The position numbers were made by a program, and so were the translations under genes. Source: Trypanosoma brucei (lineage: Eukaryota). Taken from it: a stretch of DNA of 64,000 nucleotides. Below are positions 1 through 64,000 of this stretch, one piece after another; the stretch's first letter is position 1, and the number at the start of each line of letters is the position of its first letter. The stretch spans positions 480,001 through 544,000 of the forward strand of contig CM000207.1 in assembly GCA_000002445.1 (NCBI GenBank). Direction: 5' to 3'. The notes beneath the pieces are model-generated. The model was not told where the DNA came from, did not search any database, and saw only the letters and a list, made by a program, of their open reading frames with translations.

Positions 1-1458
1 GCCACGGTCTCCGTCCTTGTGCGTGGTGACCGACTTGCTACAAGGACAAATGCCATCATTACACACAGTTTCGCAGTTAGTATAAGTTAAAGCAGGAACG
101 GAAGCCGCTCGTTGAGGAGCCCGTCCTCTTCTTGTCCGGGACTTTGTCCTCCGGTAGTCCATTTGAGCTCCATAGAAATCCCTTTCGCTGGCAAGCAGAT
201 ATTGAATTTGTACTGGCCCGTCCACAGACCTCAATGTTTTCTGCACTTCGCTGCAGCATAGGGCACTGGGTTCATCAACCGTGAACACAAGGACCTGAGG
301 ATGATGAAGTGCAATAGCCGTGCGGCGTGGATGCGCCCGTCTACCATAACAAAGATGTGTGACAGCGGACTCCATAGCGGAATTGGCCCGTCGTCTACGC
401 AATGAGGGTTGTTGTATTGACTTCGGTATCGGTGACTCACTCGCTTCTGCTGTTGCTGCGTTTTGTGGGAACAAAAGTTCCGCTACCTCCTTTTCCCTTC
501 TCCGGCGCCATGGTCTCAGGCGATCCACGACAACAGCTTCTACAGCTGGAAGTGCGTGGAGTGCAGGAAGCATATCATAGAAACCGCTATCCCGTGCCAT
601 ATCTAACTCCTTCCCCCAGTCGAAAAACAAAAAAAAAAAAAGAAAAAAATCAATCCCCGTACTGCACAAACTAAACTTTCGTACTGTATTTCTGTGCCCA
701 CTTACTTGTCCCTAACGGAAGTACTGATTTTCGTTTTCGAGAATCCTTTTTCTAACAGTTCTTCTTCAAGCTCCTTTCCCCTGTATTTTTTGTTGTTGCG
801 AAGGGAGGGGAGCTGAGGGAACAAAACAAAGAGAAGTACCAAAAGAGTCTTTGCATTTGGGAGAGCAAATATCCCTTTTCCTGCAGGTAGGGGTAGACGT
901 AGAGGAAATACAAATACCAACAGTGATGTGGGTCCTCCAACACAAACTTGAAGCACAAAAAGGCACCCACGCAATTCCAAATCCATTGTATTCTTGGTAG
1001 GGAGTTGTCCAAGAAGTTCAAAAACATACACAAAAACACACGCCAGCAAACGTAAGACGAACAAGGAGGGAAATGGGGTTCACACCTTGGTTTGTTTTTT
1101 TTTCTTTTACCCAACGTCCCCACCATTCGTCTTTTCCCCCTTGTCATAATCACATGCCAATGACTGCGGCCACCCCTATATCTTCCTTTCGTCCATATTT
1201 GCACTCACCCTTTAGTTTATTTCTTTCTCCCTTAGAGTCATGTCTCCTTCCTCTCTCTCTCTCTTTCTCTCTTCTTTTCTTTTCTTTTTTTTTCTTACTC
1301 CCCTCTTCCACCCATTCAACTCTCCGCCATGCCTCGTCCCGTGCACACCTTTTTTGCGGTCCACTTCCTTTTTCCCCTTCAACAAATCCGCCACCCGCCA
1401 CCGTTCCACTTATTTCACCTCTTATTTTTTTTTCTTCCTTTTACCCAAAAAATGTTTA

Positions 1459-2175
1459 TTACATACGCCGCACCGCAGGGGCATCGTAGAGCCCATTCAC
1501 TTCCCATTGTGGAACTAATATATCGCTCACCATAAACGATAGCGGCACTGGCGGCTGAAGCGGTTGCCCAACTGTTTCTTCAATAGCCCGCTCAATGGCT
1601 GATTCGTTCAAATCCAGTGGGTTGACAGGCGGGAGCGGGAACCGGCGATGCTGCGACCCTCCGCTACGCCAGGAGGATTGAAGGGCTAAAAAATAGCTTT
1701 TACCAACAGGTAATCCTTCTCCCCACAATTCGCGTGTATCATCGCCATGAATAACACCGGAGGTGCGGTTAGCGGGAAATGGGACGCCAGCACATGTGAG
1801 TGGGACATGCGGCGATGTGGACAACACGCCGCTGCTTTGATTATGGCGGCCCACCTGCCACTCACGTGCAAGCTCCGATTCCTTTACGGAAAGCCATGAA
1901 CGTCGCAACATCGAGGCTTCACCAAACGGTATCGGTAACGGTACTACTCCTGCGCATTCAGTTGGAACAGTTATATTTGGCATGTGTTTTCCTCCTGATG
2001 TGGCTGAACGGTGCTCTGACGCCCCCGGGTCCTTTTCGGTATTATTGGTATAATTGCAGATGCCGGGGGAGGAGCCTCGCTGACCCATCAATGGGGAAAC
2101 GCCACCGGGCAGCGCCAGTGTCGATAAATGCCCCACGCGCCCTTCACCTTCCCTTCGCCTCCTCGTTTTTGCCAC
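1459..2175 (-). CDS. hypothetical protein (238 aa)
   Basis: The longest ORF in the only non-low-complexity block between 1.4 and 2.2 kb. Its boundaries coincide with the edges of that complex block. No recognisable motif. Strand is ambiguous because a 222-aa plus-strand ORF overlaps it. Confidence 0.35.
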   Translation of the reverse strand: MAKTRRRREGEGRVGHLSTLALPGGVSPLMGQRGSSPGICNYTNNTEKDPGASEHRSATSGGKHMPNITVPTECAGVVPLPIPFGEASMLRRSWLSVKESELAREWQVGRHNQSSGVLSTSPHVPLTCAGVPFPANRTSGVIHGDDTRELWGEGLPVGKSYFLALQSSWRSGGSQHRRFPLPPVNPLDLNESAIERAIEETVGQPLQPPVPLSFMVSDILVPQWEVNGLYDAPAVRRM

Positions 2176-2688
2176 ACAATCAAATCCTCACGAACCTTAC
2201 TAATATATGTATCTATCTTAATATATATATATATATATGTGTGTGTATATGTATGTGTATGTATGTGTATGTGTTTGTGAGTACTTATCCTTATTTGCTT
2301 TTTTTTTCTTTTGCTTGCTTGTGTGCTATCCCCTCCTTTATCCTGGTGCTCCTTTTCTTGCGCAGCCCTCCCCTTTCTCCTTCCTTCTTTGCCTTTAAGT
2401 TGTCGTATAACTACAAATACCCTTTTCTTTCTTCTACCCCTCTAGAAGGGATTAAAAATATGAATTAAGTTGTGTCTTCACCACTTGCGTAAGTGTGGTA
2501 TTGTTTCCTCTGCCGCTTCAAATTTTTTTAAGGAGGGGGAGGGAAAAAAAAAATCTCAACAACTGCAGTTCCTTTTCCTCTTCTTCACTTGACGTAAAGA
2601 TGGTCACGTGATTAAGATTCCGTGGGTACACGTTGCTGAAACTTCTCTCTTCTTCCTTTCACTAATGATGTGTCCGGCTTTTTTTTTC

Positions 2689-2692
<4 letters not shown>

Positions 2693-2726
<34 letters not shown>
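2693..2726. repeat. (TA)n microsatellite. Similar tracts lie at 2221-2238, 7851-7879, 11641-11670 and 23031-23048.
   Basis: Perfect dinucleotide runs read directly from the sequence. Confidence 0.95.
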
Positions 2727-2728
<2 letters not shown>

Positions 2729-4755
2729 TAAAAAGAAAAACTTTTATTCGACTACTACTACTTCTCCTGCTGCAGCGTGTGTCGCTTTCTTCGGTTTTAT
2801 TGTTTATTTATTTTGAAACTTCTCGCCCTTGCGAACAGAGACGACACAACACTTTGAAAAACCAGATGAGAGATTAAAAAGAAAAAAAATTGAAAAAGTA
2901 AGAGACACCCTTTCCCCTCTTGTTTCTCTTCCTTCCCTCTTTCTACTTTACAATAAAAAAAAGGGTAAAATAATAATAATAATGTATCAAATATTTATTT
3001 ATTTTATCCTCTTTCCCTTGGCGTTATCCTCCTCTTTTACGGCTGCTCAAGAAGATTAAAAGGAAAAAAAAAAACAGATGCTGATAGATTTTTTTCTGTT
3101 TTTTTTGTCTTCATACTGATAGAATATTAATATTAAAACAGTAATGGTCACACAATCATTTATCATACGAAATATTATGGAATAGTTGCGGCAACGCACG
3201 CTTAAGCAGCAATGAGGAGAAAAAAGAAAATTTTATTTTTTATTTCGTTTTAAAGCATTTTTTTTAAAAAAAAGGAAAAACAACAGAACCCAAACAATTT
3301 TGAGCTATCGCCTCACCGTAGCAAGGGTGAAAGAATAATAAAAATAATAGTAATGGCAACCAGAAACTAAAAGTAAAAAAAAAAAAAGAAAAATGACATA
3401 TTCCTCTCCTTCCCACCTTTTCACTCGCCCAAACCCCTTTTTTTTTCTTTCGGTTAAGTGCGAGCAAACCGCTCGTCACCAACAGGAAGCGAAAAGGGTC
3501 AAAAAAGAAAACAAAAACAAAAATCGTCCAGACGCGCAAACGAAGCAGTTGAACGAAATTGTTGGAGGAAGGAAGGAATGAAGGGGGAAAAAAAAAGAAA
3601 GAAAAAAACATTAAACAAGTGGTGCTCACAGTGTAGAGAGTACATCAACTTTAAAATAGGAAAATAATTTAAAGAAACTGAAGGCAAACAACCCAATGGG
3701 TTAAGCTCAAACAAAATACAAATATTCTTGCGTTTCCCATACACCGTAGTTTATTTATTTTTTTTTTGTCATTTTGAAAAAAAATTATATCCCTTCCTCC
3801 TTTCTCTTTTCTCTGTTTCTCGTGTTTTTACTTGCTTGATTTTGTTTCCCTTTCACTCTTATTCCACTTTCTTGCGTTCCCTCAGGTGATGAAAGGAAGA
3901 ATTTATCTTTTGTTTATTTTTATATTTGCTTTAGAGGGGAAGAGAAATAAGCAAGGGCCGGGTGTGTGAGAGGGGGAAAAAAAACATAACAAAAATAAAA
4001 ACAATTGGATTTTAGTTGAGGGCACAAAAGTAAGTAAAAACATAAATTTTGATGAAACATAAGTTTATTCTCTATATATTCATTCGAATTTTTACAGAAG
4101 TTGTGTATGAACACACATGAATATTTATATAAATTAATTATGAAAATGTGAGGCAGGATGGAGTGAACGGTGAGCACCGCCTATCCATCCAAGTAGAGGG
4201 GGGAAAATATGCGTAAAAAACATATATTAATTTTTTTTTTTTACTACGTCACCCTTTCTTCATTATCATTCCTCACGCGCCGCCAAGCACAGTCAAAACA
4301 ACAAACAAGCATACACACCAAAACATGAACAATCAAACGAGTACATAAAAGTATATATATATGCCTGCCCACGTTTGTACTTACGGCTGATTAAACGTAT
4401 ATAAGTAGATACAAACACACACACGTACATATACATATATGTAGTAGTTGGAACATTCATTTCATATTCATATGCACGTGTATGATTTGCTCACCCCGGT
4501 TTCCACCTCCCTGTTTTTTTTTCCTTTCCTAGTGCTTACTTAACTCGCACACACACTCTCTTTCCACTCCACATCCCCTTCTATAATCAGAAACAAAAGA
4601 AAGGAAAAGAAAAGCAAAACAGTTCATATCCGTTCAGACAGTCATCAAGATGAGTAATGGGCACAGAGAGCTAACTGAGCCTTTACTCGAGCACGACGGT
4701 ACACAGACATTAGGGCAGACAAAAGAAAAACCAGAAGAGAATATAAACACACATT

Positions 4756-6990
4756 TCACGCCTTCGTGTATAAGGCCAGTGGTAACCGCCGTAACAAACG
4801 CTGAAGCAGCAGCTCGTGGAGCATCACGCGCCGAAGTGCCGTCACATCCTCTTGCGTGAAGGTTAAAGCGACGCCGTTGACAACACACCACGCCACGTGA
4901 CACACAAAAACACCACAATCAGACGAATTCTGCTGTTGAGGTGCGACATCAAACCAACCATTTGTCGCGTCGTAACCGCAGCAGCTTCCAACTGGTGTGG
5001 CTACAGTCAACCTTCGTTGATCAGCAGCACCATTCACACGCGGTTGATAGCCTCTTTCAGCCTTAACGGTATGATTGCTATTAGCATCGTCACTATCACA
5101 CAAAATACGCCGCGCTTCCTCAAATGTGTGGTGAAGCGCCCCAAGCACAGTACTTCCCTGTGGCACAGGGGCATTTCCGTACAGCAAACTGTCGTAATAT
5201 GTCCATCTGTTTCGTTCCCAATCAAGTACGGCAAGTGTCCAGTGCGACTGCCACAAGTTGACAGGCACAAGCACAATGCGGGTGGTACCCGATTGCAAGA
5301 TATGCCGACGCCTTTTCAGCCAACGGAGGACACCACTGTTTTGCTCAAGAGTTGGGAATCCGCCCGACGAGGGGTTCAAACCGGCATTTCCTATTCGCAT
5401 CTCTTGCTGTACTTTGGCATAGAAATGTGTCCCCATAGACACCGCAGCTTCACAGCCAGCCCTCACATTATACTCGTCACAAATTAGTCCCAGGTAGGCG
5501 TTGATAATTTGGTCGTTTAACCACACGCCTGGTGCCAATGTCGACAACTGCCGGTACGTTATTGCTATTCCGCTCTTGAGTGACACAGCAACCCTCTCCT
5601 GCTCACCAGAGTTCTGAGATCGCGAGCTGTCCCATTTGCCCGTCGTTAGAGTTGTCTCAAAAACAGCTCTATCATCCTCGTCCTCGGCAAGCTCACATAT
5701 ATATGCAGCCTTTCCACATTCGATGTGGCGACGTATGCCATGTGAAAGCGCCTTTGTCGCAACTAAACTTTTCGAAGTTGGTTCCACTTTGGCGACAAGA
5801 GCGCGCATGACATACGACTCCAGAGCTCGTTGAGCCATATGATTAAAGAAATTTATGCACTTTCTTGCCTCTACCTCAACAGCACTCCTCACAAAGTCGC
5901 CCAGTACGATCTCATAAATGTAACGCACCTTCCTGTCGACATCTGTGTCAACGGCGCGCAAAAGAGTTTCGTTACTGTCGTTAAGAGCGCTGTACTGCTG
6001 CGGCCAGCGTGGGTAAAGGTGTTGGCGTTTTTCCTCTGCATTCATTGTGACCGAAGTGATGCTGCCTCCCTTGCTGTCACCACGGAGTTTCCCTTCGACG
6101 TCACGAAGGCAAGCGGCAAGTTTATCACCCCTTTTGTCTCGGATGCACCGACCAACATCCGCGCCGTAGTTTTCGGCAGCATCACGGCACTGCCGCTTAA
6201 AGCTCGCCGCGGCTGCGCTCAAATGTTGTTCTCTCACCTGTTTAGGCCTTTTCGGTGCCTCCTTTCCCGATGTGGGAAGAAGTTGATTGTTAGTGCGCTC
6301 CATTATAAACCGGTCCCCACGGTCGTGCACCGGCTCACACATCAGAGACATTGGCTTTTCCCACTCAGAGAGGTACGGTGATGTGAACCGTTGCCGCACA
6401 TGACCAACAGAGTGGGTGCTCAGCTGCTCAACGGAATAGTGCTCGCTGCCCTCTATTTGTGCATCGGGAAGGCGATATGTTGCCCTCGCAGCAGGCTGTG
6501 AGATCTTCAGCTTTTGCCATTGCCGTTCCTTTTCACTCTCTGTGGTGATTTCCTGGGAATTATTGGGTGTAGTCCACGCAGCATCGCGTTCCAGTGGCGA
6601 TAGTGAGTCGTCTGCCACGCTCATCGAGAGCGGAGTGTCCCGTTTATCCTCTGACAAGATGCACCGGAGCAAGCTTTCCATTCCTTTTGCGATAACACTC
6701 GTTCCCATATGCCTGCTACTTTTTCCTTTCAGTCGTTTATGGGCACAAAGATGCCCAGATGGATATACATCACCAGCAGCGTCGTTAGCAGTGGCACGGG
6801 ATTGCTGCTGAGGTGGGGGCGAAGGAGTAACGCTTCTGCTGCCCGCTTCATTTGCCGGTCGCTGGCCCAGCGGAGGCGTGCAGGGATTCGTTCCAGCCTC
6901 ACACGTCTCTTCTGAAGTTGTCGGGGCCCTGCGTGAGCGGTGTAAAGATGGCAATATCCATCCAGCGGCATTTAAAAGGATATCTGCCAT
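4756..6990 (-). CDS. Ulp1/SENP-family SUMO-specific cysteine protease (peptidase C48), 744 aa
   Basis: The C-terminal domain carries WLNDQIINAYL, the His box HWTLAVLD, Asp in YYDSL, and QQQNSSDCGVFVCHVAW. Together these match the Ulp1 catalytic His-Asp-Gln-Cys signature. Confidence 0.8.
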   Translation of the reverse strand: MADILLNAAGWILPSLHRSRRAPTTSEETCEAGTNPCTPPLGQRPANEAGSRSVTPSPPPQQQSRATANDAAGDVYPSGHLCAHKRLKGKSSRHMGTSVIAKGMESLLRCILSEDKRDTPLSMSVADDSLSPLERDAAWTTPNNSQEITTESEKERQWQKLKISQPAARATYRLPDAQIEGSEHYSVEQLSTHSVGHVRQRFTSPYLSEWEKPMSLMCEPVHDRGDRFIMERTNNQLLPTSGKEAPKRPKQVREQHLSAAAASFKRQCRDAAENYGADVGRCIRDKRGDKLAACLRDVEGKLRGDSKGGSITSVTMNAEEKRQHLYPRWPQQYSALNDSNETLLRAVDTDVDRKVRYIYEIVLGDFVRSAVEVEARKCINFFNHMAQRALESYVMRALVAKVEPTSKSLVATKALSHGIRRHIECGKAAYICELAEDEDDRAVFETTLTTGKWDSSRSQNSGEQERVAVSLKSGIAITYRQLSTLAPGVWLNDQIINAYLGLICDEYNVRAGCEAAVSMGTHFYAKVQQEMRIGNAGLNPSSGGFPTLEQNSGVLRWLKRRRHILQSGTTRIVLVPVNLWQSHWTLAVLDWERNRWTYYDSLLYGNAPVPQGSTVLGALHHTFEEARRILCDSDDANSNHTVKAERGYQPRVNGAADQRRLTVATPVGSCCGYDATNGWFDVAPQQQNSSDCGVFVCHVAWCVVNGVALTFTQEDVTALRRVMLHELLLQRLLRRLPLALYTKA

Positions 6991-7847
6991 TTTATGGTCA
7001 CAAAATATGTCAGATAACGAAAAGGTAAATAAATAAATAAATAGCCGCTTCTACACCGTTTCCACAATTTGCACTACTACTTCGACCTGTGCTATCAGTT
7101 TCCGCAATGTTGAGGAGACTGCTACCCCACAGATGACCTACCGAACGGAAAGAAGTGGTGGAGAAATAAAGATGAACGAAACGTTTTAAATGAATCCCAA
7201 AATGCGGCACCACGACATGTAGCAATAATTGAGGCATATGTGTTCAACCCCCTCCTCCATTCCCCCTGCGGAGATTTACTCTGGTGAACTGAAAATAACA
7301 AATGAGACAAACACAGGAAAGTATCAAAAACATGGGTGGCAACAGGCACTTATCTCCCTTTTCCTTCGCTTTGGGGTCCCATGCACGCATTCACGCTAAA
7401 CAACAAAAACACCTACCCTACGCGTATACATATACAAAAAAAAGAAAAGCGAGAATGAGGGGTGCGGCGACTGACTGCGCCACCAGCGCACTGCCATTGC
7501 CACGGAAGTGTTTAAGAGAATGGAGCTTAATAAATTTTGCGGAAGAGCGAAGTAGGAACTATCGCGACCCACTCGCACTAAGCTCTTCGCTGTTACTCCC
7601 CTTTCCGACACCTTCGCTTGCCGCTTAGCGTTAAAATTCTCCGTATACAGAAGACCCAAACCACATTCCGATTTCCCTCTCTCTCTCTCTCGTACTCATG
7701 TCGATTCACAGATATGTTTCCCTCACTTCAAAAACGGAAAACCTTTTAGATTGAAGGTGCAACGTACAATCAAACTAGTTAAACGCTTATTCTTCATGAC
7801 GGTAACAGTAATGATAACAATAGTTTCTCGGACAATCAGGAGGTTTG

Positions 7848-7881
<34 letters not shown>

Positions 7882-9275
7882 TTCCATAAACATAAAGCAA
7901 ACTATGAAATAAAAAGTGAAAAGTAAATGGAGGGAATAGCAAAAGCAACCTGCACCCACACCCTCACTAATGTTAAGTTGCATCATCGAGCAATATGACA
8001 CATCACCTTGCCCTTCTTTTCCCTCCCTTTTAGTAACCTGTGAAGTGAAGTTGCGGTCCGTCAAACTTTTCCCCCCCACCCATCACATTCATCCCTTACG
8101 CGACAACAAGGGCTAAAAAACAAAAAGGGAACTATAGCTAAAATGTGGCTACCTCCACATTTGCACAGACACAAACACACACGTGCACACGCACACATTG
8201 GGTAACACGCAACCGAGAAAACGGCATAAAAAGAAATAACTCAGTACATAAAAAACCACAAGTGACATAAAGCAAACAATCAAAATTACAAATACACAGG
8301 TGCATATCACACGGGTGTATCCGCGTATGTTGCCCTTATATTCAACACAATGCGCGTCAACAATCCTCTCGTCTCATGCAGGAAGCGGCACTGGTGTGTA
8401 AACATATCCGCCCCATACTCCCTCCTCAGTAAACGAGCGTGAGGAGGAATGGTCAATACATCTCGGATGAACACACATCAGCGTCCCCCACATATGCCTC
8501 GACAGAGGAACACAAGTTTTTAAGTGTATGTAAACTATTGCATACATCACTTTACAGTTTCAAACAGTCAAGTGTATCACATGAGCGCACCATTCGAGAA
8601 ACCCCTCATCCCTCACTTGCCCTAAAGGGCATAAAGAATTGTGAAGGATGAAGAACTAGCAGACAGTAAGAAACGCACAGAGAGAAGTTTTGCGACCACC
8701 TCAACGTCATGTTTGCCGCATTTATAACAAGCACCATTGGATACAGCAGATCACACCTTCACTGCCAACCAATGCGCCGTGTGATGCAATGCGTTTGTAT
8801 GTATGTATGTGCACTTATGTAAGGGAAAAGAAGGAACATAATAATAAGTTGCAAAGAGAGAACATATGTCGCCCGTCACATCCAGGTGTTGCAGGAGGTC
8901 GGTACCACCCACTACAGGAAAACGAAGAGAACATTGGCATAAAACATGGCAACGGTAAAAGTCAAACAAACAAACAAAAAGAAAAGAAAAAAGAAAAATA
9001 AAAGGCGATCGACCAAAAGTACCCTTTCCCCACCATAACTCGTCCTTGTGGCAATCCTCTGGACAGGGCTGACTAGCGCACGTCGCATGCCGACAAGAGA
9101 TAAGAAGGGTGAAGGATCTGGGAGGGAAGAAAGTAAGAAAGAAAAAAAAGAAAGGCCGTTGTGAGGATGTAGAAAAACTCAGGTATCACAGTTGCGGACA
9201 CATTTTCATCTTGTTTTCACAGTACCAACTGTGACAGCGCCTGCACATCAGTCCACCTTCAGCCACTGCTTTGCA

Positions 9276-11615
9276 TCAATTGACAACTCCTGTGCATTCT
9301 TCAACGCTTGGCAATAGCGGCAAACCACAGGCAAGTGCCGCAGCCTCAAAGTCTGTTTCTCTCCATGGACTTTCAATTTGTCCACTCCGCACCGCCTCAG
9401 CTGCCCAATGACCCAGCAGAAAATACCTGTGCTGGAGCAGCTCCACCACAGTAGGCCGCTTTGCTGGCACGCGCGAGAGGCAGCGGCGCAGCATTCCGCG
9501 ACACTCTTCTGATAGTTGCTGGGGAAGTGGAACGTCGTGAAAGTTGTCCTCAACGTAGTTTTTGATGTTATTCATCCACATACGGCTCAGTTCAGCACCC
9601 GCCAATCGTTTGCGCGACTGACCTGTGTTCCCTGGATACAGATCCTCATACAGAGCACCGCGCGGCGTCGCAAGCTCAATAAATGTCATCGCAAACGCGT
9701 AGACGTCGCTGGCAGGCGTCAGTACTCCACTTCCCATGCTTTCAGGCGCAAGATGCGGCACACTACCCAGAAGGTGTGACACGTCTTCCTTTTCGCTCAA
9801 CAAAACTGATCGTATACGACCATAGTGACCCAACTTGACGAGAATTTTGCTCTTGCGATGGTACACATCAGCGGAGGAGTGGATACTGCCATCTCCCGTT
9901 CTTTGTTGACCACAAACAAGAACAGGTGTGGGGTGCCCTCTAGAACTGAGCAGACCCCTCGCTTCCACTTCTCCTCCACTCCTGATGTATGCTGTGGTAC
10001 TATTCTCTGCAATGCTACCACACTCGGCGAAGGACAGAGCATGTGGAAAGGCATGTGTACTGCTAACAGAACCATCTTTAGCAACCTTCCCCCCTTTAAA
10101 CAACCCGTTGGTGCCGAAATTAGTGCCTTCCACACTGGAATTGGAGGATGGAATAGAAACCACCTCACCGTCAATGTATGAGCAATCCTGGATGAGGTGC
10201 TTCACTTCATCGTCTACCCAATGACTGCAGCCGCTATCGCAGTCATCACACTCTGTTCGAGCACGATTTGCCACAATGCTGACAGCCCTTTCCCCCCGCC
10301 GTAGTATTGGATCCGTTCGCTGGCTCCCATACGGCTCATTTTTTGCACCACCGACAGACCTGTGGTGGACTGTGGGCGTCCTCTGCCTGAAGCTACGGCC
10401 AGTCGCCCTCTCCGCAGCGTTTCGTCCTTCGCAGTGCCCGGCACTTCCTTCTGCACGCGATGCGCTAGGTTCGGTGCCAGTGAGGAAGTGGGTGGCATCG
10501 GTAGTGGTGCTTATCAGCGCACGGGAAACTGCGCGTGATGACGCCTTATCGAGACGCCCAGCGGGAATGTCAGAAATGTATGCCGGGTACGCAGTACCGT
10601 ACACGCGGCTAATCGGGTTACTAATGAATATATTCTTGGCACATAGGTCACCGTGAGGTATGTCTGCTTCATGAAGGACAGCCAATGCAAGGAGCACCTC
10701 ACGCATATATGCTCGCACCGTGAGTTCATGCATATAGGCTTTACCAAATTTATCTGGAACCTCTTTCAGTAGAACATCACGAAGCGTCCCGTACTTCGCG
10801 TACTCCATGTAAACACGTAGCTTAGCATTCTTTTGAGGCAGATCGACGCTAAGTGCAGGGTTTTTCAACAAAACAAGAGGATCAGCACAAAAAGGCAACG
10901 TCCTTGATGCCGCTTCAGCGCAACTAGTAGATACACCACCGCTTCCGTTATCCGAGTTATCTGGTACTCGCTCAACCAAAAACACCTTCAGCAACCGGTT
11001 GTTGGATTTCAAGTGACAGAGGTGTTCTGCTTCCTTTACCAGCTGCTCAGAAGTGGCCCAACTGAGATTTTTCATGGAATACTCTTTGCATGCAATAAGA
11101 TATTTCATGTGATGATCACTCCCTTCATCAGTACGGTCCCCCTTTTCTCCCGCACCCTTCCACAAACTTCTGGGCACCGTACACACCGTCATATCTGCGA
11201 GTGTTACATCGCTAAACATGCCCCGTCCTACCCGCCGTTCCAAAGCCCTCATGTGATACATTGTTAGCCTATTTGGCTCTCTTACCACCGCAACGGTCAA
11301 CTCACTTGTTTTCCTCATTAACCCATTACCATTTTGTATTCCCTTTTCATCCCCAGCTCTCGGATGGATCGAGCTGCGATGCTTCTCAATACGGGCTGGT
11401 TCATCAATCGGGGCGCTGTAGCGTCGGCAGCCTTCTTCCAGTTGCTTGTTGTACCACTCACACAAGGAAGAGGAAGGAGAGTAAGGAAGCACAACACTGT
11501 CATCCTCTTCTTCCTCTAATCGCCTCACACCCTTATGCGCCCCGCTCCTCCTGCAGCAAACCCCAACAGCCCACCCTCCATCATGGCTCTTCGTGGTGGA
11601 AGTGTTGCACCCCAT
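9276..11615 (-). CDS. protein kinase-like protein with large insertion. The start is trimmed to MGCNTS (780 aa); the track ORF 9276..11867 reads through an upstream (TA)n tract.
   Basis: Kinase subdomains are present: catalytic loop HGDLCAKN, an APE-like HLAPES, and the C-lobe DVYAFAMTFIELAT...RPTVVELLQHRYF. The DFG position reads HYG. About 290 aa are inserted between the catalytic loop and the DFG-equivalent. The N-terminus MGCNTS fits a myristoylation/palmitoylation consensus. Confidence 0.75.
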   Translation of the reverse strand: MGCNTSTTKSHDGGWAVGVCCRRSGAHKGVRRLEEEEDDSVVLPYSPSSSLCEWYNKQLEEGCRRYSAPIDEPARIEKHRSSIHPRAGDEKGIQNGNGLMRKTSELTVAVVREPNRLTMYHMRALERRVGRGMFSDVTLADMTVCTVPRSLWKGAGEKGDRTDEGSDHHMKYLIACKEYSMKNLSWATSEQLVKEAEHLCHLKSNNRLLKVFLVERVPDNSDNGSGGVSTSCAEAASRTLPFCADPLVLLKNPALSVDLPQKNAKLRVYMEYAKYGTLRDVLLKEVPDKFGKAYMHELTVRAYMREVLLALAVLHEADIPHGDLCAKNIFISNPISRVYGTAYPAYISDIPAGRLDKASSRAVSRALISTTTDATHFLTGTEPSASRAEGSAGHCEGRNAAERATGRSFRQRTPTVHHRSVGGAKNEPYGSQRTDPILRRGERAVSIVANRARTECDDCDSGCSHWVDDEVKHLIQDCSYIDGEVVSIPSSNSSVEGTNFGTNGLFKGGKVAKDGSVSSTHAFPHALSFAECGSIAENSTTAYIRSGGEVEARGLLSSRGHPTPVLVCGQQRTGDGSIHSSADVYHRKSKILVKLGHYGRIRSVLLSEKEDVSHLLGSVPHLAPESMGSGVLTPASDVYAFAMTFIELATPRGALYEDLYPGNTGQSRKRLAGAELSRMWMNNIKNYVEDNFHDVPLPQQLSEECRGMLRRCLSRVPAKRPTVVELLQHRYFLLGHWAAEAVRSGQIESPWRETDFEAAALACGLPLLPSVEECTGVVN

Positions 11616-11637
11616 CACGATCAACCTACCTTCTCTA

Positions 11638-11675
<38 letters not shown>

Positions 11676-12565
11676 CGTGTGCGTGTTTATATTTATGTAA
11701 AAACCTTTTTTTTCCTGGTACCTTCGTGGGGCCGCAGAGTGGTCACAGAACAATCCGCTCCCTTCTGCCCACTCGCGTATGGTTGAAAGGGGTTCACGGT
11801 TACTGCCTCGCGGTATTCCTTCCGCGCCGGGGAATTTTTTTTTTCTGTTGGGTAAGTTCCCAACCACGACTTTAATAGTTTACCTCACGTGGCCCCTTCT
11901 GCGACTCCGAAGTTACTTTTAATTGGGCAACCAGGTACGAGGCAAGAGATTAAATCAAGAAAAGAGTGGAAATGGTAAGAAAATTACGTAAATGAGCGGA
12001 GACTGGTAATATTTTTAAGCACCATCGAGCCCAGGGCCAAAACGAATAAAACCGTAACTGAGGTGAAGAAGAAAATCCAGCAAATATTTGGATGAATGAG
12101 AACTTTCTTTGTCCTCTCCTCCACTGCCCCAAGCGTCCTGCCCGTACAAATTACATGTCGAGATGCACACCGGACAAACAGGGTATAAAAGAATGGAAAT
12201 TAAAGCATTCAGGTATGTGAAAATAAAATAATGAAAAGTAAAAAGGTGAGAAATACTCTAACAGTGCAAAGGAGCTTCCACCACAAAGAAGTCTGTAAAT
12301 GCATCTGAATGCCTAAATGATGCAAGGAAAGCAACGTAAGTAAATGTTAATAATAATAATAAACAAGGAAACGAATTTCACACACAAAAAAAAATAACAG
12401 AAAATCAATAGAACAAATGACACGACTAGTGGTGACGTGCGATAGTCAGTGCTTTAGCCAAGAAAGGGATAAGTGTGACCACGAATGCAACCGTGTCGCA
12501 TCATATCTCGCCCTCACTTCATGTACCACATTTTCTATGTTAAGTGTTGCTACAAGCTACTGCAT

Positions 12566-13717
12566 TTATCGCTCCCTCACGTCTTCCTCTTGTTGGATAG
12601 AACTTAACACAAGTGACAGCAAGCATTCTTGCTGACCTGCTGCCGTGTCATCGTCGCCGGGCCCTTCAGATGCAGTAGCTGCACCGGTTCCATCACATGA
12701 AGCGTTCCGCAACACTGTAAGTGCTTTAGTCCTCATGTTGCACCAATGCGCTTCGTTTTGTTCTCGCTGCTGGCGCCGGTTTACAAGCACATTGCTCGTG
12801 ACGCGGGCTTTCTCGCGCATCGCCTCGCAGATTACATGCGAGTACCACTTATAGATACTCCGGGTGCTGTTATGATTAAGTGAGATGTTATCGAACTTCC
12901 ATTCTTTTGCAAGACATTGTAAGGCAGCTGGAGTGTCAAGCGTCTGTAGGAGCGACAACGATTGAACCGCGGCAGCAAACCCAGCCCCCGACTCTTCTCT
13001 CCTTTCGACCGCGCGACTAACAAGGTACTGCACAACTTCAGAAAAATCTCTCGACGTAAAAGGTAAAGGAGATCCAAGAGGTGCTTGCACATTCAACCGT
13101 TCTGTACCGTTCCCTGTACAATTTATAAATTCCCTTGCAACCCTAACGGTAAGAGAGAGAGCTTCTCCCAGTCGCCGCTTCCGCTTCAGTTGAATTCCAT
13201 GTTTCGCGATAACAGGCAATGTTTCAACAAGTCTTTCCGCATGCACTACCGCTGCTGCACGCTCAAGGCGGGACCTGAGCTCAGACAGCTTTGTGGTGAC
13301 TCGATAGTAAAACCCGTCGACGACATGAGGATTGAACCACGAATTAATGACATACTGTTTCCATAACGACGCCAGCAGTAGCTTCCGTGCCATAAACTGT
13401 GATTCCCGTAACCGATACGCCGACATGGCTTGCATTCGCTCTGCTTCATGTCTGTAATATGAAGGAGCAGATGCCTCAGGGTTGGCGGCAACGGATAAAG
13501 GTAAGGGGAGATGATACACGGTAGGTGCGGTATCAGTGCCTTTGCGTCCAGCAAGTGGCACCTCCTCACGGTGCAGTTGTGTTAATAAGTGGTGCTGTGA
13601 CGCAGCTGTAGAACGGCGCAACTGACGGTATTGGGTGTGCATAATCGTGGCCGCCTCCTCAAGCCGCAGCAACGCGCCCTTTATAGAATCATCAATGCCC
13701 CGACTGCCATGGTTCAT
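12566..13717 (-). CDS. hypothetical protein (383 aa)
   Basis: A long ORF in the same orientation as its neighbours, with normal composition. No recognised motif. Confidence 0.55.
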   Translation of the reverse strand: MNHGSRGIDDSIKGALLRLEEAATIMHTQYRQLRRSTAASQHHLLTQLHREEVPLAGRKGTDTAPTVYHLPLPLSVAANPEASAPSYYRHEAERMQAMSAYRLRESQFMARKLLLASLWKQYVINSWFNPHVVDGFYYRVTTKLSELRSRLERAAAVVHAERLVETLPVIAKHGIQLKRKRRLGEALSLTVRVAREFINCTGNGTERLNVQAPLGSPLPFTSRDFSEVVQYLVSRAVERREESGAGFAAAVQSLSLLQTLDTPAALQCLAKEWKFDNISLNHNSTRSIYKWYSHVICEAMREKARVTSNVLVNRRQQREQNEAHWCNMRTKALTVLRNASCDGTGAATASEGPGDDDTAAGQQECLLSLVLSSIQQEEDVRER

Positions 13718-14732
13718 GTGCCACCACTCACCACTTTCTTTTTTCCTTACCTTCCAGAGTTACGCCGCACACCCGCACACAGGGAACGGTACGTGAAATT
13801 TTTCTTTAGTACGGTTGTGAAGCCTGCTCTTTTTCCTCACACCCTTGTAAAGTGAAAGGCGTGAGGAGTGATGCAATTTAAAACTCTCTAACCTCAGAGA
13901 CTCAACCTGCACACGGTGTTCCTGGTGGAGAAATTGCTATTTATCTACATATATATATGTATATATTGTGAGTAAACAGGTTCGATATGGTAGAGATATG
14001 GCGTATTTAAAGGGGGGAAATACAAGAAAACAGCAGCTTCCACCAAGGGAGGGAAATGATAATCAATTTCTTTCAGTAAAAGTCGGTCAGTTCATCAGGA
14101 TTTGAGGAACCTCATCGAGTAAGGGGGACAACAAACCTTCCCGGTAACCTTTTTTCTTAATTTTTTTCTCTTGGCTTGTTAAATGGAGTCGCTACGCTCG
14201 TTCAGGAAGAAAATAACATGACAACGATCATTAAGTGTTTAAGAAAAAATAGTAACGGTACAGCGTACGCGAAACACTAAATATTTATGCACTCATCCAA
14301 AAACCGTGAAGGGTCGAAGACCAAGGTCAAGGGGCACCAGACCTCAGTTAAAAAAAAGAGGAGTACAGTAAGGTCCAAAAATGAATGCTGATACATGCAG
14401 CTCGCCTCCTCACAAACACATGCGGCGGGTGCCAAAACGAAAAGGATAAAATAAGCACATCAGATGTATCCATAAAATGGAATGCGTATGCATGGTGTGT
14501 ATTTGTCTGTTTGCTTACGATTTTACTTGTCGAAGCCAGATATATTCACTTGTGTATGTGCGTGCAAAGGAATGGGGTAAATGCTGTGCATACAGCCATA
14601 ATGTCCCTCTTTACTCCTCTCCACACTAAACGTAAACGGCTACTGAGCCGTATCCGCCATTTGCCACACCACCTGTGATCATCACTCCGCACACGCGGCA
14701 TGTGATACACATGATGTTAATTCATTTGCATT

Positions 14733-15980
14733 TCATTCCCTACGTACGGGACTCCTTCGCTCCTCTACGTCCTTCCCCACATGTGCGGCGTCATTCCATC
14801 CAGCCGTCTCCAGAGCACCTACAGGAGCGACTGCCGCTTCCCCGGATGCCGGTGATGGGGGGACACCCCCGTGGGTATCGGCAGCACCAGCGCTCACCGA
14901 TGGTCTTCGCCCCCTGCACTTATAGACCACCACCTGTGCTATAACGATTAAGTCTGTAGTTAGTTGGATGCCGCTACACACGAGGAACGGAACAGGTTGT
15001 TCGTACACAATAAAGTAAACCAGTTTGATAATGTCCCCAACGACCCACGTAACCAGGAGAATTAAGGAAAGGCCTTCCGTACACTTGCGGCGATGATTGC
15101 GCAGGATTTGCGGCACCAGCAGCATCGCTTCAAAAATAAGTGCTGTGTACCCAACAACCTGTGGCGCATCCTTCCACGCAGGAATCATGATCAGATAGTA
15201 CAACAGTGTGGTCATAAACATCCCAAGACCCATCATGACACAACGACGTGTGAAGGCACTGGGTGTGTGGGACAGAACACTTTCCTCCAAGCGAACGATA
15301 TGATGGTCCAACCAGTGCAACGGTCCCTGCAAGAATGGAACCCGATCTGCTACAGTAGCGTAGCTGGAGGAATCATCCGGGGAAATCTGTGGTGGTTGCA
15401 ACTCACTTTGGTCAATACAGATCGTCTCATCAACTGTTTTGCCCACGTGTGACCCATTTTCCACAGATCCTACTGGTGCGTCGATACCAATCACAGAACA
15501 CTGACGAATGCATAACAGACGAACAAGCAGCACCATGTGCACGGCCACTGCAACGGCAGACTGGAAGAGCAGCGGAAGCGCATAAGGATTACCCATAAAA
15601 TATAAAATTCTGATATCATTGCTGACAAGCAATATGACAGAAACTAGTGGAGAGTACCCATCTATTATTCCCGTTTTGTTCATTTCGTATAACTGAACGA
15701 GGTAACCAATGTGTGGCCCAAAAATCATTCCAATGGAAAATAGCAGCGACACCAGTTCCTTCGATGAGACCGTATTTGTTGTGTTCTCATCCGCTTTTGG
15801 AGTACTTGTGGAGGTGGGGGAGGGGCCTCCGTCCAGGGAAGCATAGGCGTGAAGCGCTAATAGTAAGATGAGTGCCGATGCGAGGCGAAGGAAGGAGCGA
15901 AAACGTTCAGAAAACGTTGGTGTTGTTTCCATGGAAGCTACTCCCCTTCTCGATAGACGCCTTATCTTTTGTTTGAACAA
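14733..15980 (-). CDS. PQ-loop repeat family multi-pass membrane protein (415 aa)
   Basis: There are multiple hydrophobic helices. A canonical PQ-loop motif, VPQILRNHRRKCTEGLSLILLVTWVVGD, is present, and an N-terminal first loop region is degenerate. This fold is seen in cystinosin, MPDU1 and PQLC-type transporters. Confidence 0.7.
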   Translation of the reverse strand: MFKQKIRRLSRRGVASMETTPTFSERFRSFLRLASALILLLALHAYASLDGGPSPTSTSTPKADENTTNTVSSKELVSLLFSIGMIFGPHIGYLVQLYEMNKTGIIDGYSPLVSVILLVSNDIRILYFMGNPYALPLLFQSAVAVAVHMVLLVRLLCIRQCSVIGIDAPVGSVENGSHVGKTVDETICIDQSELQPPQISPDDSSSYATVADRVPFLQGPLHWLDHHIVRLEESVLSHTPSAFTRRCVMMGLGMFMTTLLYYLIMIPAWKDAPQVVGYTALIFEAMLLVPQILRNHRRKCTEGLSLILLVTWVVGDIIKLVYFIVYEQPVPFLVCSGIQLTTDLIVIAQVVVYKCRGRRPSVSAGAADTHGGVPPSPASGEAAVAPVGALETAGWNDAAHVGKDVEERRSPVRRE

Positions 15981-16399
15981 GTGTACACACGCCCCTATAT
16001 ACCAAGCGTTATTACGGCGCTATATCACCACCAAGCCAATTAGTAATCGTCTTCCTGCTACAGCTTCTAGGGTCCTCACTAAGGTATGAAGAGGAGATGG
16101 TTGCGACGTGTAGGGAAGGGAATAAACACATAATTAGTCACAGTTTAGTTGCTTAGTTGGTTTAAAGCTCGCACCATATTCCCTACCAACCCCTACGCCT
16201 GGTTTGTAGAAGTAAATAGTGAGGAGCAAAATCTACCAACCCTAAAATTGTTGAGCATGCAATGGCGAAAGTCGTACCATGCCTTATTTTATTTGTCGTT
16301 TCGTCTCTGTAAAAGATGCCACTGCGGGGGTCACCGCCGAGTTCTCGATTTCGGTGTGGTATCGCCCCCCCCCAACGCGTTCGATAAACCAAAGCCCCC

Positions 16400-18589
16400 T
16401 CAGTGCAGAGCAGCCGCAGACCTCCCCTTATTTCCTCCAGTTGACTCTGCTACAGAAACCAATTCTAACGAATGCACAACCTTCTTTCCGAGGGGTATGA
16501 GACGCTCAATCGTCTCAGCAACAGCGGCACGTGACTTTGATGTTTTCACTGCTCCTAACACGCCCGGTTCCCCGCATCCCCTTGCTTTATCACAGTCTGC
16601 ACGCTGGTCGCCAACGCTCGCACTAACATTACCAACAGTGGCACTGGCGCGACCCATAGACTCCAGAAGGGTTTGTAAGCGTTCCACGCACTCATACATG
16701 CGGAGTTCCACAGTAGAGCGAGCACCCTCTTTCGTTCGCAGCACGCCCCACAGCACGGCGTACACCTGAGCGATTATGCCGCACTGCTGAAACAACAACA
16801 TATGCTCGACAGAAGTTTGGGAAACGAAAAAAGAAGAAATGTCCTCGCGGTGCTTGCGTTCCATGCCGGCAAGAGCTGACGCGCTATCGATCAACAAGGC
16901 GTGAAGAACCGCCAAGGTATTAGGTGAAGACACTGCCGTGTCCTCCTCGGAAAGATTTGAGAGTAGCTGAACTGAACGGATAAGTAGTTCAAAATCCTCC
17001 CTATCGTACAGAAGCACATCTGTGCCCTCGCGTTCCATCTTCCGCTTGTGTGAAACGTGAATTTGGTGTATAGCGGACAAAGCGATGCCACTTACTGCCC
17101 CGGTTGAGAGCATTTCGATTACCCTCATTGCCGCCTCTGTGGGAATAACGGCGGACACCCCATCGCCTTTCCTGTCAACATCTGAGCCAGTGCGCATGTC
17201 ACAGTGCACGTCTGTAATTGCGGCTGCGTTAGCCAACTCTCGCTCACTTAAGTCTTTCCGGGTGGATGTTAGTGCGGCAAAGGCAGTCACAGCATTTGCA
17301 AGCAAGTCTTGCTGTAGCTGTTTTTCCTCCAGAAGTCCCGCCGCTCCCAAACCCGTCAGGCTGATACCCACCAATCTCACTACCTCCACTATACTTCGCA
17401 CGCAATCCTTGCCACCATTTGCAGCACTCGCATCGGATTTTGAAATCTGGTGCAACACCTCGTACACCATCGGTAGGTTGCTACCGCAGGTTGTCAGATT
17501 CTTCAGAGACATCCATGCCTTTTGCAAGGGTGGCAAGTAGGACAACACCGCAGACCGTTGGGAGCGCGAAGCTGTGGGGAAGTGCAAACAACCACCACTC
17601 TGCTCCGCAGAAGTATCACAAATGGCGCTACTGTCGTGCGACTCCCTGTTCCTTTCTTCGCCGTATCTGTTGTCATTACACAAGTCAATTTTATCAGGCC
17701 GCGTACCAAGCAGAATCAGTCTCGACAGCCAAAACAAATAGTACACCACTGCCTTAACGGTCATGTAATCCGCCTCCTCGTATCGGTAGCTCACTCCCGT
17801 GGCATTATCCCCAGCAGAACTAATAAGCAACCGAGCAACCGCCCCCAGTGCCGCATCTAGTGTCGTTCGCTGCTCAGTACTGAGCAGGCACTCCGTCACT
17901 CCATTCTTCACTGCATCGTAGCGGTTCATCCCATATACTTCCTCCATGATGGCAAGCAAAGTGGTACTGAGAATGGATTCACCACCTGCTAAAACCGCCC
18001 GACGTGCGCCGTCACGCGAAAGGCAAACAAGGTTTAGTACAGCAAGTGCAGCCCACGCCCGTCCCCGTGGACTGAGGTAGCGGTATTTTGTAAGCGTACC
18101 TAGCGCCAATTCTACAGCCCCCTGTTCAACTAGTGAGTCTGACGTGTCGGCATCACCGCGGCTCTCATCTCCTTGGGATGAACAATACGAAGCACCGCTC
18201 GCCAGTTGGCACATATTGGCAACACAACGACAACATCCCTCACAGATGGTCGCATCATCCAAGTGTGATTGCATCAAGTGCAGCACTAAATGTGGTGCTC
18301 CGTTACCCGAACCACCACTGACTCCATCTTGCTCGGTGTAGATACCGCTCTTGGTCGCGTTAAATGACGCAATCGATGCCGTAACATCATCCGTCACGTC
18401 CAAGTCTAGCAACCGCTGGAGTGCAGCGCGGGTTAGCGTTGCGTCGCCGGACTCGTGGTGCTCCGCCAGAACTTGGAGTGTTTGGGCTAATGTGGCCCTC
18501 GGATGTTGAAGTATACGTCCACCTGTGTCCATGAACAGTTCTCTGCTCTCTGCTAAGCTAATCCATCGCATGAAGGAGCGCCGTAACAT
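16400..18589 (-). CDS. hypothetical alpha-helical (ARM/HEAT-like) protein. The start is trimmed to MLRRSF (about 730 aa).
   Basis: The track ORF extends to 18886, which would leave only 64 bp to the upstream gene. The 5' extension crosses a polypyrimidine (minus-strand) spacer. The internal Met at 18589 gives a plausible intergenic gap. Confidence 0.55.
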   Translation of the reverse strand: MLRRSFMRWISLAESRELFMDTGGRILQHPRATLAQTLQVLAEHHESGDATLTRAALQRLLDLDVTDDVTASIASFNATKSGIYTEQDGVSGGSGNGAPHLVLHLMQSHLDDATICEGCCRCVANMCQLASGASYCSSQGDESRGDADTSDSLVEQGAVELALGTLTKYRYLSPRGRAWAALAVLNLVCLSRDGARRAVLAGGESILSTTLLAIMEEVYGMNRYDAVKNGVTECLLSTEQRTTLDAALGAVARLLISSAGDNATGVSYRYEEADYMTVKAVVYYLFWLSRLILLGTRPDKIDLCNDNRYGEERNRESHDSSAICDTSAEQSGGCLHFPTASRSQRSAVLSYLPPLQKAWMSLKNLTTCGSNLPMVYEVLHQISKSDASAANGGKDCVRSIVEVVRLVGISLTGLGAAGLLEEKQLQQDLLANAVTAFAALTSTRKDLSERELANAAAITDVHCDMRTGSDVDRKGDGVSAVIPTEAAMRVIEMLSTGAVSGIALSAIHQIHVSHKRKMEREGTDVLLYDREDFELLIRSVQLLSNLSEEDTAVSSPNTLAVLHALLIDSASALAGMERKHREDISSFFVSQTSVEHMLLFQQCGIIAQVYAVLWGVLRTKEGARSTVELRMYECVERLQTLLESMGRASATVGNVSASVGDQRADCDKARGCGEPGVLGAVKTSKSRAAVAETIERLIPLGKKVVHSLELVSVAESTGGNKGRSAAALH

Positions 18590-18949
18590 AACTGTAGCAC
18601 TGATAACCTTCAACTTACAATATTTCAAGGTGTCCTGTGGCACCACCGTGAGGATGTTCTTTCCTTTTTTCCTCTTGCAAAGATGGCAGCAAATGCCTAA
18701 ACAAAATGTCTGGTCAGGTGTTGAAGGGACACAGAAGAATGCGATGACAGAAAAAGAATTGAAGAAGAGAACGTGCCAAAGGGGGTAATAAAGTTGAATA
18801 TGAAGTATCAAAGAACACAAATTCAGAAACCGGGGCAATGCAGAATCCCCTGCACCTCGGCACGCAGCCATCCGTGGGGTCACCACCGCTAACTCCCAGC
18901 GGCCATAACACCAACCTTTCGAGCCTGACCACTCCCAGCCTCCCAGTAC

Positions 18950-19249
18950 TCAACGCTTACCGCCTTTCTTCGTGCCACTGAGTGAACCCTTTCGTGCATT
19001 TTCCTTTGCGCCTGCAGCCTTACCGAATTTTCCACTGCTGTTGTACCCCCCAGGGCGGAACTTCCGTTTGGTTACGCCCCCTTTCTTCGTGATGACGTTG
19101 CGATACGAGAGTTTACGAGGAGTCGAGCGGCTCTCTTTAATTTTCATACTGCGAATTTGATTGTATGTTTTACTCTTCCGCTTCTTAGGAATAAACGGTT
19201 TACCACGTTCCTTTGCTGTCCGGCGGAGTTGGTTGTTGCTGCGTCCCAT
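18950..19249 (-). CDS. small basic Lys/Arg-rich protein (99 aa), possibly nucleolar or ribosome-associated
   Basis: The ORF is trimmed from 19456 to the Met of MGRSNNQLRR. The upstream part is low-complexity, UTR-like sequence. The product is highly basic, with KKRK motifs. Confidence 0.45.
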   Translation of the reverse strand: MGRSNNQLRRTAKERGKPFIPKKRKSKTYNQIRSMKIKESRSTPRKLSYRNVITKKGGVTKRKFRPGGYNSSGKFGKAAGAKENARKGSLSGTKKGGKR

Positions 19250-19869
19250 TGGCGCAAGCTCTCCGCCGTAAGTGGCACTTTGGGTAAAGGGAATACTTTC
19301 AGCGAAAAAAAAAACAAAAAGAAAAGGCATGTGGAGGGGTGAGAGGAGGAAAAAATATTGCCATGGGCGTGTGCATAAACATATCGCATGTTTTTTTTTT
19401 TTTGGGGAGGGGGGGAAATAAGACAAAATAAATTCCACCTCCTGGTCGAAAAACAAAAGAGGTTACATGGGACTGCGCGCTAACGCAACAGCGGAGAAGG
19501 AAAAAAAAAACACTAGTAAGACAGTCAACAGAAACCGTCAACAATCATAAGCAAAGCAAAATGAAAGCTGCAATAGGTTGAAAAGGGAGGCACGTTTGTA
19601 AACAGCTTCCTTCTCCACCGAAGAATGAGTTCAAATACGTCATACATAAGAGAGTAAGTAAAACTGCGTTAAATTCAAGAGCTTAAAAAAAAAAAAAAAA
19701 CATCTCCTCAAGAGGTACAGGAAGATATGTAAGGAGAAGAATTATGAAGCAGCGGAAACGAAGCGGTTTTGAGCACGTTTCCGGGCCGTATAATTACTCG
19801 CTGACCTTTATTGTTAGTACGGAAGGGAACAAAGAAGGAAGTAGAAACGCTGCTCGTAATGTCCTATTT

Positions 19870-20364
19870 TTATTCTACCGTATGCAAGGGAAGATCGTCC
19901 AACGGAAAGGGTTTACAGGAGATGAATTTCATTCCACTCAAAGCACCTGCGTCCGTTTCGCTGTCGTCTTCTTCCATGTATTCGGACAGTTCAATTTCCT
20001 CAACATCTCCATCATATTCTCCCCTAGAGCCTCTTTTCCCCATGCGACGCTTTTTCTCCAGTGTCTCTGGATAACACGCTTCATCACTAGAAAATCTTCT
20101 CACGATCCGCTCACTGTATGACCTAATTGAAGCGGCTGCTGCCCAGAACGAGGGGTAAAGGCGGCGGGCGACGCGTCGTAGCACACCAGTAGGAATCCAA
20201 TCCAGTTTCACATCGAAATACTGCGTGGCAAATGTCCTGGTAGAGTTGTGGGAACAAAACTCCACCTGTACATTATTTAAGGGCATTGGTTCTTCAGAAA
20301 TAGTCCACGTCGAGCAGGGGTCAATACCTCCTTCCGAGGTGACAGTGGGAGGCACAAACGTCAC
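19870..20364 (-). CDS. hypothetical protein (164 aa)
   Basis: An ORF within a complex-sequence block, in the same orientation as neighbours, with an acidic C-terminal tail. Confidence 0.4.
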   Translation of the reverse strand: MTFVPPTVTSEGGIDPCSTWTISEEPMPLNNVQVEFCSHNSTRTFATQYFDVKLDWIPTGVLRRVARRLYPSFWAAAASIRSYSERIVRRFSSDEACYPETLEKKRRMGKRGSRGEYDGDVEEIELSEYMEEDDSETDAGALSGMKFISCKPFPLDDLPLHTVE

Positions 20365-21306
20365 AATCTAATTAAACCCCTCCCACGAATATTTTATGTA
20401 TATAGTTGTCTGAGCGCTTGCGCCACCGCCCGTTAACGTTAACTCTCTATAGGGTATTCCTGTTGTTTCCCGTAGTTTTTTTTTCTTGACCAGCTCCTAA
20501 ATCCTCTTCAGTGACGCGTCGAACTGAGTCCCAAGAAGCACAGACGCACCCCAGAATAAAAATAATTCTAAGGGAAAGAAGAAAAGGTGGACTAGGGTAA
20601 TTTTACATGATGTTATTCGGACAACTTCTGTCAATCAAAGCAATATTTAGAAAACAAAAACAAAAACAACCGTACATGCATGTGTATGTTACTTTTATAC
20701 GCAACTTTCCTTCCCCTCCCCACACACGTTCCCCAACACCTAAGGTCAAAGCACCACAGCGAATGGGAGGTGTCATGTCTGGGAAGGAGGTCCTCCCCAA
20801 CGGAGGGGAGAAGGAGAAGGGGGAAAAGAGTTCCATGAGAGCAGAAAAGAAAACAAAGAAACTGAACGGCGTCCCATAGGCATGTGCGACGCCTCATCAC
20901 AGCGTGTCTCTGTGTGTGTGTGTGTGAAGGGAGGGGTAAAAATGGAAGAACAATCACAAAGTCCATACACAAGGGCAGCCAATGTTTCTTCATTCCAACA
21001 GGAAACCACCAAGAAACCCGTCCGACTGCTCACGTAAAAAATTGTTTTTTAAAAAAATCAAAAAGCATTAAAAGGGAGGAAAACACACACCCTAAACACG
21101 TCCCTGCGTGCGGTTTACTCCATGGCCTTCCCACATATTTTCCTTCGTTCCTCTTGTCTTCATCTGCCCCATTTCCTTCCAACCACTCCACACACGGAAT
21201 CACGGAATGTCTCCACACCAACAGAGAAAAGAGGAGAGAATCAGCAAAAACGACAAAAAGATGTTTAGGACACCATCAAGATAACACAATAACCCCCAAA
21301 AGTAAC

Positions 21307-22677
21307 TCACCAATACTTATGTGACTCTTTCATTCTCATTTTTTCCCTCTTAAAGGGGCATTCCTCAGGCAGCATAGTGAACACCGACTGCGATGACAAC
21401 GATCCCTGCACGACTGAGCATCCTTGCTCTGTGGTTCTCTTGATGTTTCGCCCATGTTCGCCCTCGTCCTCGTCATCTTCCTCCTCTTCGTCATCTGAGT
21501 TCACGATGAAGCCAGAAAGGCTCGTATCTGAATCATCATCAGCTGCCATCAGCCGTTCCTCAGTGGATGTGGATGAGCGCAAGCTTGTGGTGTCGCTGTC
21601 CATTCCCATCTCGCGGCAACACACCTTACAGTAGCCGATTTCCGACTCATACTTTGGCCCGCCACAAGCCTCATGGCGCAGAACGTTGCACCGAACGCAC
21701 TGGAACAGCGAGCCACCTTCTCCACACTCAGCGCAAACCACCTCGATTGCTCCGTTAGTTTGTGAAGCCTTCACCGCTTCTTCCACCGATAACACAAAAA
21801 CAGAGCCAGATGTACCACTGTTATGAGGGGGCGAATCGTATGGAGTTACCAAATCCACGATTTCGCAGTCACCGTGACGCCTCGTTTCGTCATCGTCGTT
21901 TGTTTTACCATTTAGTGTTCCTCCTTCTGCGTACTGCGTCTGAGTTCCGTTTCGACTTGTGGCGGAAGGAGAATCATGACATTGCTCAGTGGCAGAACTC
22001 TGCACATGGTGTGATCGCCTCACATGAGCCTCATCGCCATCACCGGCTACGCCAGTTCCATTTCTGTTCTCGTAACTTTCAACAGCGCTAGCGGCAATGG
22101 TGCCGGAGGCGGCATCGACTGACGCTAGTGCGAGAAGTTTTTCACCCATTTGACGCACAGCGTCCTTCATGGAGGAATGCCTCTCGTAGGACCTGTCGAA
22201 TTTCATCTGCTCCCTATTAAGAAGGCGAAGGAGGATCCTTTCTCCTTTACTAAGTTTTATGCATGTATTTTGTTGAAACAAATTCGACAGAAACTTATCA
22301 ATATCAGCGGGGACCTCCCGGCGCCACGGGGCCGGTTCCAACAACCTCAGGGAGCCCTCCTGAGCTTCAGCACCGCCGTCATCGGCTTCACCTTCCTCTC
22401 TCTTCCTCTTCTTTTTCTTCCTCCTACCTTCCTCCTCGAAATTGCTGTCGCATTCCTTGAATGTTTCAGCCGCTTCTTCTCGGTTAAATTGTTTGAGAAA
22501 CGATGGTGGGAAGGCGCGCTTAAGTGCGGGAAGAACTCCTTCCAACCACCGAAAGGCGCCCTCATGGTCTTGCGAATTACGCGGTGTTTCACAACTTCCA
22601 CCGCTTACAACGTAGAGATGGTAAACACTCGCGACGGCACGCCACTGTTTAGGTGTCAGTTCTAACAAATCACCCAT
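21307..22677 (-). CDS. PHD-type zinc-finger protein (456 aa)
   Basis: The motif VVCAECGEGGSLFQCVRCNVLRHEACGGPKYESEIGYCKVCC has C4-H-C3 spacing typical of a PHD finger. It also has a basic KKKKRKREE stretch and acidic or serine-rich tails. Confidence 0.65.
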   Translation of the reverse strand: MGDLLELTPKQWRAVASVYHLYVVSGGSCETPRNSQDHEGAFRWLEGVLPALKRAFPPSFLKQFNREEAAETFKECDSNFEEEGRRKKKKRKREEGEADDGGAEAQEGSLRLLEPAPWRREVPADIDKFLSNLFQQNTCIKLSKGERILLRLLNREQMKFDRSYERHSSMKDAVRQMGEKLLALASVDAASGTIAASAVESYENRNGTGVAGDGDEAHVRRSHHVQSSATEQCHDSPSATSRNGTQTQYAEGGTLNGKTNDDDETRRHGDCEIVDLVTPYDSPPHNSGTSGSVFVLSVEEAVKASQTNGAIEVVCAECGEGGSLFQCVRCNVLRHEACGGPKYESEIGYCKVCCREMGMDSDTTSLRSSTSTEERLMAADDDSDTSLSGFIVNSDDEEEEDDEDEGEHGRNIKRTTEQGCSVVQGSLSSQSVFTMLPEECPFKREKMRMKESHKYW

Positions 22678-24244
22678 ATTTATATAGATATCTATGTATG
22701 TTTATCTATTTACTCTTTTTTTAAAAAAAATCTGTTAACTTTGTAATGTGTGATGTTTCCCCCCTCAACTTTTTTTTCGAACGCTTTGCAAAACCGGGAC
22801 TAAAAGATTATATAAAAAAGCTACACACACGACACGCACACGTCTGCGCGCGCGCAAATGCACAATACGAAAACGTGCTTTATGCGTGTACTTTGCAATG
22901 TGTTGCAACTAAAAGGAAAAAAAAGAGAGGTAGTAAGGGGAAGTACAGAGTGACAAGTAACACAGAAACTAGTATAGATTATACTCAATTGCATCTATGT
23001 GCGCAAACACTCGGTACTACCAATACGCAAATATATATATATATATATGAGCTGTGACTTCGTTTCTGCAAACAACGAAGTTGTCAGCATGCCATTATAC
23101 ACGACAGATAAAGAAATCAGAGAAAGAAAAGCAGAAATAAGGGTTAACAAATTGTTTGCTTCGCTTTCTCTTCACCGCCCTATTGAAGTTTTATTAATAT
23201 AATTATCTTTTTCCACGGGTTTCTCCCCCCCCCCAAAAAAAAAGGAAAAGGGGATTAAAAACACTCCTCCACCGTGGTGCAGCCACCGCACAAAAATATC
23301 TCCATCGCACAGCATTGCTTAAGTTGTTAAGAAGAAATTATTTGGTACTCCACAGTAATGAGTGGCCACACGGGGTTTTCATCCTTACATACAGTCTACA
23401 TTTGCATTTTTGGTTAGCGGAGCACCTAAACTCAGCATTTAAGAGAAGGCTGTTCAAATACGCTTAAGTGTGCATACATGTGTATCGGATTTGCACTCTG
23501 TTGAACAAACAAAAGGGGTAAAAACTCTCGAAAAGACGAAGCAAATGCGGATTTGAAACACAAGTTCTGCAGGCATTATAAAACATTCAGTGTGGTGTTG
23601 TGGTTTCGCTCCCTACCACATCCGTCATGTTAGTCGAGCGTACGCTAAAACCCTCAGCAACGCTGGAGGCGTAAATCAGTAAAATAAGTGGAAGAAAATC
23701 CAACATGAAGTCCCGGAGAAGAAGCATTGATCGGTAACGAAGATAGAAAGAGAGAGAAAAAAATGCTTTAGGAAGACAAAAAACAAAAAGAAAAAATAGC
23801 CTTCTATTTTCGTTTATTTTTACCGATACGTTTTCTAGCGGTACTTCCAACTCCCGCCACATTCCTTTTTTTTAAAAAAAGTCTTATATAGCACAGTATG
23901 AATAAGCGACTCGGTTGGTCGGAGGCCCTGGGAAAATGAAGGCAGCGTGGGGGAAACTTTGTTGGAAATAGCGCCCCAAAAGAAGTTTAACAAAAAATAA
24001 CGCACATGTATTTGGTCGCTTATCCGCAACTGGAAGTCATGCGCGGGAGTTCACACAACCATGTGGTGAGGTTTAACACGTATTAACAAATAAACAAATC
24101 CAAGTACCTATTCGTTGATGAGTACACGTAAAGACGATACAGCGGAGCTGACTGACACAAGACGGTACTTCTGACTATTTTTTATAAGCCGAAACATCAT
24201 TCAAGAGCAAATCTCCACGTTTGTTAGCCAAAGTGCTTCACCCC

Positions 24245-25348
24245 TCAGCGGCGCCGCCACACGGTGCAATGAGCAACCCCCAACTGGTAGCGACGAACAT
24301 GATCACGAATAAGAAATGCCTCATCTGTTTCACTGAGAAGATCAAAGTTCGCTCCCAATATTTCCTTCACCAATATTTCACTCGTTGACCCTTCTGCCCT
24401 TCCACCAACCCACGTATCCCGCTCCTCTACCGAACCCTCCCATGAATATGGTGAGGAGATCACGAGGATGCCACCAGAAACGAGCAGCAGCGGCAGCATA
24501 TCCAACAGCTTGCGAGGGTTGGGAACGCGACAGAGCAGATTCGCAACAAGCACAGCGTCAAAGCGCTCTCCTGAAGGAACACGGTACCATGAAGTTATAT
24601 CTTCATCATTTGTATCACCATGGTGGACGGGAGGCACAATATGACCTCTGCCATCATCGCCATCCGAATCAAGAAGATTCATTGCGTCGCCCCGATAGAA
24701 ACGGCACCGTTGAGGAACCGCCCCATCCGGTAGACATGCAGTGCGCTCCACTGTAATATCACCCTGCAAAGGGGCCTCATATTTGATTGGCTGTATGTTT
24801 GGGTTCAGCGCGCTTTGCACGACATTTCTCGCCATTTTGATGAATGCCACAGAGTAATCAATCCCGACAACCCGGCTGAAATATTTACTCATCTCCAGAG
24901 AGGAAGCACCAACCGCACACCCCAAATCAAGAGCACGTCTTTCCTTTCCATCATTAGCAGGCACAAATTCATGAAACTTGCGAGCGACTCGGATGGGATA
25001 ATCAAAGCTCTCAGATATCATACGAAGGTTTTGCGCAAAGCTTTCCGACGAGAGGGTGTAGTGAAACTCCATGTATTGCCGCACACTTGCATCACTTTCG
25101 TAAACGTTCGCCGGTTCTGAGGGACGACAGAGCGCCCAATGGGGAAACCACTTTCCAAAAAACCCAAACAGTTTACGAAGCACCCAAACCCCATCCGTCC
25201 AAGATAGGAACTTGTAGCGACAGCGCAGGAAGTGATCAAAAACGTCACGAAAGGCATATGTCGCTGCGGAGGAAACGACAGCCGTAAAAATGACACTACC
25301 CACTAAACATCTCGTCTCGGGAGCGGTACATTTGCACAACGCCAGCAT
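24245..25348 (-). CDS. S-adenosylmethionine-dependent methyltransferase (class I) domain protein, 367 aa
   Basis: Motif I LDLGCAVGASS is present, followed by motif II/III-like RFDAVLVANLL and a post-I acidic residue. Confidence 0.7.
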   Translation of the reverse strand: MLALCKCTAPETRCLVGSVIFTAVVSSAATYAFRDVFDHFLRCRYKFLSWTDGVWVLRKLFGFFGKWFPHWALCRPSEPANVYESDASVRQYMEFHYTLSSESFAQNLRMISESFDYPIRVARKFHEFVPANDGKERRALDLGCAVGASSLEMSKYFSRVVGIDYSVAFIKMARNVVQSALNPNIQPIKYEAPLQGDITVERTACLPDGAVPQRCRFYRGDAMNLLDSDGDDGRGHIVPPVHHGDTNDEDITSWYRVPSGERFDAVLVANLLCRVPNPRKLLDMLPLLLVSGGILVISSPYSWEGSVEERDTWVGGRAEGSTSEILVKEILGANFDLLSETDEAFLIRDHVRRYQLGVAHCTVWRRR

Positions 25349-25462
25349 AACACAATAAGTTTGGAACCAATGAAAATAAAACTAGAAAATTCAACCTCAC
25401 TGTACGTGCAGTCAAGGAAGAAAAAGCAGGAAAACTGAGCACGGCATCACATTATTCACAAG

Positions 25463-25829
25463 TAGACACCGAAAAAAAAAAAGCAGTATAGAATACACGA
25501 CCCATAAGGCATCATTCAAAGGGGTTGTCAGATTGCTGAAAAAGGGAAATGAAGAGAAAATAATATAACATGGATATACACACAAAACAACAACAACATT
25601 AAAAACACCACAAAGGCCGAATCGAACGGCTGCGAGTCCAACTCGCCTACGGGTTTGAAGCCCGCACCCAGCACCAGCTGAGCTCATCGTGGCGCAACTT
25701 TTTCTTCCATCATCGGATTGAAATTCCATACTCGTGTCATACAGTCGCGTTTTGGGTGGTGACAAGTAACATTTCTCCTTCTCATTCCTTTAAATCCTTT
25801 TTCTTCATCTTTTAGTTGCAAGAAAAAAA
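25463..25829. repeat. 367-bp direct repeat, copy 1 (identical to 29300-29666), carrying tRNA-Sec
   Basis: The two copies are read as identical in the sequence at a 3837-bp offset. The flanks diverge at both ends. Confidence 0.9.
25606..25693 (-). tRNA. tRNA-Sec (anticodon UCA), copy 1, 88 nt
   Basis: Folded by hand as follows. The acceptor stem is 9 bp, GCCACGAUG paired with CUUUGUGGU, with a G73 discriminator. The D-stem is 6 bp (CUCAGC/GCUGGG) with a 4-nt loop. The anticodon stem is 6 bp (UGCGGG/CCCGUA) with loop CUUCAAA, giving anticodon UCA. The variable arm is a long 6-bp stem (GCGAGU/ACUCGC). The T-stem is 4 bp (GCCG/CGGC) with loop UUCGAUU. This is the 9/4 structure characteristic of eukaryotic tRNA-Sec. 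Confidence 0.8.
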
Positions 25830-26181
25830 CAATAGGTTGGAAGAAAACAACAGAAGAGACAATACTTTGGTTGCGTGGAAGTTAGAGTGACTTGTCAAAG
25901 AAAAAATAAGCGTACCACTGGCCAATGGCCCTCCGGCGCGTAGCGGATACCACATCCGCAACACATGCTTATGCCAAGGGATCGTTAGCAGTATCAACAA
26001 TGGAACAGAAGGAAAGCAAATGAGTATATAAAGTAAAGAAGAAAAAAACAGTGGAGATGCGCCACCTCTGCCAGCTTGCACCTCTAAGGACTATGAGAGA
26101 GAAAGAGGGGAAAAGCGTCAGTGCGAAGAGTGGCTAAGCAAAACGCAGCAGAAGTTATAACTGTGAATAAAAATCGTGCCA

Positions 26182-29100
26182 TCACCACCTACGGTGGGCA
26201 CTGCATCGATAGACTGAGGAAGAACACTGAGACACGGCACGAGCACGCGGCCGTGATTGAAGAATTAAGGCACCCTCCGTTCTGAAACATATATCTGACA
26301 CAAGTTTGTTGACTCGAGCCCGGATTTCCGTACCGTCATCAAGCGTCTCCCTCATAAATTGAGCACATTCACAAGGTGATGGGACTGGGCTTACACACAG
26401 CCACCGTGTGATACGATTTGGTGGGATTGCCCAATGCTGTGCACATTCTTTTATCTCCTCCTCTTCCTTGTGAAGAAGCCTAAACTCTGCATCGTCAAGT
26501 GCTTCCAGCCACTTGTCCATACACCCCTCCAGTTTGGTTGTTGAAGGTCCCACATCCCCAATATGGTTATCATAAGGAACATCTTCACAATCGGTAGTTG
26601 TCGCATCACCGTGCTGAGAGCGACGATGCGCATCCACGAGGTTCGCCCGCCAGTGCATGAAAACGGTATGAACATCACCTGTGATTGTTGTAATGCGATT
26701 CGGCGGAGCGGGAGACGGTATGGCCAACGGCACAGCAGAGACATACTCAACAATAAAACACCGCTCCCCGGCACCGGCGAAATAGTTGTGGCTCCAGCTC
26801 ACCCACGGTAAGGGACTCAACGTGTTGCCACACGCCGTCGCGGTATCGGTTTCCCCGTCAAGGCGATCCTCCAACCACGTGTTGACAGCCGAAACCAACA
26901 TCTCCATTGCGCAGTGTGCAGCTTCCTCCTCGTCCAGAATGTCCTCGTCGTCCTCGATAAGAGAGGGCAGGTAGACCTTATCGACGCGTGCGCTAGCACT
27001 CAGTCTTAATTGTGAATGGATGAAGAAATTGGTGTTCAGGCCGCGTGCTTCTAGCTCTTCGAGCAGTGGCCCGTTGTCGCCAACAGTCTGGAAAGCAATG
27101 TCATATTCTTGCATCTGTAAGAAAACCCGCTCTACAAAACACAAGGTCTTCGGCATGTACATCGGTAGCTTCCGATGGCTTTCATGGTCAGTAGTGCTTT
27201 GCACAGAAACGATGGGATCGACTGGTGTGTCGTACGCACGCAAGTTGCCTAGCGCTGTGAGGATATGTTCAAGAAGTGAAGTGGTTTGGGCGTTCCCCCG
27301 CCGCTCCAGCATATCTCCAGAAACATCGACGCTCCACCAGTGAACGACGTTATGGGGGAGGTAACGCCCATTATCTATTGGTAGAACACTTGGTGTCATG
27401 GTGCGACCTAGTAACGCCGCCTCTTCCTCATCTTCCTCCTCTTCCTCATCGCTGTCACCCAAGCACACGTCCAACAGCACATCTTCTTTTCCCTCGACAA
27501 TGCGCTTAACAGAGGCTTCCACCGACTTCTCCCACCATGGCATGCGTAAAGAAAAAATGGGGGACTCAAGAAGCAATTTCTTGGCAGTAGGTCGTTCCGC
27601 CGGGTCTACTGCCATCATCCTGTCAATGCAATGCAAGAACTCTGCCGAAAGATTTCGTGCCCGCAGTGCCCTTGCCATTAGCTGAACACTTGGTGTGAGA
27701 ACCCATGGAGGCCACTGAGTTGTGCTTGTCACTCCCTCCTTTGTTTCATCCCCACTCAAGGAGGTATACCGGGTGTACTGTGTGCCACTGATGCGGTCGG
27801 TAGCGATGATGTTACCATCCTCTTTGTCCACCCCTACGCTGTGCTCACCACAAATACTCTCCTCGTGGCACCCGCGTCGAGCAGCAAGCTCCCGTATAGA
27901 GATTTGAAGCGCCTTGTCGTCTACAAGTGGAATCACCGCCAGTGTTGCCAGCGGTGGGTAGTCACCTCGCGCAACCCAAAGACGTGCTGCAACTGTGGCA
28001 TTACTTTCGGACTCCGTTGGTGACATAAAGGATGGAATCATACCGTTAAAAGTAACTGTCAACATGCCCTCATCCATTCCTAGACCCCCTCCAGTTAGAA
28101 ACACGTAGAAAAGCGCAGCTGCACTCCAAATATCAGACGCGTACGAGTACGGGCACCGGTGCCGATATCCCCAATATCGCGCAATTTCCGGCGGTAAGTA
28201 GGCGCAAGATCCAACCACTGTACGCTCAGTTTGGGAGTCCGAATCTGTTACCTTAGTTGCAATACCGAAGTCAGCAAGGATCAACTCGACGTTGCTTTCC
28301 CAGTTGGTGGGGGAGACCCTGTTGCGGAGGAGTATGTTGGATGGTTTGATGTCTCTGTGCAGTAACCCGTTTCCGTGCAAGCACGCGAGCCCGCTTAGTA
28401 TCTGTGACATCCAGCATACGAGATGTTCCTCAGCTATGTAAGAGCCATACAGTTTGAGCAGTTCCCCGAAGGTGCCGCCGATCCCCACCTCAACGACCAT
28501 GTGCACGGAAGTCGGTGCTGCCACTGTGCGAGGAGATGATGTTGGCATACAGTCGGTACCGTATAATGGATCGTGTTCCACAAAAACACCATAAAAACGT
28601 TCGAGCCGGGGATGTCGAGGAAGCGTGGCAATGACTTGGGCTTCACGTAAAAGGTTGCACAACATGGGGCAGTGGTTTAACACTGCACAACCAACACCAC
28701 TTGGTGTCAGGTGCAATTCATTCATTGCACCTTCACGACCGCAAACACTCGATAGCAGCATGATCGGAGAAGGAAGTTGCGTGAAACTTTTCGCAGCAAA
28801 GAAACGAGTGGGCCGTAGACGGCTCTGCAACACGGTCACAGAGCTAAAGCTCCCGGTGCCTAACTTCAAAACAGTGTTAAAAAGGCAATCGATGGAATAA
28901 CTGCTGTTGAAGATGATACCGTCAATGTCGTCTCCCTCACCCCAATCACCAGTGGCTTCCCCACACGAGGCACAAGCGTGTTGTCCAGACCGAAAACCAC
29001 TGCTTCCCCCGGATAGCAGGCGATCCACGGGGTACTCGTGCAGTGACGATTTTGAACCCGAGCCCAATAGTGGAAAACGCAACCCCCCATTGGGTCCAAC

Positions 29101-29196
29101 CGTTCGCTTTACGAGATCATCACACCAGGAGAGGGGGACACCATCAAGAATATGCGAGGGAGGGAACAAAATGTTGACAGTCAGATACTCCTCCAT
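26182..29196 (-). CDS. Ser/Thr protein kinase with long C-terminal extension (1004 aa)
   Basis: Motifs include the Gly-loop LGTGSFSSV, a β3 Lys in FFAAKSF, HRDIKPSNILL, DFGIATKV, and a PPE (APE-like) motif. The C-terminus has about 550 aa with acidic runs. Confidence 0.8.
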   Translation of the reverse strand: MEEYLTVNILFPPSHILDGVPLSWCDDLVKRTVGPNGGLRFPLLGSGSKSSLHEYPVDRLLSGGSSGFRSGQHACASCGEATGDWGEGDDIDGIIFNSSYSIDCLFNTVLKLGTGSFSSVTVLQSRLRPTRFFAAKSFTQLPSPIMLLSSVCGREGAMNELHLTPSGVGCAVLNHCPMLCNLLREAQVIATLPRHPRLERFYGVFVEHDPLYGTDCMPTSSPRTVAAPTSVHMVVEVGIGGTFGELLKLYGSYIAEEHLVCWMSQILSGLACLHGNGLLHRDIKPSNILLRNRVSPTNWESNVELILADFGIATKVTDSDSQTERTVVGSCAYLPPEIARYWGYRHRCPYSYASDIWSAAALFYVFLTGGGLGMDEGMLTVTFNGMIPSFMSPTESESNATVAARLWVARGDYPPLATLAVIPLVDDKALQISIRELAARRGCHEESICGEHSVGVDKEDGNIIATDRISGTQYTRYTSLSGDETKEGVTSTTQWPPWVLTPSVQLMARALRARNLSAEFLHCIDRMMAVDPAERPTAKKLLLESPIFSLRMPWWEKSVEASVKRIVEGKEDVLLDVCLGDSDEEEEEDEEEAALLGRTMTPSVLPIDNGRYLPHNVVHWWSVDVSGDMLERRGNAQTTSLLEHILTALGNLRAYDTPVDPIVSVQSTTDHESHRKLPMYMPKTLCFVERVFLQMQEYDIAFQTVGDNGPLLEELEARGLNTNFFIHSQLRLSASARVDKVYLPSLIEDDEDILDEEEAAHCAMEMLVSAVNTWLEDRLDGETDTATACGNTLSPLPWVSWSHNYFAGAGERCFIVEYVSAVPLAIPSPAPPNRITTITGDVHTVFMHWRANLVDAHRRSQHGDATTTDCEDVPYDNHIGDVGPSTTKLEGCMDKWLEALDDAEFRLLHKEEEEIKECAQHWAIPPNRITRWLCVSPVPSPCECAQFMRETLDDGTEIRARVNKLVSDICFRTEGALILQSRPRARAVSQCSSSVYRCSAHRRW

Positions 29197-29208
29197 GTAC
29201 AGAAATTG

Positions 29209-29246
29209 CTACGTGAAGGGGGTAAAGGGGAAAAAAAAACGAGAGG
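29209..29246 (-). promoter_or_regulatory. putative polypyrimidine tract plus AG trans-splice acceptor upstream of the kinase ATG
   Basis: The minus strand reads CTCTCGTTTTTTTTTCCCCTTTACCCCCTTCAC, then GTAG, 13 nt before the ATG. This is the typical kinetoplastid SL-addition signal. Confidence 0.4.
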
Positions 29247-29299
29247 TTTCGGTGGTAGCGAATTCTTAATAGTGTGGTGTTGTACAATGAGATTAAAAA

Positions 29300-29666
29300 T
29301 AGACACCGAAAAAAAAAAAGCAGTATAGAATACACGACCCATAAGGCATCATTCAAAGGGGTTGTCAGATTGCTGAAAAAGGGAAATGAAGAGAAAATAA
29401 TATAACATGGATATACACACAAAACAACAACAACATTAAAAACACCACAAAGGCCGAATCGAACGGCTGCGAGTCCAACTCGCCTACGGGTTTGAAGCCC
29501 GCACCCAGCACCAGCTGAGCTCATCGTGGCGCAACTTTTTCTTCCATCATCGGATTGAAATTCCATACTCGTGTCATACAGTCGCGTTTTGGGTGGTGAC
29601 AAGTAACATTTCTCCTTCTCATTCCTTTAAATCCTTTTTCTTCATCTTTTAGTTGCAAGAACAGGT
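29300..29666. repeat. 367-bp direct repeat, copy 2, carrying tRNA-Sec
   Basis: Identical to 25463-25829. Confidence 0.9.
29443..29530 (-). tRNA. tRNA-Sec (anticodon UCA), copy 2
   Basis: The sequence is identical to copy 1 at offset +3837. Confidence 0.8.
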
Positions 29667-29839
29667 TGAGGCATGATAGCGTGTTGTACTGTATCCCACG
29701 TTCCGTCTAATGTGAAAAGAACAAATGTAAGAGTGCCTCGCAGAGAACTCATGGCACGGTCATACTCGTTGCCTTTGATGAATCATACATGAGTGTACCC
29801 TTTTGTACATTAATTTATTTTTTTTTCTAAGCGGGTATC

Positions 29840-29965
29840 TCATCCCTCAAGTGAAGTTACTAAAAGTTGCTTGGGTGTGAACTCAGTTTCGAGATGACTG
29901 AGAATCCAACTTGGCATACGGTGGCCACGGAGCGATGAGGCACATTCACCATCTGTGGACCCCAT
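29840..29965 (-). pseudogene. 5' fragment (41 codons) of a paralogue of the 32261..32845 gene family
   Basis: The first 28 codons (MGSTDGECASSLRGHRMPSWILSHLETE) are identical to the start of the 32261..32845 gene. The sequence then diverges and reaches a stop after 13 more codons. It lies inside the 320-bp repeat. Confidence 0.6.
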
Positions 29966-30200
29966 CCCTTCAAGAGTTTCGTAGGACTGTATATATGGGT
30001 CACTTAAATACGACCTCTACGAAAACAACTTGGACACGGGACAAAACAAAAAACAAAGAGCAAAGAAAGAAAGAAAGAGGAGAACCAAGAGGGAAAAGGA
30101 GCGGGTGAATGAAGTGATGGATTGATTGAATTGAAGGATGACAGCAAACACGCAATAATAGTGAGTGCGCCATACAACAAAATGAAGAAATTGAGAAGAG
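29881..30200. repeat. About 320-bp direct repeat, roughly 98% identical to 32761-33080
   Basis: The identical 65-aa plus ORFs 29911..30108 and 32791..32988 are side-effects of this repeat. The repeat contains the 5' UTR and first 28 codons of the family gene. Confidence 0.85.
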
Positions 30201-30836
30201 GGATGGTGGGAGGAAAAAAGAAAAGAACGTTTTCATTCAATAGTCAACGAAAAGGCCAACAGAAAATGGAAGGGATTCGGAGTCACTTTTCTCGCACCGC
30301 CTCCCATACCGCTGGAACGGTTCAATTACGAAGGGCAGCGGTAACACGAGGAAAAAGCAGGTGGAAAGAAAAACATTTTTGACCGCTCATAGCGCTAAGA
30401 AAAAAAAAAAGTGACCTCTCCAACAAGCTGCAAACCCCCACAACCGACAGGGGTAGTCACTGCAATGCCCTCCCTTCCCCCCCCCCCCAGGAACACGCTT
30501 ACATTTGCTTTGCTTTTCGTTTCTTTTTGATAGGTATGTCATCGATGCTGTACCTGACGCTATATTTGCACTACTAATACGTATACAAAAATACATACAT
30601 ACTCATTTACTTATAGTTAGTTGCACCATTTTGGCACTTGAAAAGCCACTCCCTCGACCGTTAATGCCAGCACAGAAGGTGCATAATGTATGTGTAAAAT
30701 AGTACCTTATAAAACAAATACGAAAACACGCGCGCGCGAGTAAAGGCAAAGGAGTTAGGGTGCGATGCTGTACGAGGAAGCACCACTCTATTTCTTTAAC
30801 TTTTTCCTCTAGTTCCCGGAAAGAACAGTGCTCGAA

Positions 30837-31433
30837 TTATTTCCGTGGATAAAGGGCAACGGTACGCCAGAAATTGTACACCTTCAGCTGGTTGTGGAAC
30901 CGGCTTTCCTCACTGGGATCGTGAGAATGATCCAAAACAAATGTAACCACAAGTCGATCGGTGAATTTCATCTTCATCTGGCCAATGCGCTCCGATGAAA
31001 TGCCGCAACAGGCAGCCACATCTTCCTTGATGGCTCGCTCCAGAGCCACAGACATATTAGAGAGAGCTTGCGACCAACGTGCCCCGCGGAACCGGATCGT
31101 GTGGGTAACGGCCGTTCTCCCGGCAACTGGTTGAAGAGACCGTACGGAAACGTTTGTACCCGATTCACGACGAGAAGTACTGCGGTTATCAAAAGAGAAA
31201 ATCCTGTCGCCACCACTCCTGGAAGAAACTCTCTCGGTATAGTTGTTGTACACCGCTCCCTGCTTTTCCCCATTCGATCCAGAAAAGGAAGCCTTGCGAG
31301 GATTCATGCCATCCGCTGTGAGAGGAGGGGCAACGTGACCTCTGTTTACAGACGCCCGGCGGTTGGCGACCCAATCCGGCATACGATGAACAACCTCTCG
31401 TTGGCTATAGTTAACACCGTTCTGTGTTGTCAT
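30837..31433 (-). CDS. hypothetical protein, family member A (198 aa)
   Basis: Shares an N-terminal HRMPDWVANRR motif and a C-terminal THTIRFRGARW...AIKEDVAACCG...VVTFVLDHSHD region with the ORFs at 32261..32845 and 33726..34358. Confidence 0.6.
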   Translation of the reverse strand: MTTQNGVNYSQREVVHRMPDWVANRRASVNRGHVAPPLTADGMNPRKASFSGSNGEKQGAVYNNYTERVSSRSGGDRIFSFDNRSTSRRESGTNVSVRSLQPVAGRTAVTHTIRFRGARWSQALSNMSVALERAIKEDVAACCGISSERIGQMKMKFTDRLVVTFVLDHSHDPSEESRFHNQLKVYNFWRTVALYPRK

Positions 31434-32260
31434 TTTTCGTCACTTGGGGGCAAACCTTGATGTTAGCTGCACGTGTATGACGACGGAACGTTACACACAG
31501 AGTATGAGAGGAAGGGAATAAGAAGGGATATGAGAAGTCACGGAAACACGAACTACAATGGAATTCAACTACTTTCAGCGACCGTGCGACGTGGCAAGCA
31601 AAGAAATAATTTAATGAAAGGATACATTAACAAATATGTTGAAATGCAGCAGTTGGCCACCCCGCAATGACGTTTGTAAACCGTCAGAGAGTAACGAGTG
31701 TCCTATGACCAAATACGCGAGGAGACATTTAACTCCCCTACTTTACGGCGATCGGGAAGAGCAATCAGACCCCATTGTGTCTTATATCTTGATGCTCACT
31801 TCCCTCGCCCCAATACAACGGACAAATTAACCCCTTGGATAATAATGGCATCCTTTACGCAGCACAGAGGGGAGGAGGAGAGAAAAAAAGAGGAAAACGT
31901 CAAACGTTGCTGGGTTACCAGAGATATAGAAATGTGCCCTTCCCCCACTTCTATATTCCCTAACCCCCTGAATGTCAATAACTGTATAAAACACTGGGAG
32001 GTCGGCACTCACAATATTTTCTTTACTTCACTTTCTCCTTTTTCCCCACTTAAAAATACATTCCTTCATGTGGTAGGAATGTATTTGTGTAGACACATTC
32101 TAAAGAAGCGAAACAAGGAAAAAGCTTTTCCATTACGCGTAAGTGTTTTTTTTTTCGTTTGCCTTCCTATACATGGTCGTCACTGTAAAATAACAATCAA
32201 ACAGCAAAAAAGGTACCTATGTATGACAATTGGTGCCCCCCCCAAAAAAAGTGTATACTT

Positions 32261-32845
32261 TCATCTTAGCAAATAGAGCGATGAAGTTCTCGGAAATTTG
32301 CATACTTTCAAGCGGGCATGGAAGGGCCGCTCCCCGCCATCATCATGCGAGTGGTCGACAATGAATGTTACCACAAGAATATCAGTAAGTTTCAGCTCCA
32401 GCTGAAGAATACGACCAATATCGAGTCCACATCCCTCGCTAATATCCTCCTTGACGGCCTGCGCCACGAGATCCTTTTTCTCTTCTATCAAATTTGCCCA
32501 ATCCGACATGCGAAACCGAATAGTATGTCTGGCAATTCGGTGCCCATTACCTGGTACGGCTGATTGTACAGACACGGAGGGCCTAGAACTACGACAGGAA
32601 TCGGCGCATTCTTCTTCTACAGGCATCACGATCTTTTCCTTTGGAGGTGCCTTCTTTAATATTTTAAGACCTTGCGGGAATCTTTTCTTCAGCACGGTGA
32701 CAGGAACACTTGGAGGGGCCTTCTCCTCTTCGACCAGTGGCGTATCATTCAGGCACTTGGACTCAGTTTCGAGATGACTGAGAATCCAACTTGGCATACG
32801 GTGGCCACGGAGCGATGAGGCACATTCACCATCTGTGGACCCCAT
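32261..32845 (-). CDS. hypothetical protein, family member B (194 aa)
   Basis: Contains RMPSWILSH, RHTIRFRMSDW, AVKEDISEGCG and VVTFIVDHSHDD, which are paralogous to member A. Confidence 0.6.
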   Translation of the reverse strand: MGSTDGECASSLRGHRMPSWILSHLETESKCLNDTPLVEEEKAPPSVPVTVLKKRFPQGLKILKKAPPKEKIVMPVEEECADSCRSSRPSVSVQSAVPGNGHRIARHTIRFRMSDWANLIEEKKDLVAQAVKEDISEGCGLDIGRILQLELKLTDILVVTFIVDHSHDDGGERPFHARLKVCKFPRTSSLYLLR

Positions 32846-33080
32846 CCCTTCAAGAGTTTCGTAGGACTGTATATATGGGTCACTTAAATACGACCTCTAC
32901 GAAAACAACTTGGACACGGGACAAAACAAAAAACAAAGAGCAAAGAAAGAAAGAAAGAGGAGAACCAAGAGGGAAAAGGAGCGGGTGAATGAAGTGATGA
33001 ATTGATTGAATTGAAGGATGACAGCAAACACGCAATAATAGTGAGTGCAGCATACAACAAAATGAATAAATTGAGAAGGG
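32761..33080. repeat. About 320-bp direct repeat, copy 2 (see 29881-30200)
   Basis: Read directly from the sequence. Confidence 0.85.
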
Positions 33081-33725
33081 TACATTTTACAGGTATATAA
33101 AAAACGCGGTAACTACTCACCCCTATAATGACGGTAAAGAATCATTAAGGAATAATGAGGACCCCATGACCCAATGCGCGAGGAAACCTTCAACAGGTAT
33201 ATAAGGTGTGGGAAACATCCACCAAGATACCGCATCAATTGCATAAAATACTATCACCATTTAATCCTCACCATCCATTTCGTGGACCACCTCTTCAATA
33301 CCCCCTTTCCCTCCTCTTCCTCCTCCTCCCACGTGGCACACGATGGTTACATGGGTTAGGAGGGAGAGACATAAGGAAAGAAAAAAACAAACAAACAAAC
33401 AAACGTACCAACAAAAAATCATACAATCAAGAATATCATGCGCTCACTCACCTTTAAATACATATGTCCACATATATACATCAACATGAACATAAGGGGG
33501 TGATACTGCATCAAGGCAACAAAGCGGACACACAAGCACTAATTAGAATTTGGGTATTTGAGGGTGTGGACGAAGGAAAAGAAAAAAAACAAGAGGAACA
33601 AAGGAGAAGAAAGAATAACAATAAAATTAACTGCTTTTTTTTTTTTTGGTGTTCTAATACTGTTGCTGGTGGGCCCTTGTCGGCATTGATATGGGAGGGG
33701 GAAGGGGACTTCAAGATAGTCTAGT

Positions 33726-34358
33726 TTAGCTGTCATGTTGCTTGGTAATAACTTTCCCCATCTTGTGGTCAAGAAATAACGTTGCTAACGGGGTACCAGA
33801 GAGAAATACATTACATTCCAAGAAACGTTCCGCGTCCCCCTCTTCAGCACCGCATTCTTCATCCTCAAACGCAACTTCAAAACCTTCCTCTTCATCCTTG
33901 CCGTTTAGCAGTGGCTTCCACCCCGACCCACGGAAACGAACAACATGTTTGGTCGCATTACCGTCACTTCCAGGACCCGAAGACAGCAGAGATAAGGAGG
34001 GACCTCTACCGTTATCGCGCCCTGCAAGCCTCCTGAGAGAAGCGACCTCGTTATTTTCTTTTGATGGAGTTCGTTCTGCAATACTGGCGGCATCAGTTGA
34101 GGGTTCCACAGCTAATATAGTATCCAGTCTCTGTTCCGAGTCGCCAACGGTTGTATTTTCCGGTGACTCGCATGATGTAAATGCGGGGGACTCGCTGTCC
34201 GAAACTGTGGTAGGCTTGCGGCCTGAGCCGCTTTGAGGAGACATAACGGGAGCCGTACCAAGGGGAGTGTTGATGGGTAAATTAAAACGTCTGCGAACCC
34301 AGTCGGGCATGGGGTGCCATGTGAGGCTATTGATTATATCCTCCGCGTAATACGGCAT
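33726..34358 (-). CDS. hypothetical protein, divergent family member C (210 aa)
   Basis: Contains HPMPDWVRRRF, HVVRFRGSGW and LFLDHKMGK. It is a more divergent paralogue. Confidence 0.5.
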   Translation of the reverse strand: MPYYAEDIINSLTWHPMPDWVRRRFNLPINTPLGTAPVMSPQSGSGRKPTTVSDSESPAFTSCESPENTTVGDSEQRLDTILAVEPSTDAASIAERTPSKENNEVASLRRLAGRDNGRGPSLSLLSSGPGSDGNATKHVVRFRGSGWKPLLNGKDEEEGFEVAFEDEECGAEEGDAERFLECNVFLSGTPLATLFLDHKMGKVITKQHDS

Positions 34359-35915
34359 CTTTCGTAAGTTACTGACTCAATTTCGTATTTATGTAGGATT
34401 TTAAAAGGATCTTTGTATCACAGAAGGAATAAAAAAACAACAACAAGATGAGAAAAAGCAATCGAATACGTCTCAAAGCAAAGGTGACTCGCAAAGCGAA
34501 ATAGTCACGTGAGAGATGACAATAGCAAAAACGGTAAGAACCAATTTATTCTGTCAATCAGAATACGCCACCCACCGACCCACCCACCCACATATATATA
34601 TGTATCGCAACATGTTGGTTATCCTGACTCTCAAGAATTGTTACCAGCTCCTGCCAGACATTTCAAACCCTTGCATGAACAATAAAAACTTTCAACGCCG
34701 GCAGGCCAACCGCTTACCATCTGTATGGTTATATATCATTTTCACACACCACACGGGCATTAAGATGTCTTACAAGTATGTATTTCTCCGAGTGCCCACA
34801 CATATATTTATTGTGATGTACCAAAATGTGTGTATTATTGAAGCATAAATCCAATATGTGTAAAAGAAACAAATTCACTTTTTGTTTCACCGTAGCGAGA
34901 ACGTGCTAGTCGTAGTGTTGGTAAAGGGAAAAAGGTAAGGAAATGTAAGGAAATAAAGGAAAACAAAATAACACGAACCACACGGTTCGATGTCCGTACG
35001 TGCACATGTGCTCCACAACCACGAACGAATGATTAAAGAGAGCTTGTCACTCTTCAACTTGCCTTCTTCAAGAATTTGTCTCATACCTTCATCACCCCAC
35101 ACTGTCGCAATCATCTGCATCGATTCATTTGTCGGTGTACAGACGAAAAATAAATAAATAATAATAATAATACGAATCAAAAAAAAAAAGGCAGAAGATG
35201 GTTTTATGAGAACATGAATGTGTTTGGGTATTTGCGATATGTAAAGATAACAGAATGGCTTGCGACAAAATAAGATAGTTAAATATAAACGAACTAACTG
35301 AAATCCATCAGATCGCAAAACTTTTAATGTCGCGGTGTTTGGAAAATGAAGTTGCAGGTTGCATGCCTTTGTGTAGTTATTCCGTGTCCTTTAACAAAAA
35401 AAAAGGAGGAGGGGAAAACACTCACCTGTGTTGAATCTATTTTCCTCTCACCACTCTGACAGTAGTGAAGGGTATAACAACGAAGCGATGAGGCGGTCGC
35501 TGCAAAGCGGTGTGCGAAACAATCAGTTTAACAAGACTACAATAGGGGGAGGGAATGACGATAAAAATAATTCGAAGACGAACAAATAGACAAAAAAAAT
35601 AATGTTAGAACAGAAAATGAGTGAACCAAGTACATGTAAGTGGGCGTTAGCTACCCATAGGTCAGATGTTCCACATGTTAGAATGCAGCGATGGGACCAA
35701 ACAAAAGTTTTTCACCACCTCGAGGCACGAACCGCAGTCCTACCTAACACAAATTGCCATACAACACAAGGCACTGCGTGCAAAGTCACGCCATTTCCAG
35801 CACAAACCCCCGTTATCTCATTCGCTGGTAATCTCATCTCTCTCCCTTTTCTTCTTCCATACTCAAACCCCAAACACCCTCTCGAGCGTCCCACGCACGT
35901 TGTTCTTTACCCCCG

Positions 35916-37076
35916 TTAGATTTCACTGGGTTTCTGGACGGAGGCGACATTTTCATCTAACATTGTGGCGACATTTGCTACCTTTATATTTATTGCTGCT
36001 TGGCCGTTATCATCAGACGCGCCTGCCTCTCGTCGTTGGATAACCTTATCCCTCTCATAATCCATCATCCGGCGCAGTAGTTTACTGTAGCTTTCAAACC
36101 ATTGAAACTCCTTTGTTGTATAGTCACAGAACTTTCCTTCAGGGTTCATCAGGTACATGATGATGGAGTGGTCCACAAGATAGTCATCCTCGCTCAGTAC
36201 TGTCTCATCAGGGAGAGCAAAGTAAACGCGGTACTGACGCGCCACTGATTCCACTTCTTCCTGAGTGCCCACAAGCCCCAGAATCCGTGGGTTAAAATCT
36301 GCTAGATAATCCCGTATTTTCTCAGGTGTGTCACGGTGCGGATCGAGGGAAATAAATATGGGCTGCCAGTAGTCACGACCCACCTTCTTGTCAAGGTGTT
36401 GAACGACACGGCTGAGCTTTGCCATCTCCTCCGGGCACACATCAGGGCAGTTGGTGAAACCAAAGTAAATGTAGAGCCACTTTCCAAGAAAGTCCTTTTC
36501 AGTGTAGCGGCGCCCATCGACGCCAATTAATGAGAAGGGCCCGCCAATGCTTGGTCCTTCGGGGCTGTCAAAAGCCTTAACCGCACGTAACTTTGGGTCG
36601 AACCGCATTTGCTCACGCCGCACACGAATAGATATGACAACTGTTATAACTCCCAGAGAAAGGAACAACAAACCCCACAGCATCCACGCGGGGCTGTCCC
36701 GCACCTCAGATAACCGCTCACTAAGTTTTCTCCGTTCCGCCTCCTCCTCTCTTTCCACATATTCTTGAAAGGTAAATATCTGTGAGTCCCTTTGCTCCGC
36801 CACGCGAATGTGAATAGGTTTTTCCTTGTCCACAACGTCAATATCTTTTCCACCACCAGTGCCTCCAGTTGAGTGACGTCTCATCATACTAATGGTTATC
36901 ACATCAACCTGGTGAGAAACCGGCCGAGGAGACGCCGCCCGTATCGCCGGTGCAAATGAGGCGCTACTTCCGCATCGGTGCCTGAAAGCAACGCTGATGG
37001 TCCCGCGGTTCTGCAGTAAATTACAAGAAACACTGCAGTTGATCCCTAAATGGACGAGGTGTGAGCCGCGTATCAT
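35916..37076 (-). CDS. SCO1/SenC-family cytochrome c oxidase assembly copper chaperone (about 386 aa; an alternative start is MMRRHS at 36887)
   Basis: Has a thioredoxin-like domain with the CxxxC copper-binding motif in FGFTNCPDVCPEE and the conserved His in YLVDHSIIMYLMNPEG. A predicted TM helix (WMLWGLLFLSLGVITVVISI) lies N-terminal to the domain. Confidence 0.8.
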   Translation of the reverse strand: MIRGSHLVHLGINCSVSCNLLQNRGTISVAFRHRCGSSASFAPAIRAASPRPVSHQVDVITISMMRRHSTGGTGGGKDIDVVDKEKPIHIRVAEQRDSQIFTFQEYVEREEEAERRKLSERLSEVRDSPAWMLWGLLFLSLGVITVVISIRVRREQMRFDPKLRAVKAFDSPEGPSIGGPFSLIGVDGRRYTEKDFLGKWLYIYFGFTNCPDVCPEEMAKLSRVVQHLDKKVGRDYWQPIFISLDPHRDTPEKIRDYLADFNPRILGLVGTQEEVESVARQYRVYFALPDETVLSEDDYLVDHSIIMYLMNPEGKFCDYTTKEFQWFESYSKLLRRMMDYERDKVIQRREAGASDDNGQAAINIKVANVATMLDENVASVQKPSEI

Positions 37077-38900
37077 TTATTTTCGCACTTCCTCCTCCCT
37101 TTCAACTTTCCTTTCTCTATTCACGTGCAGTGAGGGCACCAATGTGCTTGCTTCAGTGAAGCGAAGCCGTCCCAAGATCAGTTGCTGGAGGTTGCAGACG
37201 CACGTGCACCGAACCACGGAGAATAATTATGTATAAATTGATTTATGTTGCGTGTGAGCGCGTCAAAGCAGTGGAAGAGAGATGCACTCTCCTTTTCCCT
37301 AGATGCAACTTTATACTCTCCCTTCTATTCTTAATACGTATGATGTAATTAACCTAAAGCGGCAGTGGCTCGGCACCAAAACAGGGGAGGGGGTGGGTAA
37401 AACGTGAAAGGTAAAAGGGGCAAAAAAGGAATAAATAGTACAACACACTGCAGAACAAAGAATTATCAAAAAAAAATGAAGAACAAGGGAATGAGGACGG
37501 CCGTCGAGGGAACAGAGTACAGGGGGAAAAGGATGTTAAGGGGTTCGTACACCTCATACAAGCTCCCAAGGGAAAGGGCTGAAGGCAGAGCTGAAAAATC
37601 TATATATATTAAATGCTCCTTTTTTTACTCCTTTCTTCTTCCCCCCTTTTTTCTTTTTGTCGTTTTCTCTTCCATTTCCGCTTTGCAATTCACTATGTTT
37701 GTGGTAAAACTGAAGCCGTGCACTCCAGAGAATGTCATACCATTTGCTGTTGAAACAACAACTGCTCATGAGAGAGATTGCAAATGAGGAATATGAAAAG
37801 TGAAAATAAAAAGAAACACCAACAGTGTCTCCCACGTTTGTCAGTGGGACTTCAACGGTTCCTTCATATTTCTCACAATCCATGGAATCCGAAACCCTTT
37901 TGACCTTTTCATAGTCGGTGGGTATGCCATATATGATGTATATATGCATGTATATGTATGTCCTTCATTTCGTATAAACAGTTTCACATCCTACTTGTTT
38001 CTTGCACATACATGGGTTCCCATCTTTTTGTTTTCACAGATACATTTTAAATCCCCCCTTCCTTCCTTTTCTTTCCGTCTCTTCTTTTTTTTTCTTTTTG
38101 AATTACTGTTCTTCTTCATTTATTTCACTTTTTGCTATGTTCCCTTTTCTTCTCATTCACCTATTCTTCCCTGAAAAAGAACAACTTTTCCCTGCATAAC
38201 ATTATTATTCCTGATATCATCCCCTAATTCGCTTTCATAGTCGCGGTCGGGCACACCTGTACATCCGACCACATTATGGACTCCAGCGCCCCACCAGAAA
38301 CTAGCACAGATGGCTTATTTTGGTTTGGGTGAAGTGTTCAGCATTTTTTTTCAATCCTGGAGAGAATCTCTTTGCTTTTGCTTCTCCCCCATGCACATGT
38401 ACACACGCACACATATATAATTAGAACAAAAATAAAAGAAATACAGATACTTTTCTTCTTCCTTTTTCTTTCCGCTCGATTCAACGGCATGTTTAGTTTA
38501 CCTCTCCTCGCCACATCAGAGGCAAGTCGATCCAATCGCGCTCGACCCCAGCGTTACTTTTCCTTTTTATTATCTTCCTTAGAAAAACCTATGACGACTC
38601 ACTCTTTTACTGCGGTCTTTTAGGTTCCTTCACGTTCTGGGTTCCGCTTCAAAACTTAATACCTCCCAGCGCACAGAAGTGCCAACACGGGCAGAACAAA
38701 CCCGAACGTTCTGACAGCCACCGAGTTACCCATAGTCTGTCTCACTTCCCCCATAGCCAATAGGAGGAAAAGGACAAATCAAATCTGAAAGGGAGACAAA
38801 AATGCATAATACATACAAGAATCTTCAATAATACATGCGCACATTATCCACGCGACGTACCGCCTCCAGTCACATTAGAGTCAGTAACAGTTGGAGAGGT

Positions 38901-41183
38901 TTAAGATGCCTGTTGCACAGATGCATCCTCACTGCCAAGTTCCTCAACATCATTGATACTTGGCTCATCGGCGCCCGGAGCGGCTCCAGCCGCAACGTCA
39001 TTGAAGCTCAGTTCCTCAAGTTCCGCACTCGGGAGTTTGTCTGCTGGATGTTCTGCCGCTGTGGGTGCCTCACCCTCAGGGCCCGGGATATCAGAGTTGG
39101 AACCATCTGATTTCGGGGAGTCACCACCACCCAATTGTTTCATCGTTCCCGCCAGCACTTGATCCCTTCTCACAGCGGATGCCTGTCTCGACGAAGTCTG
39201 CTGTTCTCTCCTCCCACCACGGTCAAAAAAATCATCAGCTGCTTCATTATAACCAAGCAGCGCATAACCGTAGCGCACAGCAGGATCATAGTCACACCGG
39301 ACTTCAGCAATTTCCACGCACGGTTTTCGATAATCTTCATCATCTGTATAGCCATAGTCCTCATCACCGAAGTCTTCCAAAGTCTCCACCAAACCGCTTC
39401 CGGCAAAGTTCAACTCCCACATCCTTTCGCGTCGCAACTGAACCAACCACTCGTCAATACGCAGCTTGCTCATTGATTTCGTCGTTCCACCAGTTAGAGA
39501 ATGGTAGAAGGCACAAACTGTTGGGAAGGCGCAACGCTCTAGCAACGCCTGGAGTTCCTCCTTAGGGGTGCTCTTATCGTGCTCCGTAGTGAACGACGCC
39601 TCCAGTGGGTAACCCTCAAAAGTTAGGTTGGTGAAATTCTCTTTCGGCAATCTGAGTGTCGCAGATGCGTCCTCCTTAAAAGCAGCGTCCAGATATTCAC
39701 GGTGCTCCTCATTATCAAGCACTTCCTGCCACTTATCTCCAGTGAAAAATATGTGCAGATCGGAGTACACTGTGTTCTCAATCCGGCGGCGCTTCTCCAG
39801 ATACAGTTTGTCACGACCAGCCTTCTCCAAGCAGCGGCGCCGCCACACCGTCCTTTCGTGTCGACGATCCACATCCGTGAGGAAGGCATCAAGTTGCCGC
39901 ATCTCCTCCTCATCATCTTCGGTGAACAACTCCTTCTTGCTGAGCTCCTCCATGCGTAACTGCAGTTCGCGCTTCTCCTGGTCATCCCGTTCCTCGGCAG
40001 CGAAGAGAGCCTCAAGTTCGTCAATGTCGTGCAGGTCGTTGACGGTGCGAACTGTCTGCTGCATCTTCAGTACTTCTTCAGGTTGTAGTTGAACATAGAC
40101 GGGAATCTCCTTACCCAGGAGCGTCTTGCTTTCCTTCGGCCCAAAAACAAGTAAAACGCTGTCGAGTGAAACAATATCACTCACAACGCGACCGTTCGTT
40201 GTGCGTTGTACGTAGCATCCTTCAACATTGATAGGTTCCTCTTCATCATTTAGTAGATTAAGTGGTTCTTCACCAATCAAAGCCTGCTTCTTTTCGGAAA
40301 TTTGCACCCCTAACATAGCAATCATCTCACGCAGTCCGTTGACCTCGGTGATAAGAAGAGCTTGTTCTTGGAGTTGAGCGAAGCAACCATCAACGACGCG
40401 TTCCTCCGCCTCCCGAGCTCTTGAACACGCCATCTGCACATTCAGCCACCTCCTAATAACAACTGGAAGTGGAGCACCTTGTAGCGCCTGTGAAGATGCG
40501 CCCTTTCTCTTGCTTTCTTTCAGCGATTCGGCGGGGACCAACGCAAGCTCATTCTTTATCTTCTTCCGTTGCAGTTTCGACAGCGGTGCGACCGTGCAGT
40601 CAAGTTCCATTATCCGCCCAACAAAATCACTTTGACGCATGACAATCTGCATGCTTTCCCAACTTCCATTATGATCCTCTTGTAGGGCAATCATGAGCGC
40701 GCGGACAAGTGAAAACAGTTCCTCAGATGGTCGACCCGCTGAACGTAATTCCCTCCAACTGCGCGCGGGTACTTGTTCAATCGCGGCGCGAACTTGATCA
40801 AGCTCCACCATTTGCTGACGAGTGAACGCCGCTGCAATGGCCTGTTTTTCTTGAGTTACCTCACGGGCACGGTAGAGCCGTTCAGAAGAACGATCCTCAT
40901 CCTCCACCAGCTGCTGGTATTGCTGTTGGAGCGCTTTCAGCTCGTTCAGCCCATCAAGACGATCCTGCTGCACCGCAAGTTCACCCAGTTTTTCGTCATA
41001 CGGTTCAAACCCACCAGGCACGGCATCGACACGATCGAACAATTCGACACGAACGTGCTGACTTGTGGGCAGTCCGATAACACGAGCAAGAGTATTGCTC
41101 CACTCATAATCACCGCCAATCCGTTCCAAGCAAATGTAGTCACTTACATTGACCTCCAAACACGATCTGTTCATTCCCGTCAT
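38901..41183 (-). CDS. hypothetical coiled-coil protein, copy 1 (760 aa)
   Basis: A long ORF. Its N-terminal ~570 aa are nearly identical to the 42177..43916 ORF. It has an acidic, serine-rich C-terminal tail that is unique to this copy. Confidence 0.7.
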   Translation of the reverse strand: MTGMNRSCLEVNVSDYICLERIGGDYEWSNTLARVIGLPTSQHVRVELFDRVDAVPGGFEPYDEKLGELAVQQDRLDGLNELKALQQQYQQLVEDEDRSSERLYRAREVTQEKQAIAAAFTRQQMVELDQVRAAIEQVPARSWRELRSAGRPSEELFSLVRALMIALQEDHNGSWESMQIVMRQSDFVGRIMELDCTVAPLSKLQRKKIKNELALVPAESLKESKRKGASSQALQGAPLPVVIRRWLNVQMACSRAREAEERVVDGCFAQLQEQALLITEVNGLREMIAMLGVQISEKKQALIGEEPLNLLNDEEEPINVEGCYVQRTTNGRVVSDIVSLDSVLLVFGPKESKTLLGKEIPVYVQLQPEEVLKMQQTVRTVNDLHDIDELEALFAAEERDDQEKRELQLRMEELSKKELFTEDDEEEMRQLDAFLTDVDRRHERTVWRRRCLEKAGRDKLYLEKRRRIENTVYSDLHIFFTGDKWQEVLDNEEHREYLDAAFKEDASATLRLPKENFTNLTFEGYPLEASFTTEHDKSTPKEELQALLERCAFPTVCAFYHSLTGGTTKSMSKLRIDEWLVQLRRERMWELNFAGSGLVETLEDFGDEDYGYTDDEDYRKPCVEIAEVRCDYDPAVRYGYALLGYNEAADDFFDRGGRREQQTSSRQASAVRRDQVLAGTMKQLGGGDSPKSDGSNSDIPGPEGEAPTAAEHPADKLPSAELEELSFNDVAAGAAPGADEPSINDVEELGSEDASVQQAS

Positions 41184-41796
41184 TTACCTCAATACTCGCG
41201 TATGGTTTACTCCACGTTGACACGCGTGGTCACTACCCTCGCAGCCACGTGACGCGCACGAGGAGTTTTAACAATAAAAACTTGATAACTCTCTCCTCTG
41301 CTACTTACACTCTCAAGTAAAAAATTAACACAAACTACTTCCTACCTATTACAGTCAGTGATATGCTTAAAAAGATTAATACCTTTATTCTCTTTTCCTC
41401 TTGTCCTCAGGTTTACAGGAAAATACGAAAGGAATCAATCAATCAATCAACATATAAAGAGGATCAGCATCAACACGCATGCAACAACATGATCATCCAC
41501 GAAAAAACATCACCAAAATCACGAGCAGCCGCAGCTACAATACACACACACAAACACACAGATGCGCAAAAACGTACACCGATACCACCTTTCTATATAT
41601 GTCATAAAACAAGCAGCAACAAAAAAGCAACAGAAAAGACACAAACGCACACAAACACACAGAAATTTAAAAATGTTAAAAAACAAATCCACATAAAAAA
41701 CAGCAACAATATATATGCAAAACAGCACAATCAGCACCAACGTACAGAAGCAATATAAAATATACAAACAACAAAAGCTACACACAAAAAGTCAGT
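39476..41796. repeat. tandem segmental duplication, unit 1 (about 2.3 kb, period 2733 bp)
   Basis: Near-identical to 42209-44529. It covers the 5' ~1.7 kb of the gene plus ~600 bp of upstream A/C-rich spacer. Confidence 0.85.
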
Positions 41797-42176
41797 AAAG
41801 CAAATTAATACGTCATAAACACATAAAACAAACAGCGTAATTGCCGACACATGACGTCACCACAAAGAAGCCGAACCAGATCCAGTGGTAAAGGAGAAAT
41901 CCCATGAATTAGGGTGGCAAACCAAAGATACAAGCAAGAAAGGTGTATAAAGATTGGATACACTTCCAACGCTAACACCATCTAACTGTGAGAAAACAAT
42001 CAGAGGTGCAATTCAATAAGAAATCGCCTGCAGCAGGTAAATAGCATTTTAAAAATGAAAATGCAAAATTAACAAATGAAAGGTTGCAAAGTTACGTAAA
42101 ACTGTTAAACTACAAGCGGTATTTAGGAATAGAAAAAAAAAATTACGACACAACGATAAAGAAACTTTTCAAGGAA

Positions 42177-43916
42177 CTATCCATCAACGTCCTCCCCTTC
42201 CACTGATTCCGTCGTTCCACCAGTTAGAGAATGGTAGAAGGCACAAACTGTTGGGAAGGCGCAACGCTCTAGCAACGCCTGGAGTTCCTCCTTAGGGGTG
42301 CTCTTATCGTGCTCCGTAGTGAACGACGCCTCCAGTGGGTAACCCTCAAAAGTTAGGTTGGTGAAATTCTCTTTCGGTAATCTGAGTGTCGCAGATGCGT
42401 CCTCCTTAAAAGCAGCGTCCAGATATTCACGGTGCTCCTCATTATCAAGCACTTCCTGCCACTTATCTCCAGTGAAAAATATGTGCAGATCGGAGTACAC
42501 TATGTTCTCAATCCGGCGGCGCTTCTCCAGATACAGTTTGTCACGACCAGCCTTCTCCAAGCAGCGGCGCCGCCACACCGTCCTTTCGTGTCGACGATCC
42601 ACATCCGTGAGGAAGGCATCAAGTTGCCGCATCTCCTCCTCATCATCTTCGGTGAACAACTCCTTCTTGCTGAGCTCCTCCATGCGTAACTGCAGTTCGC
42701 GCTTCTCCTGGTCATCCCGTTCCTCGGCAGCGAAGAGAGCCTCAAGTTCGTCAATGTCGTACAGGTCGTTGACGGTGCGAACTGTCTGCTGCATCTTCAG
42801 TACTTCTTCAGGTTGTAGTTGAACATAGACGGGAATCTCCTTACCCAGGAGCGTCTTGCTTTCCTTCGGCCCAAAAACAAGTAAAACGCTGTCGAGTGAA
42901 ACAATATCACTCACAACGCGACCGTTCGTTGTGCGTTGTACGTAGCATCCTTCAACATTGATAGGTTCCTCTTCATCATTTAGTAGATTAAGTGGTTCTT
43001 CACCAATCAAAGCCTGCTTCTTTTCGGAAATTTGCACCCCTAACATAGCAATCTTCCCACGCAGTCCGTTGACCTCGGACAGCAGCGCAGCTATTCGGTC
43101 ATGTTTCACAACCAATCGATCAGCGACGCGTTCCTCCGCCTCCCGAGCTCTTGAACACGCCATCTGCACATTCAGCCACCTCCTAATAACAACTGGAAGT
43201 GGAGCACCGCGCAACAATTTAGGGAATGAGTCACTCTTCCCTCTACGTTCTTTCAGCGATTCGGCGGGGACCAACGCAAGCTCGTTCTTTATCTTCTTCC
43301 GTTGCAGTTTCGACAGCGGTGCGACCGTGCAGTCAAGTTCCATTATCCGCCCAACAAAATCACTTTGACGCATGACAATCTGCATGCTTTCCCAACTTCC
43401 ATTATGATCCTCTTGTAGGGCAATCATGAGCGCGCGGACAAGTGAAAACAGTTCCTCAGAAGGATTGTTTATATTCCTAATAATCCTCCAACTGCGCGCG
43501 GGTACTTGTTCAATCGCGGCGCGAACTTGATCAAGCTCCACCATTTGCTGACGAGTGAACGCCGCTGCAATGGCCTGTTTTTCTTGAGTTACCTCACGGG
43601 CACGGCAGAGCCGTTCAGAAGAACGATCCTCATCCTCCACCAGCTGCTGGTATTGCTGTTGGAGCGCTTTCAGCTCGTTCAGCCCATCAAGACGATCCTG
43701 CTGCACCGCAAGTTCACCCAGTTTTTCGGCATACGGTTCAAACCCACCAGGCACGGCATCGACACGATCGAACAATTCGACACGAACGTGCTGACTTGTG
43801 GGCAGTCCGATAACACGAGCAAGAGTATTGCTCCACTCATAATCACCGCCAATCCGTTCCAAGCAAATGTAGTCACTTACATTGACCTCCAAACACGATC
43901 TGTTCATTCCCGTCAT
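42177..43916 (-). CDS. hypothetical coiled-coil protein, copy 2 (579 aa). It is C-terminally truncated or replaced relative to copy 1.
   Basis: Matches copy 1 at offset 2733 bp. The ORF ends ...SLTGGTTESVEGEDVDG at the duplication junction. Confidence 0.65.
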   Translation of the reverse strand: MTGMNRSCLEVNVSDYICLERIGGDYEWSNTLARVIGLPTSQHVRVELFDRVDAVPGGFEPYAEKLGELAVQQDRLDGLNELKALQQQYQQLVEDEDRSSERLCRAREVTQEKQAIAAAFTRQQMVELDQVRAAIEQVPARSWRIIRNINNPSEELFSLVRALMIALQEDHNGSWESMQIVMRQSDFVGRIMELDCTVAPLSKLQRKKIKNELALVPAESLKERRGKSDSFPKLLRGAPLPVVIRRWLNVQMACSRAREAEERVADRLVVKHDRIAALLSEVNGLRGKIAMLGVQISEKKQALIGEEPLNLLNDEEEPINVEGCYVQRTTNGRVVSDIVSLDSVLLVFGPKESKTLLGKEIPVYVQLQPEEVLKMQQTVRTVNDLYDIDELEALFAAEERDDQEKRELQLRMEELSKKELFTEDDEEEMRQLDAFLTDVDRRHERTVWRRRCLEKAGRDKLYLEKRRRIENIVYSDLHIFFTGDKWQEVLDNEEHREYLDAAFKEDASATLRLPKENFTNLTFEGYPLEASFTTEHDKSTPKEELQALLERCAFPTVCAFYHSLTGGTTESVEGEDVDG

Positions 43917-44529
43917 TTACCTCAATACTCGCGTATGGTTTACTCCACGTTGACACGCGTGGTCACTACCCTCGCAGCCACGTGACGCGCACGAGGAGTT
44001 TTAACAATAAAAACTTGATAACTCTCTCCTCTGCTACTTACACTCTCAAGTAAAAAATTAACACAAACTACTTCCTACCTATTACAGTCAGTGATATGCT
44101 TAAAAAGATTAATACCTTTATTCTCTTTTCCTCTTGTCCTCAGGTTTACAGGAAAATACGAAAGGAATCAATCAATCAATCAACATATAAAGAGGATCAG
44201 CATCAACACGCATGCAACAACATGATCATCCACGAAAAAACATCACCAAAATCACGAGCAGCCGCAGCTACAATACACACACACAAACACACAGATGCGC
44301 AAAAACGTACACCGATACCACCTTTCTATATATGTCATAAAACAAGCAGCAACAAAAAAGCAACAGAAAAGAAACAAACGCACACAAACACACAGAAATT
44401 TAAAAATGTTAAAAAACAAATCCACATAAAAAAAAGCAACAATATATATGCAAAACAGCACAATCAGCACCAACGTACAGAAGCAATATAAAATATACAA
44501 ACAACAAAAGCTACACACAAAAAGTCAAT
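42209..44529. repeat. tandem segmental duplication, unit 2
   Basis: See unit 1. Its upstream boundary (44529) coincides with the stop codon of the giant repeat gene. Confidence 0.85.
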
Positions 44530-47500
44530 AAAGCATCCACACAGCAGTGTATGGACACTCGTGGAGACTCTCATCAATATCATCCTTCTTTAGGTTGTGT
44601 GGTGGGGTTATGGTAAATTCAAGTTTTAGCATTTCCTCGCTGTAACTCACCACCAAGTCCTGCACCTGTTCCTCATTAAGATGCAACTGAGCAGCCGTTT
44701 CTTTGGTAAAGGCACTTACGACATCAGGTTTCCTCTTCTCCAAAACATAATCCCAGTCCTCACCCTCAAACCCAACATAGTGTTTCGTCACCGTTCCTGT
44801 TGCAGAAGATGAATCCTTCATCATAGCCGCACGTGCAGCGGAAGCACGTGGCACATATAGTGACCACATCTCAGAGAAGGGGCATGCAGCAAGGGTACTT
44901 AATATATCAGCATCATTTAATGAGCACCCAATGACTTTATAATCAATCAACAGACTTCCGAGTCGGCAATCAATGATAACCGCCTGCTGTGGAGAGACAC
45001 CGAGAACACGCGCAGCGTCATTACGGAATGCGTTCTCCAACCCTTCACGATCACCACTAAGCACAAGATCCCAATCATCTCCCTCAAATTTCTCTGTCAA
45101 TACCGATGACTCCCGTGGTCTAAGTTCATACAGCATCCACACAGCAGTGTATGGACATTCATTAAGACGCTCATCAATATCATCCTTCTTTAAGTTGTGT
45201 GGTGGGGTTATGGTAAATTCAAGTTTTAGCATTTCCTCGCTGTAACTCAGCACCAAGTCCTGCACCTGTTCCTCATTAAGATGCAACTGAGCAGCCGTTT
45301 CTTTGGTAAAGGCACTTACGACATCAGGTTTCCTCTTCTCCAAAACATAATCCCAGTCCTCACCCTCAAACCCAACATAGTGTTTCGTCACCGTTTCTGT
45401 TGCAGAAGATGAATCCTTCATCATAGCCGCACGTGCAGCGGAAGCACGTGGCACATATAGTGACCACACTTCAGAGAAGGGACATGCAGCAAGGGTACTT
45501 AATATATCAGCATCATTTAATGAGCACCCAATGACTTTATAATCAATCAACAGACTTCCGAGTCGGCAATCAATGATAACCACCTGCTGTGGAGAGACAC
45601 CGAGAACACGCGCAGCGTCATTACGGAATGCGTTCTCCAACCCTTCACGATCACCACTAAGCACAAGATCCCAATCATCTCCCTCAAATTTTTCTGTCAA
45701 TACCGATGACTCCCGTGGTCTAGATTCATACAGCATCCACACAGCAGTGTATGGACATTCATTAAGACGCTCATCAATATCATCCTTCTTTAGGTTGTGT
45801 GGTAGGGTTATGGTAAATTCAAGTTTTAGCATTTCCTCGCTGTAACTCACCACCAAGTCCTGCACCTGTTCCTCATTAAGTTGCAACTGAGCAGCCGTTT
45901 CTTTGGTAAAGGCACTTACGACATCAGGTTTCCTCTTCTCCAAAACATAATCCCAGTCCTCACCCTCAAATTCCACGTGGTGTTGCGTAACCGTTTCTGT
46001 TGCAGAAGATGAATCCTTCATCATAGCCGCACGTGCAGCGGAAGCACGTGGCACATATAGTGACCACATCTCAGAGAAGGGACATGCAGCAAGGGTACTT
46101 AATATATCAGCATCATTTAATGAGCTCCCAATGACTTTATAATCAATCAACAGACTTCCGAGTCGGCAATCAATGATAACCACCTGCTGTGGAGAGACAC
46201 CGAGAACACGCGCAGCGTCATTACGGAATGCGTTCTCCAACCCTTCACGATCACCACTAAGCACAAGATCCCAATCATCTCCCTCAAATTTTTCTGTCAA
46301 TACCGATGACTCCCGTGGTCTAGATTCATACAGCATCCACACAGCAGTGTATGGACATTCATTAAGACGCTCATCAATATCATCCTTCTTTAGGTTGTGT
46401 GGTAGGGTTATGGTAAATTCAAGTTTTAGCATTTCCTCGCTGTAACTCACCACCAAGTCCTGCACCTGTTCCTCATTAAGTTGCAACTGAGCAGCCGTTT
46501 CTTTGGTAAAGGCACTTACGACATCAGGTTTCCTCTTCTCCAAAACATAATCCCAGTCCTCACCCTCAAATTCCACGTGGTGTTGCGTAACCGTTTCTGT
46601 TGCAGAAGATGAATCCTCCATCATAGCCGCACGTGCAGCGGAAGCACGTGGCACATATAGTGACCACACCTCAGAGAAGGGACATGCAGCAAGGGTACTT
46701 AATATATCAGCATCATTTAATGAGCTCCCAATGACTTTATAATCAATTAACAGACTTCCGAGTCGGCAATCAATGATAACCACCTGCTGTGGAGAGACAC
46801 CGAGAACACGCGCAGCGTCATTACGGAATGCGTTCTCCAACCCTTCACGATCACCACTAAGCACAAGATCCCAGTCATCTCCCTCAAATTTTTCTGTCAA
46901 TACCGATGACTCCCGTGGTCTAGATTCATACAGCATCCACACAGCAGTGTATGGACATTCATTAAGACGCTCATCAATATCATCCTTCTTTAGGTTGTGT
47001 GGTAGGGTTATGGTAAATTCAAGTTTTAGCATTTCCTCGCTGTAACTCACCACCAAGTCCTGCACCTGTTCCTCATTAAGTTGCAACTGAGCAGCCGTTT
47101 CTTTGGTAAAGGCACTTACGACATCAGGTTTCCTCTTCTCCAAAACATAATCCCAGTCCTCACCCTCAAATTCCACGTGGTGTTGCGTAACCGTTTCTGT
47201 TGCAGAAGATGAATCCTCCATCATAGCCGCACGTGCAGCGGAAGCACGTGGCACATATAGTGACCACATCTCAGAGAAGGGACATGCAGCAAGGGTACTT
47301 AATATATCAGCATCATTTAATGAGCTCCCAATGACTTTATAATCAATCAACAGACTTCCGAGTCGGCAATCAATGATAACCACCTGCTGTGGAGAGACAC
47401 CGAGAACACGCGCAGCGTCATTACGGAATGCGTTCTCCAACCCTTCACGATCACCACTAAGCACAAGATCCCAATCATCTCCCTCAAATTTTTCTGTCAG

Positions 47501-50500
47501 TACCGATGACTCCCGTGGTCTAGATTCATACAGCATCCACACAGCAGTGTATGGACATTCATTAAGACGCTCATCAATATCATCCTTCTTTAGGTTGTGT
47601 GGTAGGGTTATGGTAAATTCAAGTTTTAGCATTTCCTCGCTGTAACTCACCACCAAGTCCTGCACCTGTTCCTCATTAAGTTGCAACTGAGCAGCCGTTT
47701 CTTTGGTAAAGGCACTTACGACATCAGGTTTCCTCTTCTCCAAAACATAATCCCAGTCCTCACCCTCAAATTCCACGTGGTGTTGCGTAACCGTTTCTGT
47801 TGCAGAAGATGAATCCTTCATCATAGCCGCACGTGCAGCGGAAGCACGTGGCACATATAGTGACCACACCTCAGAGAAGGGACATGCAGCAAGGGTACTT
47901 AATATATCAGCATCATTTAATGAGCACCCAATGACTTTATAATCAATCAACAGACTTCCGAGTCGGCAATCAATGATAACCACCTGCTGTGGAGAGACAC
48001 CGAGAACACGCGCAGCGTCATTACGGAATGCGTTCTCCAACCCTTCACGATCACCACTAAGCACAAGATCCCAATCATCTCCCTCAAATTTCTCTGTCAA
48101 TACCGATGACTCCCGTGGTCTAGATTCATACAGCATCCACACAGCAGTGTATGGACATTCATTAAGACGCTCATCAACATCATCCTTCTTTAGGTTGTGT
48201 GGTAGGGTTATGGTAAATTCAAGTTTTAGCATTTCCTCGCTGTAACTCACCACCAAGTCCTGCACCTGTTCCTCATTAAGTTGCAACTGAGCAGCCGTTT
48301 CTTTGGTAAAGGCACTTACGACATCAGGTTTCCTCTTCTCCAAAACATAATCCCAGTCCTCACCCTCAAATTCCACGTGGTGTTGCGTAACCGTTTCTGT
48401 TGCAGAAGATGAATCCTCCATCATAGCCGCACGTGCAGCGGAAGCACGTGGCACATATAGTGACCACACCTCAGAGAAGGGACATGCAGCAAGGGTACTT
48501 AATATATCAGCATCATTTAATGAGCACCCAATGACTTTATAATCAATCAACAGACTTCCGAGTCGGCAATCAATGATAACCACCTGCTGTGGAGAGACAC
48601 CGAGAGCACACGCAGCGTCATTACGGAATGCGTTCTCCAACCCTTCACGATCACCACTAAGCACAAGATCCCAGTCATCTCCCTCAAATTTTTCTGTCAA
48701 TACCGATGACTCCCGTGGTCTAGGTTCATACAGCATCCACACAGCAGTGTATGGACATTCGTGGAGACGCTCATCAATATCATCCTTCTGTAGGTTGTGT
48801 GGTAGGGTTATGGTAAATTCAAGTTTTAGCATTTCCTCGCTGTAACTCACCACCAAGTCCTGCACCTGTTCCTCATTAAGTTGCAACTGAGCAGCCGTTT
48901 CTTTGGTAAAGGCACTTACGACATCAGGTTTCCTCTTCTCCAAAACATAATCCCAGTCCTCACCCTCAAATTCCACGTGGTGTTGCGTAACCGTTTCTGT
49001 TGCAGAAGATGAATCCTCCATCATAGCCGCACGTGCAGCGGAAGCACGTGGCACATATAGTGACCACATCTCAGAGAAGGGACATGCAGCAAGGGTACTT
49101 AATATATCAGCATCATTTAATGAGCACCCAATGACTTTATAATCAATCAACAGACTTCCGAGTCGGCAATCAATGATAACCACCTGCTGTGGAGAGACAC
49201 CGAGAGCACGCGCAGCGTCATTACGGAATGCGTTCTCCAACCCTTCACGATCACCACTAAGCACAAGATCCCAATCATCTCCCTCAAATTTCTCTGTCAA
49301 TACCGATGACTCCCGTGGTCTAGATTCATACAGCATCCACACAGCAGTGTATGGACATTCATTAAGACGCTCATCAATATCATCCTTCTTTAGGTTGTGT
49401 GGTAGGGTTATGGTAAATTCAAGTTTTAGCATTTCCTCGCTGTAACTCACCACCAAGTCCTGCACCTGTTCCTCATTAAGTTGCAACTGAGCAGCCGTTT
49501 CTTTGGTAAAGGCACTTACGACATCAGGTTTCCTCTTCTCCAAAACATAATCCCAGTCCTCACCCTCAAATTCCACGTGGTGTTGCGTAACCGTTTCTGT
49601 TGCAGAAGATGAATCCTCCATCATAGCCGCACGTGCAGCGGAAGCACGTGGCACATATAGTGACCACACCTCAGAGAAGGGACATGCAGCAAGGGTACTT
49701 AATATATCAGCATCATTTAATGAGCACCCAATGACTTTATAATCAATCAACAGACTTCCGAGTCGGCAATCAATGATAACCACCTGCTGTGGAGAGACAC
49801 CGAGAGCACACGCAGCGTCATTACGGAATGCGTTCTCCAACCCTTCACGATCACCACTAAGCACAAGATCCCAATCATCTCCCTCAAATTTCTCTGTCAA
49901 TACCGATGACTCCCGTGGTCTAGATTCATACAGCATCCACACAGCAGTGTATGGACATTCATTAAGACGCTCATCAACATCATCCTTCTTTAGGTTGTGT
50001 GGTAGGGTTATGGTAAATTCAAGTTTTAGCATTTCCTCGCTGTAACTCACCACCAAGTCCTGCACCTGTTCCTCATTAAGTTGCAACTGAGCAGCCGTTT
50101 CTTTGGTAAAGGCACTTACGACATCAGGTTTCCTCTTCTCCAAAACATAATCCCAGTCCTCACCCTCAAATTCCACGTGGTGTTGCGTAACCGTTTCTGT
50201 TGCAGAAGATGAATCCTCCATCATAGCCGCACGTGCAGCGGAAGCACGTGGCACATATAGTGACCACACCTCAGAGAAGGGACATGCAGCAAGGGTACTT
50301 AATATATCAGCATCATTTAATGAGCACCCAGTGACTTTATAATCAATCAACAGACTTCCGAGTCGGCAATCAATGATAACCACCTGCTGTGGAGAGACAC
50401 CGAGAACACGCGCAGCGTCATTACGGAATGCGTTCTCCAACCCTTCACGATCACCACTAAGCACAAGATCCCAATCATCTCCCTCAAATTTTTCTGTCAG

Positions 50501-53500
50501 TACCGATGACTCCCGTGGTCTAGGTTCATACAGCATCCACACAGCAGTGTATGGACATTCGTGGAGACGCTCATCAATATCATCCTTCTTTAGGTTGTGT
50601 GGTGGGGTTATGGTAAATTCAAGTTTTAGCATTTCCTCGCTGTAACTCACCACCAAGTCCTGCACCTGTTCCTCATTAAGTTGCAACTGAGCAGCCGTTT
50701 CTTTGGTAAAGGCACTTACGACATCAGGTTTCCTCTTCTCCAAAACATAATCCCAGTCCTCACCCTCAAATTCCACGTGGTGTTGCGTAACCGTTTCTGT
50801 TGCAGAAGATGAATCCTCCATCATAGCCGCACGTGCAGCGGAAGCACGTGGCACATATAGTGACCACACCTCAGAGAAGGGACATGCAGCAAGGTTACTT
50901 AATATATCAGCATCATTTAATGAGCACCCAATGACTTTATAATCAATCAACAGACTTCCGAGTCGGCAATCAATGATAACCACCTGCTGTGGAGAGACAC
51001 CGAGAGCACGCGCAGCGTCATTACGGAATGCGTTCTCCAACCCTTCACGATCACCACTAAGCACAAGATCCCAATCATCTCCCTCAAATTTTTCTGTCAA
51101 TACCGATGACTCCCGTGGTCTAGATTCATACAGCATCCACACAGCAGTGTATGGACATTCATTAAGACGCTCATCAACATCATCCTTCTTTAGGTTGTGT
51201 GGTAGGGTTATGGTAAATTCAAGTTTTAGCATTTCCTCGCTGTAACTCACCACCAAGTCCTGCACCTGTTCCTCATTAAGTTGCAACTGAGCAGCCGTTT
51301 CTTTGGTAAAGGCACTTACGACATCAGGTTTCCTCTTCTCCAAAACATAATCCCAGTCCTCACCCTCAAATTCCACGTGGTGTTGCGTAACCGTTTCTGT
51401 TGCAGAAGATGAATCCTTCATCATAGCCGCACGTGCAGCGGAAGCACGTGGCACATATAGTGACCACACTTCAGAGAAGGGACATGCAGCAAGGGTACTT
51501 AATATATCAGCATCATTTAATGAGCACCCAATGACTTTATAATCAATCAACAGACTTCCGAGTCGGCAATCAATGATAACCACCTGCTGTGGAGAGACAC
51601 CGAGAGCACGCGCAGCGTCATTACGGAATGCGTTCTCCAACCCTTCACGATCACCACTAAGCACAAGATCCCAATCATCTCCCTCAAATTTCTCTGTCAA
51701 TACCGATGACTCCCGTGGTCTAGATTCATACAGCATCCACACAGCAGTGTATGGACATTCATTAAGACGCTCATCAACATCATCCTTCTTTAGGTTGTGT
51801 GGTAGGGTTATGGTAAATTCAAGTTTTAGCATTTCCTCGCTGTAACTCACCACCAAGTCCTGCACCTGTTCCTCATTAAGTTGCAACTGAGCAGCCGTTT
51901 CTTTGGTAAAGGCACTTACGACATCAGGTTTCCTCTTCTCCAAAACATAATCCCAGTCCTCACCCTCAAATTCCACGTGGTGTTGCGTAACCGTTTCTGT
52001 TGCAGAAGATGAATCCTTCATCATAGCCGCACGTGCAGCGGAAGCACGTGGCACATATAGTGACCACACCTCAGAGAAGGGACATGCAGCAAGGGTACTT
52101 AATATATCAGCATCATTTAATGAGCACCCAATGACTTTATAATCAATCAACAGACTTCCGAGTCGGCAATCAATGATAACCACCTGCTGTGGAGAGACAC
52201 CGAGAACACGCGCAGCGTCATTACGGAATGCGTTCTCCAACCCTTCACGATCACCACTAAGCACAAGATCCCAATCATCTCCCTCAAATTTTTCTGTCAG
52301 TACCGATGACTCCCGTGGTCTAGATTCATACAGCATCCACACAGCAGTGTATGGACATTCATTAAGACGCTCATCAATATCATCCTTCTTTAGGTTGTGT
52401 GGTAGGGTTATGGTAAATTCAAGTTTTAGCATTTCCTCGCTGTAACTCACCACCAAGTCCTGCACCTGTTCCTCATTAAGTTGCAACTGAGCAGCCGTTT
52501 CTTTGGTAAAGGCACTTACGACATCAGGTTTCCTCTTCTCCAAAACATAATCCCAGTCCTCACCCTCAAATTCCACGTGGTGTTGCGTAACCGTTTCTGT
52601 TGCAGAAGATGAATCCTCCATCATAGCCGCACGTGCAGCGGAAGCACGTGGCACATATAGTGACCACACTTCAGAGAAGGGACATGCAGCAAGGGTACTT
52701 AATATATCAGCATCATTTAATGAGCTCCCAATGACTTTATAATCAATCAACAGACTTCCGAGTCGGCAATCAATGATAACCACCTGCTGTGGAGAGACAC
52801 CGAGAACACGCGCAGCGTCATTACGGAATGCGTTCTCCAACCCTTCACGATCACCACTAAGCACAAGATCCCAATCATCTCCCTCAAATTTTTCTGTCAG
52901 TACCGATGACTCCCGTGGTCTAGGTTCATACAGCATCCACACAGCAGTGTATGGACATTCGTGGAGACGCTCATCAATATCATCCTTCTTTAGGTTGTGT
53001 GGTGGGGTTATGGTAAATTCAAGTTTTAGCATTTCCTCGCTGTAACTCACCACCAAGTCCTGCACCTGTTCCTCATTAAGTTGCAACTGAGCAGCCGTTT
53101 CTTTGGTAAAGGCACTTACGACATCAGGTTTCCTCTTCTCCAAAACATAATCCCAGTCCTCACCCTCAAATTCCACGTGGTGTTGCGTAACCGTTTCTGT
53201 TGCAGAAGATGAATCCTTCATCATAGCCGCACGTGCAGCGGAAGCACGTGGCACATATAGTGACCACATCTCAGAGAAGGGACATGCAGCAAGGGTACTT
53301 AATATATCAGCATCATTTAATGAGCACCCAATGACTTTATAATCAATCAACAGACTTCCGAGTCGGCAATCAATGATAACCACCTGCTGTGGAGAGACAC
53401 CGAGAACACGCGCAGCGTCATTACGGAATGCGTTCTCCAACCCTTCACGATCACCACTAAGCACAAGATCCCAATCATCTCCCTCAAATTTTTCTGTCAA

Positions 53501-56500
53501 TACCGATGACTCCCGTGGTCTAGATTCATACAGCATCCACACAGCAGTGTATGGACATTCATTAAGACGCTCATCAATATCATCCTTCTTTAGGTTGTGT
53601 GGTGGGGTTATGGTAAATTCAAGTTTTAGCATTTCCTCGCTGTAACTCAGCACCAAGTCCTGCACCTGTTCCTCATTAAGATGCAACTGAGCAGCCGTTT
53701 CTTTGGTAAAGGCACTTACGACATCAGGTTTCCTCTTCTCCAAAACATAATCCCAGTCCTCACCCTCAAACCCAACATAGTGTTTCGTCACCGTTCCTGT
53801 TGCAGAAGATGAATCCTTCATCATAGCCGCACGTGCAGCGGAAGCACGTGGCACATATAGTGACCACATCTCAGAGAAGGGACATGCAGCAAGGGTACTT
53901 AATATATCAGAATCATTTAATGAGCGTCCAATGACTTTATAATCAATCAACAGACTTCCGAGTCGGCAATCAATGATAACCACCTGCTGTGGAGAGACAC
54001 CGAGAACACGCGCAGCGTCATTACGGAATGCGTTCTCCAACCCTTCACGATCACCACTAAGCACAAGATCCCAATCATCTCCCTCAAATTTTTCTGTCAA
54101 TACCGATGACTCCCGTGGTCTAGATTCATACAGCATCCACACAGCAGTGTATGGACATTCATTAAGACGCTCATCAATATCATCCTTCTTTAGGTTGTGT
54201 GGTGGGGTTATGGTAAATTCAAGTTTTAGCATTTCCTCGCTGTAACTCACCACCAAGTCCTGCACCTGTTCCTCATTAAGTTGCAACTGAGCAGCCGTTT
54301 CTTTGGTAAAGGCACTTACGACATCAGGTTTCCTCTTCTCCAAAACATAATCCCAGTCCTCACCCTCAAATTCCACGTGGTGTTGCGTAACCGTTTCTGT
54401 TGCAGAAGATGAATCCTTCATCATAGCCGCACGTGCAGCGGAAGCACGTGGCACATATAGTGACCACACTTCAGAGAAGGGACATGCAGCAAGGGTACTT
54501 AATATATCAGCATCATTTAATGAGCACCCAATGACTTTATAATCAATCAACAGACTTCCGAGTCGGCAATCAATGATAACCACCTGCTGTGGAGAGACAC
54601 CGAGAACACGCGCAGCGTCATTACGGAATGCGTTCTCCAACCCTTCACGATCACCACTAAGCACAAGATCCCAGTCATCTCCCTCAAATTTTTCTGTCAA
54701 TACCGATGACTCCCGTGGTCTAGATTCATACAGCATCCACACAGCAGTGTATGGACATTCATTAAGACGCTCATCAATATCATCCTTCTTTAGGTTGTGT
54801 GGTGGGGTTATGGTAAATTCAAGTTTTAGCATTTCCTCGCTGTAACTCACCACCAAGTCCTGCACCTGTTCCTCATTAAGTTGCAACTGAGCAGCCGTTT
54901 CTTTGGTAAAGGCACTTACGACATCAGGTTTCCTCTTCTCCAAAACATAATCCCAGTCCTCACCCTCAAATTCCACGTGGTGTTGCGTAACCGTTTCTGT
55001 TGCAGAAGATGAATCCTTCATCATAGCCGCACGTGCAGCGGAAGCACGTGGCACATATAGTGACCACATCTCAGAGAAGGGACATGCAGCAAGGGTACTT
55101 AATATATCAGAATCATTTAATGAGCACCCAATGACTTTATAATCAATCAACAGACTTCCGAGTCGGCAATCAATGATAACCACCTGCTGTGGAGAGACAC
55201 CGAGAACACGCGCAGCGTCATTACGGAATGCGTTCTCCAACCCTTCACGATCACCACTAAGCACAAGATCCCAGTCATCTCCCTCAAATTTCTCTGTCAA
55301 TACCGATGACTCCCGTGGTCTAGATTCATACAGCATCCACACAGCAGTGTATGGACATTCATTAAGACGCTCATCAATATCATCCTTCTTTAGGTTGTGT
55401 GGTAGGGTTATGGTAAATTCAAGTTTTAGCATTTCCTCGCTGTAACTCACCACCAAGTCCTGCACCTGTTCCTCATTAAGTTGCAACTGAGCAGCCGTTT
55501 CTTTGGTAAAGGCACTTACGACATCAGGTTTCCTCTTCTCCAAAACATAATCCCAGTCCTCACCCTCAAATTCCACGTGGTGTTGCGTAACCGTTTCTGT
55601 TGCAGAAGATGAATCCTTCATCATAGCCGCACGTGCAGCGGAAGCACGTGGCACATATAGTGACCACATCTCAGAGAAGGGACATGCAGCAAGGGTACTT
55701 AATATATCAGCATCATTTAATGAGCACCCAATGACTTTATAATCAATCAACAGACTTCCGAGTCGGCAATCAATGATAACCACCTGCTGTGGAGAGACAC
55801 CGAGAACACGCGCAGCGTCATTACGGAATGCGTTCTCCAACCCTTCACGATCACCACTAAGCACAAGATCCCAGTCATCTCCCTCAAATTTTTCTGTCAA
55901 TACCGATGACTCCCGTGGTCTAGATTCATACAGCATCCACACAGCAGTGTATGGACATTCATTAAGACGCTCATCAATATCATCCTTCTTTAGGTTGTGT
56001 GGTGGGGTTATGGTAAATTCAAGTTTTAGCATTTCCTCGCTGTAACTCACCACCAAGTCCTGCACCTGTTCCTCATTAAGTTGCAACTGAGCAGCCGTTT
56101 CTTTGGTAAAGGCACTTACGACATCAGGTTTCCTCTTCTCCAAAACATAATCCCAGTCCTCACCCTCAAATTCCACGTGGTGTTGCGTAACCGTTTCTGT
56201 TGCAGAAGATGAATCCTTCATCATAGCCGCACGTGCAGCGGAAGCACGTGGCACATATAGTGACCACACCTCAGAGAAGGGACATGCAGCAAGGGTACTT
56301 AATATATCAGCATCATTTAATGAGCACCCAATGACTTTATAATCAATCAACAGACTTCCGAGTCGGCAATCAATGATAACCACCTGCTGTGGAGAGACAC
56401 CGAGAACACGCGCAGCGTCATTACGGAATGCGTTCTCCAACCCTTCACGATCACCACTAAGCACAAGATCCCAGTCATCTCCCTCAAATTTTTCTGTCAA

Positions 56501-59500
56501 TACCGATGACTCCCGTGGTCTAGATTCATACAGCATCCACACAGCAGTGTATGGACATTCATTAAGACGCTCATCAATATCATCCTTCTTTAGGTTGTGT
56601 GGTGGGGTTATGGTAAATTCAAGTTTTAGCATTTCCTCGCTGTAACTCACCACCAAGTCCTGCACCTGTTCCTCATTAAGTTGCAACTGAGCAGCCGTTT
56701 CTTTGGTAAAGGCACTTACGACATCAGGTTTCCTCTTCTCCAAAACATAATCCCAGTCCTCACCCTCAAATTCCACGTGGTGTTGCGTAACCGTTTCTGT
56801 TGCAGAAGATGAATCCTTCATCATAGCCGCACGTGCAGCGGAAGCACGTGGCACATATAGTGACCACATCTCAGAGAAGGGACATGCAGCAAGGGTACTT
56901 AATATATCAGCATCATTTAATGAGCACCCAATGACTTTATAATCAATCAACAGACTTCCGAGTCGGCAATCAATGATAACCACCTGCTGTGGAGAGACAC
57001 CGAGAACACGCGCAGCGTCATTACGGAATGCGTTCTCCAACCCTTCACGATCACCACTAAGCACAAGATCCCAGTCATCTCCCTCAAATTTTTCTGTCAA
57101 TACCGATGACTCCCGTGGTCTAGATTCATACAGCATCCACACAGCAGTGTATGGACATTCATTAAGACGCTCATCAACATCATCCTTCTTTAGGTTGTGT
57201 GGTAGGGTTATGGTAAATTCAAGTTTTAGCATTTCCTCGCTGTAACTCACCACCAAGTCCTGCACCTGTTCCTCATTAAGTTGCAACTGAGCAGCCGTTT
57301 CTTTGGTAAAGGCACTTACAACATCAGGTTTCCTCTTCTCCAAAACATAATCCCAGTCCTCACCCTCAAATTCCATGTGGTGTTGCGTAACCGTTCCTGT
57401 TGCAGAAGATGAATCCTTCATCATAGCCGCACGTGCAGCGGAAGCACGTGGCACATATAGTGACCACATCTCAGAGAAGGGACATGCAGCAAGGGTACTT
57501 AATATATCAGCATCATTTAATGAGCTCCCAATGACTTTATAATCAATCAACAGACTTCCGAGTCGGCAATCAATGATAACCACCTGCTGTGGAGAGACAC
57601 CGAGAACACGCGCAGCGTCATTACGGAATGCGTTCTCCAACCCTTCACGATCACCACTAAGCACAAGATCCCAGTCATCTCCCTCAAATTTCTCTGTCAA
57701 TACCGATGACTCCCGTGGTCTAGATTCATACAGCATCCACACAGCAGTGTATGGACATTCATTAAGACGCTCATCAATATCATCCTTCTTTAGGTTGTGT
57801 GGTAGGGTTATGGTAAATTCAAGTTTTAGCATTTCCTCGCTGTAACTCACCACCAAGTCCTGCACCTGTTCCTCATTAAGTTGCAACTGAGCAGCCGTTT
57901 CTTTGGTAAAGGCACTTACGACATCAGGTTTCCTCTTCTCCAAAACATAATCCCAGTCCTCACCCTCAAATTCCACGTGGTGTTGCGTAACCGTTTCTGT
58001 TGCAGAAGATGAATCCTCCATCATAGCCGCACGTGCAGCGGAAGCACGTGGCACATATAGTGACCACATCTCAGAGAAGGGGCATGCAGCAAGGGTACTT
58101 AATATATCAGCATCATTTAATGAGCACCCAATGACTTTATAATCAATCAACAGACTTCCGAGTCGGCAATCAATGATAACCACCTGCTGTGGAGAGACAC
58201 CGAGAACACGCGCAGCGTCATTACGGAATGCGTTCTCCAACCCTTCACGATCACCACTAAGCACAAGATCCCAATCATCTCCCTCAAATTTCTCTGTCAA
58301 TACCGATGACTCCCGTGGTCTAGGTTCATACAGCATCCACACAGCAGTGTATGGACATTCGTGGAGACGCTCATCAATATCATCCTTCTTTAGGTTGTGT
58401 GGTGGGGTTATGGTAAATTCAAGTTTTAGCATTTCCTCGCTGTAACTCACCACCAAGTCCTGCACCTGTTCCTCATTAAGTTGCAACTGAGCAGCCGTTT
58501 CTTTGGTAAAGGCACTTACGACATCAGGTTTCCTCTTCTCCAAAACATAATCCCAGTCCTCACCCTCAAATTCCACGTGGTGTTGCGTAACCGTTTCTGT
58601 TGCAGAAGATGAATCCTCCATCATAGCCGCACGTGCAGCGGAAGCACGTGGCACATATAGTGACCACATCTCAGAGAAGGGACATGCAGCAAGGTTACTT
58701 AATATATCAGCATCATTTAATGAGCACCCAATGACTTTATAATCAATCAACAGACTTCCGAGTCGGCAATCAATGATAACCACCTGCTGTGGAGAGACAC
58801 CGAGAACACGCGCAGCGTCATTACGGAATGCGTTCTCCAACCCTTCACGATCACCACTAAGCACAAGATCCCAATCATCTCCCTCAAATTTTTCTGTCAG
58901 TACCGATGACTCCCGTGGTCTAGATTCATACAGCATCCACACAGCAGTGTATGGACATTCATTAAGACGCTCATCAACATCATCCTTCTTTAGGTTGTGT
59001 GGTAGGGTTATGGTAAATTCAAGTTTTAGCATTTCCTCGCTGTAACTCACCACCAAGTCCTGCACCTGTTCCTCATTAAGTTGCAACTGAGCAGCCGTTT
59101 CTTTGGTAAAGGCACTTACGACATCAGGTTTCCTCTTCTCCAAAACATAATCCCAGTCCTCACCCTCAAATTCCACGTGGTGTTGCGTAACCGTTTCTGT
59201 TGCAGAAGATGAATCCTCCATCATAGCCGCACGTGCAGCGGAAGCACGTGGCACATATAGTGACCACACTTCAGAGAAGGGACATGCAGCAAGGGTACTT
59301 AATATATCAGCATCATTTAATGAGCACCCAATGACTTTATAATCAATCAACAGACTTCCGAGTCGGCAATCAATGATAACCACCTGCTGTGGAGAGACAC
59401 CGAGAGCACGCGCAGCGTCATTACGGAATGCGTTCTCCAACCCTTCACGATCACCACTAAGCACAAGATCCCAGTCATCTCCCTCAAATTTCTCTGTCAA

Positions 59501-62500
59501 TACCGATGACTCCCGTGGTCTAGATTCATACAGCATCCACACAGCAGTGTATGGACATTCATTAAGACGCTCATCAATATCATCCTTCTTTAGGTTGTGT
59601 GGTGGGGTTATGGTAAATTCAAGTTTTAGCATTTCCTCGCTGTAACTCACCACCAAGTCCTGCACCTGTTCCTCATTAAGTTGCAACTGAGCAGCCGTTT
59701 CTTTGGTAAAGGCACTTACGACATCAGGTTTCCTCTTCTCCAAAACATAATCCCAGTCCTCACCCTCAAATTCCACGTGGTGTTGCGTAACCGTTTCTGT
59801 TGCAGAAGATGAATCCTTCATCATAGCCGCACGTGCAGCGGAAGCACGTGGCACATATAGTGACCACATCTCAGAGAAGGGACATGCAGCAAGGGTACTT
59901 AATATATCAGCATCATTTAATGAGCACCCAATGACTTTATAATCAATCAACAGACTTCCGAGTCGGCAATCAATGATAACCACCTGCTGTGGAGAGACAC
60001 CGAGAGCACACGCAGCGTCATTACGGAATGCGTTCTCCAACCCTTCACGATCACCACTAAGCACAAGATCCCAATCATCTCCCTCAAATTTCTCTGTCAA
60101 TACCGATGACTCCCGTGGTCTAGATTCATACAGCATCCACACAGCAGTGTATGGACATTCATTAAGACGCTCATCAATATCATCCTTCTTTAGGTTGTGT
60201 GGTAGGGTTATGGTAAATTCAAGTTTTAGCATTTCCTCGCTGTAACTCACCACCAAGTCCTGCACCTGTTCCTCATTAAGTTGCAACTGAGCAGCCGTTT
60301 CTTTGGTAAAGGCACTTACGACATCAGGTTTCCTCTTCTCCAAAACATAATCCCAGTCCTCACCCTCAAATTCCATGTGGTGTTGCGTAACCGTTTCTGT
60401 TGCAGAAGATGAATCCTCCATCATAGCCGCACGTGCAGCGGAAGCACGTGGCACATATAGTGACCACACCTCAGAGAAGGGACATGCAGCAAGGGTACTT
60501 AATATATCAGCATCATTTAATGAGCACCCAATGACTTTATAATCAATCAACAGACTTCCGAGTCGGCAATCAATGATAACCACCTGCTGTGGAGAGACAC
60601 CGAGAACACGCGCAGCGTCATTACGGAATGCGTTCTCCAACCCTTCACGATCACCACTAAGCACAAGATCCCAATCATCTCCCTCAAATTTTTCTGTCAG
60701 TACCGATGACTCCCGTGGTCTAGATTCATACAGCATCCACACAGCAGTGTATGGACATTCATTAAGACGCTCATCAATATCATCCTTCTTTAGGTTGTGT
60801 GGTAGGGTTATGGTAAATTCAAGTTTTAGCATTTCCTCGCTGTAACTCACCACCAAGTCCTGCACCTGTTCCTCATTAAGTTGCAACTGAGCAGCCGTTT
60901 CTTTGGTAAAGGCACTTACGACATCAGGTTTCCTCTTCTCCAAAACATAATCCCAGTCCTCACCCTCAAATTCCACGTGGTGTTGCGTAACCGTTTCTGT
61001 TGCAGAAGATGAATCCTTCATCATAGCCGCACGTGCAGCGGAAGCACGTGGCACATATAGTGACCACACTTCAGAGAAGGGACATGCAGCAAGGGTACTT
61101 AATATATCAGCATCATTTAATGAGCACCCAATGACTTTATAATCAATCAACAGACTTCCGAGTCGGCAATCAATGATAACCACCTGCTGTGGAGAGACAC
61201 CGAGAGCACGCGCAGCGTCATTACGGAATGCGTTCTCCAACCCTTCACGATCACCACTAAGCACAAGATCCCAGTCATCTCCCTCAAATTTCTCTGTCAA
61301 TACCGATGACTCCCGTGGTCTAGATTCATACAGCATCCACACAGCAGTGTATGGACATTCATTAAGACGCTCATCAATATCATCCTTCTTTAGGTTGTGT
61401 GGTAGGGTTATGGTAAATTCAAGTTTTAGCATTTCCTCGCTGTAACTCACCACCAAGTCCTGCACCTGTTCCTCATTAAGTTGCAACTGAGCAGCCGTTT
61501 CTTTGGTAAAGGCACTTACGACATCAGGTTTCCTCTTCTCCAAAACATAATCCCAGTCCTCACCCTCAAATTCCACGTGGTGTTGCGTAACCGTTTCTGT
61601 TGCAGAAGATGAATCCTCCATCATAGCCGCACGTGCAGCGGAAGCACGTGGCACATATAGTGACCACATCTCAGAGAAGGGACATGCAGCAAGGGTACTT
61701 AATATATCAGCATCATTTAATGAGCACCCAATGACTTTATAATCAATCAACAGACTTCCGAGTCGGCAATCAATGATAACCACCTGCTGTGGAGAGACAC
61801 CGAGAGCACGCGCAGCGTCATTACGGAATGCGTTCTCCAACCCTTCACGATCACCACTAAGCACAAGATCCCAATCATCTCCCTCAAATTTTTCTGTCAA
61901 TACCGATGACTCCCGTGGTCTAGATTCATACAGCATCCACACAGCAGTGTATGGACATTCATTAAGACGCTCATCAACATCATCCTTCTTTAGGTTGTGT
62001 GGTAGGGTTATGGTAAATTCAAGTTTTAGCATTTCCTCGCTGTAACTCACCACCAAGTCCTGCACCTGTTCCTCATTAAGTTGCAACTGAGCAGCCGTTT
62101 CTTTGGTAAAGGCACTTACGACATCAGGTTTCCTCTTCTCCAAAACATAATCCCAGTCCTCACCCTCAAATTCCACGTGGTGTTGCGTAACCGTTTCTGT
62201 TGCAGAAGATGAATCCTCCATCATAGCCGCACGTGCAGCGGAAGCACGTGGCACATATAGTGACCACACTTCAGAGAAGGGACATGCAGCAAGGGTACTT
62301 AATATATCAGCATCATTTAATGAGCACCCAATGACTTTATAATCAATCAACAGACTTCCGAGTCGGCAATCAATGATAACCACCTGCTGTGGAGAGACAC
62401 CGAGAACACGCGCAGCGTCATTACGGAATGCGTTCTCCAACCCTTCACGATCACCACTAAGCACAAGATCCCAGTCATCTCCCTCAAATTTTTCTGTCAA

Positions 62501-64000
62501 TACCGATGACTCCCGTGGTCTAGATTCATACAGCATCCACACAGCAGTGTATGGACATTCATTAAGACGCTCATCAATATCATCCTTCTTTAGGTTGTGT
62601 GGTGGGGTTATGGTAAATTCAAGTTTTAGCATTTCCTCGCTGTAACTCACCACCAAGTCCTGCACCTGTTCCTCATTAAGTTGCAACTGAGCAGCCGTTT
62701 CTTTGGTAAAGGCACTTACGACATCAGGTTTCCTCTTCTCCAAAACATAATCCCAGTCCTCACCCTCAAATTCCACGTGGTGTTGCGTAACCGTTCCTGT
62801 TGCAGAAGATGAATCCTTCATCATAGCCGCACGTGCAGCGGAAGCACGTGGCACATATAGTGACCACATCTCAGAGAAGGGACATGCAGCAAGGGTACTT
62901 AATATATCAGCATCATTTAATGAGCACCCAATGACTTTATAATCAATCAACAGACTTCCGAGTCGGCAATCAATGATAACCACCTGCTGTGGAGAGACAC
63001 CGAGAACACGCGCAGCGTCATTACGGAATGCGTTCTCCAACCCTTCACGATCACCACTAAGCACAAGATCCCAGTCATCTCCCTCAAATTTTTCTGTCAA
63101 TACCGATGACTCCCGTGGTCTAGATTCATACAGCATCCACACAGCAGTGTATGGACATTCATTAAGACGCTCATCAACATCATCCTTCTTTAGGTTGTGT
63201 GGTGGGGTTATGGTAAATTCAAGTTTTAGCATTTCCTCGCTGTAACTCACCACCAAGTCCTGCACCTGTTCCTCATTAAGTTGCAACTGAGCAGCCGTTT
63301 CTTTGGTAAAGGCACTTACGACATCAGGTTTCCTCTTCTCCAAAACATAATCCCAGTCCTCACCCTCAAATTCCACGTGGTGTTGCGTAACCGTTTCTGT
63401 TGCAGAAGATGAATCCTTCATCATAGCCGCACGTGCAGCGGAAGCACGTGGCACATATAGTGACCACATCTCAGAGAAGGGGCATGCAGCAAGGGTACTT
63501 AATATATCAGCATCATTTAATGAGCACCCAATGACTTTATAATCAATCAACAGACTTCCGAGTCGGCAATCAATGATAACCACCTGCTGTGGAGAGACAC
63601 CGAGAACACGCGCAGCGTCATTACGGAATGCGTTCTCCAACCCTTCACGATCACCACTAAGCACAAGATCCCAATCATCTCCCTCAAATTTTTCTGTCAA
63701 TACCGATGACTCCCGTGGTCTAGATTCATACAGCATCCACACAGCAGTGTATGGACATTCATTAAGACGCTCATCAATATCATCCTTCTTTAGGTTGTGT
63801 GGTGGGGTTATGGTAAATTCAAGTTTTAGCATTTCCTCGCTGTAACTCACCACCAAGTCCTGCACCTGTTCCTCATTAAGTTGCAACTGAGCAGCCGTTT
63901 CTTTGGTAAAGGCACTTACGACATCAGGTTTCCTCTTCTCCAAAACATAATCCCAGTCCTCACCCTCAAATTCCATGTGGTGTTGCGTAACCGTTCCTGT
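44525..64000 (-). CDS. giant repetitive protein, partial. At least 6483 aa lie in the window and the 5' end is beyond it. It is built of 200-aa tandem units.
   Basis: A single uninterrupted minus-strand ORF runs across more than 19.4 kb. There are 32 units such as ...VEFEGEDWDYVLEKRKPDVV...ECPYTAVWMLYESRPRESSVLTEKFEGDDWDLVLSGDREG...CPFSEMWSLYVPRASAARAAMMKDSSSATETVTQHH. The stop codon is at 44525-44527. Confidence 0.8.
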   Translation of the reverse strand, partial: TGTVTQHHMEFEGEDWDYVLEKRKPDVVSAFTKETAAQLQLNEEQVQDLVVSYSEEMLKLEFTITPPHNLKKDDIDERLNECPYTAVWMLYESRPRESSVLTEKFEGDDWDLVLSGDREGLENAFRNDAARVLGVSPQQVVIIDCRLGSLLIDYKVIGCSLNDADILSTLAACPFSEMWSLYVPRASAARAAMMKDSSSATETVTQHHVEFEGEDWDYVLEKRKPDVVSAFTKETAAQLQLNEEQVQDLVVSYSEEMLKLEFTITPPHNLKKDDVDERLNECPYTAVWMLYESRPRESSVLTEKFEGDDWDLVLSGDREGLENAFRNDAARVLGVSPQQVVIIDCRLGSLLIDYKVIGCSLNDADILSTLAACPFSEMWSLYVPRASAARAAMMKDSSSATGTVTQHHVEFEGEDWDYVLEKRKPDVVSAFTKETAAQLQLNEEQVQDLVVSYSEEMLKLEFTITPPHNLKKDDIDERLNECPYTAVWMLYESRPRESSVLTEKFEGDDWDLVLSGDREGLENAFRNDAARVLGVSPQQVVIIDCRLGSLLIDYKVIGCSLNDADILSTLAACPFSEVWSLYVPRASAARAAMMEDSSSATETVTQHHVEFEGEDWDYVLEKRKPDVVSAFTKETAAQLQLNEEQVQDLVVSYSEEMLKLEFTITLPHNLKKDDVDERLNECPYTAVWMLYESRPRESSVLTEKFEGDDWDLVLSGDREGLENAFRNDAARALGVSPQQVVIIDCRLGSLLIDYKVIGCSLNDADILSTLAACPFSEMWSLYVPRASAARAAMMEDSSSATETVTQHHVEFEGEDWDYVLEKRKPDVVSAFTKETAAQLQLNEEQVQDLVVSYSEEMLKLEFTITLPHNLKKDDIDERLNECPYTAVWMLYESRPRESSVLTEKFEGDDWDLVLSGDREGLENAFRNDAARALGVSPQQVVIIDCRLGSLLIDYKVIGCSLNDADILSTLAACPFSEVWSLYVPRASAARAAMMKDSSSATETVTQHHVEFEGEDWDYVLEKRKPDVVSAFTKETAAQLQLNEEQVQDLVVSYSEEMLKLEFTITLPHNLKKDDIDERLNECPYTAVWMLYESRPRESSVLTEKFEGDDWDLVLSGDREGLENAFRNDAARVLGVSPQQVVIIDCRLGSLLIDYKVIGCSLNDADILSTLAACPFSEVWSLYVPRASAARAAMMEDSSSATETVTQHHMEFEGEDWDYVLEKRKPDVVSAFTKETAAQLQLNEEQVQDLVVSYSEEMLKLEFTITLPHNLKKDDIDERLNECPYTAVWMLYESRPRESSVLTEKFEGDDWDLVLSGDREGLENAFRNDAACALGVSPQQVVIIDCRLGSLLIDYKVIGCSLNDADILSTLAACPFSEMWSLYVPRASAARAAMMKDSSSATETVTQHHVEFEGEDWDYVLEKRKPDVVSAFTKETAAQLQLNEEQVQDLVVSYSEEMLKLEFTITPPHNLKKDDIDERLNECPYTAVWMLYESRPRESSVLTEKFEGDDWDLVLSGDREGLENAFRNDAARALGVSPQQVVIIDCRLGSLLIDYKVIGCSLNDADILSTLAACPFSEVWSLYVPRASAARAAMMEDSSSATETVTQHHVEFEGEDWDYVLEKRKPDVVSAFTKETAAQLQLNEEQVQDLVVSYSEEMLKLEFTITLPHNLKKDDVDERLNECPYTAVWMLYESRPRESSVLTEKFEGDDWDLVLSGDREGLENAFRNDAARVLGVSPQQVVIIDCRLGSLLIDYKVIGCSLNDADILSNLAACPFSEMWSLYVPRASAARAAMMEDSSSATETVTQHHVEFEGEDWDYVLEKRKPDVVSAFTKETAAQLQLNEEQVQDLVVSYSEEMLKLEFTITPPHNLKKDDIDERLHECPYTAVWMLYEPRPRESSVLTEKFEGDDWDLVLSGDREGLENAFRNDAARVLGVSPQQVVIIDCRLGSLLIDYKVIGCSLNDADILSTLAACPFSEMWSLYVPRASAARAAMMEDSSSATETVTQHHVEFEGEDWDYVLEKRKPDVVSAFTKETAAQLQLNEEQVQDLVVSYSEEMLKLEFTITLPHNLKKDDIDERLNECPYTAVWMLYESRPRESSVLTEKFEGDDWDLVLSGDREGLENAFRNDAARVLGVSPQQVVIIDCRLGSLLIDYKVIGSSLNDADILSTLAACPFSEMWSLYVPRASAARAAMMKDSSSATGTVTQHHMEFEGEDWDYVLEKRKPDVVSAFTKETAAQLQLNEEQVQDLVVSYSEEMLKLEFTITLPHNLKKDDVDERLNECPYTAVWMLYESRPRESSVLTEKFEGDDWDLVLSGDREGLENAFRNDAARVLGVSPQQVVIIDCRLGSLLIDYKVIGCSLNDADILSTLAACPFSEMWSLYVPRASAARAAMMKDSSSATETVTQHHVEFEGEDWDYVLEKRKPDVVSAFTKETAAQLQLNEEQVQDLVVSYSEEMLKLEFTITPPHNLKKDDIDERLNECPYTAVWMLYESRPRESSVLTEKFEGDDWDLVLSGDREGLENAFRNDAARVLGVSPQQVVIIDCRLGSLLIDYKVIGCSLNDADILSTLAACPFSEVWSLYVPRASAARAAMMKDSSSATETVTQHHVEFEGEDWDYVLEKRKPDVVSAFTKETAAQLQLNEEQVQDLVVSYSEEMLKLEFTITPPHNLKKDDIDERLNECPYTAVWMLYESRPRESSVLTEKFEGDDWDLVLSGDREGLENAFRNDAARVLGVSPQQVVIIDCRLGSLLIDYKVIGCSLNDADILSTLAACPFSEMWSLYVPRASAARAAMMKDSSSATETVTQHHVEFEGEDWDYVLEKRKPDVVSAFTKETAAQLQLNEEQVQDLVVSYSEEMLKLEFTITLPHNLKKDDIDERLNECPYTAVWMLYESRPRESSVLTEKFEGDDWDLVLSGDREGLENAFRNDAARVLGVSPQQVVIIDCRLGSLLIDYKVIGCSLNDSDILSTLAACPFSEMWSLYVPRASAARAAMMKDSSSATETVTQHHVEFEGEDWDYVLEKRKPDVVSAFTKETAAQLQLNEEQVQDLVVSYSEEMLKLEFTITPPHNLKKDDIDERLNECPYTAVWMLYESRPRESSVLTEKFEGDDWDLVLSGDREGLENAFRNDAARVLGVSPQQVVIIDCRLGSLLIDYKVIGCSLNDADILSTLAACPFSEVWSLYVPRASAARAAMMKDSSSATETVTQHHVEFEGEDWDYVLEKRKPDVVSAFTKETAAQLQLNEEQVQDLVVSYSEEMLKLEFTITPPHNLKKDDIDERLNECPYTAVWMLYESRPRESSVLTEKFEGDDWDLVLSGDREGLENAFRNDAARVLGVSPQQVVIIDCRLGSLLIDYKVIGRSLNDSDILSTLAACPFSEMWSLYVPRASAARAAMMKDSSSATGTVTKHYVGFEGEDWDYVLEKRKPDVVSAFTKETAAQLHLNEEQVQDLVLSYSEEMLKLEFTITPPHNLKKDDIDERLNECPYTAVWMLYESRPRESSVLTEKFEGDDWDLVLSGDREGLENAFRNDAARVLGVSPQQVVIIDCRLGSLLIDYKVIGCSLNDADILSTLAACPFSEMWSLYVPRASAARAAMMKDSSSATETVTQHHVEFEGEDWDYVLEKRKPDVVSAFTKETAAQLQLNEEQVQDLVVSYSEEMLKLEFTITPPHNLKKDDIDERLHECPYTAVWMLYEPRPRESSVLTEKFEGDDWDLVLSGDREGLENAFRNDAARVLGVSPQQVVIIDCRLGSLLIDYKVIGSSLNDADILSTLAACPFSEVWSLYVPRASAARAAMMEDSSSATETVTQHHVEFEGEDWDYVLEKRKPDVVSAFTKETAAQLQLNEEQVQDLVVSYSEEMLKLEFTITLPHNLKKDDIDERLNECPYTAVWMLYESRPRESSVLTEKFEGDDWDLVLSGDREGLENAFRNDAARVLGVSPQQVVIIDCRLGSLLIDYKVIGCSLNDADILSTLAACPFSEVWSLYVPRASAARAAMMKDSSSATETVTQHHVEFEGEDWDYVLEKRKPDVVSAFTKETAAQLQLNEEQVQDLVVSYSEEMLKLEFTITLPHNLKKDDVDERLNECPYTAVWMLYESRPRESSVLTEKFEGDDWDLVLSGDREGLENAFRNDAARALGVSPQQVVIIDCRLGSLLIDYKVIGCSLNDADILSTLAACPFSEVWSLYVPRASAARAAMMKDSSSATETVTQHHVEFEGEDWDYVLEKRKPDVVSAFTKETAAQLQLNEEQVQDLVVSYSEEMLKLEFTITLPHNLKKDDVDERLNECPYTAVWMLYESRPRESSVLTEKFEGDDWDLVLSGDREGLENAFRNDAARALGVSPQQVVIIDCRLGSLLIDYKVIGCSLNDADILSNLAACPFSEVWSLYVPRASAARAAMMEDSSSATETVTQHHVEFEGEDWDYVLEKRKPDVVSAFTKETAAQLQLNEEQVQDLVVSYSEEMLKLEFTITPPHNLKKDDIDERLHECPYTAVWMLYEPRPRESSVLTEKFEGDDWDLVLSGDREGLENAFRNDAARVLGVSPQQVVIIDCRLGSLLIDYKVTGCSLNDADILSTLAACPFSEVWSLYVPRASAARAAMMEDSSSATETVTQHHVEFEGEDWDYVLEKRKPDVVSAFTKETAAQLQLNEEQVQDLVVSYSEEMLKLEFTITLPHNLKKDDVDERLNECPYTAVWMLYESRPRESSVLTEKFEGDDWDLVLSGDREGLENAFRNDAACALGVSPQQVVIIDCRLGSLLIDYKVIGCSLNDADILSTLAACPFSEVWSLYVPRASAARAAMMEDSSSATETVTQHHVEFEGEDWDYVLEKRKPDVVSAFTKETAAQLQLNEEQVQDLVVSYSEEMLKLEFTITLPHNLKKDDIDERLNECPYTAVWMLYESRPRESSVLTEKFEGDDWDLVLSGDREGLENAFRNDAARALGVSPQQVVIIDCRLGSLLIDYKVIGCSLNDADILSTLAACPFSEMWSLYVPRASAARAAMMEDSSSATETVTQHHVEFEGEDWDYVLEKRKPDVVSAFTKETAAQLQLNEEQVQDLVVSYSEEMLKLEFTITLPHNLQKDDIDERLHECPYTAVWMLYEPRPRESSVLTEKFEGDDWDLVLSGDREGLENAFRNDAACALGVSPQQVVIIDCRLGSLLIDYKVIGCSLNDADILSTLAACPFSEVWSLYVPRASAARAAMMEDSSSATETVTQHHVEFEGEDWDYVLEKRKPDVVSAFTKETAAQLQLNEEQVQDLVVSYSEEMLKLEFTITLPHNLKKDDVDERLNECPYTAVWMLYESRPRESSVLTEKFEGDDWDLVLSGDREGLENAFRNDAARVLGVSPQQVVIIDCRLGSLLIDYKVIGCSLNDADILSTLAACPFSEVWSLYVPRASAARAAMMKDSSSATETVTQHHVEFEGEDWDYVLEKRKPDVVSAFTKETAAQLQLNEEQVQDLVVSYSEEMLKLEFTITLPHNLKKDDIDERLNECPYTAVWMLYESRPRESSVLTEKFEGDDWDLVLSGDREGLENAFRNDAARVLGVSPQQVVIIDCRLGSLLIDYKVIGSSLNDADILSTLAACPFSEMWSLYVPRASAARAAMMEDSSSATETVTQHHVEFEGEDWDYVLEKRKPDVVSAFTKETAAQLQLNEEQVQDLVVSYSEEMLKLEFTITLPHNLKKDDIDERLNECPYTAVWMLYESRPRESSVLTEKFEGDDWDLVLSGDREGLENAFRNDAARVLGVSPQQVVIIDCRLGSLLIDYKVIGSSLNDADILSTLAACPFSEVWSLYVPRASAARAAMMEDSSSATETVTQHHVEFEGEDWDYVLEKRKPDVVSAFTKETAAQLQLNEEQVQDLVVSYSEEMLKLEFTITLPHNLKKDDIDERLNECPYTAVWMLYESRPRESSVLTEKFEGDDWDLVLSGDREGLENAFRNDAARVLGVSPQQVVIIDCRLGSLLIDYKVIGSSLNDADILSTLAACPFSEMWSLYVPRASAARAAMMKDSSSATETVTQHHVEFEGEDWDYVLEKRKPDVVSAFTKETAAQLQLNEEQVQDLVVSYSEEMLKLEFTITLPHNLKKDDIDERLNECPYTAVWMLYESRPRESSVLTEKFEGDDWDLVLSGDREGLENAFRNDAARVLGVSPQQVVIIDCRLGSLLIDYKVIGCSLNDADILSTLAACPFSEVWSLYVPRASAARAAMMKDSSSATETVTKHYVGFEGEDWDYVLEKRKPDVVSAFTKETAAQLHLNEEQVQDLVLSYSEEMLKLEFTITPPHNLKKDDIDERLNECPYTAVWMLYELRPRESSVLTEKFEGDDWDLVLSGDREGLENAFRNDAARVLGVSPQQAVIIDCRLGSLLIDYKVIGCSLNDADILSTLAACPFSEMWSLYVPRASAARAAMMKDSSSATGTVTKHYVGFEGEDWDYVLEKRKPDVVSAFTKETAAQLHLNEEQVQDLVVSYSEEMLKLEFTITPPHNLKKDDIDESLHECPYTAVWMLY
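44530..64000. repeat. 600-bp tandem repeat array (at least 32.5 units) with exact period. It is coding, on the minus strand.
   Basis: The antisense 90-aa ORFs recur exactly every 600 bp from 44973 to 63573 with no indels. The units are about 98-99% identical at the nucleotide level. Confidence 0.95.

What the first reader, a model, noticed from the sequence alone, without database searches (positions are those of the whole stretch)
25463..29666. Two identical tRNA-Sec (UCA) genes embedded in a Pol II-type polycistronic gene array, within direct repeats flanking a kinase gene
At 25606-25693 and 29443-29530 (minus strand) an 88-nt sequence folds into a textbook eukaryotic tRNA-Sec. It has a 9-bp acceptor stem, a 6-bp D-stem with 4-nt loop, anticodon loop CUUCAAA (anticodon UCA), a long 6-bp variable arm, a 4-bp T-stem and a G73 discriminator. 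The canonical tRNA A-box is absent. Both copies are co-oriented with about 20 protein-coding genes and sit inside identical 367-bp direct repeats on either side of a 1004-aa kinase gene. In trypanosomatids, tRNAs are normally Pol III genes clustered at strand-switch regions. tRNA-Sec has been reported as an exception in T. brucei, where it is transcribed by Pol II within a polycistron. This locus matches that arrangement, and it implies a complete selenocysteine machinery in the organism.
Basis: partly seen in the sequence, partly recalled or inferred. Interest (0 to 1): 0.8.

Follow-up and report, generated by a model that had tools for sequence, protein, structure and literature searches.

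The report
Known Trypanosoma brucei tRNA-Sec gene pair
The two identical selenocysteine tRNA genes flanking a kinase gene are real, but they are the already published Trypanosoma brucei chromosome 9 locus, where this tRNA was shown in 2010 to be made by RNA polymerase II as part of a long multi-gene transcript.

Summary
ARAGORN and Rfam (RF01852, 72.3 bits against a cut-off of 47, E = 7.5e-13) both call two identical 88-nt tRNA-Sec(UCA) genes at 25606-25693 and 29443-29530 on the minus strand. They lie in perfect direct repeats on either side of a 1004-aa protein kinase ORF, and every substantial ORF in the 64-kb window is on the same strand. The perfect repeat is 362 bp, not 367.

The locus is already known. 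Four gene-specific RACE primers and the northern probe of Aeby et al. 2010 (NAR 38:5833) match the window exactly. The two intergenic lengths, 833 and 1640 bp, equal the published ones. The coordinates in Padilla-Mejia et al. 2009 (chr 9: 505,606-505,693 and 509,443-509,530) equal the window coordinates plus 480,000. That work showed alpha-amanitin-sensitive, Pol II-dependent and Pol III-independent expression. A 2025 GBE paper describes the same tRNA-kinase-tRNA layout.

New here are only details. The layout is present in six other Trypanosoma genomes, with 2 to 5 copies seen per locus, and is absent from the matching Leishmania major site. The 9/4 cloverleaf is strongly supported by covariation. 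The two repeat copies evolve in concert. Verdict: real, correctly interpreted, not novel.

The parts
25606..25693 (-). tRNA-Sec(UCA) copy A, 88 nt, in the 833-bp intergenic region between the kinase and the methyltransferase gene
   Evidence: ARAGORN. Rfam RF01852, 72.3 bits. Equals the published chr 9 position 505,606-505,693. The Aeby 2010 northern probe is the reverse complement of nt 1-21.
29443..29530 (-). tRNA-Sec(UCA) copy B, identical to copy A, in the 1640-bp intergenic region upstream of the kinase
   Evidence: Equals the published chr 9 position 509,443-509,530.
25463..25824 (-). Direct repeat copy A, 362 bp, 100% identical to copy B. It comprises 131 nt of 5' flank, the tRNA, and 143 nt of 3' flank.
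   Evidence: Exact extension of the match. The repeat finder and alignment.
29300..29661 (-). Direct repeat copy B, 362 bp
   Evidence: The single difference from T. b. gambiense lies at the same position in both copies, 25706 and 29543.
26182..29196 (-). 1004-aa Ser/Thr protein kinase ORF (Tb09.160.1090 of Aeby 2010) between the two tRNA genes
   Evidence: ORF list. Pfam Pkinase, E = 2e-31. The 3'-RACE primers match at 27041-27059 and 27011-27033. Orthologues were found only in Trypanosoma at E <= 1e-30.
24245..25348 (-). 367-aa methyltransferase-domain ORF (Tb09.160.1070), the gene downstream of copy A
   Evidence: The 5'-RACE primers match at 25062-25082 and 25117-25134.
30837..31433 (-). 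198-aa ORF with a FAZ1_cons domain (the 'hypothetical protein'), the gene upstream of copy B
   Evidence: The layout matches Fig. 2 of PMC12204681 as described in its text.
25601..25605 (-). T5 run immediately 3' of copy A; the same run is at 29438-29442 for copy B. It looks like a Pol III terminator but is not conserved in other Trypanosoma species.
   Evidence: Sequence. Comparison of flanks across species.
25536..25560 (-). Polypyrimidine tract followed directly by AG (25537-25536), 69 nt downstream of the tRNA and inside the repeat. The equivalent for copy B is 29373-29397. This is a candidate trans-splice acceptor for the downstream mRNA, and the assignment is inferred.
   Evidence: Pattern scan. 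Aeby 2010 mapped a splice acceptor for Tb09.160.1070 in this intergenic region, but its exact position is in a figure that is not held.
25809..25829 (-). Polypyrimidine tract 25829-25820 and the next AG at 25810-25809, 116 nt upstream of copy A. This is a candidate for the minor splice acceptor (S') that joins the spliced leader to the tRNA 5' flank, and the assignment is inferred.
   Evidence: Pattern scan. Aeby 2010 reports spliced-leader-tagged molecules that carry the 5' flank of both tRNA-Sec genes.

Best explanation
These are the two functional selenocysteine tRNA genes of Trypanosoma brucei. The window is chromosome 9, about 480,001-544,000 of the TREU927 reference.

Each gene sits in the spacer between two co-oriented protein-coding genes of one long Pol II transcription unit and has no promoter of its own. 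Pol II reads through the whole array. [quoted passage not shown] It goes on to serve UGA-to-Sec decoding for the three trypanosomatid selenoproteins.

Shown by published experiments on this exact locus: mature RNA on northern blots; sensitivity to alpha-amanitin; loss after Pol II RNAi but not after Pol III RNAi; silence outside a polycistron unless a promoter is added; and expression when the gene is moved into another polycistron.

Shown here: the identity of the locus, the fold and its covariation, conservation of the layout across the genus, and homogenisation of the repeats.

Inferred: the exact processing route and which AG sites are used.
For: Identity of the locus:
- The four gene-specific primers of Aeby 2010 match exactly and in the right orientation.
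- The northern probe equals nt 1-21 of the tRNA.
- The intergenic lengths of 833 and 1640 bp equal the published values.
- The published chr 9 coordinates equal the window coordinates plus 480,000.
- The downstream protein is 99% identical to that of T. b. gambiense.

tRNA-Sec nature:
- ARAGORN and Rfam at 72.3 bits against a cut-off of 47.
- The 9/4 cloverleaf pairs in 94.9% of cells across 54 distinct sequences, against 38-46% when the 3' partners are slid.
- 18 of 31 pairs show changes on both sides, and 0 of 500 shuffles reach the observed covariation score.

Pol II context:
- All real ORFs are on one strand, and the 64-kb window holds no other tRNA or Pol III-type RNA that could lend external A/B boxes.
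- The A box is disrupted and the B box is off consensus at 2 of 11 positions.
- The T-run after the gene is not conserved in the genus.

Conservation:
- The same tRNA-kinase-tRNA-methyltransferase order is found in T. cruzi, T. theileri, T. melophagium, T. rangeli, T. conorhini and T. b. gambiense.
- The tRNA differs by 0 or 1 nt among them.
Against: Nothing in the sequence argues against it. Four caveats remain.
- The T. brucei gene keeps a B-box-like GTTCGATTC and a T5 run right after the gene.
[quoted passage not shown] A small Pol III share in T. brucei is therefore argued against only by the 2010 experiments, not by the sequence.
- Because the two copies are identical, expression of each one separately cannot be told apart from the RNA.
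- The processing enzymes have not been demonstrated for this precursor.
Confidence: 0.96

Rival explanations
1. Dual transcription. Besides Pol II read-through, Pol III also initiates on these genes, using the B-box-like element and terminating at the T5 run, as reported for the single Leishmania major tRNA-Sec gene.
For: The sequence GTTCGATTC matches the B-box core, and a T5 run follows the gene directly. L. major tRNA-Sec is described as transcribed by both polymerases.
Against: In T. brucei, Pol III RNAi did not reduce tRNA-Sec, transcription was alpha-amanitin sensitive, and the gene with its flanks was silent outside a polycistron unless a promoter was added. The A box is disrupted and the B box deviates at both ends. 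The T-run is reduced to TTT, TT or T in T. theileri, T. rangeli, T. conorhini and T. melophagium. [quoted passage not shown]
Confidence: 0.08
2. Only one copy is functional. The other would be a silent passenger of a segmental duplication, or the duplicate would be an assembly artefact.
For: The copies are 100% identical over 362 bp, so RNA data cannot separate them. The authors of the 2025 T. cruzi paper suggest that tRNA-Sec copies may have been swept along by kinase gene amplification.
Against: A copy on each side of the kinase is present in seven Trypanosoma genomes assembled independently, so it is not an artefact. Both copies are kept intact and homogenised: the one T. b. brucei versus T. 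b. gambiense difference in the repeat is shared by both copies, while the unique DNA between them has about 0.6% differences. Aeby 2010 found spliced-leader-tagged RNAs with the 5' flank of both genes, and the cassette they transplanted was the copy in the 833-bp spacer.
Confidence: 0.05
3. A tRNA-like element that is not a real selenocysteine tRNA, for example a pseudogene or an sRNA76-like tRNA mimic, as happened with the mis-annotated 'tRNA-Sec' on T. brucei chromosome 4.
For: A tRNA-like RNA (sRNA76) was once mis-annotated as tRNA-Sec in T. brucei. The terminal pair is G1.U87, which among the 54 sequences compared is seen only in Trypanosoma.
Against: There is a full-length Rfam match well above the gathering score. 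All five helices are supported by covariation. The sequence differs by at most 1 nt across the genus. A mature RNA is detected with a probe that matches it exactly. Padilla-Mejia 2009 identify these two as the genuine genes.
Confidence: 0.01

Closest known systems
T. brucei tRNA-Sec genes on chromosome 9 (Aeby et al. 2010, NAR 38:5833, PMC2943599; Padilla-Mejia et al. 2009, PMC2695483)
   Same: It is the same locus. The primers, probe, intergenic lengths, coordinates, flanking genes (Tb09.160.1070, Tb09.160.1090) and identical flanks all agree.
   Different: Nothing of substance differs. Here the identical stretch is measured as 362 bp, and concerted evolution with T. b. gambiense is shown.
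T. cruzi tRNA-SeC / kinase tandem array (Genome Biol Evol 2025, PMC12204681)
   Same: The tRNA sequence is identical. The same kinase is interspersed, the same methyltransferase gene lies downstream, and all are co-oriented.
   Different: T. cruzi Dm28c has 11 copies with the whole tRNA-plus-kinase unit amplified. T. brucei has 2 tRNA copies around a single kinase, and only 362 bp is duplicated.
Leishmania major tRNA-Sec gene (chr 6, single copy)
   Same: It is also inside a Pol II gene array and has the same kind of 9/4 tRNA-Sec. The 2025 paper reports seven differences from the T. brucei sequence.
   Different: The neighbouring genes differ. [quoted passage not shown] The L. major site that matches this window has neither the tRNA nor the kinase.
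Vertebrate tRNA-Sec genes
   Same: The same 9/4 fold, U.U at acceptor pair 8, UCA anticodon, G73, and an A box disabled by the extra nucleotides.
   Different: Vertebrate genes are Pol III type 3 units with upstream TATA, PSE and DSE elements. The T. brucei genes have no promoter of their own and depend on Pol II read-through.
Intron-encoded or polycistronic snoRNAs and intron-encoded tRNAs
   Same: A small stable RNA is cut out of a Pol II precursor made for other genes.
   Different: Here the host is an intergenic spacer of a trans-spliced polycistron, not an intron.

Membership tests
Eukaryotic tRNA-Sec (Rfam RF01852, 9/4 type) | Score above the family's curated threshold over the full model | tested here: met
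   72.3 bits against a gathering score of 47, model positions 1-91, E = 7.5e-13. ARAGORN calls tRNA-SeC.
Eukaryotic tRNA-Sec (Rfam RF01852, 9/4 type) | UCA anticodon in a 7-nt loop | tested here: met
   The loop is CUUCAAA, at positions 34-40.
Eukaryotic tRNA-Sec (Rfam RF01852, 9/4 type) | 9-pair acceptor stem plus 4-pair T stem, 6-pair D stem with 4-nt loop, and a long variable arm | tested here: met
   Read from the sequence. Across 54 distinct sequences, 94.9% of cells pair, against 38-46% when slid, and 18 of 31 pairs show double changes. Acceptor pair 8-80 is U.U in all 54.
Eukaryotic tRNA-Sec (Rfam RF01852, 9/4 type) | G73 discriminator | tested here: met
   G88 is invariant in alignment A2.
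Eukaryotic tRNA-Sec (Rfam RF01852, 9/4 type) | Serylation, then conversion by PSTK and SepSecS, and delivery by EFSec | not testable with these tools
   Published for trypanosomes, as cited in Aeby 2010 and da Silva 2020. Not tested here.
Pol II-transcribed, polycistron-embedded tRNA-Sec of Trypanosoma (Aeby 2010) | Lies in a spacer between co-oriented protein-coding genes, with no strand switch or Pol III gene cluster nearby | tested here: met
   All real ORFs are on the minus strand across 64 kb, and there is no other tRNA or Rfam hit.
Pol II-transcribed, polycistron-embedded tRNA-Sec of Trypanosoma (Aeby 2010) | Sequence identity with the published locus | tested here: met
   Primers, probe, spacer lengths and coordinates all agree.
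Pol II-transcribed, polycistron-embedded tRNA-Sec of Trypanosoma (Aeby 2010) | Alpha-amanitin sensitivity, Pol II dependence, and silence outside a polycistron | not testable with these tools
   Experimental results, published for this locus.
Standard Pol III (type 2) tRNA gene | Consensus internal A box | tested here: not met
   The sequence TGaGCTCAGcTGG has an inserted A after position 2 of the box. This is read from the sequence and agrees with Padilla-Mejia 2009.
Standard Pol III (type 2) tRNA gene | Consensus internal B box | tested here: inconclusive
   In cGTTCGATTCg, 9 of 11 positions match, with C for G at position 1 and G for C at position 11.
Standard Pol III (type 2) tRNA gene | Oligo-T terminator just after the gene, conserved among relatives | tested here: inconclusive
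   T5 in T. brucei and T10-12 in T. cruzi, but only TTT, TT or T in four other Trypanosoma species.

The most novel reading that the evidence does not exclude
The 362-bp unit may be a self-contained 'Pol II tRNA cassette'. In this reading its flanks carry the processing signals: a minor spliced-leader acceptor about 116 nt upstream, and the polypyrimidine-AG acceptor of the next mRNA 69 nt downstream. Gene conversion would keep the two copies identical because release of the tRNA is mechanically coupled to trans-splicing of the kinase and methyltransferase mRNAs. The concerted evolution is shown here. The coupling is speculation.
Probability: 0.25. Interest if true: 0.3.

Novelty: already known. 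Interest (0 to 1): 0.1.

Why it matters
The biology is remarkable: a nuclear tRNA made by RNA polymerase II, the textbook exception to 'tRNAs are Pol III products'. But it was found and tested on this very locus in 2009-2010 and revisited in 2025, so the finding adds no new knowledge. Its value is as a positive control. A reader working from raw sequence alone recovered the genes, the fold, the repeat structure and the correct interpretation.

The small additions made here concern how the arrangement is maintained, not what it is:
- a genus-wide survey of the tRNA-kinase unit;
- homogenisation of the two repeats;
- a non-conserved T-run after the gene;
- no relic of the tRNA at the matching Leishmania site;
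- kinetoplastid-like tRNA-Sec sequences in metagenomes.

Tried and rejected
(1) Finding the Leishmania tRNA-Sec locus.
- The Leishmania orthologue of the downstream methyltransferase led to the matching site (L008). That site has no tRNA-Sec, even at E <= 1, and no kinase.
- The kinase has no Leishmania orthologue at E <= 1e-30.
- I then used the ORF next to a kinetoplastid-like tRNA-Sec on metagenome contig L109 as a bridge. It turned out to be a YdcF/DUF218 protein whose nearest relatives are bacterial, with no trypanosomatid hit.

(2) Padilla-Mejia 2015 (PMC4346570, dual transcription in L. major) is not held, so it is cited only through papers that cite it.

(3) No supplementary files are held for the 2010 and 2025 papers. 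The mapped poly(A) and splice sites (A, S, S') could therefore not be placed on the sequence, and the AG sites given are my inference.

(4) The T. vivax contig starts at the methyltransferase gene, so it is uninformative.

(5) The single-sequence MFE fold does not give the cloverleaf. It gives -40.1 kcal/mol with the variable and T arms merged. The cloverleaf with U8.U80 left open is -39.3 kcal/mol. I relied on covariation instead.

(6) Within Trypanosoma alone there is no compensatory change. There is one C-G to U-G change and one loop change. The covariation test therefore needed the wider metagenome set. In that set the anticodon arm was fixed by the search pattern, so that helix carries little independent weight.

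(7) The tandem-repeat finder found nothing at score >= 150.


Full report

Yes. ARAGORN finds exactly two tRNA genes in the 64-kb window, both tRNA-SeC(tca), at 25606-25693 and 29443-29530 on the minus strand. Rfam finds the same two and nothing else at gathering thresholds: RF01852 tRNA-Sec, 72.3 bits against a cut-off of 47, E = 7.5e-13, full model. The two 88-nt sequences are identical.

Read from the sequence, the parts are:
- Acceptor 1-9 with 79-87. This is nine positions with U8.U80 non-standard and G.U at 1-87 and 6-82.
- AG at positions 10-11.
- D stem of 6 bp (CUCAGC/GCUGGG) with loop UGGU.
- Anticodon stem of 6 bp with loop CUUCAAA.
- Variable arm of 6 bp (GCGAGU/ACUCGC) with loop UGG.
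- T stem of 4 bp (GCCG/CGGC) with loop UUCGAUU.
- Discriminator G88.

One number is off. The perfect direct repeat is 362 bp (25463-25824 = 29300-29661, offset 3837), and the next bases differ. Between the repeats lies a 1004-aa ORF with a protein kinase domain. About 19 non-overlapped ORFs of at least 150 aa are all on the minus strand. Nearly all plus-strand ORFs of that size overlap minus-strand ones.

**2. What is it?**

It is the published T. brucei tRNA-Sec locus. Aeby et al. 2010 (PMC2943599) describe two identical tRNA-Sec genes with identical flanks. They lie in intergenic regions of 1640 and 833 bp between three adjacent genes of one polycistron, and the middle gene, Tb09.160.1090, is a Ser/Thr kinase.
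- In the window the spacers 29197-30836 and 25349-26181 are exactly 1640 and 833 bp.
- The paper's two 3'-RACE primers for Tb09.160.1090 match at 27041-27059 and 27011-27033 (minus strand).
- Its two 5'-RACE primers for Tb09.160.1070 match at 25062-25082 and 25117-25134 (plus strand, antisense to the gene, as reverse primers should be).
- The northern probe ACCAGCTGAGCTCATCGTGGC is the reverse complement of nt 1-21 of the tRNA.
- Padilla-Mejia et al. 2009 (PMC2695483) place the genes at chr 9 505,606-505,693 and 509,443-509,530. These are the window coordinates plus exactly 480,000.
- The downstream protein is 99% identical to the T. b. gambiense DAL972 protein.
- A 2025 paper (PMC12204681) again describes the T. 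brucei TREU927 layout: hypothetical protein, tRNA-SeC, kinase, tRNA-SeC, methyltransferase.

**3. Fold and covariation.**

Within the genus the tRNA hardly varies:
- It is identical in T. b. brucei, T. b. gambiense and T. cruzi.
- C14U occurs in T. theileri and T. melophagium. This turns a D-stem C-G into U-G.
- G56U occurs in T. rangeli and T. conorhini, in the variable loop.

To test the helices I scanned metagenome contigs with GGTGCNGGCTTCAAACCNGTAG. This returned 120 contigs, and ARAGORN called 99 tRNA-SeC genes in them. Five of these are kinetoplastid-like:
- L109 and L088, 86 of 88 nt identical;
- L060 and L030, 84 of 88;
- L020, 79 of 88.

On 54 distinct sequences aligned in 88 columns, the 9/4 cloverleaf performs as follows:
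- It pairs in 94.9% of cells, against 38-46% when the 3' partners are slid by 1-3 columns.
- 18 of 31 pairs carry changes on both sides.
- No shuffle of 500 reaches the observed covariation score.

Pair 8-80 is U.U in every sequence, so the 'mismatch' is a family feature. The anticodon arm was fixed by the search pattern and so adds little independent evidence. G1.U87 occurs only in the three Trypanosoma variants. All the others have G-C at that pair.

**4. Context in relatives.**

Using the downstream methyltransferase as an anchor, I fetched the matching loci and scanned them. Every Trypanosoma locus with enough sequence shows co-oriented tRNA-Sec genes on both sides of the kinase, followed by the methyltransferase.

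| Species | tRNA-Sec copies seen | Kinase genes |
|---|---|---|
| T. cruzi | 3, in 21 kb | 2 |
| T. theileri | 3 | not counted |
| T. melophagium | 5 | 2 |
| T. rangeli | 2 | not counted |
| T. conorhini | 2 | not counted |
| T. b. gambiense | 2 | not counted |

The matching L. major site has the FAZ1_cons genes and the methyltransferase. It has neither the kinase nor any tRNA-Sec-like sequence, even at E <= 1. The kinase has no Leishmania orthologue at E <= 1e-30. This agrees with the published statement that the L. major gene sits in a different polycistron.

**5. How it works.**

Published experiments on this locus show the following:
- sensitivity to alpha-amanitin;
- loss on Pol II RNAi but not on Pol III RNAi;
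- no expression outside a polycistron unless a promoter is added;
- expression after transplantation into the VDAC polycistron;
- one continuous RNA across the 833-bp spacer;
- rare spliced-leader-tagged RNAs carrying the tRNA 5' flank.

The sequence is consistent with this:
- There is no other tRNA or Pol III-type RNA within 64 kb that could supply external boxes.
- The A box is disrupted by an inserted A, and the B box deviates at 2 of 11 positions.
- The T5 run after the gene is T10-12 in T. cruzi but only TTT, TT or T in four other species. It is therefore not a conserved terminator.

My own inference concerns the splice sites. The repeat carries a polypyrimidine tract ending in AG 69 nt downstream of the tRNA (25560-25536 and 29397-29373). 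This is the likely acceptor for the next mRNA. A second tract and AG lie 116 nt upstream (25829-25809), a candidate for the minor site. The tRNA would then lie in the piece discarded between the upstream poly(A) site and the downstream splice site, from which RNase P and 3' nucleases would release it.

**6. Maintenance of the repeat.**

I aligned the 4.8-kb unit of T. b. brucei with that of T. b. gambiense. It shows 29 substitutions, an 18-nt in-frame deletion and one 1-nt indel. Inside the 362-bp repeats there is a single difference, and it is at the same position in both copies (25706 and 29543, A to G). The two copies are therefore homogenised, presumably by gene conversion.

In other species the identical stretch has different limits. 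In T. rangeli it runs 27 nt upstream and 138 nt downstream of the tRNA. In T. cruzi and T. melophagium the whole kinase unit is repeated.

**7. Rivals.**

- A Pol III share, as in L. major, is not excluded by the sequence, but the T. brucei experiments argue against it.
- 'One copy is dead or an artefact' is unlikely, given seven independent assemblies and the homogenisation.
- A 'tRNA mimic' is excluded by the Rfam score, the covariation and the published northern blots.

**8. Verdict.**

Noticed in passing
L004 6171-9167 (T. b. gambiense DAL972); window equivalent about 26804: The kinase between the two tRNA-Sec genes is interrupted by a stop codon in T. b. gambiense, giving ORFs of 791 aa and 206 aa. 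It also carries an 18-nt in-frame deletion (window 27433-27450). No gene is called there in that assembly. It may be a pseudogene in this subspecies, or a sequencing error.
   Followed up: partly
window 24245-25348 (-): The methyltransferase gene downstream of tRNA-Sec resembles the C-terminal domain of OvoA (TIGR04345, putative 4-mercaptohistidine N1-methyltransferase; 158.5 bits, just under the cut-off of 170). Its non-trypanosomatid relatives are named that way. It may be a stand-alone ovothiol-type methyltransferase.
   Followed up: partly
window 44525-63976 (-): A single 6483-aa ORF is made of at least 64 FAZ1_cons repeats of about 93 aa each. The repeats are diverged enough at DNA level that the tandem-repeat finder reports nothing.
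   Followed up: partly
window 30837-43916 (-): A run of smaller FAZ1_cons-domain genes lies upstream of the tRNA-Sec unit (30837-31433, 32261-32845, 38901-41183, 42177-43916). The last two look like tandem paralogues. FAZ1_cons genes occupy the same position in T. theileri, T. conorhini and L. major.
   Followed up: no
window 29144-29602 (-); L004 9620-9937: Spurious ORFs run across the tRNA-Sec genes. One is a 152-aa TTG ORF over copy B. Another is a 105-aa gene call over a copy in T. b. gambiense. Padilla-Mejia 2009 note the same for Tb09.160.1080 ('hypothetical protein, unlikely').
   Followed up: yes
window 25606/25693 and 29443/29530 (tRNA positions 1 and 87): The terminal acceptor pair is G1.U87 in all Trypanosoma tRNA-Sec sequences. 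It is G-C in the other 51 distinct sequences compared, including the kinetoplastid-like ones from metagenomes.
   Followed up: partly
L109 2353-2440 (-), L088, L060, L030, L020 (JGI metagenome contigs): Environmental contigs carry tRNA-Sec genes 90-98% identical to the T. brucei one, presumably from uncultured kinetoplastids. On L109 the tRNA is co-oriented with two downstream ORFs. One of these is a YdcF/DUF218 protein whose nearest relatives are bacterial.
   Followed up: partly
L007 324-9863 (T. melophagium), L002 2706-9820 (T. theileri): These species have extra tRNA-Sec copies that are not separated by a kinase, with spacings of 1181-2193 bp. The amplification unit is therefore not always 'tRNA plus kinase'.
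   Followed up: no

What the first reader, a model, noticed from the sequence alone, without database searches (positions are those of the whole stretch)
29840..34358. Tandem family of three small paralogous genes plus a 5' gene fragment carried on a 320-bp repeat
The ORFs at 30837..31433, 32261..32845 and 33726..34358 share an N-terminal H.MPDW[VI]..RR motif. They also share a C-terminal block: [TH][HV].[IV]RFRG..W, then (A/F)[IV]KED[VI]..(C)CG, then VVTF[VI][VL]DHSHD, ending near ..L[YK]. A 320-bp segment containing the 5' UTR and first 28 codons of member B is repeated 2.9 kb downstream (29881-30200). There it heads a 41-codon dead-end ORF, a remnant of a fourth member. The conserved Cys-Cys-Gly and DHSHD tail look like a possible metal-binding or functional motif. 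I cannot assign the family to a named domain.
Basis: seen in the sequence. Interest (0 to 1): 0.55.

Follow-up and report, generated by a model that had tools for sequence, protein, structure and literature searches.

The report
Three small trypanosome FAZ1-domain genes
These are three real, expressed, anciently duplicated Trypanosoma brucei genes for small proteins carrying the cytoskeleton-linked "FAZ1 conserved domain"; next to them lies a recent junk copy of one gene's start, so the locus is an ordinary, already annotated but uncharacterised gene family.

Summary
The window is T. brucei TREU927 chromosome 9, and the three minus-strand ORFs are annotated genes: A is Tb09.160.1100, C is Tb09.160.1120, and B lies between them. 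They are true paralogues (BLASTP 1e-29 to 9e-7).

In T. brucei it is known from cytoskeletal proteins such as FAZ1, FLAM8 and GB4. GB4, the giant neighbour in this window, is built from about 66 copies of it.

All three genes also share an N-terminal [W/F]-H-x-M-P-x-x-V motif, which is conserved in small orthologues across Trypanosoma and Leishmaniinae. These orthologues sit in syntenic tandem arrays between SCO1 and the kinase or methyltransferase gene.

The proposed metal-binding Cys-Cys-Gly and DHSHD motifs are not conserved. C has a truncated domain, yet its protein has been detected. A is procyclic-enriched and its mRNA is trans-spliced.

The 321-bp repeat is real and is present in three Trypanozoon assemblies. 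It is a recent partial copy of B's splice signal, 5' UTR and first 28 codons. It is not an old fourth member.

Function remains inferred: probably small cytoskeleton-associated adaptor proteins. Interest is low to moderate.

The parts
30837..31433 (-). Gene A (Tb09.160.1100; EAN76343), 198 aa, pI 10.5. It has an N-terminal motif, a disordered linker and a C-terminal FAZ1_cons domain.
   Evidence: The ORF is. The protein is identical to the TREU927 protein. The Pfam match is 51 bits. The gene ID follows from the length of 198 aa and the 1640-bp spacer to kinase Tb09.160.1090. The protein ratio procyclic/short stumpy is 11.8, and the mRNA is 2.4-fold up in procyclics.
31467..31468 (-). AG trans-splice acceptor of gene A. 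The mRNA starts at 31466, giving a 33-nt 5' UTR.
   Evidence: Logan contig L005 begins with 26 nt of the T. brucei spliced leader joined to CTAACATC... at this position.
31356..31391 (-). N-terminal motif of A (V15-R26: VHRMPDWVANRR).
   Evidence: Seen in the alignment with 21 orthologues and paralogues. AF2 pLDDT is about 82, with a helix at residues 20-29.
30846..31106 (-). FAZ1_cons domain of A (residues 110-196).
   Evidence: Pfam PF23398, E 1.3e-13. AF2 pLDDT is 90-98 for blocks 111-198, with a beta-beta-alpha-beta-beta-alpha topology starting at residue 95.
32261..32845 (-). Gene B (EAN76344, presumably Tb09.160.1110), 194 aa, pI 8.2, with the same architecture. It starts MGSTDGEC.
   Evidence: (46 bits). 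An mRNA-like contig, L006, covers 32981-31764. B was not found in the proteome tables consulted.
32780..32806 (-). N-terminal motif of B (G14-L22: GHRMPSWIL), a variant with S in place of D/E.
32273..32530 (-). FAZ1_cons domain of B (residues 106-191).
   Evidence: Pfam PF23398, E 5.1e-12.
33726..34358 (-). Gene C (Tb09.160.1120; EAN76345; Q38FS5), 210 aa, pI about 4.5-4.8. The motif is intact, and the domain is diverged and C-terminally truncated.
   Evidence: Two unique peptides give 19% coverage with PEP 8e-36, and the protein is seen in long slender, short stumpy and procyclic forms. mRNA-like contigs L007 and L008 cover 34411-33385.
34287..34319 (-). N-terminal motif of C (W14-R24: WHPMPDWVRRR).
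   Evidence: AF2 pLDDT is 76-79.
33762..33953 (-). Partial FAZ1_cons domain of C (about residues 136-199). It lacks the last 26 or so profile positions (helix 2 and F-P-R-T-x-A-L-Y).
   Evidence: Pfam gives only 13.4 bits, below the cut-off. The family HMM matches positions 10-177 of 203 at E 1e-17. The AF2 domain pLDDT is about 82-86. tblastn with the T. cruzi paralogue hits 33953-33762.
32758..33078 (-). 321-bp repeat, parental copy. It holds the polypyrimidine tract, the AG, the 5' UTR and codons 1-28 (plus part of codon 29) of gene B.
29878..30198 (-). 321-bp repeat, displaced copy (98.4% identical), in the A-to-kinase spacer. It is a complete trans-splicing signal plus the B 5' end.
   Evidence: It is present in T. 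equiperdum and T. b. gambiense. The A transcript contigs end at 30214-30221, just upstream of it.
29840..29965 (-). 41-codon dead-end ORF. It consists of 28 residues of B followed by 13 unrelated residues and a stop.
   Evidence: No family-like sequence follows it in any frame. No such gene product is on record.
29297..29661 (-). Context: a tRNA-Sec cassette (tRNA at 29443-29530), a 365-bp copy of 25460-25824, in the same spacer.
   Evidence: Described in Aeby et al. 2010, PMC2943599.
44525..64000 (-). Context: GB4 (Tb09.160.1200), with 197-aa repeats each containing two FAZ1_cons domains. The ORF runs off the window.
   Evidence: E 3.4e-48, 2 domains per repeat. The identity as GB4 comes from peptides and IDs.

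Best explanation
Shown. The locus holds three old tandem paralogues of a trypanosomatid-wide family of small modular proteins. Each protein has three parts:
- a conserved N-terminal peptide motif, [W/F]-H-x-[M/L]-P-[D/E/S]-[W/E]-[V/L/I]-R, at about residue 15;
- a disordered Ser/Thr/Pro-rich linker (65-96 residues in the three T. brucei genes, 26-173 across the family);
- one C-terminal FAZ1_cons domain (PF23398, formerly Pfam-B 506), predicted as a compact alpha/beta sandwich.

The same domain builds the neighbouring giant protein GB4. In T. brucei it is otherwise reported in cytoskeleton-associated proteins: FAZ1, FAZ4, FAZ6, FAZ8, FAZ10, FLAM8, PFC20 and Tb927.10.870.

The genes are expressed. 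A has a mapped spliced-leader site and is procyclic-enriched. C is detected as protein in bloodstream and procyclic forms.

Inferred. The proteins are small peripheral components or adaptors of the trypanosome cytoskeleton (subpellicular, FAZ or flagellar). The FAZ1_cons module would dock them, and the N-terminal motif would provide a second intramolecular or partner-binding contact. The paralogues appear to have subfunctionalised. A is very basic and procyclic-enriched. B is near neutral and possibly N-acylated. C is acidic, with a truncated domain.

The 321-bp element is a recent partial duplication of B's trans-splicing signal, 5' UTR and first 28 codons. It landed downstream of A. There it most likely acts only as an RNA-processing signal: its polypyrimidine tract and AG would direct polyadenylation of A mRNA just upstream. 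The 41-codon ORF it heads is non-functional.
For: Identity and annotation. A, B and C are 100% identical to EAN76343, EAN76344 and EAN76345 of T. b. brucei TREU927.

Domain. A and B match PF23398 above the gathering score. GB4 repeats match the same model at 3.4e-48.

Family and motif. The representative search gave 88 hits. It included roughly 20 small proteins of about 150-300 aa that align over the full length or carry the motif. The motif sits at residues 10-21 in every small member with an intact N-terminus. It is absent from the large multi-domain hits.

Synteny. T. cruzi has GB4-like, SCO1, three small FAZ1_cons genes, then the kinase. Porcisia has a large FAZ1_cons gene, SCO1, three small genes, then the methyltransferase. 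Accession numbers are adjacent or nearly so (two apart in T. theileri and T. conorhini) for the small genes in T. vivax, T. congolense, T. theileri, T. conorhini and T. grayi. Leishmania orthologues are all annotated 'hypothetical'.

Structure. The AF2 model of A has pLDDT 90-98 (10-residue blocks) over residues 111-198, about 82 for the motif and below 50 for the linker. The C domain has pLDDT of about 82-86.

Expression. A spliced-leader-containing contig maps the splice site of A. The A protein ratio PC/SS is 11.8. A mRNA is 2.4-fold up in procyclic forms. C peptides are detected.

Cytoskeletal link of the domain. Sunter et al. 2015 (PMC4406125) and the 2016 review (PMC4827413) report it.

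Repeat. The A transcript contigs stop at 30214-30221, about 100-190 nt upstream of the repeat's polypyrimidine tract and AG. This fits the rule that polyadenylation occurs 100-400 nt upstream of the next splice acceptor, as stated in PMC2943599.
Against: No localisation, interaction or knock-down data for A, B or C were found. The function of the FAZ1_cons domain itself 'remains unknown' according to PMC8459223.

Sunter et al. listed only nine T. brucei proteins with the domain and did not include these three. The 'all members are cytoskeletal' rule has therefore not been tested on them.

The moderately high pLDDT of the N-terminal motif is weak evidence for docking, and I could not inspect contacts.

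B has no peptide evidence in the tables consulted.

The Logan contigs carry no poly(A). The 3' end of A mRNA next to the repeat could therefore be an assembly break at repeated sequence and not a true processing site.
Confidence: 0.6

Rival explanations
1. The small proteins are not cytoskeletal. The FAZ1_cons fold would be a ferredoxin-like ligand- or nucleic-acid-binding module, and A, B and C would be soluble regulators, for example RNA- or ribosome-associated.
Against: All structural matches are weak and generic. The mL100 match is not significant. Every characterised T. brucei protein with the domain is cytoskeletal. C is acidic (pI 4.8), so basic charge is not a family trait.
Confidence: 0.2
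2. The 41-codon ORF is what remains of an ancient fourth family member. Its 5' end would have been kept identical to B by gene conversion while the rest was deleted, for example when the tRNA-Sec cassette was inserted.
For: The same spacer contains another recently homogenised duplicate, the 365-bp tRNA-Sec cassette at 99.7% identity. T. cruzi and Porcisia have a further, differently built small FAZ1_cons gene at the position next to the kinase or methyltransferase. T. brucei lacks that gene.
Against: The homology ends sharply on both sides of the 321 bp. No FAZ1_cons-like or T. cruzi-third-gene-like sequence is detectable anywhere in the 1640-bp spacer in any frame. The missing ancestral gene has no WHxMP N-terminus, so it would not look like the start of B.
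Confidence: 0.15
3. Gene C is a decaying pseudogene and not a functional member.
For: Its domain fails the Pfam threshold at 13.4 bits. It lacks the last 26 or so profile positions, including the near-invariant L-Y. It sits on the longest branch of the family tree. Its AF2 confidence is lower than that of A.
Against: Two unique peptides, 19% coverage and PEP 8e-36 were recorded across three life stages. The ORF length is intact in four Trypanozoon sequences, with pN/pS of about 0.15-0.4 on very few substitutions. mRNA-like contigs exist. The N-terminal motif is perfectly kept.
Confidence: 0.1
4. The conserved Cys-Cys-Gly and DHSHD tail form a metal-binding site.
For: A has CCG and DHSHD, and B has GCG and DHSHD.
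Against: Neither element is conserved outside African trypanosomes. Orthologues have ATG, ACN or AAK in place of CCG, and VNHDSD, VRHQND, VTPEDD, VRRENE or YSES in place of DHSHD. C itself has neither. No Pfam metal-binding family matches.
Confidence: 0.03
5. The ORFs are spurious and non-coding.
For: None beyond their small size and the 'hypothetical' annotation.
Against: Orthologues are found across Trypanosomatidae with conserved synteny. There is a spliced-leader mRNA and peptide evidence.
Confidence: 0.01

Closest known systems
Pfam PF23398 FAZ1_cons (formerly Pfam-B PB000506) proteins of T. brucei: FAZ1, FAZ4, FAZ6, FAZ8, FAZ10, GB4, FLAM8, PFC20 and Tb927.10.870
   Same: They share the same roughly 90-residue domain, with the F-x-G-x-x-W ... 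A-F-x-x-D ... L-Y signature. It is confined here to trypanosomatid proteins. GB4 is a syntenic neighbour in Trypanosoma and Leishmaniinae.
   Different: The known members are large (67 to over 900 kDa). Several of them carry many domain copies, coiled coils or repeats. A, B and C are about 22 kDa, with a single C-terminal copy, an extra N-terminal beta-strand and a family-specific N-terminal WHxMP motif. They are not in the published list of nine and have no localisation data.
GB4 (Tb09.160.1200), which caps the posterior ends of subpellicular microtubules
   Same: Several orthologues of the small genes are auto-annotated 'putative microtubule-associated protein Gb4'. They share the domain and the chromosomal neighbourhood.
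   Different: GB4 is a giant protein built from about 37 repeats of 600 bp (PMC5397161). The small proteins have one domain that is only 16-21% identical to the GB4 domains. They are not GB4 orthologues.
The tRNA-Sec locus of T. brucei (Aeby et al. 2010, NAR 38:5833)
   Same: It is the same stretch of chromosome 9. Gene A is the 'hypothetical' ORF upstream of kinase Tb09.160.1090 in their Figure 3, and the 1640-bp spacer is the one containing the 321-bp repeat.
   Different: That work concerns Pol II transcription of tRNA-Sec. As far as the passages I read show, it does not describe the small gene family or the 321-bp partial copy of B.
Truncated terminal or partial units of trypanosome tandem gene arrays, and intergenic processing signals
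   Same: The fragment is a direct repeat carrying a polypyrimidine tract, an AG and the start of a gene, at the downstream edge of a tandem family. The two copies flank the B-A unit and could mediate unequal crossover.
   Different: Here the array members themselves are ancient and share no DNA similarity. Only this 321-bp piece is recent.

Membership tests
Pfam PF23398 FAZ1_cons domain family | HMM score above the curated gathering threshold (27.5 bits) | tested here: met
   A scores 51.1 bits and B 46.0 bits. C scores only 13.4 bits and so fails on its own. However, C is recovered at E 1e-17 by a family HMM built without it.
Pfam PF23398 FAZ1_cons domain family | Signature residues F-x-G-x-x-W, A-F-x-x-D and the terminal L-Y | tested here: met
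   F, W, L and LY are invariant, and G and A nearly so, in a 16-sequence domain alignment that includes the GB4 domains. A and B have all of them. C has F-R-G-x-x-W and A-F-E-D but lacks the terminal L-Y.
Pfam PF23398 FAZ1_cons domain family | Stable association with the cytoskeleton (FAZ, flagellum or subpellicular array), as for all characterised T. brucei members | not testable with these tools
   Literature covers only other members. No main-text mention of the IDs around Tb927.9.2390-2489 or Tb09.160.1100-1130 was found.
Small 'WHxMP + FAZ1_cons' subfamily (defined here) | [W/F]-H-x-[M/L]-P-x-x-[V/L/I] motif within the first 25 or so residues | tested here: met
   A has it at residues 16-22, B at 15-21 (S variant) and C at 15-21. 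It is present in all small orthologues with a complete N-terminus and absent from the large hits.
Small 'WHxMP + FAZ1_cons' subfamily (defined here) | Syntenic tandem array downstream of SCO1 and a GB4-like gene | tested here: met
   Seen in T. brucei, T. cruzi, Porcisia hertigi and partly T. vivax.
GB4 orthologue (as some database names suggest) | Giant protein made of tandem repeats of about 200 aa, each with two domains | tested here: not met
   A, B and C are 194-210 aa with one domain. The GB4 repeat structure is shown.
   The residues are not conserved outside African trypanosomes and are absent from C.
Solved-structure fold families (ACT, SEA, RRM and other ferredoxin-like folds) | Significant structural or sequence similarity to a solved member | tested here: not met
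Gene fragment / pseudogene (41-codon ORF) | Homology to a parent gene that stops abruptly, with loss of the functional domain | tested here: met
   It is identical to B for 28 codons, followed by 13 unrelated codons and a stop. No domain lies downstream.

The most novel reading that the evidence does not exclude
The conserved N-terminal W-H-x-M-P-x-x-V peptide could be a ligand of the FAZ1_cons domain itself. It might bind in cis as a latch, or in trans to the many FAZ1_cons modules of GB4, FAZ1 or FLAM8. FAZ1_cons would then be a peptide-recognition module. The small proteins would be stage-specific caps or cross-linkers that tune assembly of the giant cytoskeletal proteins encoded next door. 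The 41-codon ORF, which retains only the motif, could even act as a competing mini-protein. This reading would give the first mechanistic handle on a domain whose function is still unknown.
Probability: 0.1. Interest if true: 0.6.

Novelty: new member of a known kind. Interest (0 to 1): 0.28.

Why it matters
The FAZ1_cons domain marks many proteins that build the flagellum attachment zone, the flagellar tip and the posterior microtubule cap of trypanosomes, yet its function is unknown. The small proteins studied here have a single domain and are soluble-sized and stage-regulated. They are the simplest members of the family, and so the most tractable for structural and binding studies. Their conserved N-terminal motif is a concrete candidate interaction site to test. 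Beyond that, the locus is ordinary. The genes are already annotated, and the 321-bp repeat is a routine partial duplication in a duplication-prone region.

Tried and rejected
(1) A single-sequence word-indexed search with A returned only itself. The profile search against representatives was needed to find the family.

(2) I suspected by eye that the missing C-terminus of C lay frameshifted downstream ('AKLDYLEVPFPLPY'). The family HMM on all six frames did not recover it, so I dropped the idea.

(3) I searched the A-to-kinase spacer for a decayed fourth gene. I used the family HMM, a domain-only HMM and tblastn with the T. cruzi and Porcisia third genes. Nothing was found.

(5) The PDB sequence profile gave only a marginal mL100 match. 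I did not pursue it.

(6) The literature searches for direct data found nothing on A, B or C in main texts. I tried old IDs, the prefixes Tb927.9.237-248, PF23398 and PFAMB506. Only supplementary proteome and microarray tables mention A and C. I could not establish the exact new-style IDs. tRNA-Sec is Tb927.9.2380, so the three genes are probably about Tb927.9.2400-2440.

(7) dN/dS between Trypanozoon strains rests on too few substitutions to be conclusive.

(8) The exact-sequence look-up of the 41-aa product found nothing on record.

Full report
1. What is in the sequence

The three ORFs lie on the minus strand at 30837-31433 (A, 198 aa), 32261-32845 (B, 194 aa) and 33726-34358 (C, 210 aa). 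All large ORFs of the window are on that strand, as expected for a kinetoplastid polycistron.

The three ORFs are significantly related. BLASTP gives A-B 1e-29 at 32% identity, B-C 3e-10 and A-C 9e-7. At the DNA level they share no detectable similarity, so the triplication is old.

- The N-terminal motif reads HRMPDWVANRR in A, HPMPDWVRRR in C and HRMPSWILSHL in B.
- The full C-terminal block is shared only by A and B.
- C keeps KHVVRFRGSGW and a degenerate middle part, and it stops before the terminal F-P-R-T-x-A-L-Y.

The repeat is 321 bp, at 29878-30198 and 32758-33078. It is 98.4% identical, with E 2e-162. The 41-codon ORF at 29840-29965 consists of 28 residues of B followed by 13 unrelated residues.

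2. Where the window comes from

A, B and C are 100% identical to EAN76343, EAN76344 and EAN76345 of Trypanosoma brucei brucei TREU927, where they are annotated 'hypothetical protein, conserved'.

The neighbours fix the locus on chromosome 9. In the direction of transcription the order is:
- GB4 (Tb09.160.1200), a giant repeat ORF from 44525 to beyond 64000
- NOP66 (Tb09.160.1180) and NOP86 (Tb09.160.1160)
- SCO1 (Tb09.160.1140)
- C, B and A
- a tRNA-Sec gene
- the kinase Tb09.160.1090
- a second tRNA-Sec gene
- a methyltransferase-like gene, Tb09.160.1070

The 1640-bp and 833-bp spacers quoted by Aeby et al. 2010 (PMC2943599) match exactly the A-to-kinase and kinase-to-1070 spacers here. Protein lengths in Gunasekera et al. 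2012 identify A as Tb09.160.1100 (198 aa) and C as Tb09.160.1120 (210 aa, 22.8 kDa). B is presumably Tb09.160.1110. tRNA-Sec is Tb927.9.2380 in the current nomenclature.

3. The domain has a name

A and B match Pfam PF23398 'FAZ1, conserved domain' above the curated cut-off of 27.5 bits. A scores 51.1 bits (E 1.3e-13) and B 46.0 bits (E 5.1e-12). C reaches only 13.4 bits, over the first third of the model. UniProt already labels A and B 'Flagellar attachment zone protein 1 conserved domain-containing protein'.

This is the former Pfam-B 506 domain. Sunter et al. 2015 reported it in nine T. brucei proteins, all cytoskeleton-associated: four FAZ proteins plus FAZ8, GB4, PFC20, FLAM8 and Tb927.10.870. 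The 2016 review marks it in FAZ1, FAZ4, FAZ6, FAZ8 and FAZ10. Its function 'remains unknown'.

Each 197-aa repeat of the neighbouring GB4 ORF contains two copies of the domain (E 3.4e-48). The three small genes are not on the published list of nine.

4. A trypanosomatid-wide small-protein subfamily with an N-terminal motif

A profile of A, B and C searched against 1.84 billion representative proteins gave 88 hits. It included roughly 20 small proteins of about 150-300 aa that align over the full length or carry the motif.

Cluster look-ups place these small proteins in T. congolense, T. vivax, T. grayi, T. cruzi, T. rangeli, T. conorhini, T. theileri, T. melophagium and Porcisia. A second search added Leishmania major, L. 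donovani, L. tarentolae and Leptomonas. All are 'hypothetical' or auto-named 'Gb4'.

The alignment shows two conserved blocks:
- an N-terminal [W/F]-H-x-[M/L]-P-[D/E]-[W/E]-[V/L]-R at residues 10-21;
- the C-terminal domain, [R/K]-H-T-V-R-F-R-G-x-x-W ... L-E-x-A-F-x-x-D ... V-T-F-V-V ... H-x-x-L-x-x-Y-x-F-P-R-T-x-A-L-Y.

The motif is found only in the small members, plus two members with two or three domains. It is not found in the giant hits.

CCG is limited to A and its T. congolense orthologue. DHSHD is limited to African trypanosomes.

5. Synteny and history

In T. cruzi the order is a GB4-like gene, SCO1, three small FAZ1_cons genes (197, 211 and 214 aa), then two kinase copies followed by a tRNA-Sec gene. 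In Porcisia hertigi the order is a large FAZ1_cons gene, SCO1, three small genes (218, 218 and 223 aa), then the methyltransferase. T. vivax is similar.

In both T. cruzi and Porcisia, the third small gene has the domain in its N-terminal half and no WHxMP motif. T. brucei instead has three motif-type genes, so there has been lineage-specific turnover within an ancient array. A neighbour-joining tree pairs A with a T. congolense orthologue at 51% identity and puts C on a long isolated branch.

6. Structure

AlphaFold2 with the 22-sequence family alignment models A with pLDDT of 90-98 (10-residue blocks) over residues 111-198. The fold is a beta-beta-alpha-beta-beta-alpha sandwich. It includes an extra strand (residues 95-100, NVSVRS) upstream of the Pfam boundary. 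The linker, residues 40-91, has pLDDT below 50. The N-terminal motif has pLDDT of about 82, with a helix at residues 20-29.

C gives the same core at pLDDT of about 82-86, with a shortened last helix. Its motif has pLDDT 76-79.

7. Expression

Short contigs assembled from public runs (ERR79291xx) cover each gene as mRNA-sized units. One of them, L005, starts with 26 nt of the T. brucei spliced leader joined to the sequence right after the AG at 31467-31468. This gives a 33-nt 5' UTR for A.

The published data on each gene are as follows:
- In SILAC proteomics, A has a procyclic/short-stumpy ratio of 11.8 (Table S7).
- On microarrays, A mRNA is 2.4-fold up in log procyclics against cultured bloodstream forms.
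- C was identified with two unique peptides, 19% coverage and PEP 8e-36. Its ratios are LS/PC 1.6, SS/LS 0.49 and PC/SS 1.3 (column order inferred from the companion Table S5).
- B was not found in those tables.

The paralogues differ strongly in charge: pI is 10.5 for A, 8.2 for B and 4.8 for C. Between Trypanozoon strains all three ORFs keep their length. The few substitutions give pN below pS in most comparisons that have any, including C in all three. C is therefore a live gene with a truncated domain and not a dead one.

8. The 321-bp repeat

The repeat contains a long polypyrimidine tract, the first downstream AG (30029-30030 in the displaced copy), a 5' UTR of about 63 nt and codons 1-28 of B. 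Homology ends sharply on both sides.

Both copies are present in T. equiperdum and T. b. gambiense. No family-like coding sequence follows the fragment in any frame. No domain remnant exists anywhere in the 1640-bp spacer.

The spacer is thus a mosaic of five pieces: the A 3' UTR, the copy of the B 5' end, 216 bp of unique sequence, the 365-bp tRNA-Sec cassette and 100 bp before the kinase ATG.

The A transcript contigs end at 30214-30221, about 100-190 nt upstream of the polypyrimidine tract and AG of the displaced copy. This fits the known coupling of polyadenylation to the next splice acceptor. However, the contigs lack poly(A) tails, and their ends may simply reflect assembly breaks at repeated sequence.

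The simplest reading is a recent partial duplication of B's 5' end. The alternative is the truncated last unit of a once-duplicated B-A unit. A relic of an ancient fourth member is not supported. The two direct repeats flank the B-A unit and could mediate copy-number change.

9. Mechanism, with what is shown and what is inferred

Shown: three real, expressed, ancient paralogues with a modular architecture of motif, disordered linker and FAZ1_cons domain; conserved synteny; different charge; at least partly different stage regulation; and a recent 5' fragment.

Inferred: cytoskeletal association, by analogy with all characterised FAZ1_cons proteins. The domain would act as a docking module and the N-terminal motif as a second contact. 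I put this at about 0.5-0.6. The main rival is a non-cytoskeletal ligand- or RNA-binding role for the ferredoxin-like fold (about 0.2). The metal-site and spurious-ORF readings are essentially excluded.

10. Verdict

However, they are already annotated members of a known, functionally unexplained kinetoplastid domain family. The modest new points are:
- recognition of a distinct small subfamily with a conserved N-terminal motif in a syntenic array next to GB4;
- the truncated but expressed paralogue C;
- the nature of the 321-bp fragment.

Interest is low to moderate.

Noticed in passing
window 25460-25824 and 29297-29661 (tRNA-Sec at 25606-25693 and 29443-29530, minus strand): Two tRNA-Sec genes sit inside 365-bp cassettes that are 99.7% identical and flank the kinase gene within a Pol II polycistron. 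This is the arrangement described by Aeby et al. 2010. The upstream cassette lies only 216 bp downstream of the displaced 321-bp copy of B's 5' end.
   Followed up: partly
window 39471-41767 and 42201-44500: A 2.3-kb direct duplication at 97% identity covers most of the NOP86 (Tb09.160.1160) and NOP66 (Tb09.160.1180) genes. It is another recent or homogenised duplication in the same region.
   Followed up: no
window 44525-64000 (minus strand): The GB4 ORF has more than 6480 codons in the window and runs off its end. It is made of near-identical 197-aa repeats, each containing two FAZ1_cons domains. Tandem Repeats Finder missed it because the period of 591 bp exceeds its limit.
   Followed up: partly
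window 32822-32845 (B codons 1-8) and 29942-29965 (fragment): B and the 41-codon fragment start MGSTDGEC. This fits the PROSITE N-myristoylation pattern and has a nearby Cys that could be palmitoylated. The T. congolense B-like protein starts MAAST, so the feature is not conserved.
   Followed up: no
PDB 7aih chain BG (mL100), residues 1232-1281: The FAZ1_cons profile marginally matches (E 0.05-0.35) a segment of kinetoplastid mitoribosomal protein mL100 that has the F-x-G-x-W ... L ... A-F-x-x-D pattern. If real, it would be the only solved structure of this domain.
   Followed up: partly
L001 12685-13329 (T. cruzi) and L012 13197-13868 (Porcisia hertigi): The third small gene of the array in T. 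cruzi and Porcisia has the FAZ1_cons domain in its N-terminal half, no WHxMP motif and a long C-terminal tail. T. brucei has no counterpart of this type.
   Followed up: partly
L001 14354-20636 (T. cruzi) and L011 12618-20465 (T. vivax): The kinase next to the array is present as two (T. cruzi) or three (T. vivax) tandem copies. A tRNA-Sec gene lies between the T. cruzi copies. T. brucei has one kinase flanked by two tRNA-Sec copies.
   Followed up: no
window 35916-37076 (minus strand): The SCO1-like ORF is 386 aa here, whereas the 2012 annotation used 323 aa. Gunasekera et al. Table S9 lists peptides from the 63-residue N-terminal extension, which suggests use of the upstream start.
   Followed up: no
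window 31698-32276 (plus strand): A 192-aa ORF lies antisense in the B-to-A spacer and overlaps the 3' end of B. It has no support and is most likely spurious.
   Followed up: no

What the first reader, a model, noticed from the sequence alone, without database searches (positions are those of the whole stretch)
44525..64000. Giant gene made of at least 32 near-identical 600-bp units that runs off the window; a possible cytoskeletal mega-protein
A single ORF covers 19.4 kb of the window and is still open at the window edge. It is built from strictly 600-bp (200-aa) units. The size and organisation recall the giant repetitive cytoskeletal proteins of T. brucei. A posterior-end microtubule-capping protein, Gb4, has been reported with approximately 0.6-kb repeat units; this is recalled from the literature and not verified. 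The protein is acidic, cysteine-containing and lacks TM segments or a signal peptide in the visible part, which is consistent with a structural, cytoskeleton-associated role.
Basis: partly seen in the sequence, partly recalled or inferred. Interest (0 to 1): 0.7.

Follow-up and report, generated by a model that had tools for sequence, protein, structure and literature searches.

The report
Trypanosoma brucei GB4 giant repeat gene
The 19.5-kb run of near-identical 600-bp units is the 3' part of GB4, a giant cytoskeletal protein of Trypanosoma brucei known since 1993 to mark the posterior ends of the cell's microtubule corset, so the finding is real but already known.

Summary
A minus-strand ORF runs from its stop codon at 44525 to the window edge. 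It holds 32 complete in-register 600-bp units plus a 276-bp terminal part-unit (273 coding bases plus the stop). Units match at 98.7% and have no indels.

The window is T. brucei chromosome 9 and the gene is GB4 (Tb09.160.1200 = Tb427tmp.160.1200). Published cloning and RACE primers for three neighbouring genes match exactly. The published GB4 repeat peptide VVIIDCRLGSLLIDYKVI occurs 30 times. The published anatomy also fits: 2,256 nt unique 5' sequence, then 37 x 600 nt running to the stop, 8,214 aa. About 5.2 kb of the gene, including the unique N-terminus, lies beyond the window.

- Each 200-aa unit is two diverged Pfam FAZ1_cons domains. AlphaFold2 gives pLDDT 96, and the fold is SEA/ferredoxin-like.
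- The two genes just downstream are 94%-identical GB4-like paralogues.
- These paralogues, and the GB4 orthologues of other trypanosomatids, carry an N-terminal module homologous to the dynein stalk plus microtubule-binding domain (profile against PDB E 9e-21; TM 0.66-0.70).

The dynein-like module suggests how the family binds microtubules. I found no paper reporting it for GB4. Verdict: already known gene, low-to-moderate interest.

The parts
44525..64000 (-). 3' 19,476 nt of the GB4 ORF (Tb09.160.1200). Encodes 6,491 aa plus a stop at 44525-44527. The 5' end of the gene lies beyond base 64000.
   Evidence: Translation; periodicity; repeat peptide and published anatomy.
44801..64000 (-). 32 complete 600-bp (200-aa) repeat units, phase counted from base 64000. 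Each unit encodes two FAZ1_cons domains: A at aa ~2-93 and B at aa ~100-185.
   Evidence: Units 97.3-99.8% identical to consensus. Pfam PF23398 E 2.7e-48, two stretches. AF2 model pLDDT 95.9 with two beta-alpha-beta-beta-alpha-alpha domains.
44525..44800 (-). Terminal part-unit: 273 coding bases (domain A only, ending ...AVWMLY) plus the stop codon at 44525-44527. It is the most diverged copy (93.5% to consensus).
44253..44524 (-). T-rich GB4 3' UTR. The extent is taken from the published ~272 nt and was not mapped here.
   Evidence: Sequence; UTR length from PMC5397161; the extent is an inference.
42177..43916 (-). GB4-like paralogue 1, 579 aa. Dynein-stalk/MTBD-like module at aa ~60-305 (43002-43739). 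One FAZ1_cons domain at aa 473-562 (42231-42500).
   Evidence: Pfam; 94% identity to paralogue 2; alignment A2 and PDB profile search.
38901..41183 (-). GB4-like paralogue 2, 760 aa from the first ATG. The annotated TREU927 protein P0093 starts at Met4 and has 757 aa. Dynein-stalk/MTBD-like module at aa ~60-305 (40269-41006). FAZ1_cons at aa 472-561 (39501-39770). Acidic C-terminal tail of ~190 aa.

Best explanation
The feature is the C-terminal four-fifths of GB4 (Tb09.160.1200), the largest annotated protein of Trypanosoma brucei (8,214 aa, ~928 kDa).

Shown in the literature: GB4 is expressed. It is detected by mass spectrometry and its mRNA is visualised by FISH. It sits on the subpellicular microtubule corset, concentrated at the posterior end where the microtubule plus ends lie, and epitope-tagged GB4 is used as a posterior-tip marker.

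Shown here: the repeat region is not a low-complexity or coiled-coil repeat. It is a chain of compact globular domains. Each 200-aa unit holds two diverged FAZ1_cons domains with a beta-alpha-beta-beta-alpha-alpha, SEA/ferredoxin-like fold. The window shows 65 such domains; the full array would hold about 75. The array is strongly acidic (pI 4.4). It is kept almost identical by ongoing recombination or gene conversion between units: shared variants are mosaic, divergence does not grow with distance, and the edge units are the most diverged. Selection on unit variants is moderately purifying (pN/pS 0.46).

Inferred: microtubule binding is probably done by the unique N-terminal region, not by the acidic repeats. 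GB4 orthologues in other trypanosomatids, and the two GB4-like genes immediately downstream in this window, carry an N-terminal module homologous to the dynein stalk (CC1, six-helix microtubule-binding domain, CC2). On this reading GB4 is a non-motor MAP. A dynein-type MTBD anchors it to the lattice, and a very long string of SEA-like domains projects from it. That string may act as a spacer, cross-linker or scaffold at the posterior microtubule ends.
For: Identity:
- Repeat peptide from PMC2254594 found 30 times.
- Published anatomy of 2,256 nt unique 5' sequence plus 37 x 600 nt running to the stop.
- Exact primer matches for Tb927.9.2220, Tb09.160.1090 and Tb09.160.1070.
- tRNA-Sec pair flanking the kinase gene as published.
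- Downstream protein 100% identical to a TREU927 protein.
- Relatives annotated as Gb4 in T. vivax, T. cruzi marinkellei, T. grayi, Strigomonas and Angomonas.

Expression and localisation.

Homogenisation.

Dynein-like module:
- phmmer of paralogue 2 against PDB hits the stalk of a dynein heavy chain, E 2.3e-6.
- A 16-sequence profile hits cytoplasmic dynein stalk/MTBD at E 8.8e-21 and isolated MTBD constructs at ~1e-19. Of the 55 listed hits (E <= 1), all 46 with E < 0.04 come from dynein entries (one of them, 9fqr_Hl, is labelled 'Radial spoke head protein 9 homolog' but is 4,583 aa and aligns like the axonemal dynein chains); a few non-dynein chains appear only at E >= 0.04.
- The AF2 model has the CC1 / helical bundle / CC2 topology.
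- Foldseek top hit is 5ayh, 'entire dynein stalk region', TM 0.66/0.70.
- The same module lies at the N-termini of GB4 orthologues P0002, P0004, P0005, P0007, P0008, P0012, P0022 and P0026.
Against: - The N-terminal 752 aa of T. brucei GB4 itself lie outside the window and could not be fetched. Its dynein-like module is inferred from orthologues and paralogues only.
- No binding experiment links either the module or the repeats to tubulin.
- A dynein-type MTBD does not by itself explain enrichment at the posterior (plus) end.
- The T. brucei paralogues alone do not reach significance against Pfam PF12777. Only 7 of 16 family members hit it at E <= 1, best 1.2e-5.
- The copy number of 37 comes from the reference assemblies and was not independently checked here.
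Confidence: 0.9

Rival explanations
1. The acidic 200-aa repeats are themselves the microtubule-binding element, as shown for the repeats of MARP-1/2. The N-terminus would have another role.
For: PMC8625193 notes that negatively charged repeats are common in T. brucei cytoskeletal proteins and that MARP repeats bind microtubules directly. The FAZ1_cons domain occurs almost only in cytoskeleton-associated proteins: FAZ proteins, PFC20, FLAM8 and GB4.
Against: The same paper states that the function of the Gb4 repeats is unknown. The units are folded globular domains with pI 4.4, and the microtubule surface is also acidic. A bona fide MTBD homologue exists in the family.
Confidence: 0.15
2. The array is real, but its length in this sequence is an assembly estimate. 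The true copy number differs, or varies between alleles and strains.
For: Units are ~98.7% identical over 19 kb, which is hard to assemble from short or Sanger reads. The two published lengths, 8,214 aa in TREU927 and 24,645 nt in Lister 427, are identical. My own recollection, not checked here, is that the 427 assembly was scaffolded on the 927 reference; if so the two lengths are not independent.
Against: Every unit has its own combination of variants with no exact duplicates. FISH shows very long strings of repeat signal per mRNA. A protein of this annotation is detected by MS.
Confidence: 0.2
3. It is another giant FAZ1_cons-containing protein (FAZ1, FLAM8, FAZ8 or similar), or a surface repeat antigen, rather than GB4.
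For: The Pfam hit is named after FAZ1. PMC2254594 lists Gb4 among perfect-repeat proteins in a survey aimed at surface antigens.
Against: The gene ID, the repeat peptide and the chromosome 9 context all point to GB4. There is no TM segment. The literature places GB4 on the cytoskeleton.
Confidence: 0.02

Closest known systems
GB4 / Gb4 of Trypanosoma brucei (Tb09.160.1200; Rindisbacher et al. 1993, cited)
   Same: Same gene: 600-nt units running to the stop codon, the repeat peptide VVIIDCRLGSLLIDYKVI, and the chromosome 9 context.
   Different: Nothing differs. The window simply lacks the first ~5.2 kb: 2,256 nt of unique sequence plus about 4.9 units, if the gene encodes 8,214 aa.
Other FAZ1_cons (former Pfam-B 506) proteins of T. 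brucei: FAZ1, FAZ8, PFC20, FLAM8, Tb927.10.870
   Same: They share the ~93-aa FAZ1_cons domain and association with the cytoskeleton.
   Different: Going by the representative-library hits, which could not include T. brucei's own FAZ proteins, only GB4 shows the domain as a near-perfect tandem di-domain array of ~75 copies. The two downstream paralogues with one domain each do not appear in the 2015 description of nine proteins. PFC20 is Tb10.389.0100, not one of them.
Dynein heavy chain stalk and microtubule-binding domain (Pfam PF12777; PDB 5ayh, 3wuq, 3err, 6kjn, 6rzb)
   Same: The N-terminal module of the GB4-like paralogues and of GB4 orthologues is homologous in sequence (E 8.8e-21) and in predicted fold (TM 0.66-0.70). 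It has CC1, a six-helix bundle and CC2.
   Different: There is no AAA+ ring, linker or tail. The proteins are 579-760 aa (paralogues), or the module is fused to FAZ1_cons arrays. Without a motor the stalk registry cannot be driven by ATP. PMC7394968 reported Phyre2 hints of dynein stalk or motor in FAZ1, FAZ2 and FAZ10, but not in GB4.
MUC16 and other tandem SEA-domain proteins
   Different: GB4 is cytoplasmic rather than an extracellular mucin. There is no sequence similarity and no Pfam SEA hit. The fold match is weak and the fold is common.
MARP-1/2 and other acidic-repeat MAPs of T. brucei
   Same: High-molecular-mass, acidic, highly repetitive proteins of the subpellicular corset.
   Different: MARP repeats are short; my recollection is 38 aa, which was not checked here. 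They bind microtubules directly. GB4 units are 200-aa folded di-domains of unknown function.

Membership tests
T. brucei GB4 gene (Tb09.160.1200) | ORF 3' region made of tandem 600-nt repeats that continue to the stop codon | tested here: met
   32 full units plus a 276-bp part-unit (273 coding bases plus the stop at 44525-44527). Published description.
T. brucei GB4 gene (Tb09.160.1200) | Repeat contains the published peptide VVIIDCRLGSLLIDYKVI | tested here: met
   30 exact copies in the visible ORF, against 35 in the full 8,214-aa protein.
T. brucei GB4 gene (Tb09.160.1200) | Position on chromosome 9 in the Tb09.160 block, same polycistron as Tb09.160.1070/1090 and TbSENP | tested here: met
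   Exact matches of six published gene-specific primers and of the tRNA-Sec pair. All ORFs are on the minus strand.
T. brucei GB4 gene (Tb09.160.1200) | 2,256-nt unique 5' region; total 8,214 aa; 37 repeats | not testable with these tools
   This lies beyond base 64000. T. brucei GB4 itself was not returned by any protein search.
T. brucei GB4 gene (Tb09.160.1200) | [quoted passage not shown] | not testable with these tools
   Literature only. The L. mexicana orthologue is posterior-biased.
Pfam PF23398 FAZ1_cons | Score above the gathering threshold (27.5 bits) | tested here: met
   Unit: 162.3 bits with two full-length stretches. Paralogues: 58 bits each.
SEA domain (fold level) | alpha/beta sandwich superimposable on solved SEA domains, plus sequence-family membership | tested here: inconclusive
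Dynein stalk/MTBD module (PF12777-like), in the downstream paralogues and GB4 orthologues | Sequence homology to the dynein CC1-MTBD-CC2 region | tested here: met
   Profile against PDB E 8.8e-21; all 46 hits with E < 0.04 come from dynein entries, one of them mislabelled as a radial spoke protein. Single sequence E 2.3e-6. PF12777 is hit by 7 of 16 members at E <= 1, best 1.2e-5.
Dynein stalk/MTBD module (PF12777-like), in the downstream paralogues and GB4 orthologues | Antiparallel coiled coil capped by a small helical bundle | tested here: met
   AF2 model: helix 2-77, short helices 81-165, helix 180-244, pLDDT 83.9. Foldseek 5ayh TM 0.66/0.70; 6rzb TMt 0.75.
Dynein heavy chain (the motor protein family) | AAA+ ring, linker and tail | tested here: not met
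   The paralogues are 579 and 760 aa with no AAA or dynein motor Pfam hit. They are not dyneins; they only share the stalk module.
Dynein stalk/MTBD module in T. brucei GB4 itself | Module present in GB4 aa 1-752 | not testable with these tools
   The N-terminus is outside the window. Presence is inferred from the T. cruzi marinkellei Gb4 fragment P0008 (aa 80-200) and seven other orthologues.

The most novel reading that the evidence does not exclude
GB4 and its two tandem neighbours would form a kinetoplastid family of non-motor microtubule-associated proteins. The family would have borrowed the stalk and microtubule-binding domain of a dynein heavy chain and fused it to SEA-like FAZ1_cons domains. 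In GB4 the dynein-type MTBD would anchor the protein on the lattice. The ~75-domain acidic chain would act as a sub-micrometre spacer or scaffold at the posterior plus ends. This would answer the open question of what the Gb4 repeats and N-terminus do. None of the papers returned by the library searches describes this for GB4.
Probability: 0.4. Interest if true: 0.55.

Novelty: already known. Interest (0 to 1): 0.22.

Why it matters
The giant gene itself is a textbook-level known gene, so the main value is a clean confirmation: a sequence-only reader identified GB4 correctly.

What could matter to trypanosome cell biologists is the anatomy added here.
- The repeats are folded SEA-like di-domains, not disordered acidic repeats.
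- The GB4 family carries a dynein-stalk/MTBD homologue.

A 2021 paper still lists the function of the Gb4 repeats as unknown. A dynein-type MTBD in a non-motor protein gives a directly testable model for how GB4 and two uncharacterised neighbours attach to the subpellicular corset. The array is also a clear example of concerted evolution of a coding tandem repeat: 98.7% identity within T. brucei against 42-45% to the T. vivax and T. cruzi marinkellei units.

Tried and rejected
- TRF found nothing because its maximum period is 500. Autocorrelation in Python replaced it.
- Exact look-ups of the window's neighbour proteins failed, partly because the annotated start of the 757-aa protein is Met4.
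- The word-indexed protein search with one unit returned only an Angomonas protein.
- The last word-indexed search, with the N-terminal profile, was saturated by coiled-coil words and returned only a T. equiperdum fragment. As a result the T. brucei GB4 N-terminus could not be retrieved.
- No supplementary files with tagging primers or probe sequences were held for PMC13544905 or PMC5397161.
- I tested whether the downstream paralogues are PFC20. They are not: PFC20 is Tb10.389.0100.
- A higher-order repeat structure was rejected: divergence is flat with distance between units.
- A transmembrane or surface-antigen reading was rejected.
- The afdb50 fold library was unavailable.
- One 'Gb4' hit in PMC4783070 was a DOI string, not the protein.

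Full report
**1. Observation**

The feature is real and sits at the stated coordinates, on the minus strand.
- Reading 64000->44525 gives 6,491 sense codons and then a stop at 44525-44527. The frame is still open at the window edge.
- The ORF listing reports 44525..63976 only because it begins at the first in-frame ATG, which is an internal methionine.
- Self-identity is 98.7% at a lag of 600 nt and all its multiples, against about 27% at other lags.
- There are 32 complete 600-bp units (44801-64000) and a 276-bp terminal part-unit (273 coding bases plus the stop), with no indel anywhere.
- TRF returned nothing because its longest period is 500.
- The visible protein is acidic: pI 4.4, with 37 D+E against 19 K+R per unit and 4 Cys per unit.
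- It has no hydrophobic stretch that could span a membrane; the maximum KD19 is 1.38.

**2. Identity**

The window is Trypanosoma brucei chromosome 9 and the gene is GB4.
- Published cloning primers for TbSENP (Tb927.9.2220; PMC4530879) match exactly at both ends of ORF 4756-6990.
- RACE primers for Tb09.160.1090 and Tb09.160.1070 (PMC2943599) match exactly inside ORFs 26182-29196 and 24245-25348.
- Two identical tRNA-Sec genes flank that kinase gene, exactly as drawn in that paper.
- The 757-aa protein encoded at 38901-41183 is 100% identical to a T. brucei brucei TREU927 protein.
- For the giant gene itself, PMC2254594 lists 'Gb4, Tb09.160.1200, 8214 aa, 35 x VVIIDCRLGSLLIDYKVI'. This 18-mer occurs 30 times in the visible ORF.
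- PMC5397161 describes GB4 (Tb427tmp.160.1200) as a 24,645-nt ORF with 2,256 nt of unique 5' sequence followed by 37 repeats of 600 nt up to the 3' end.
- If the gene here encodes 8,214 aa, the window lacks 1,723 aa: the 752-aa unique N-terminus and about 4.9 units, or about 5.2 kb.
- Relatives in other species are annotated as Gb4 but are only 42-45% identical or less.

**3. What is known**

[quoted passage not shown] 1993, as cited).
- PTP-tagged GB4 is used as a marker of old and nascent posterior ends.
- The L. mexicana orthologue LmxM.29.1950 decorates peripheral microtubules with a posterior bias.
- The 928-kDa protein is detected by mass spectrometry.
- Its mRNA is seen as long strings by single-molecule FISH.
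- A 2021 paper states that the function of the Gb4 repeats is unknown.
- Sunter et al. 2015 noted that GB4 shares a Pfam-B domain with FAZ proteins, PFC20, FLAM8 and Tb927.10.870.

**4. Anatomy of the repeat**

- Each 200-aa unit consists of two copies of Pfam FAZ1_cons (PF23398; E 2.7e-48, two full-length stretches).
- The two copies are only about a quarter identical to each other. The di-domain is therefore old, while the array is young or homogenised.
- With a 39-sequence alignment of di-domain segments from relatives, AlphaFold2 gives a confident model: pLDDT 95.9, pTM 0.78. It has two beta-alpha-beta-beta-alpha-alpha domains and a helical linker.
- I take this as a fold resemblance, not membership.
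- The window shows 65 such domains. The protein ends exactly at the end of an A domain (...AVWMLY*).

**5. Evolution of the array**

- The 32 full units carry 37 variable sites, 26 of which change the amino acid. All 32 are distinct at the DNA level, and they share variants in mosaic combinations.
- Mean pairwise difference is 7.8 per 600 nt and does not rise with distance between units. There is therefore no higher-order repeat. pN/pS is 0.46.
- The two 3'-most copies are the most diverged. Their 5' haplotype (...KHYVGF...) reappears in unit 18.
- This is the usual signature of unequal exchange or gene conversion, with the edges escaping homogenisation.
- A T. vivax fragment has a 205-aa period and T. 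grayi a 313-aa period. Leishmaniinae orthologues are long non-periodic chains of diverged domains.

**6. The neighbours and a mechanistic lead**

- The two genes just downstream, 42177-43916 (579 aa) and 38901-41183 (760 aa), are 94% identical over 572 aa. Each has one FAZ1_cons domain near aa 472-562.
- Their N-terminal region is homologous to the dynein stalk and microtubule-binding domain.
  - phmmer of the 760-aa protein against the PDB hits the stalk of a dynein heavy chain (9y6s_7G) at E 2.3e-6.
  - A 16-sequence profile hits cytoplasmic dynein stalk/MTBD at E 8.8e-21 and isolated MTBD constructs (6kjn, 6kjo, 6kio) at ~1e-19. All 46 hits with E < 0.04 come from dynein entries (one is labelled as a radial spoke protein but is a 4,583-aa chain aligned like the dyneins); non-dynein chains appear only at E >= 0.04.
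  - The AF2 model (pLDDT 83.9) has a long helix, a bundle of short helices and a long return helix.
  - Foldseek ranks 'entire dynein stalk region' 5ayh first (TM 0.66/0.70). MTBD-on-microtubule structures such as 6rzb also match (TMt 0.75).
- The same module, with an even more dynein-like sequence (W.ELKSYR.PP..V..V.RAVMLLL.ED...W.QMQ.VLRD..FK.RI), sits at the N-termini of GB4 orthologues. These come from T. cruzi marinkellei, Porcisia and several unnamed assemblies.
- There is no AAA+ motor, so these are not dyneins.
- Phyre2 hints of dynein stalk or motor were published for FAZ1, FAZ2 and FAZ10. The searches I ran turned up no paper reporting this for GB4.

**7. How it most likely works**

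- Shown in the literature: GB4 is a microtubule-associated protein concentrated at the posterior plus ends.
- Shown here: the bulk of the protein is a chain of about 75 folded acidic domains.
- Inferred: attachment to the lattice is through a dynein-type MTBD in the unseen N-terminus. The domain chain projects as a long spacer or scaffold.
- The main rival is that the repeats themselves bind microtubules, as MARP repeats do. Their strong negative charge and globular nature argue against this, but it is not excluded.
- What gives plus-end specificity is unexplained.

**8. Verdict**

The gene is already known. The added value is the domain-level description and the dynein-stalk lead. That lead is only inferred for T. 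brucei GB4 itself, because the N-terminus lies outside the window and could not be retrieved.

Noticed in passing
window 42177-43916 (-) and 38901-41183 (-): Two 94%-identical GB4-like paralogues lie directly downstream of GB4. Each has an N-terminal module homologous to the dynein stalk plus microtubule-binding domain and one FAZ1_cons domain. Both are annotated only as conserved hypothetical proteins. They differ in short mosaic patches (aa ~145-152, 224-237, 265-290) and in the C-terminus: one ends right after the domain, the other has a ~190-aa acidic tail.
   Followed up: yes
window 25606-25693 (-) and 29443-29530 (-): Two identical selenocysteine tRNA genes sit inside perfect direct repeats of at least 300 nt, 3,837 bp apart. 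They flank the kinase gene Tb09.160.1090 within the protein-coding polycistron. These are the tRNA-Sec genes shown by Aeby et al. 2010 (PMC2943599) to be transcribed by RNA polymerase II.
   Followed up: yes
window 53201-53800 (unit 18) versus 44525-45400 (units 32-33): Unit 18, in the middle of the array, carries the same diverged 5' haplotype (12 linked changes, ...KHYVGF...) as the two 3'-terminal copies. This suggests a conversion or unequal-exchange event that moved an edge-type unit inward.
   Followed up: partly
window 29878-30177 and 32758-33057: A further 99%-identical direct repeat of at least 300 nt with 2,880-bp spacing, in the region of the small ORFs 30837-31433, 32261-32845 and 33726-34358. 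It looks like another local gene duplication in the same polycistron.
   Followed up: no
window 4756-6990 (-): A Ulp1/SENP SUMO protease gene. Published TbSENP (Tb927.9.2220) primers match exactly at its start and its last codons, which anchored the locus.
   Followed up: yes
window 2001-4000: An AT-rich stretch (GC 0.36 against ~0.47 elsewhere) with (AT)n and TATGTG-type microsatellites at 2226-2279 and 2693-2726. It is probably intergenic or UTR sequence.
   Followed up: no
whole window: Every long ORF that has a family match lies on the minus strand, and GC skew is negative throughout. This fits a single RNA polymerase II polycistronic unit. Other genes in it: SCO1/SenC (35916-37076), two protein kinases (26182-29196 and 9276-11867) and a methyltransferase (24245-25348).
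   Followed up: partly

What the first reader, a model, noticed from the sequence alone, without database searches (positions are those of the whole stretch)
44500..44560. The giant array ends with an in-repeat stop, exactly at the boundary of the downstream 2.7-kb tandem duplication
The ORF terminates mid-unit (...ECPYTAVWMLY-stop) at 44525-44527, where every other unit continues ESRPRESS. Sequence identity with the 2733-bp-period duplication (unit 2, 42209-44529) begins at the same nucleotides. The protein therefore has no unique C-terminal domain in this assembly, and the array edge coincides with a duplication breakpoint. Two explanations fit this. One is a rearrangement hotspot at the array end. 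The other is a mis-join of the collapsed array onto the wrong copy of the downstream duplicate.
Basis: seen in the sequence. Interest (0 to 1): 0.5.

Follow-up and report, generated by a model that had tools for sequence, protein, structure and literature searches.

The report
Natural repeat-ending stop of trypanosome GB4
The giant repeat gene is the long-known Trypanosoma brucei cytoskeletal protein GB4, and its ending inside the repeats, next to an old duplication of the neighbouring gene, is a genuine conserved feature and not an assembly error.

Summary
The minus-strand ORF 44525..>64000 ends ...ECPYTAVWMLY-TGA (44525-44527). Identity between the two downstream copies (42201-44535 and 39471-41802) starts 8 nt inside that ORF, at TGCTTTA[T/C]TGA.

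The gene is GB4 (Tb09.160.1200 / Tb427tmp.160.1200) of T. brucei, made of 600-nt units each encoding two FAZ1_cons domains. Its lack of unique 3' sequence is already published (Kramer 2016).

A mis-join is very unlikely:
- The same junction, and the same relic in copy 1, occur in T. b. gambiense DAL972 and T. equiperdum.
- T. vivax GB4 ends at the same domain phase (...AVWVLYIFCF*) in two assemblies.
- The stop lies at a domain boundary (Pfam positions 2-90 of 93).
- T. cruzi, T. conorhini, T. theileri and three unnamed giant homologues keep a conserved unique tail. T. vivax and T. brucei lack it.

The duplication of the downstream FAZ1_cons gene (short 579 aa, long 760 aa) is also seen in T. 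congolense but not in T. vivax. The copies appear to evolve in concert.

Why the duplication edge abuts the array edge is not resolved. I favour an old duplication whose detectable homology is limited by array homogenisation. A breakpoint formed at the array end remains possible.

Interest is low: the main feature is already known.

The parts
44528..64000 (-). 3' part of the GB4 coding region. It holds 32 complete 600-nt units plus a 273-nt partial unit at the window edge, and each unit encodes two FAZ1_cons (PF23398) domains. The ORF continues beyond the window.
   Evidence: Identified as GB4 from homologue names. The reported perfect repeat VVIIDCRLGSLLIDYKVI of Tb09.160.1200 occurs 30 times in the window.
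44528..45127 (-). Terminal repeat unit. It is the most diverged unit: mean 96.3% identity to the others, against 98.8% among inner units. It is a variant subtype (KHYVGF..., ESLHECPYT).
   Evidence: Pfam FAZ1_cons covers residues 112-200 = model positions 2-90 of 93.
44525..44527 (-). GB4 stop codon TGA, immediately after ...WMLY.
44525..44535 (-). 11-nt junction motif TGCTTTATTGA, the last 8 nt of the CDS plus the stop. Identity with copy 1 begins here and identity with the canonical repeat (TGCTGTATGAA) decays here.
   Evidence: (three-way comparison).
43917..44524 (-). 608-nt intergenic region, copy 2: the GB4 3'UTR (reported as about 272 nt) plus the upstream region of the short paralogue.
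   Evidence: The 3'UTR length comes from Kramer 2016. Processing sites are inferred and were not mapped here.
42177..43916 (-). Short paralogue B2 (579 aa, one FAZ1_cons domain). Its last 7 codons (EGEDVDG) and stop lie in spacer U.
   Evidence: The orthologous 578-aa gene is annotated in T. b. gambiense.
42201..44535 (-). Duplicated segment, copy 2 (2335 nt): junction motif, intergenic region and the first ~571 codons of B.
41803..42200 (-). Spacer U (398 nt). It is unique in the window. It supplies the B2 C-terminal tail, stop and proximal 3'UTR. Its origin is undetermined.
   Evidence: no significant similarity to the GB4 unit, the T. vivax terminal domain, the T. cruzi tail or the rest of the window. 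(EGEDxD motif at its first codons).
41792..41802 (-). Relic of the GB4 end at the head of copy 1: TGCTTTACTGA.
   Evidence: The identical relic is present in T. b. gambiense (L001, about 12110-12120). T. equiperdum L002 shows only ...TTTGCTTTAC before a run of N.
39471..41802 (-). Duplicated segment, copy 1 (2332 nt).
38901..41183 (-). Long paralogue B1 (760-aa ORF). Residues 4-760 are 100% identical to T. brucei TREU927 XP_803559. This is the ancestral form, because T. cruzi homology continues across the duplication breakpoint.

Best explanation
This is the natural 3' end of the T. brucei GB4 gene. GB4 is the giant repetitive protein of the posterior end of the subpellicular microtubule corset.

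The protein is a unique N-terminal region (outside the window) followed by about 37 units of 200 aa. Each unit holds two FAZ1_cons domains. The protein ends with a complete domain: the linker codons that normally follow WMLY (GAA CTT ...) read TGA CTT here.

This ending is found in both salivarian species examined, T. brucei and T. vivax. T. cruzi, T. conorhini, T. theileri and three giant homologues of unnamed species have a short conserved unique C-terminal tail that the two salivarian species lack.

Downstream, the neighbouring FAZ1_cons gene B and its whole upstream intergenic region exist as two direct copies. This duplication arose after T. vivax split off. It probably predates the T. 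brucei / T. congolense split. The copies are kept about 99.5% alike by gene conversion.

Shown here: the coordinates, the gene identity, conservation of the junction, the domain phase, the tail's absence in T. vivax and T. brucei, the species distribution of the duplication, and the mosaic exchange between copies.

Inferred: why the edges coincide. The GB4 array and the B duplication are two separately homogenised sequence families that abut. The duplicated segment originally started at or upstream of the GB4 stop. Anything upstream of the last ~10 nt is overwritten by repeat homogenisation on the GB4 side and has decayed as non-coding spacer U on the other side. The only detectable copy-to-copy homology therefore begins at the array edge.
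For: Identity:
- The downstream 760-aa ORF is 100% identical to TREU927 XP_803559.
- Homologues of the repeat unit are named Gb4 in T. vivax, T. theileri, T. conorhini, T. cruzi marinkellei, Leptomonas, Angomonas and Strigomonas.
- Gb4 Tb09.160.1200 is reported as 8214 aa with 35 x VVIIDCRLGSLLIDYKVI. This peptide occurs 30 times in the window.
- C-terminal in situ PTP tagging of GB4 labels the cell posterior.

Junction conserved:
- T. b. gambiense L001 aligns colinearly to window 47726-34000 at 97.9% over 13.8 kb.
- GGATGCTTTATTGACTTTTTG occurs identically at the array end of T. b. gambiense and T. equiperdum. The full copy-1 relic TTTGCTTTACTGACTTTTTG is identical in T. b. gambiense. In T. 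equiperdum the sequence reads ...TTTGCTTTAC and then enters a run of N.

Domain phase:
- Pfam FAZ1_cons covers model positions 2-90 of 93 in the last domain of both T. brucei and T. vivax.
- T. vivax ends ...AVWVLYIFCF* in the Y486 contig and in a long-read assembly.

Ancestral tail:
- T. cruzi ends ...ETRPLESS plus 57 unique aa.
- The motif [LI][TA][FY]LRxALxxARxERD also occurs at the C-termini of P0014-16, P0030 (T. theileri) and P0055 (T. conorhini).

Duplication age and concerted evolution:
- T. vivax has one B copy.
- T. congolense has long (767 aa) and short (578 aa, plus a 292-aa fragment) copies that diverge within 4 codons of the T. brucei breakpoint.
- Paralogues are 94-96% identical within a species but 66-70% between species.
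- Three divergent patches sit in opposite copies in the window and in DAL972.

Terminal-unit turnover with a fixed junction:
- The window's last unit is a 96% variant. The gambiense last unit is 99% canonical. The last 10 nt are the same in both.
Against: - The reason for the coincidence is inferred, not shown. Spacer U has no statistically detectable similarity to a GB4 unit or to the T. vivax terminal domain. The claim that U descends from GB4 sequence therefore rests on two things. One is the 11-nt relic at its 3' end. The other is a post hoc motif (EGEDVD) at its 5' end.
- U is 398 nt. This fits neither one domain (about 243 nt) nor a full unit.
- T. congolense DNA could not be retrieved. 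A single origin of the duplication is inferred from protein ends only.
- DAL972 was scaffolded with TREU927 as guide (my own knowledge), so it is not fully independent in contig order. The junction lies within contiguous sequence about 3.6 kb from the nearest gap.
Confidence: 0.8

Rival explanations
1. Assembly artefact: a collapsed GB4 array was joined to the wrong copy of the downstream duplicate, so the in-repeat stop and the coincidence are not real.
For: Near-identical 600-nt units (98.6% mean) and two 2.3-kb copies about 99.5% alike are hard to assemble. DAL972 has a 100-N gap inside the array, and T. equiperdum collapses the two B copies. The patch haplotypes are swapped between the window and DAL972, which could reflect a copy mix-up in one assembly.
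Against: The identical array-to-intergenic junction is present in DAL972 and T. equiperdum. The full copy-1 junction is present in DAL972 and partly, up to a gap, in T. equiperdum. The copy-specific TAT/TAC variant is kept. Copy 1 carries a relic of the GB4 end, so that end existed when the duplication formed. Kramer 2016 describes the same structure in Lister 427, and C-terminal endogenous tagging works. T. vivax ends at the same phase in two assemblies. The window holds at least 32.5 units, against 37 reported, so the array is not collapsed.
Confidence: 0.03
2. Breakpoint at the array end (the 'hotspot' reading). The duplication was created by a repair or replication event (microhomology-mediated end joining or template switching). 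Its 5' breakpoint fell 8 nt before the GB4 stop because the array edge is fragile. U would then be 398 nt of filler or captured DNA at the novel junction. If T. brucei and T. congolense duplicated independently, the site would be recurrent.
For: The copy-1 relic TGCTTTACTGA shares the terminal unit's derived CTT codon and the TGA, so it was copied from the GB4 end. U has no detectable homology to GB4 or to anything else in the window, as expected for filler. The T. congolense and T. brucei short forms break 3-4 codons apart and have different tails (NSV* against EGEDVDG*). T. congolense appears to have an extra short copy. T. brucei relies on microhomology-mediated joining and homologous recombination and lacks classical NHEJ (my own knowledge).
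Against: One event is not a hotspot. A short/long pair with nearly the same truncation point in two species is more simply one old event followed by concerted evolution. A 398-nt filler is unusually long. The EG[ED]D.D motif is rare: it occurs twice in about 89,000 codon positions outside the array. One of those two occurrences is exactly at the start of U, which hints that U is not random filler.
Confidence: 0.25
3. Duplication of [U + intergenic + B 5' part], followed by deletion. U-like sequence originally lay between the GB4 stop and the present intergenic region as part of a longer GB4 3'UTR. The 2733-nt unit duplicated in tandem. The upstream U copy was then lost by a microhomology-mediated deletion between two TGCTTTAYTGA-like sites.
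For: The long B form is ancestral. In a simple tandem duplication the novel junction would therefore be B5'|U, and U->intergenic would be native. The T. vivax intergenic region is 907 nt, against 608 nt in T. brucei and 1006 nt for U plus intergenic. Any such deletion would automatically make the array edge the start of homology.
Against: It needs a chance 10/11-nt match at the end of U, or an extra event. There is no detectable similarity between U and the T. vivax intergenic region (score 24, shuffle mean 26). The derived CTT/TGA in the copy-1 relic looks copied from GB4 and not coincidental.
Confidence: 0.1

Closest known systems
GB4 / Gb4 of Trypanosoma brucei (Tb09.160.1200, Tb427tmp.160.1200; Rindisbacher et al. 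1993 as cited in PMC13544905; Kramer 2016 PMC5397161)
   Same: It is this gene. It has 600-nt repeats, the reported perfect repeat peptide, no unique 3' coding sequence and a short 3'UTR. The neighbouring gene is 100% identical to TREU927.
   Different: Nothing differs in kind. In the papers I read, I did not find three points described: that the stop sits at a domain boundary, that T. vivax and T. brucei lack the conserved tail, and that the downstream duplication starts 8 nt inside the ORF.
Gb4 orthologues of T. cruzi, T. conorhini and T. theileri, plus three giant homologues of unnamed species (P0014-16)
   Same: Giant arrays of FAZ1_cons domains. In T. cruzi the synteny is the same: Gb4, then the B gene, then SCO1, then small FAZ1_cons genes.
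   Different: After the last domain and linker they end in a unique tail with the conserved motif ...[LI][TA][FY]LRxALxxARxERD.... The T. cruzi unit appears to contain three domains, by my reading. T. cruzi has a single B copy in the loci fetched.
T. vivax Gb4 (CCD20214; L005, L006)
   Same: It ends at the same phase of the same domain type (...WVLY plus 4 aa) with no unique tail.
   Different: The terminal domain is strongly degenerate and T-rich, whereas the T. brucei terminal unit is 96-99% canonical. The downstream B gene is single copy and the intergenic region is 907 nt.
Tandem paralogues under concerted evolution by gene conversion (general phenomenon, common in trypanosomatid gene arrays; my own knowledge)
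   Same: Direct repeats. Identity is much higher within a species than between species. Mosaic patches are exchanged between copies.
   Different: Here one edge of the converted segment abuts a second, independently homogenised family, the GB4 array. The two copies also differ in their 3' ends (short and long proteins).

Membership tests
GB4 (T. brucei microtubule-associated repetitive protein Gb4) | About 37 tandem 600-nt repeats forming the 3' part of one ORF | tested here: met
   32 complete units plus a partial unit lie within the window. The period is exactly 600 nt and the ORF is open to the window edge. Kramer 2016 reports 37 repeats.
GB4 (T. brucei microtubule-associated repetitive protein Gb4) | Perfect repeat peptide VVIIDCRLGSLLIDYKVI reported for Tb09.160.1200 | tested here: met
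   30 exact occurrences in the 6491 aa encoded in the window. The literature value is 35 in 8214 aa.
GB4 (T. brucei microtubule-associated repetitive protein Gb4) | No unique coding sequence at the 3' end | tested here: met
   The stop follows WMLY of the last unit. This is stated by Kramer 2016.
GB4 (T. brucei microtubule-associated repetitive protein Gb4) | 2256-nt unique 5' region | not testable with these tools
   It lies beyond window position 64000.
GB4 (T. brucei microtubule-associated repetitive protein Gb4) | Localisation to the posterior end (microtubule plus ends) of the cytoskeleton | not testable with these tools
   Literature only.
FAZ1_cons (PF23398) domain proteins | Match to the Pfam model above the gathering score | tested here: met
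   GB4, two units: 307 bits, 4 stretches. B2: 58.4 bits. B1: 58.2 bits. The cut-off is 27.5 bits. Terminal unit: 152.5 bits.
Old tandem duplication under concerted evolution | Paralogues are more alike within a species than orthologues between species, and the same architecture is seen in two species | tested here: met
   Within species: 93.8% (T. brucei) and 96.0% (T. congolense). Between species: 66-70%. A short and a long form are present in both. T. vivax has a single copy.
Old tandem duplication under concerted evolution | Direct evidence of sequence exchange between copies | tested here: inconclusive
   The three divergent patches sit in opposite copies in the window and in DAL972. This could be real exchange or a copy mix-up in one assembly.
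Assembly mis-join of a collapsed array | The junction is not reproduced in independent assemblies or related taxa | tested here: not met
   The junction is identical in DAL972 and T. equiperdum. The same end phase is seen in two T. vivax assemblies.
Recurrent rearrangement hotspot | Two or more independent events sharing the breakpoint | tested here: inconclusive
   Only one duplication architecture is seen. Independence of the T. congolense copies could not be tested because no DNA was on record.

The most novel reading that the evidence does not exclude
Spacer U (41803-42200) may be a fossil of the ancestral, degenerate terminal GB4 domain, of the kind T. vivax still has. On this reading it was copied when the downstream gene duplicated, while GB4's own last unit was later rewritten by repeat homogenisation up to the last ~10 nt. 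The locus would then be a dated record of how the edge of a giant coding array is renewed without moving its stop codon. Alternatively, T. brucei and T. congolense duplicated independently, and the array end would then be a truly recurrent breakpoint.
Probability: 0.2. Interest if true: 0.35.

Novelty: already known. Interest (0 to 1): 0.18.

Why it matters
The result mainly prevents a false alarm. The in-repeat stop of the longest T. brucei ORF is genuine and need not be 'fixed' in assemblies or annotations.

Practical consequences:
- Nothing unique is available at the GB4 3' end for probes or primers.
- The first 608 nt downstream of the stop are duplicated 2.7 kb away. PCR, tagging or knockout constructs that use that 3'UTR have a second target, upstream of the long B paralogue.
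- The short B paralogue must share the distal part of its 3'UTR with GB4. This could couple their post-transcriptional regulation (inference).

In evolutionary terms, the absence of the conserved Gb4 C-terminal tail in T. vivax and T. brucei is a small new observation. So is the abutting of the two homogenised families. Both may interest people working on trypanosome cytoskeletal repeat proteins.

Tried and rejected
- Tandem Repeats Finder found nothing because the period (600 nt) exceeds its 500-nt limit. The repeat finder and a script were used instead.
- Exact-protein look-ups found no record for the window's B2, B1 and SCO1, for TREU927 P0001 and for T. congolense P0002. The T. brucei reference locus and the T. 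congolense locus could therefore not be fetched.
- The word-index search with two GB4 units gave only two hits. The exhaustive representative search did not return the T. brucei or T. congolense GB4 proteins themselves.
- Origin of spacer U. All of the following were at chance level:
  - blastn (word size 7) against the whole window;
  - three-frame protein alignment to the GB4 unit (138 of 500 shuffles scored as high);
  - DNA local alignment to GB4 units;
  - comparison with the T. vivax terminal domain and intergenic region;
  - a Pfam scan of its translation.
- tblastn of the T. cruzi tail against the window gave nothing in or near U, and a motif search for the conserved tail in six frames also found nothing.
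- The idea that U derives from the present B1 3'UTR was rejected: no similarity.
- The idea that the short B form is ancestral was rejected, because T. cruzi homology runs through the breakpoint into the long form's C-terminal part.
- The apparent 3-kb periodicity in the AT skew is aliasing of the 600-nt period with the 1000-nt step. It is not a higher-order repeat (inference).
Full report
**1. What is in the sequence**

All large ORFs of the window lie on the minus strand, as in a trypanosomatid polycistron. The ORF listed as 44525..63976 is open to the window edge at 64000.

It consists of 600-nt (200-aa) units: 32 complete units plus a 273-nt partial unit. Units are 98.6% identical on average. 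Each unit contains two FAZ1_cons (PF23398) domains.

The last unit ends ...DESLHECPYTAVWMLY followed by TGA at 44525-44527. Every other unit continues E[S/P/L]RPRESS.

Downstream in gene orientation lie, in order:

| Element | Coordinates | Note |
|---|---|---|
| Intergenic region, copy 2 | 43917-44524 | 608 nt |
| B2 | 42177-43916 | 579-aa gene |
| Spacer U | 41803-42200 | 398 nt, unique in the window |
| Intergenic region, copy 1 | 41184-41791 | second copy |
| B1 | 38901-41183 | 760-aa gene |

The two direct copies are 42201-44535 and 39471-41802.

In gene orientation the three relevant sequences are:

- Array end: GTGTGGATGCTTTATTGACTTTTTGTG
- Head of copy 1: GTATTAATTTGCTTTACTGACTTTTTGTG
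- Canonical repeat: GTGTGGATGCTGTATGAACTTAGACC

Copy-to-copy identity therefore starts at TGCTTTA[T/C]TGA, which is 8 nt inside the ORF plus the stop. Repeat periodicity fades over the same ~10 nt.

**2. Identity of the gene**

- B1 residues 4-760 are 100% identical to T. brucei TREU927 XP_803559.
- Homologues of the repeat unit carry the name 'microtubule-associated protein Gb4' in T. vivax, T. theileri, T. conorhini, T. cruzi marinkellei, Leptomonas, Angomonas and Strigomonas.
- Gb4 Tb09.160.1200 is reported as 8214 aa with 35 copies of VVIIDCRLGSLLIDYKVI (PMC2254594). That peptide occurs 30 times in the window's 6491 aa.
- Kramer 2016 (PMC5397161) describes the Lister 427 gene as follows. 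It has 2256 nt of unique 5' sequence and 37 repeats of 600 nt. [quoted passage not shown]
- A 2026 eLife paper tags GB4 C-terminally at the endogenous locus and sees the expected posterior-end signal (PMC13544905). I infer that this agrees with the annotated stop.

The central point of the finding, a giant repeat protein with no unique C-terminus, is therefore already in the literature.

**3. Is the junction an assembly artefact?**

I could retrieve three related loci.

*T. b. gambiense DAL972 (L001).* It aligns colinearly with window 47726-34000 at 97.9% over 13.8 kb. The array-to-intergenic junction and the copy-1 junction are identical, including the copy-specific TAT/TAC difference. A 578-aa and a 761-aa gene are annotated there.

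*T. equiperdum (L002).* This assembly collapses the two B copies. Its scaffold still contains the end of U up to TTTGCTTTAC, then a gap. After the gap come 74 nt of the terminal GB4 unit, TATTGA and the intergenic region.

*Internal evidence.* The relic TGCTTTACTGA at the head of copy 1 shows that the GB4 end already had this form when the duplication arose.

The window is not a collapsed array: it holds at least 32.5 units, against 37 reported. I put the mis-join reading at about 3%.

**4. Orthologues**

*T. vivax.* Gb4 ends ...DSCDFEAVWVLYIFCF* both in the Y486 contig (L005) and in a long-read assembly (L006, stop at 9093). The last domain is degenerate and T-rich but is still a clear FAZ1_cons domain. 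It matches model positions 2-90 of 93, exactly as the T. brucei terminal domain does. The stop is thus at a domain boundary, at the same phase in both species.

*Other kinetoplastids.* T. cruzi Gb4 (L003, stop at 8813) continues after ...WALYETRPLESS with 57 unique residues. The core of that tail is [LI][TA][FY]LRxALxxARxERD. The same core recurs at the C-termini of T. conorhini P0055, T. theileri P0030 and three giant homologues of unnamed species, P0014-16. No trace of it is found in the window.

The simplest reading is that the tail was lost in the salivarian lineage, represented here by T. vivax and T. brucei. The in-repeat end would then be old and tolerated by function.

**5. The duplication**

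*Which form is ancestral.* T. cruzi and T. vivax have one B gene of the long type. T. cruzi homology runs through the T. brucei breakpoint into the C-terminal part of B1. The long form is therefore ancestral and the B5'->U junction is the novel one.

*T. congolense.* It has consecutive genes of 767 aa, 578 aa and a 292-aa fragment. The 292-aa fragment ends with the same tail as the 578-aa form. Its long and short forms diverge after ...SMGEK, 3-4 codons from the T. brucei point.

*Identity.* Over the first 570 residues the paralogues are 93.8% (T. brucei) and 96.0% (T. congolense) identical. Between species the figure is only 66-70%.

*Mosaic structure.* At the DNA level the T. brucei copies differ at about 11 single sites in about 2200 nt. 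They also differ at three dense in-frame patches (copy 2: 43461-84, 43209-47, 43054-123). In DAL972 the patch haplotypes sit in the opposite copies. Two of the patch positions also differ between the T. congolense paralogues.

Together these results point to a duplication older than the T. brucei / T. congolense split and younger than the T. vivax split. The copies would since have been homogenised by gene conversion. Independent duplications in the two species cannot be formally excluded without T. congolense DNA.

**6. Why do the edges coincide?**

This is the only open part. Three readings fit.

*(a) Favoured: two abutting homogenised families.* The duplicated segment began at or upstream of the GB4 stop. 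On the GB4 side everything up to the last ~10 nt is continually rewritten by repeat homogenisation. The terminal unit is a 96% variant in the window but 99% canonical in DAL972, and the final CTTTATTGA is unchanged in both. In T. vivax the terminal domain is highly degenerate. On the other side the corresponding sequence, U, is non-coding and has decayed. Detectable homology can then only begin at the array edge.

One hint supports this. The motif EG[ED]D.D marks the start of every FAZ1_cons domain in GB4. It occurs only twice in about 89,000 six-frame codon positions outside the array. One of those two occurrences is at the first codons of U (B2 tail ...ESVEGEDVDG*).

That hint is post hoc. 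No unbiased alignment of U to GB4 is significant. U's length of 398 nt fits neither one domain nor one unit.

*(b) Breakpoint at the array end.* The breakpoint formed 8 nt before the stop and U is filler.

*(c) Duplication including U, then deletion.* The unit [U + intergenic + B5'] duplicated, and the upstream U was later lost by microhomology-mediated deletion. The T. vivax intergenic region is 907 nt, against 608 nt in T. brucei. It shows no similarity to U.

**7. Verdict**

The feature is the known natural end of GB4.

The new details are modest:
- The stop is at a domain boundary.
- T. vivax shares the same end phase.
- T. vivax and T. brucei lack a tail conserved in the other orthologues examined.
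- The neighbouring duplication is old, evolves in concert and begins 8 nt inside the ORF.

Interest is low. The remaining question, the origin of U and whether there was one event or several, needs the T. congolense locus.

Noticed in passing
window 43461-43484, 43209-43247, 43054-43123 (copy 2) = 40728-40751, 40479-40514, 40324-40393 (copy 1); L001 equivalents: The two B paralogues are about 99.5% identical except for three short, dense, in-frame divergent patches. In T. b. gambiense DAL972 the two patch haplotypes sit in the opposite copies (short and long swapped). T. congolense long and short copies also differ at the first two patch positions. The cause is either reciprocal exchange or gene conversion with both haplotypes retained, or a copy mix-up in one assembly.
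   Followed up: partly
window 42180-42200 (minus strand), first codons of spacer U: The B2 tail ...ESVEGEDVDG* carries the FAZ1_cons start motif EG[ED]D.D. That motif occurs only twice in six-frame translation outside the GB4 array. DNA and protein alignments of U to GB4 are nevertheless at chance level.
   Followed up: yes
window 30837-31433, 32261-32845, 38901-41183, 42177-43916, 44525-64000 (all minus strand): The locus is a cluster of FAZ1_cons-domain genes interrupted by SCO1 (35916-37076): GB4, two B paralogues, and ORFs of 194 aa and 198 aa. The 194-aa and 198-aa ORFs are annotated with FAZ1_cons in the T. b. gambiense and T. equiperdum gene tables. The same order is seen in T. cruzi (L003).
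   Followed up: partly
window 44528-45727 and about 53528-54127 (units T1, T2 and T16 counted from the 3' end): A variant unit subtype (KHYVGFEGEDWDY..., AQLHLNEEQ) is found in the last two units and once in the middle of the array. The DAL972 assembly has a canonical last unit. The degenerate T. vivax terminal domain also has VGF where its inner units have VEF.
   Followed up: partly
L003:8643-8813 (T. cruzi); C-termini of P0014, P0015, P0016, P0030, P0055: Gb4 orthologues other than those of T. vivax and T. brucei share a short conserved C-terminal motif, ...[LI][TA][FY]LRxALxxARxERD..., after the last domain. I did not find it described in the papers read. It is absent from T. vivax and T. 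brucei Gb4.
   Followed up: partly
GB4 and the short B gene must therefore share distal 3'UTR sequence.
   Followed up: yes
L004:1-10000 (T. cruzi, second strain): In this assembly the region upstream of the B orthologue contains only fragments of the Gb4 array (genes of 780 aa and 451 aa, the latter ending at an ambiguous base). It does not contain the continuous ORF seen in L003. This probably reflects assembly fragmentation of the array.
   Followed up: no
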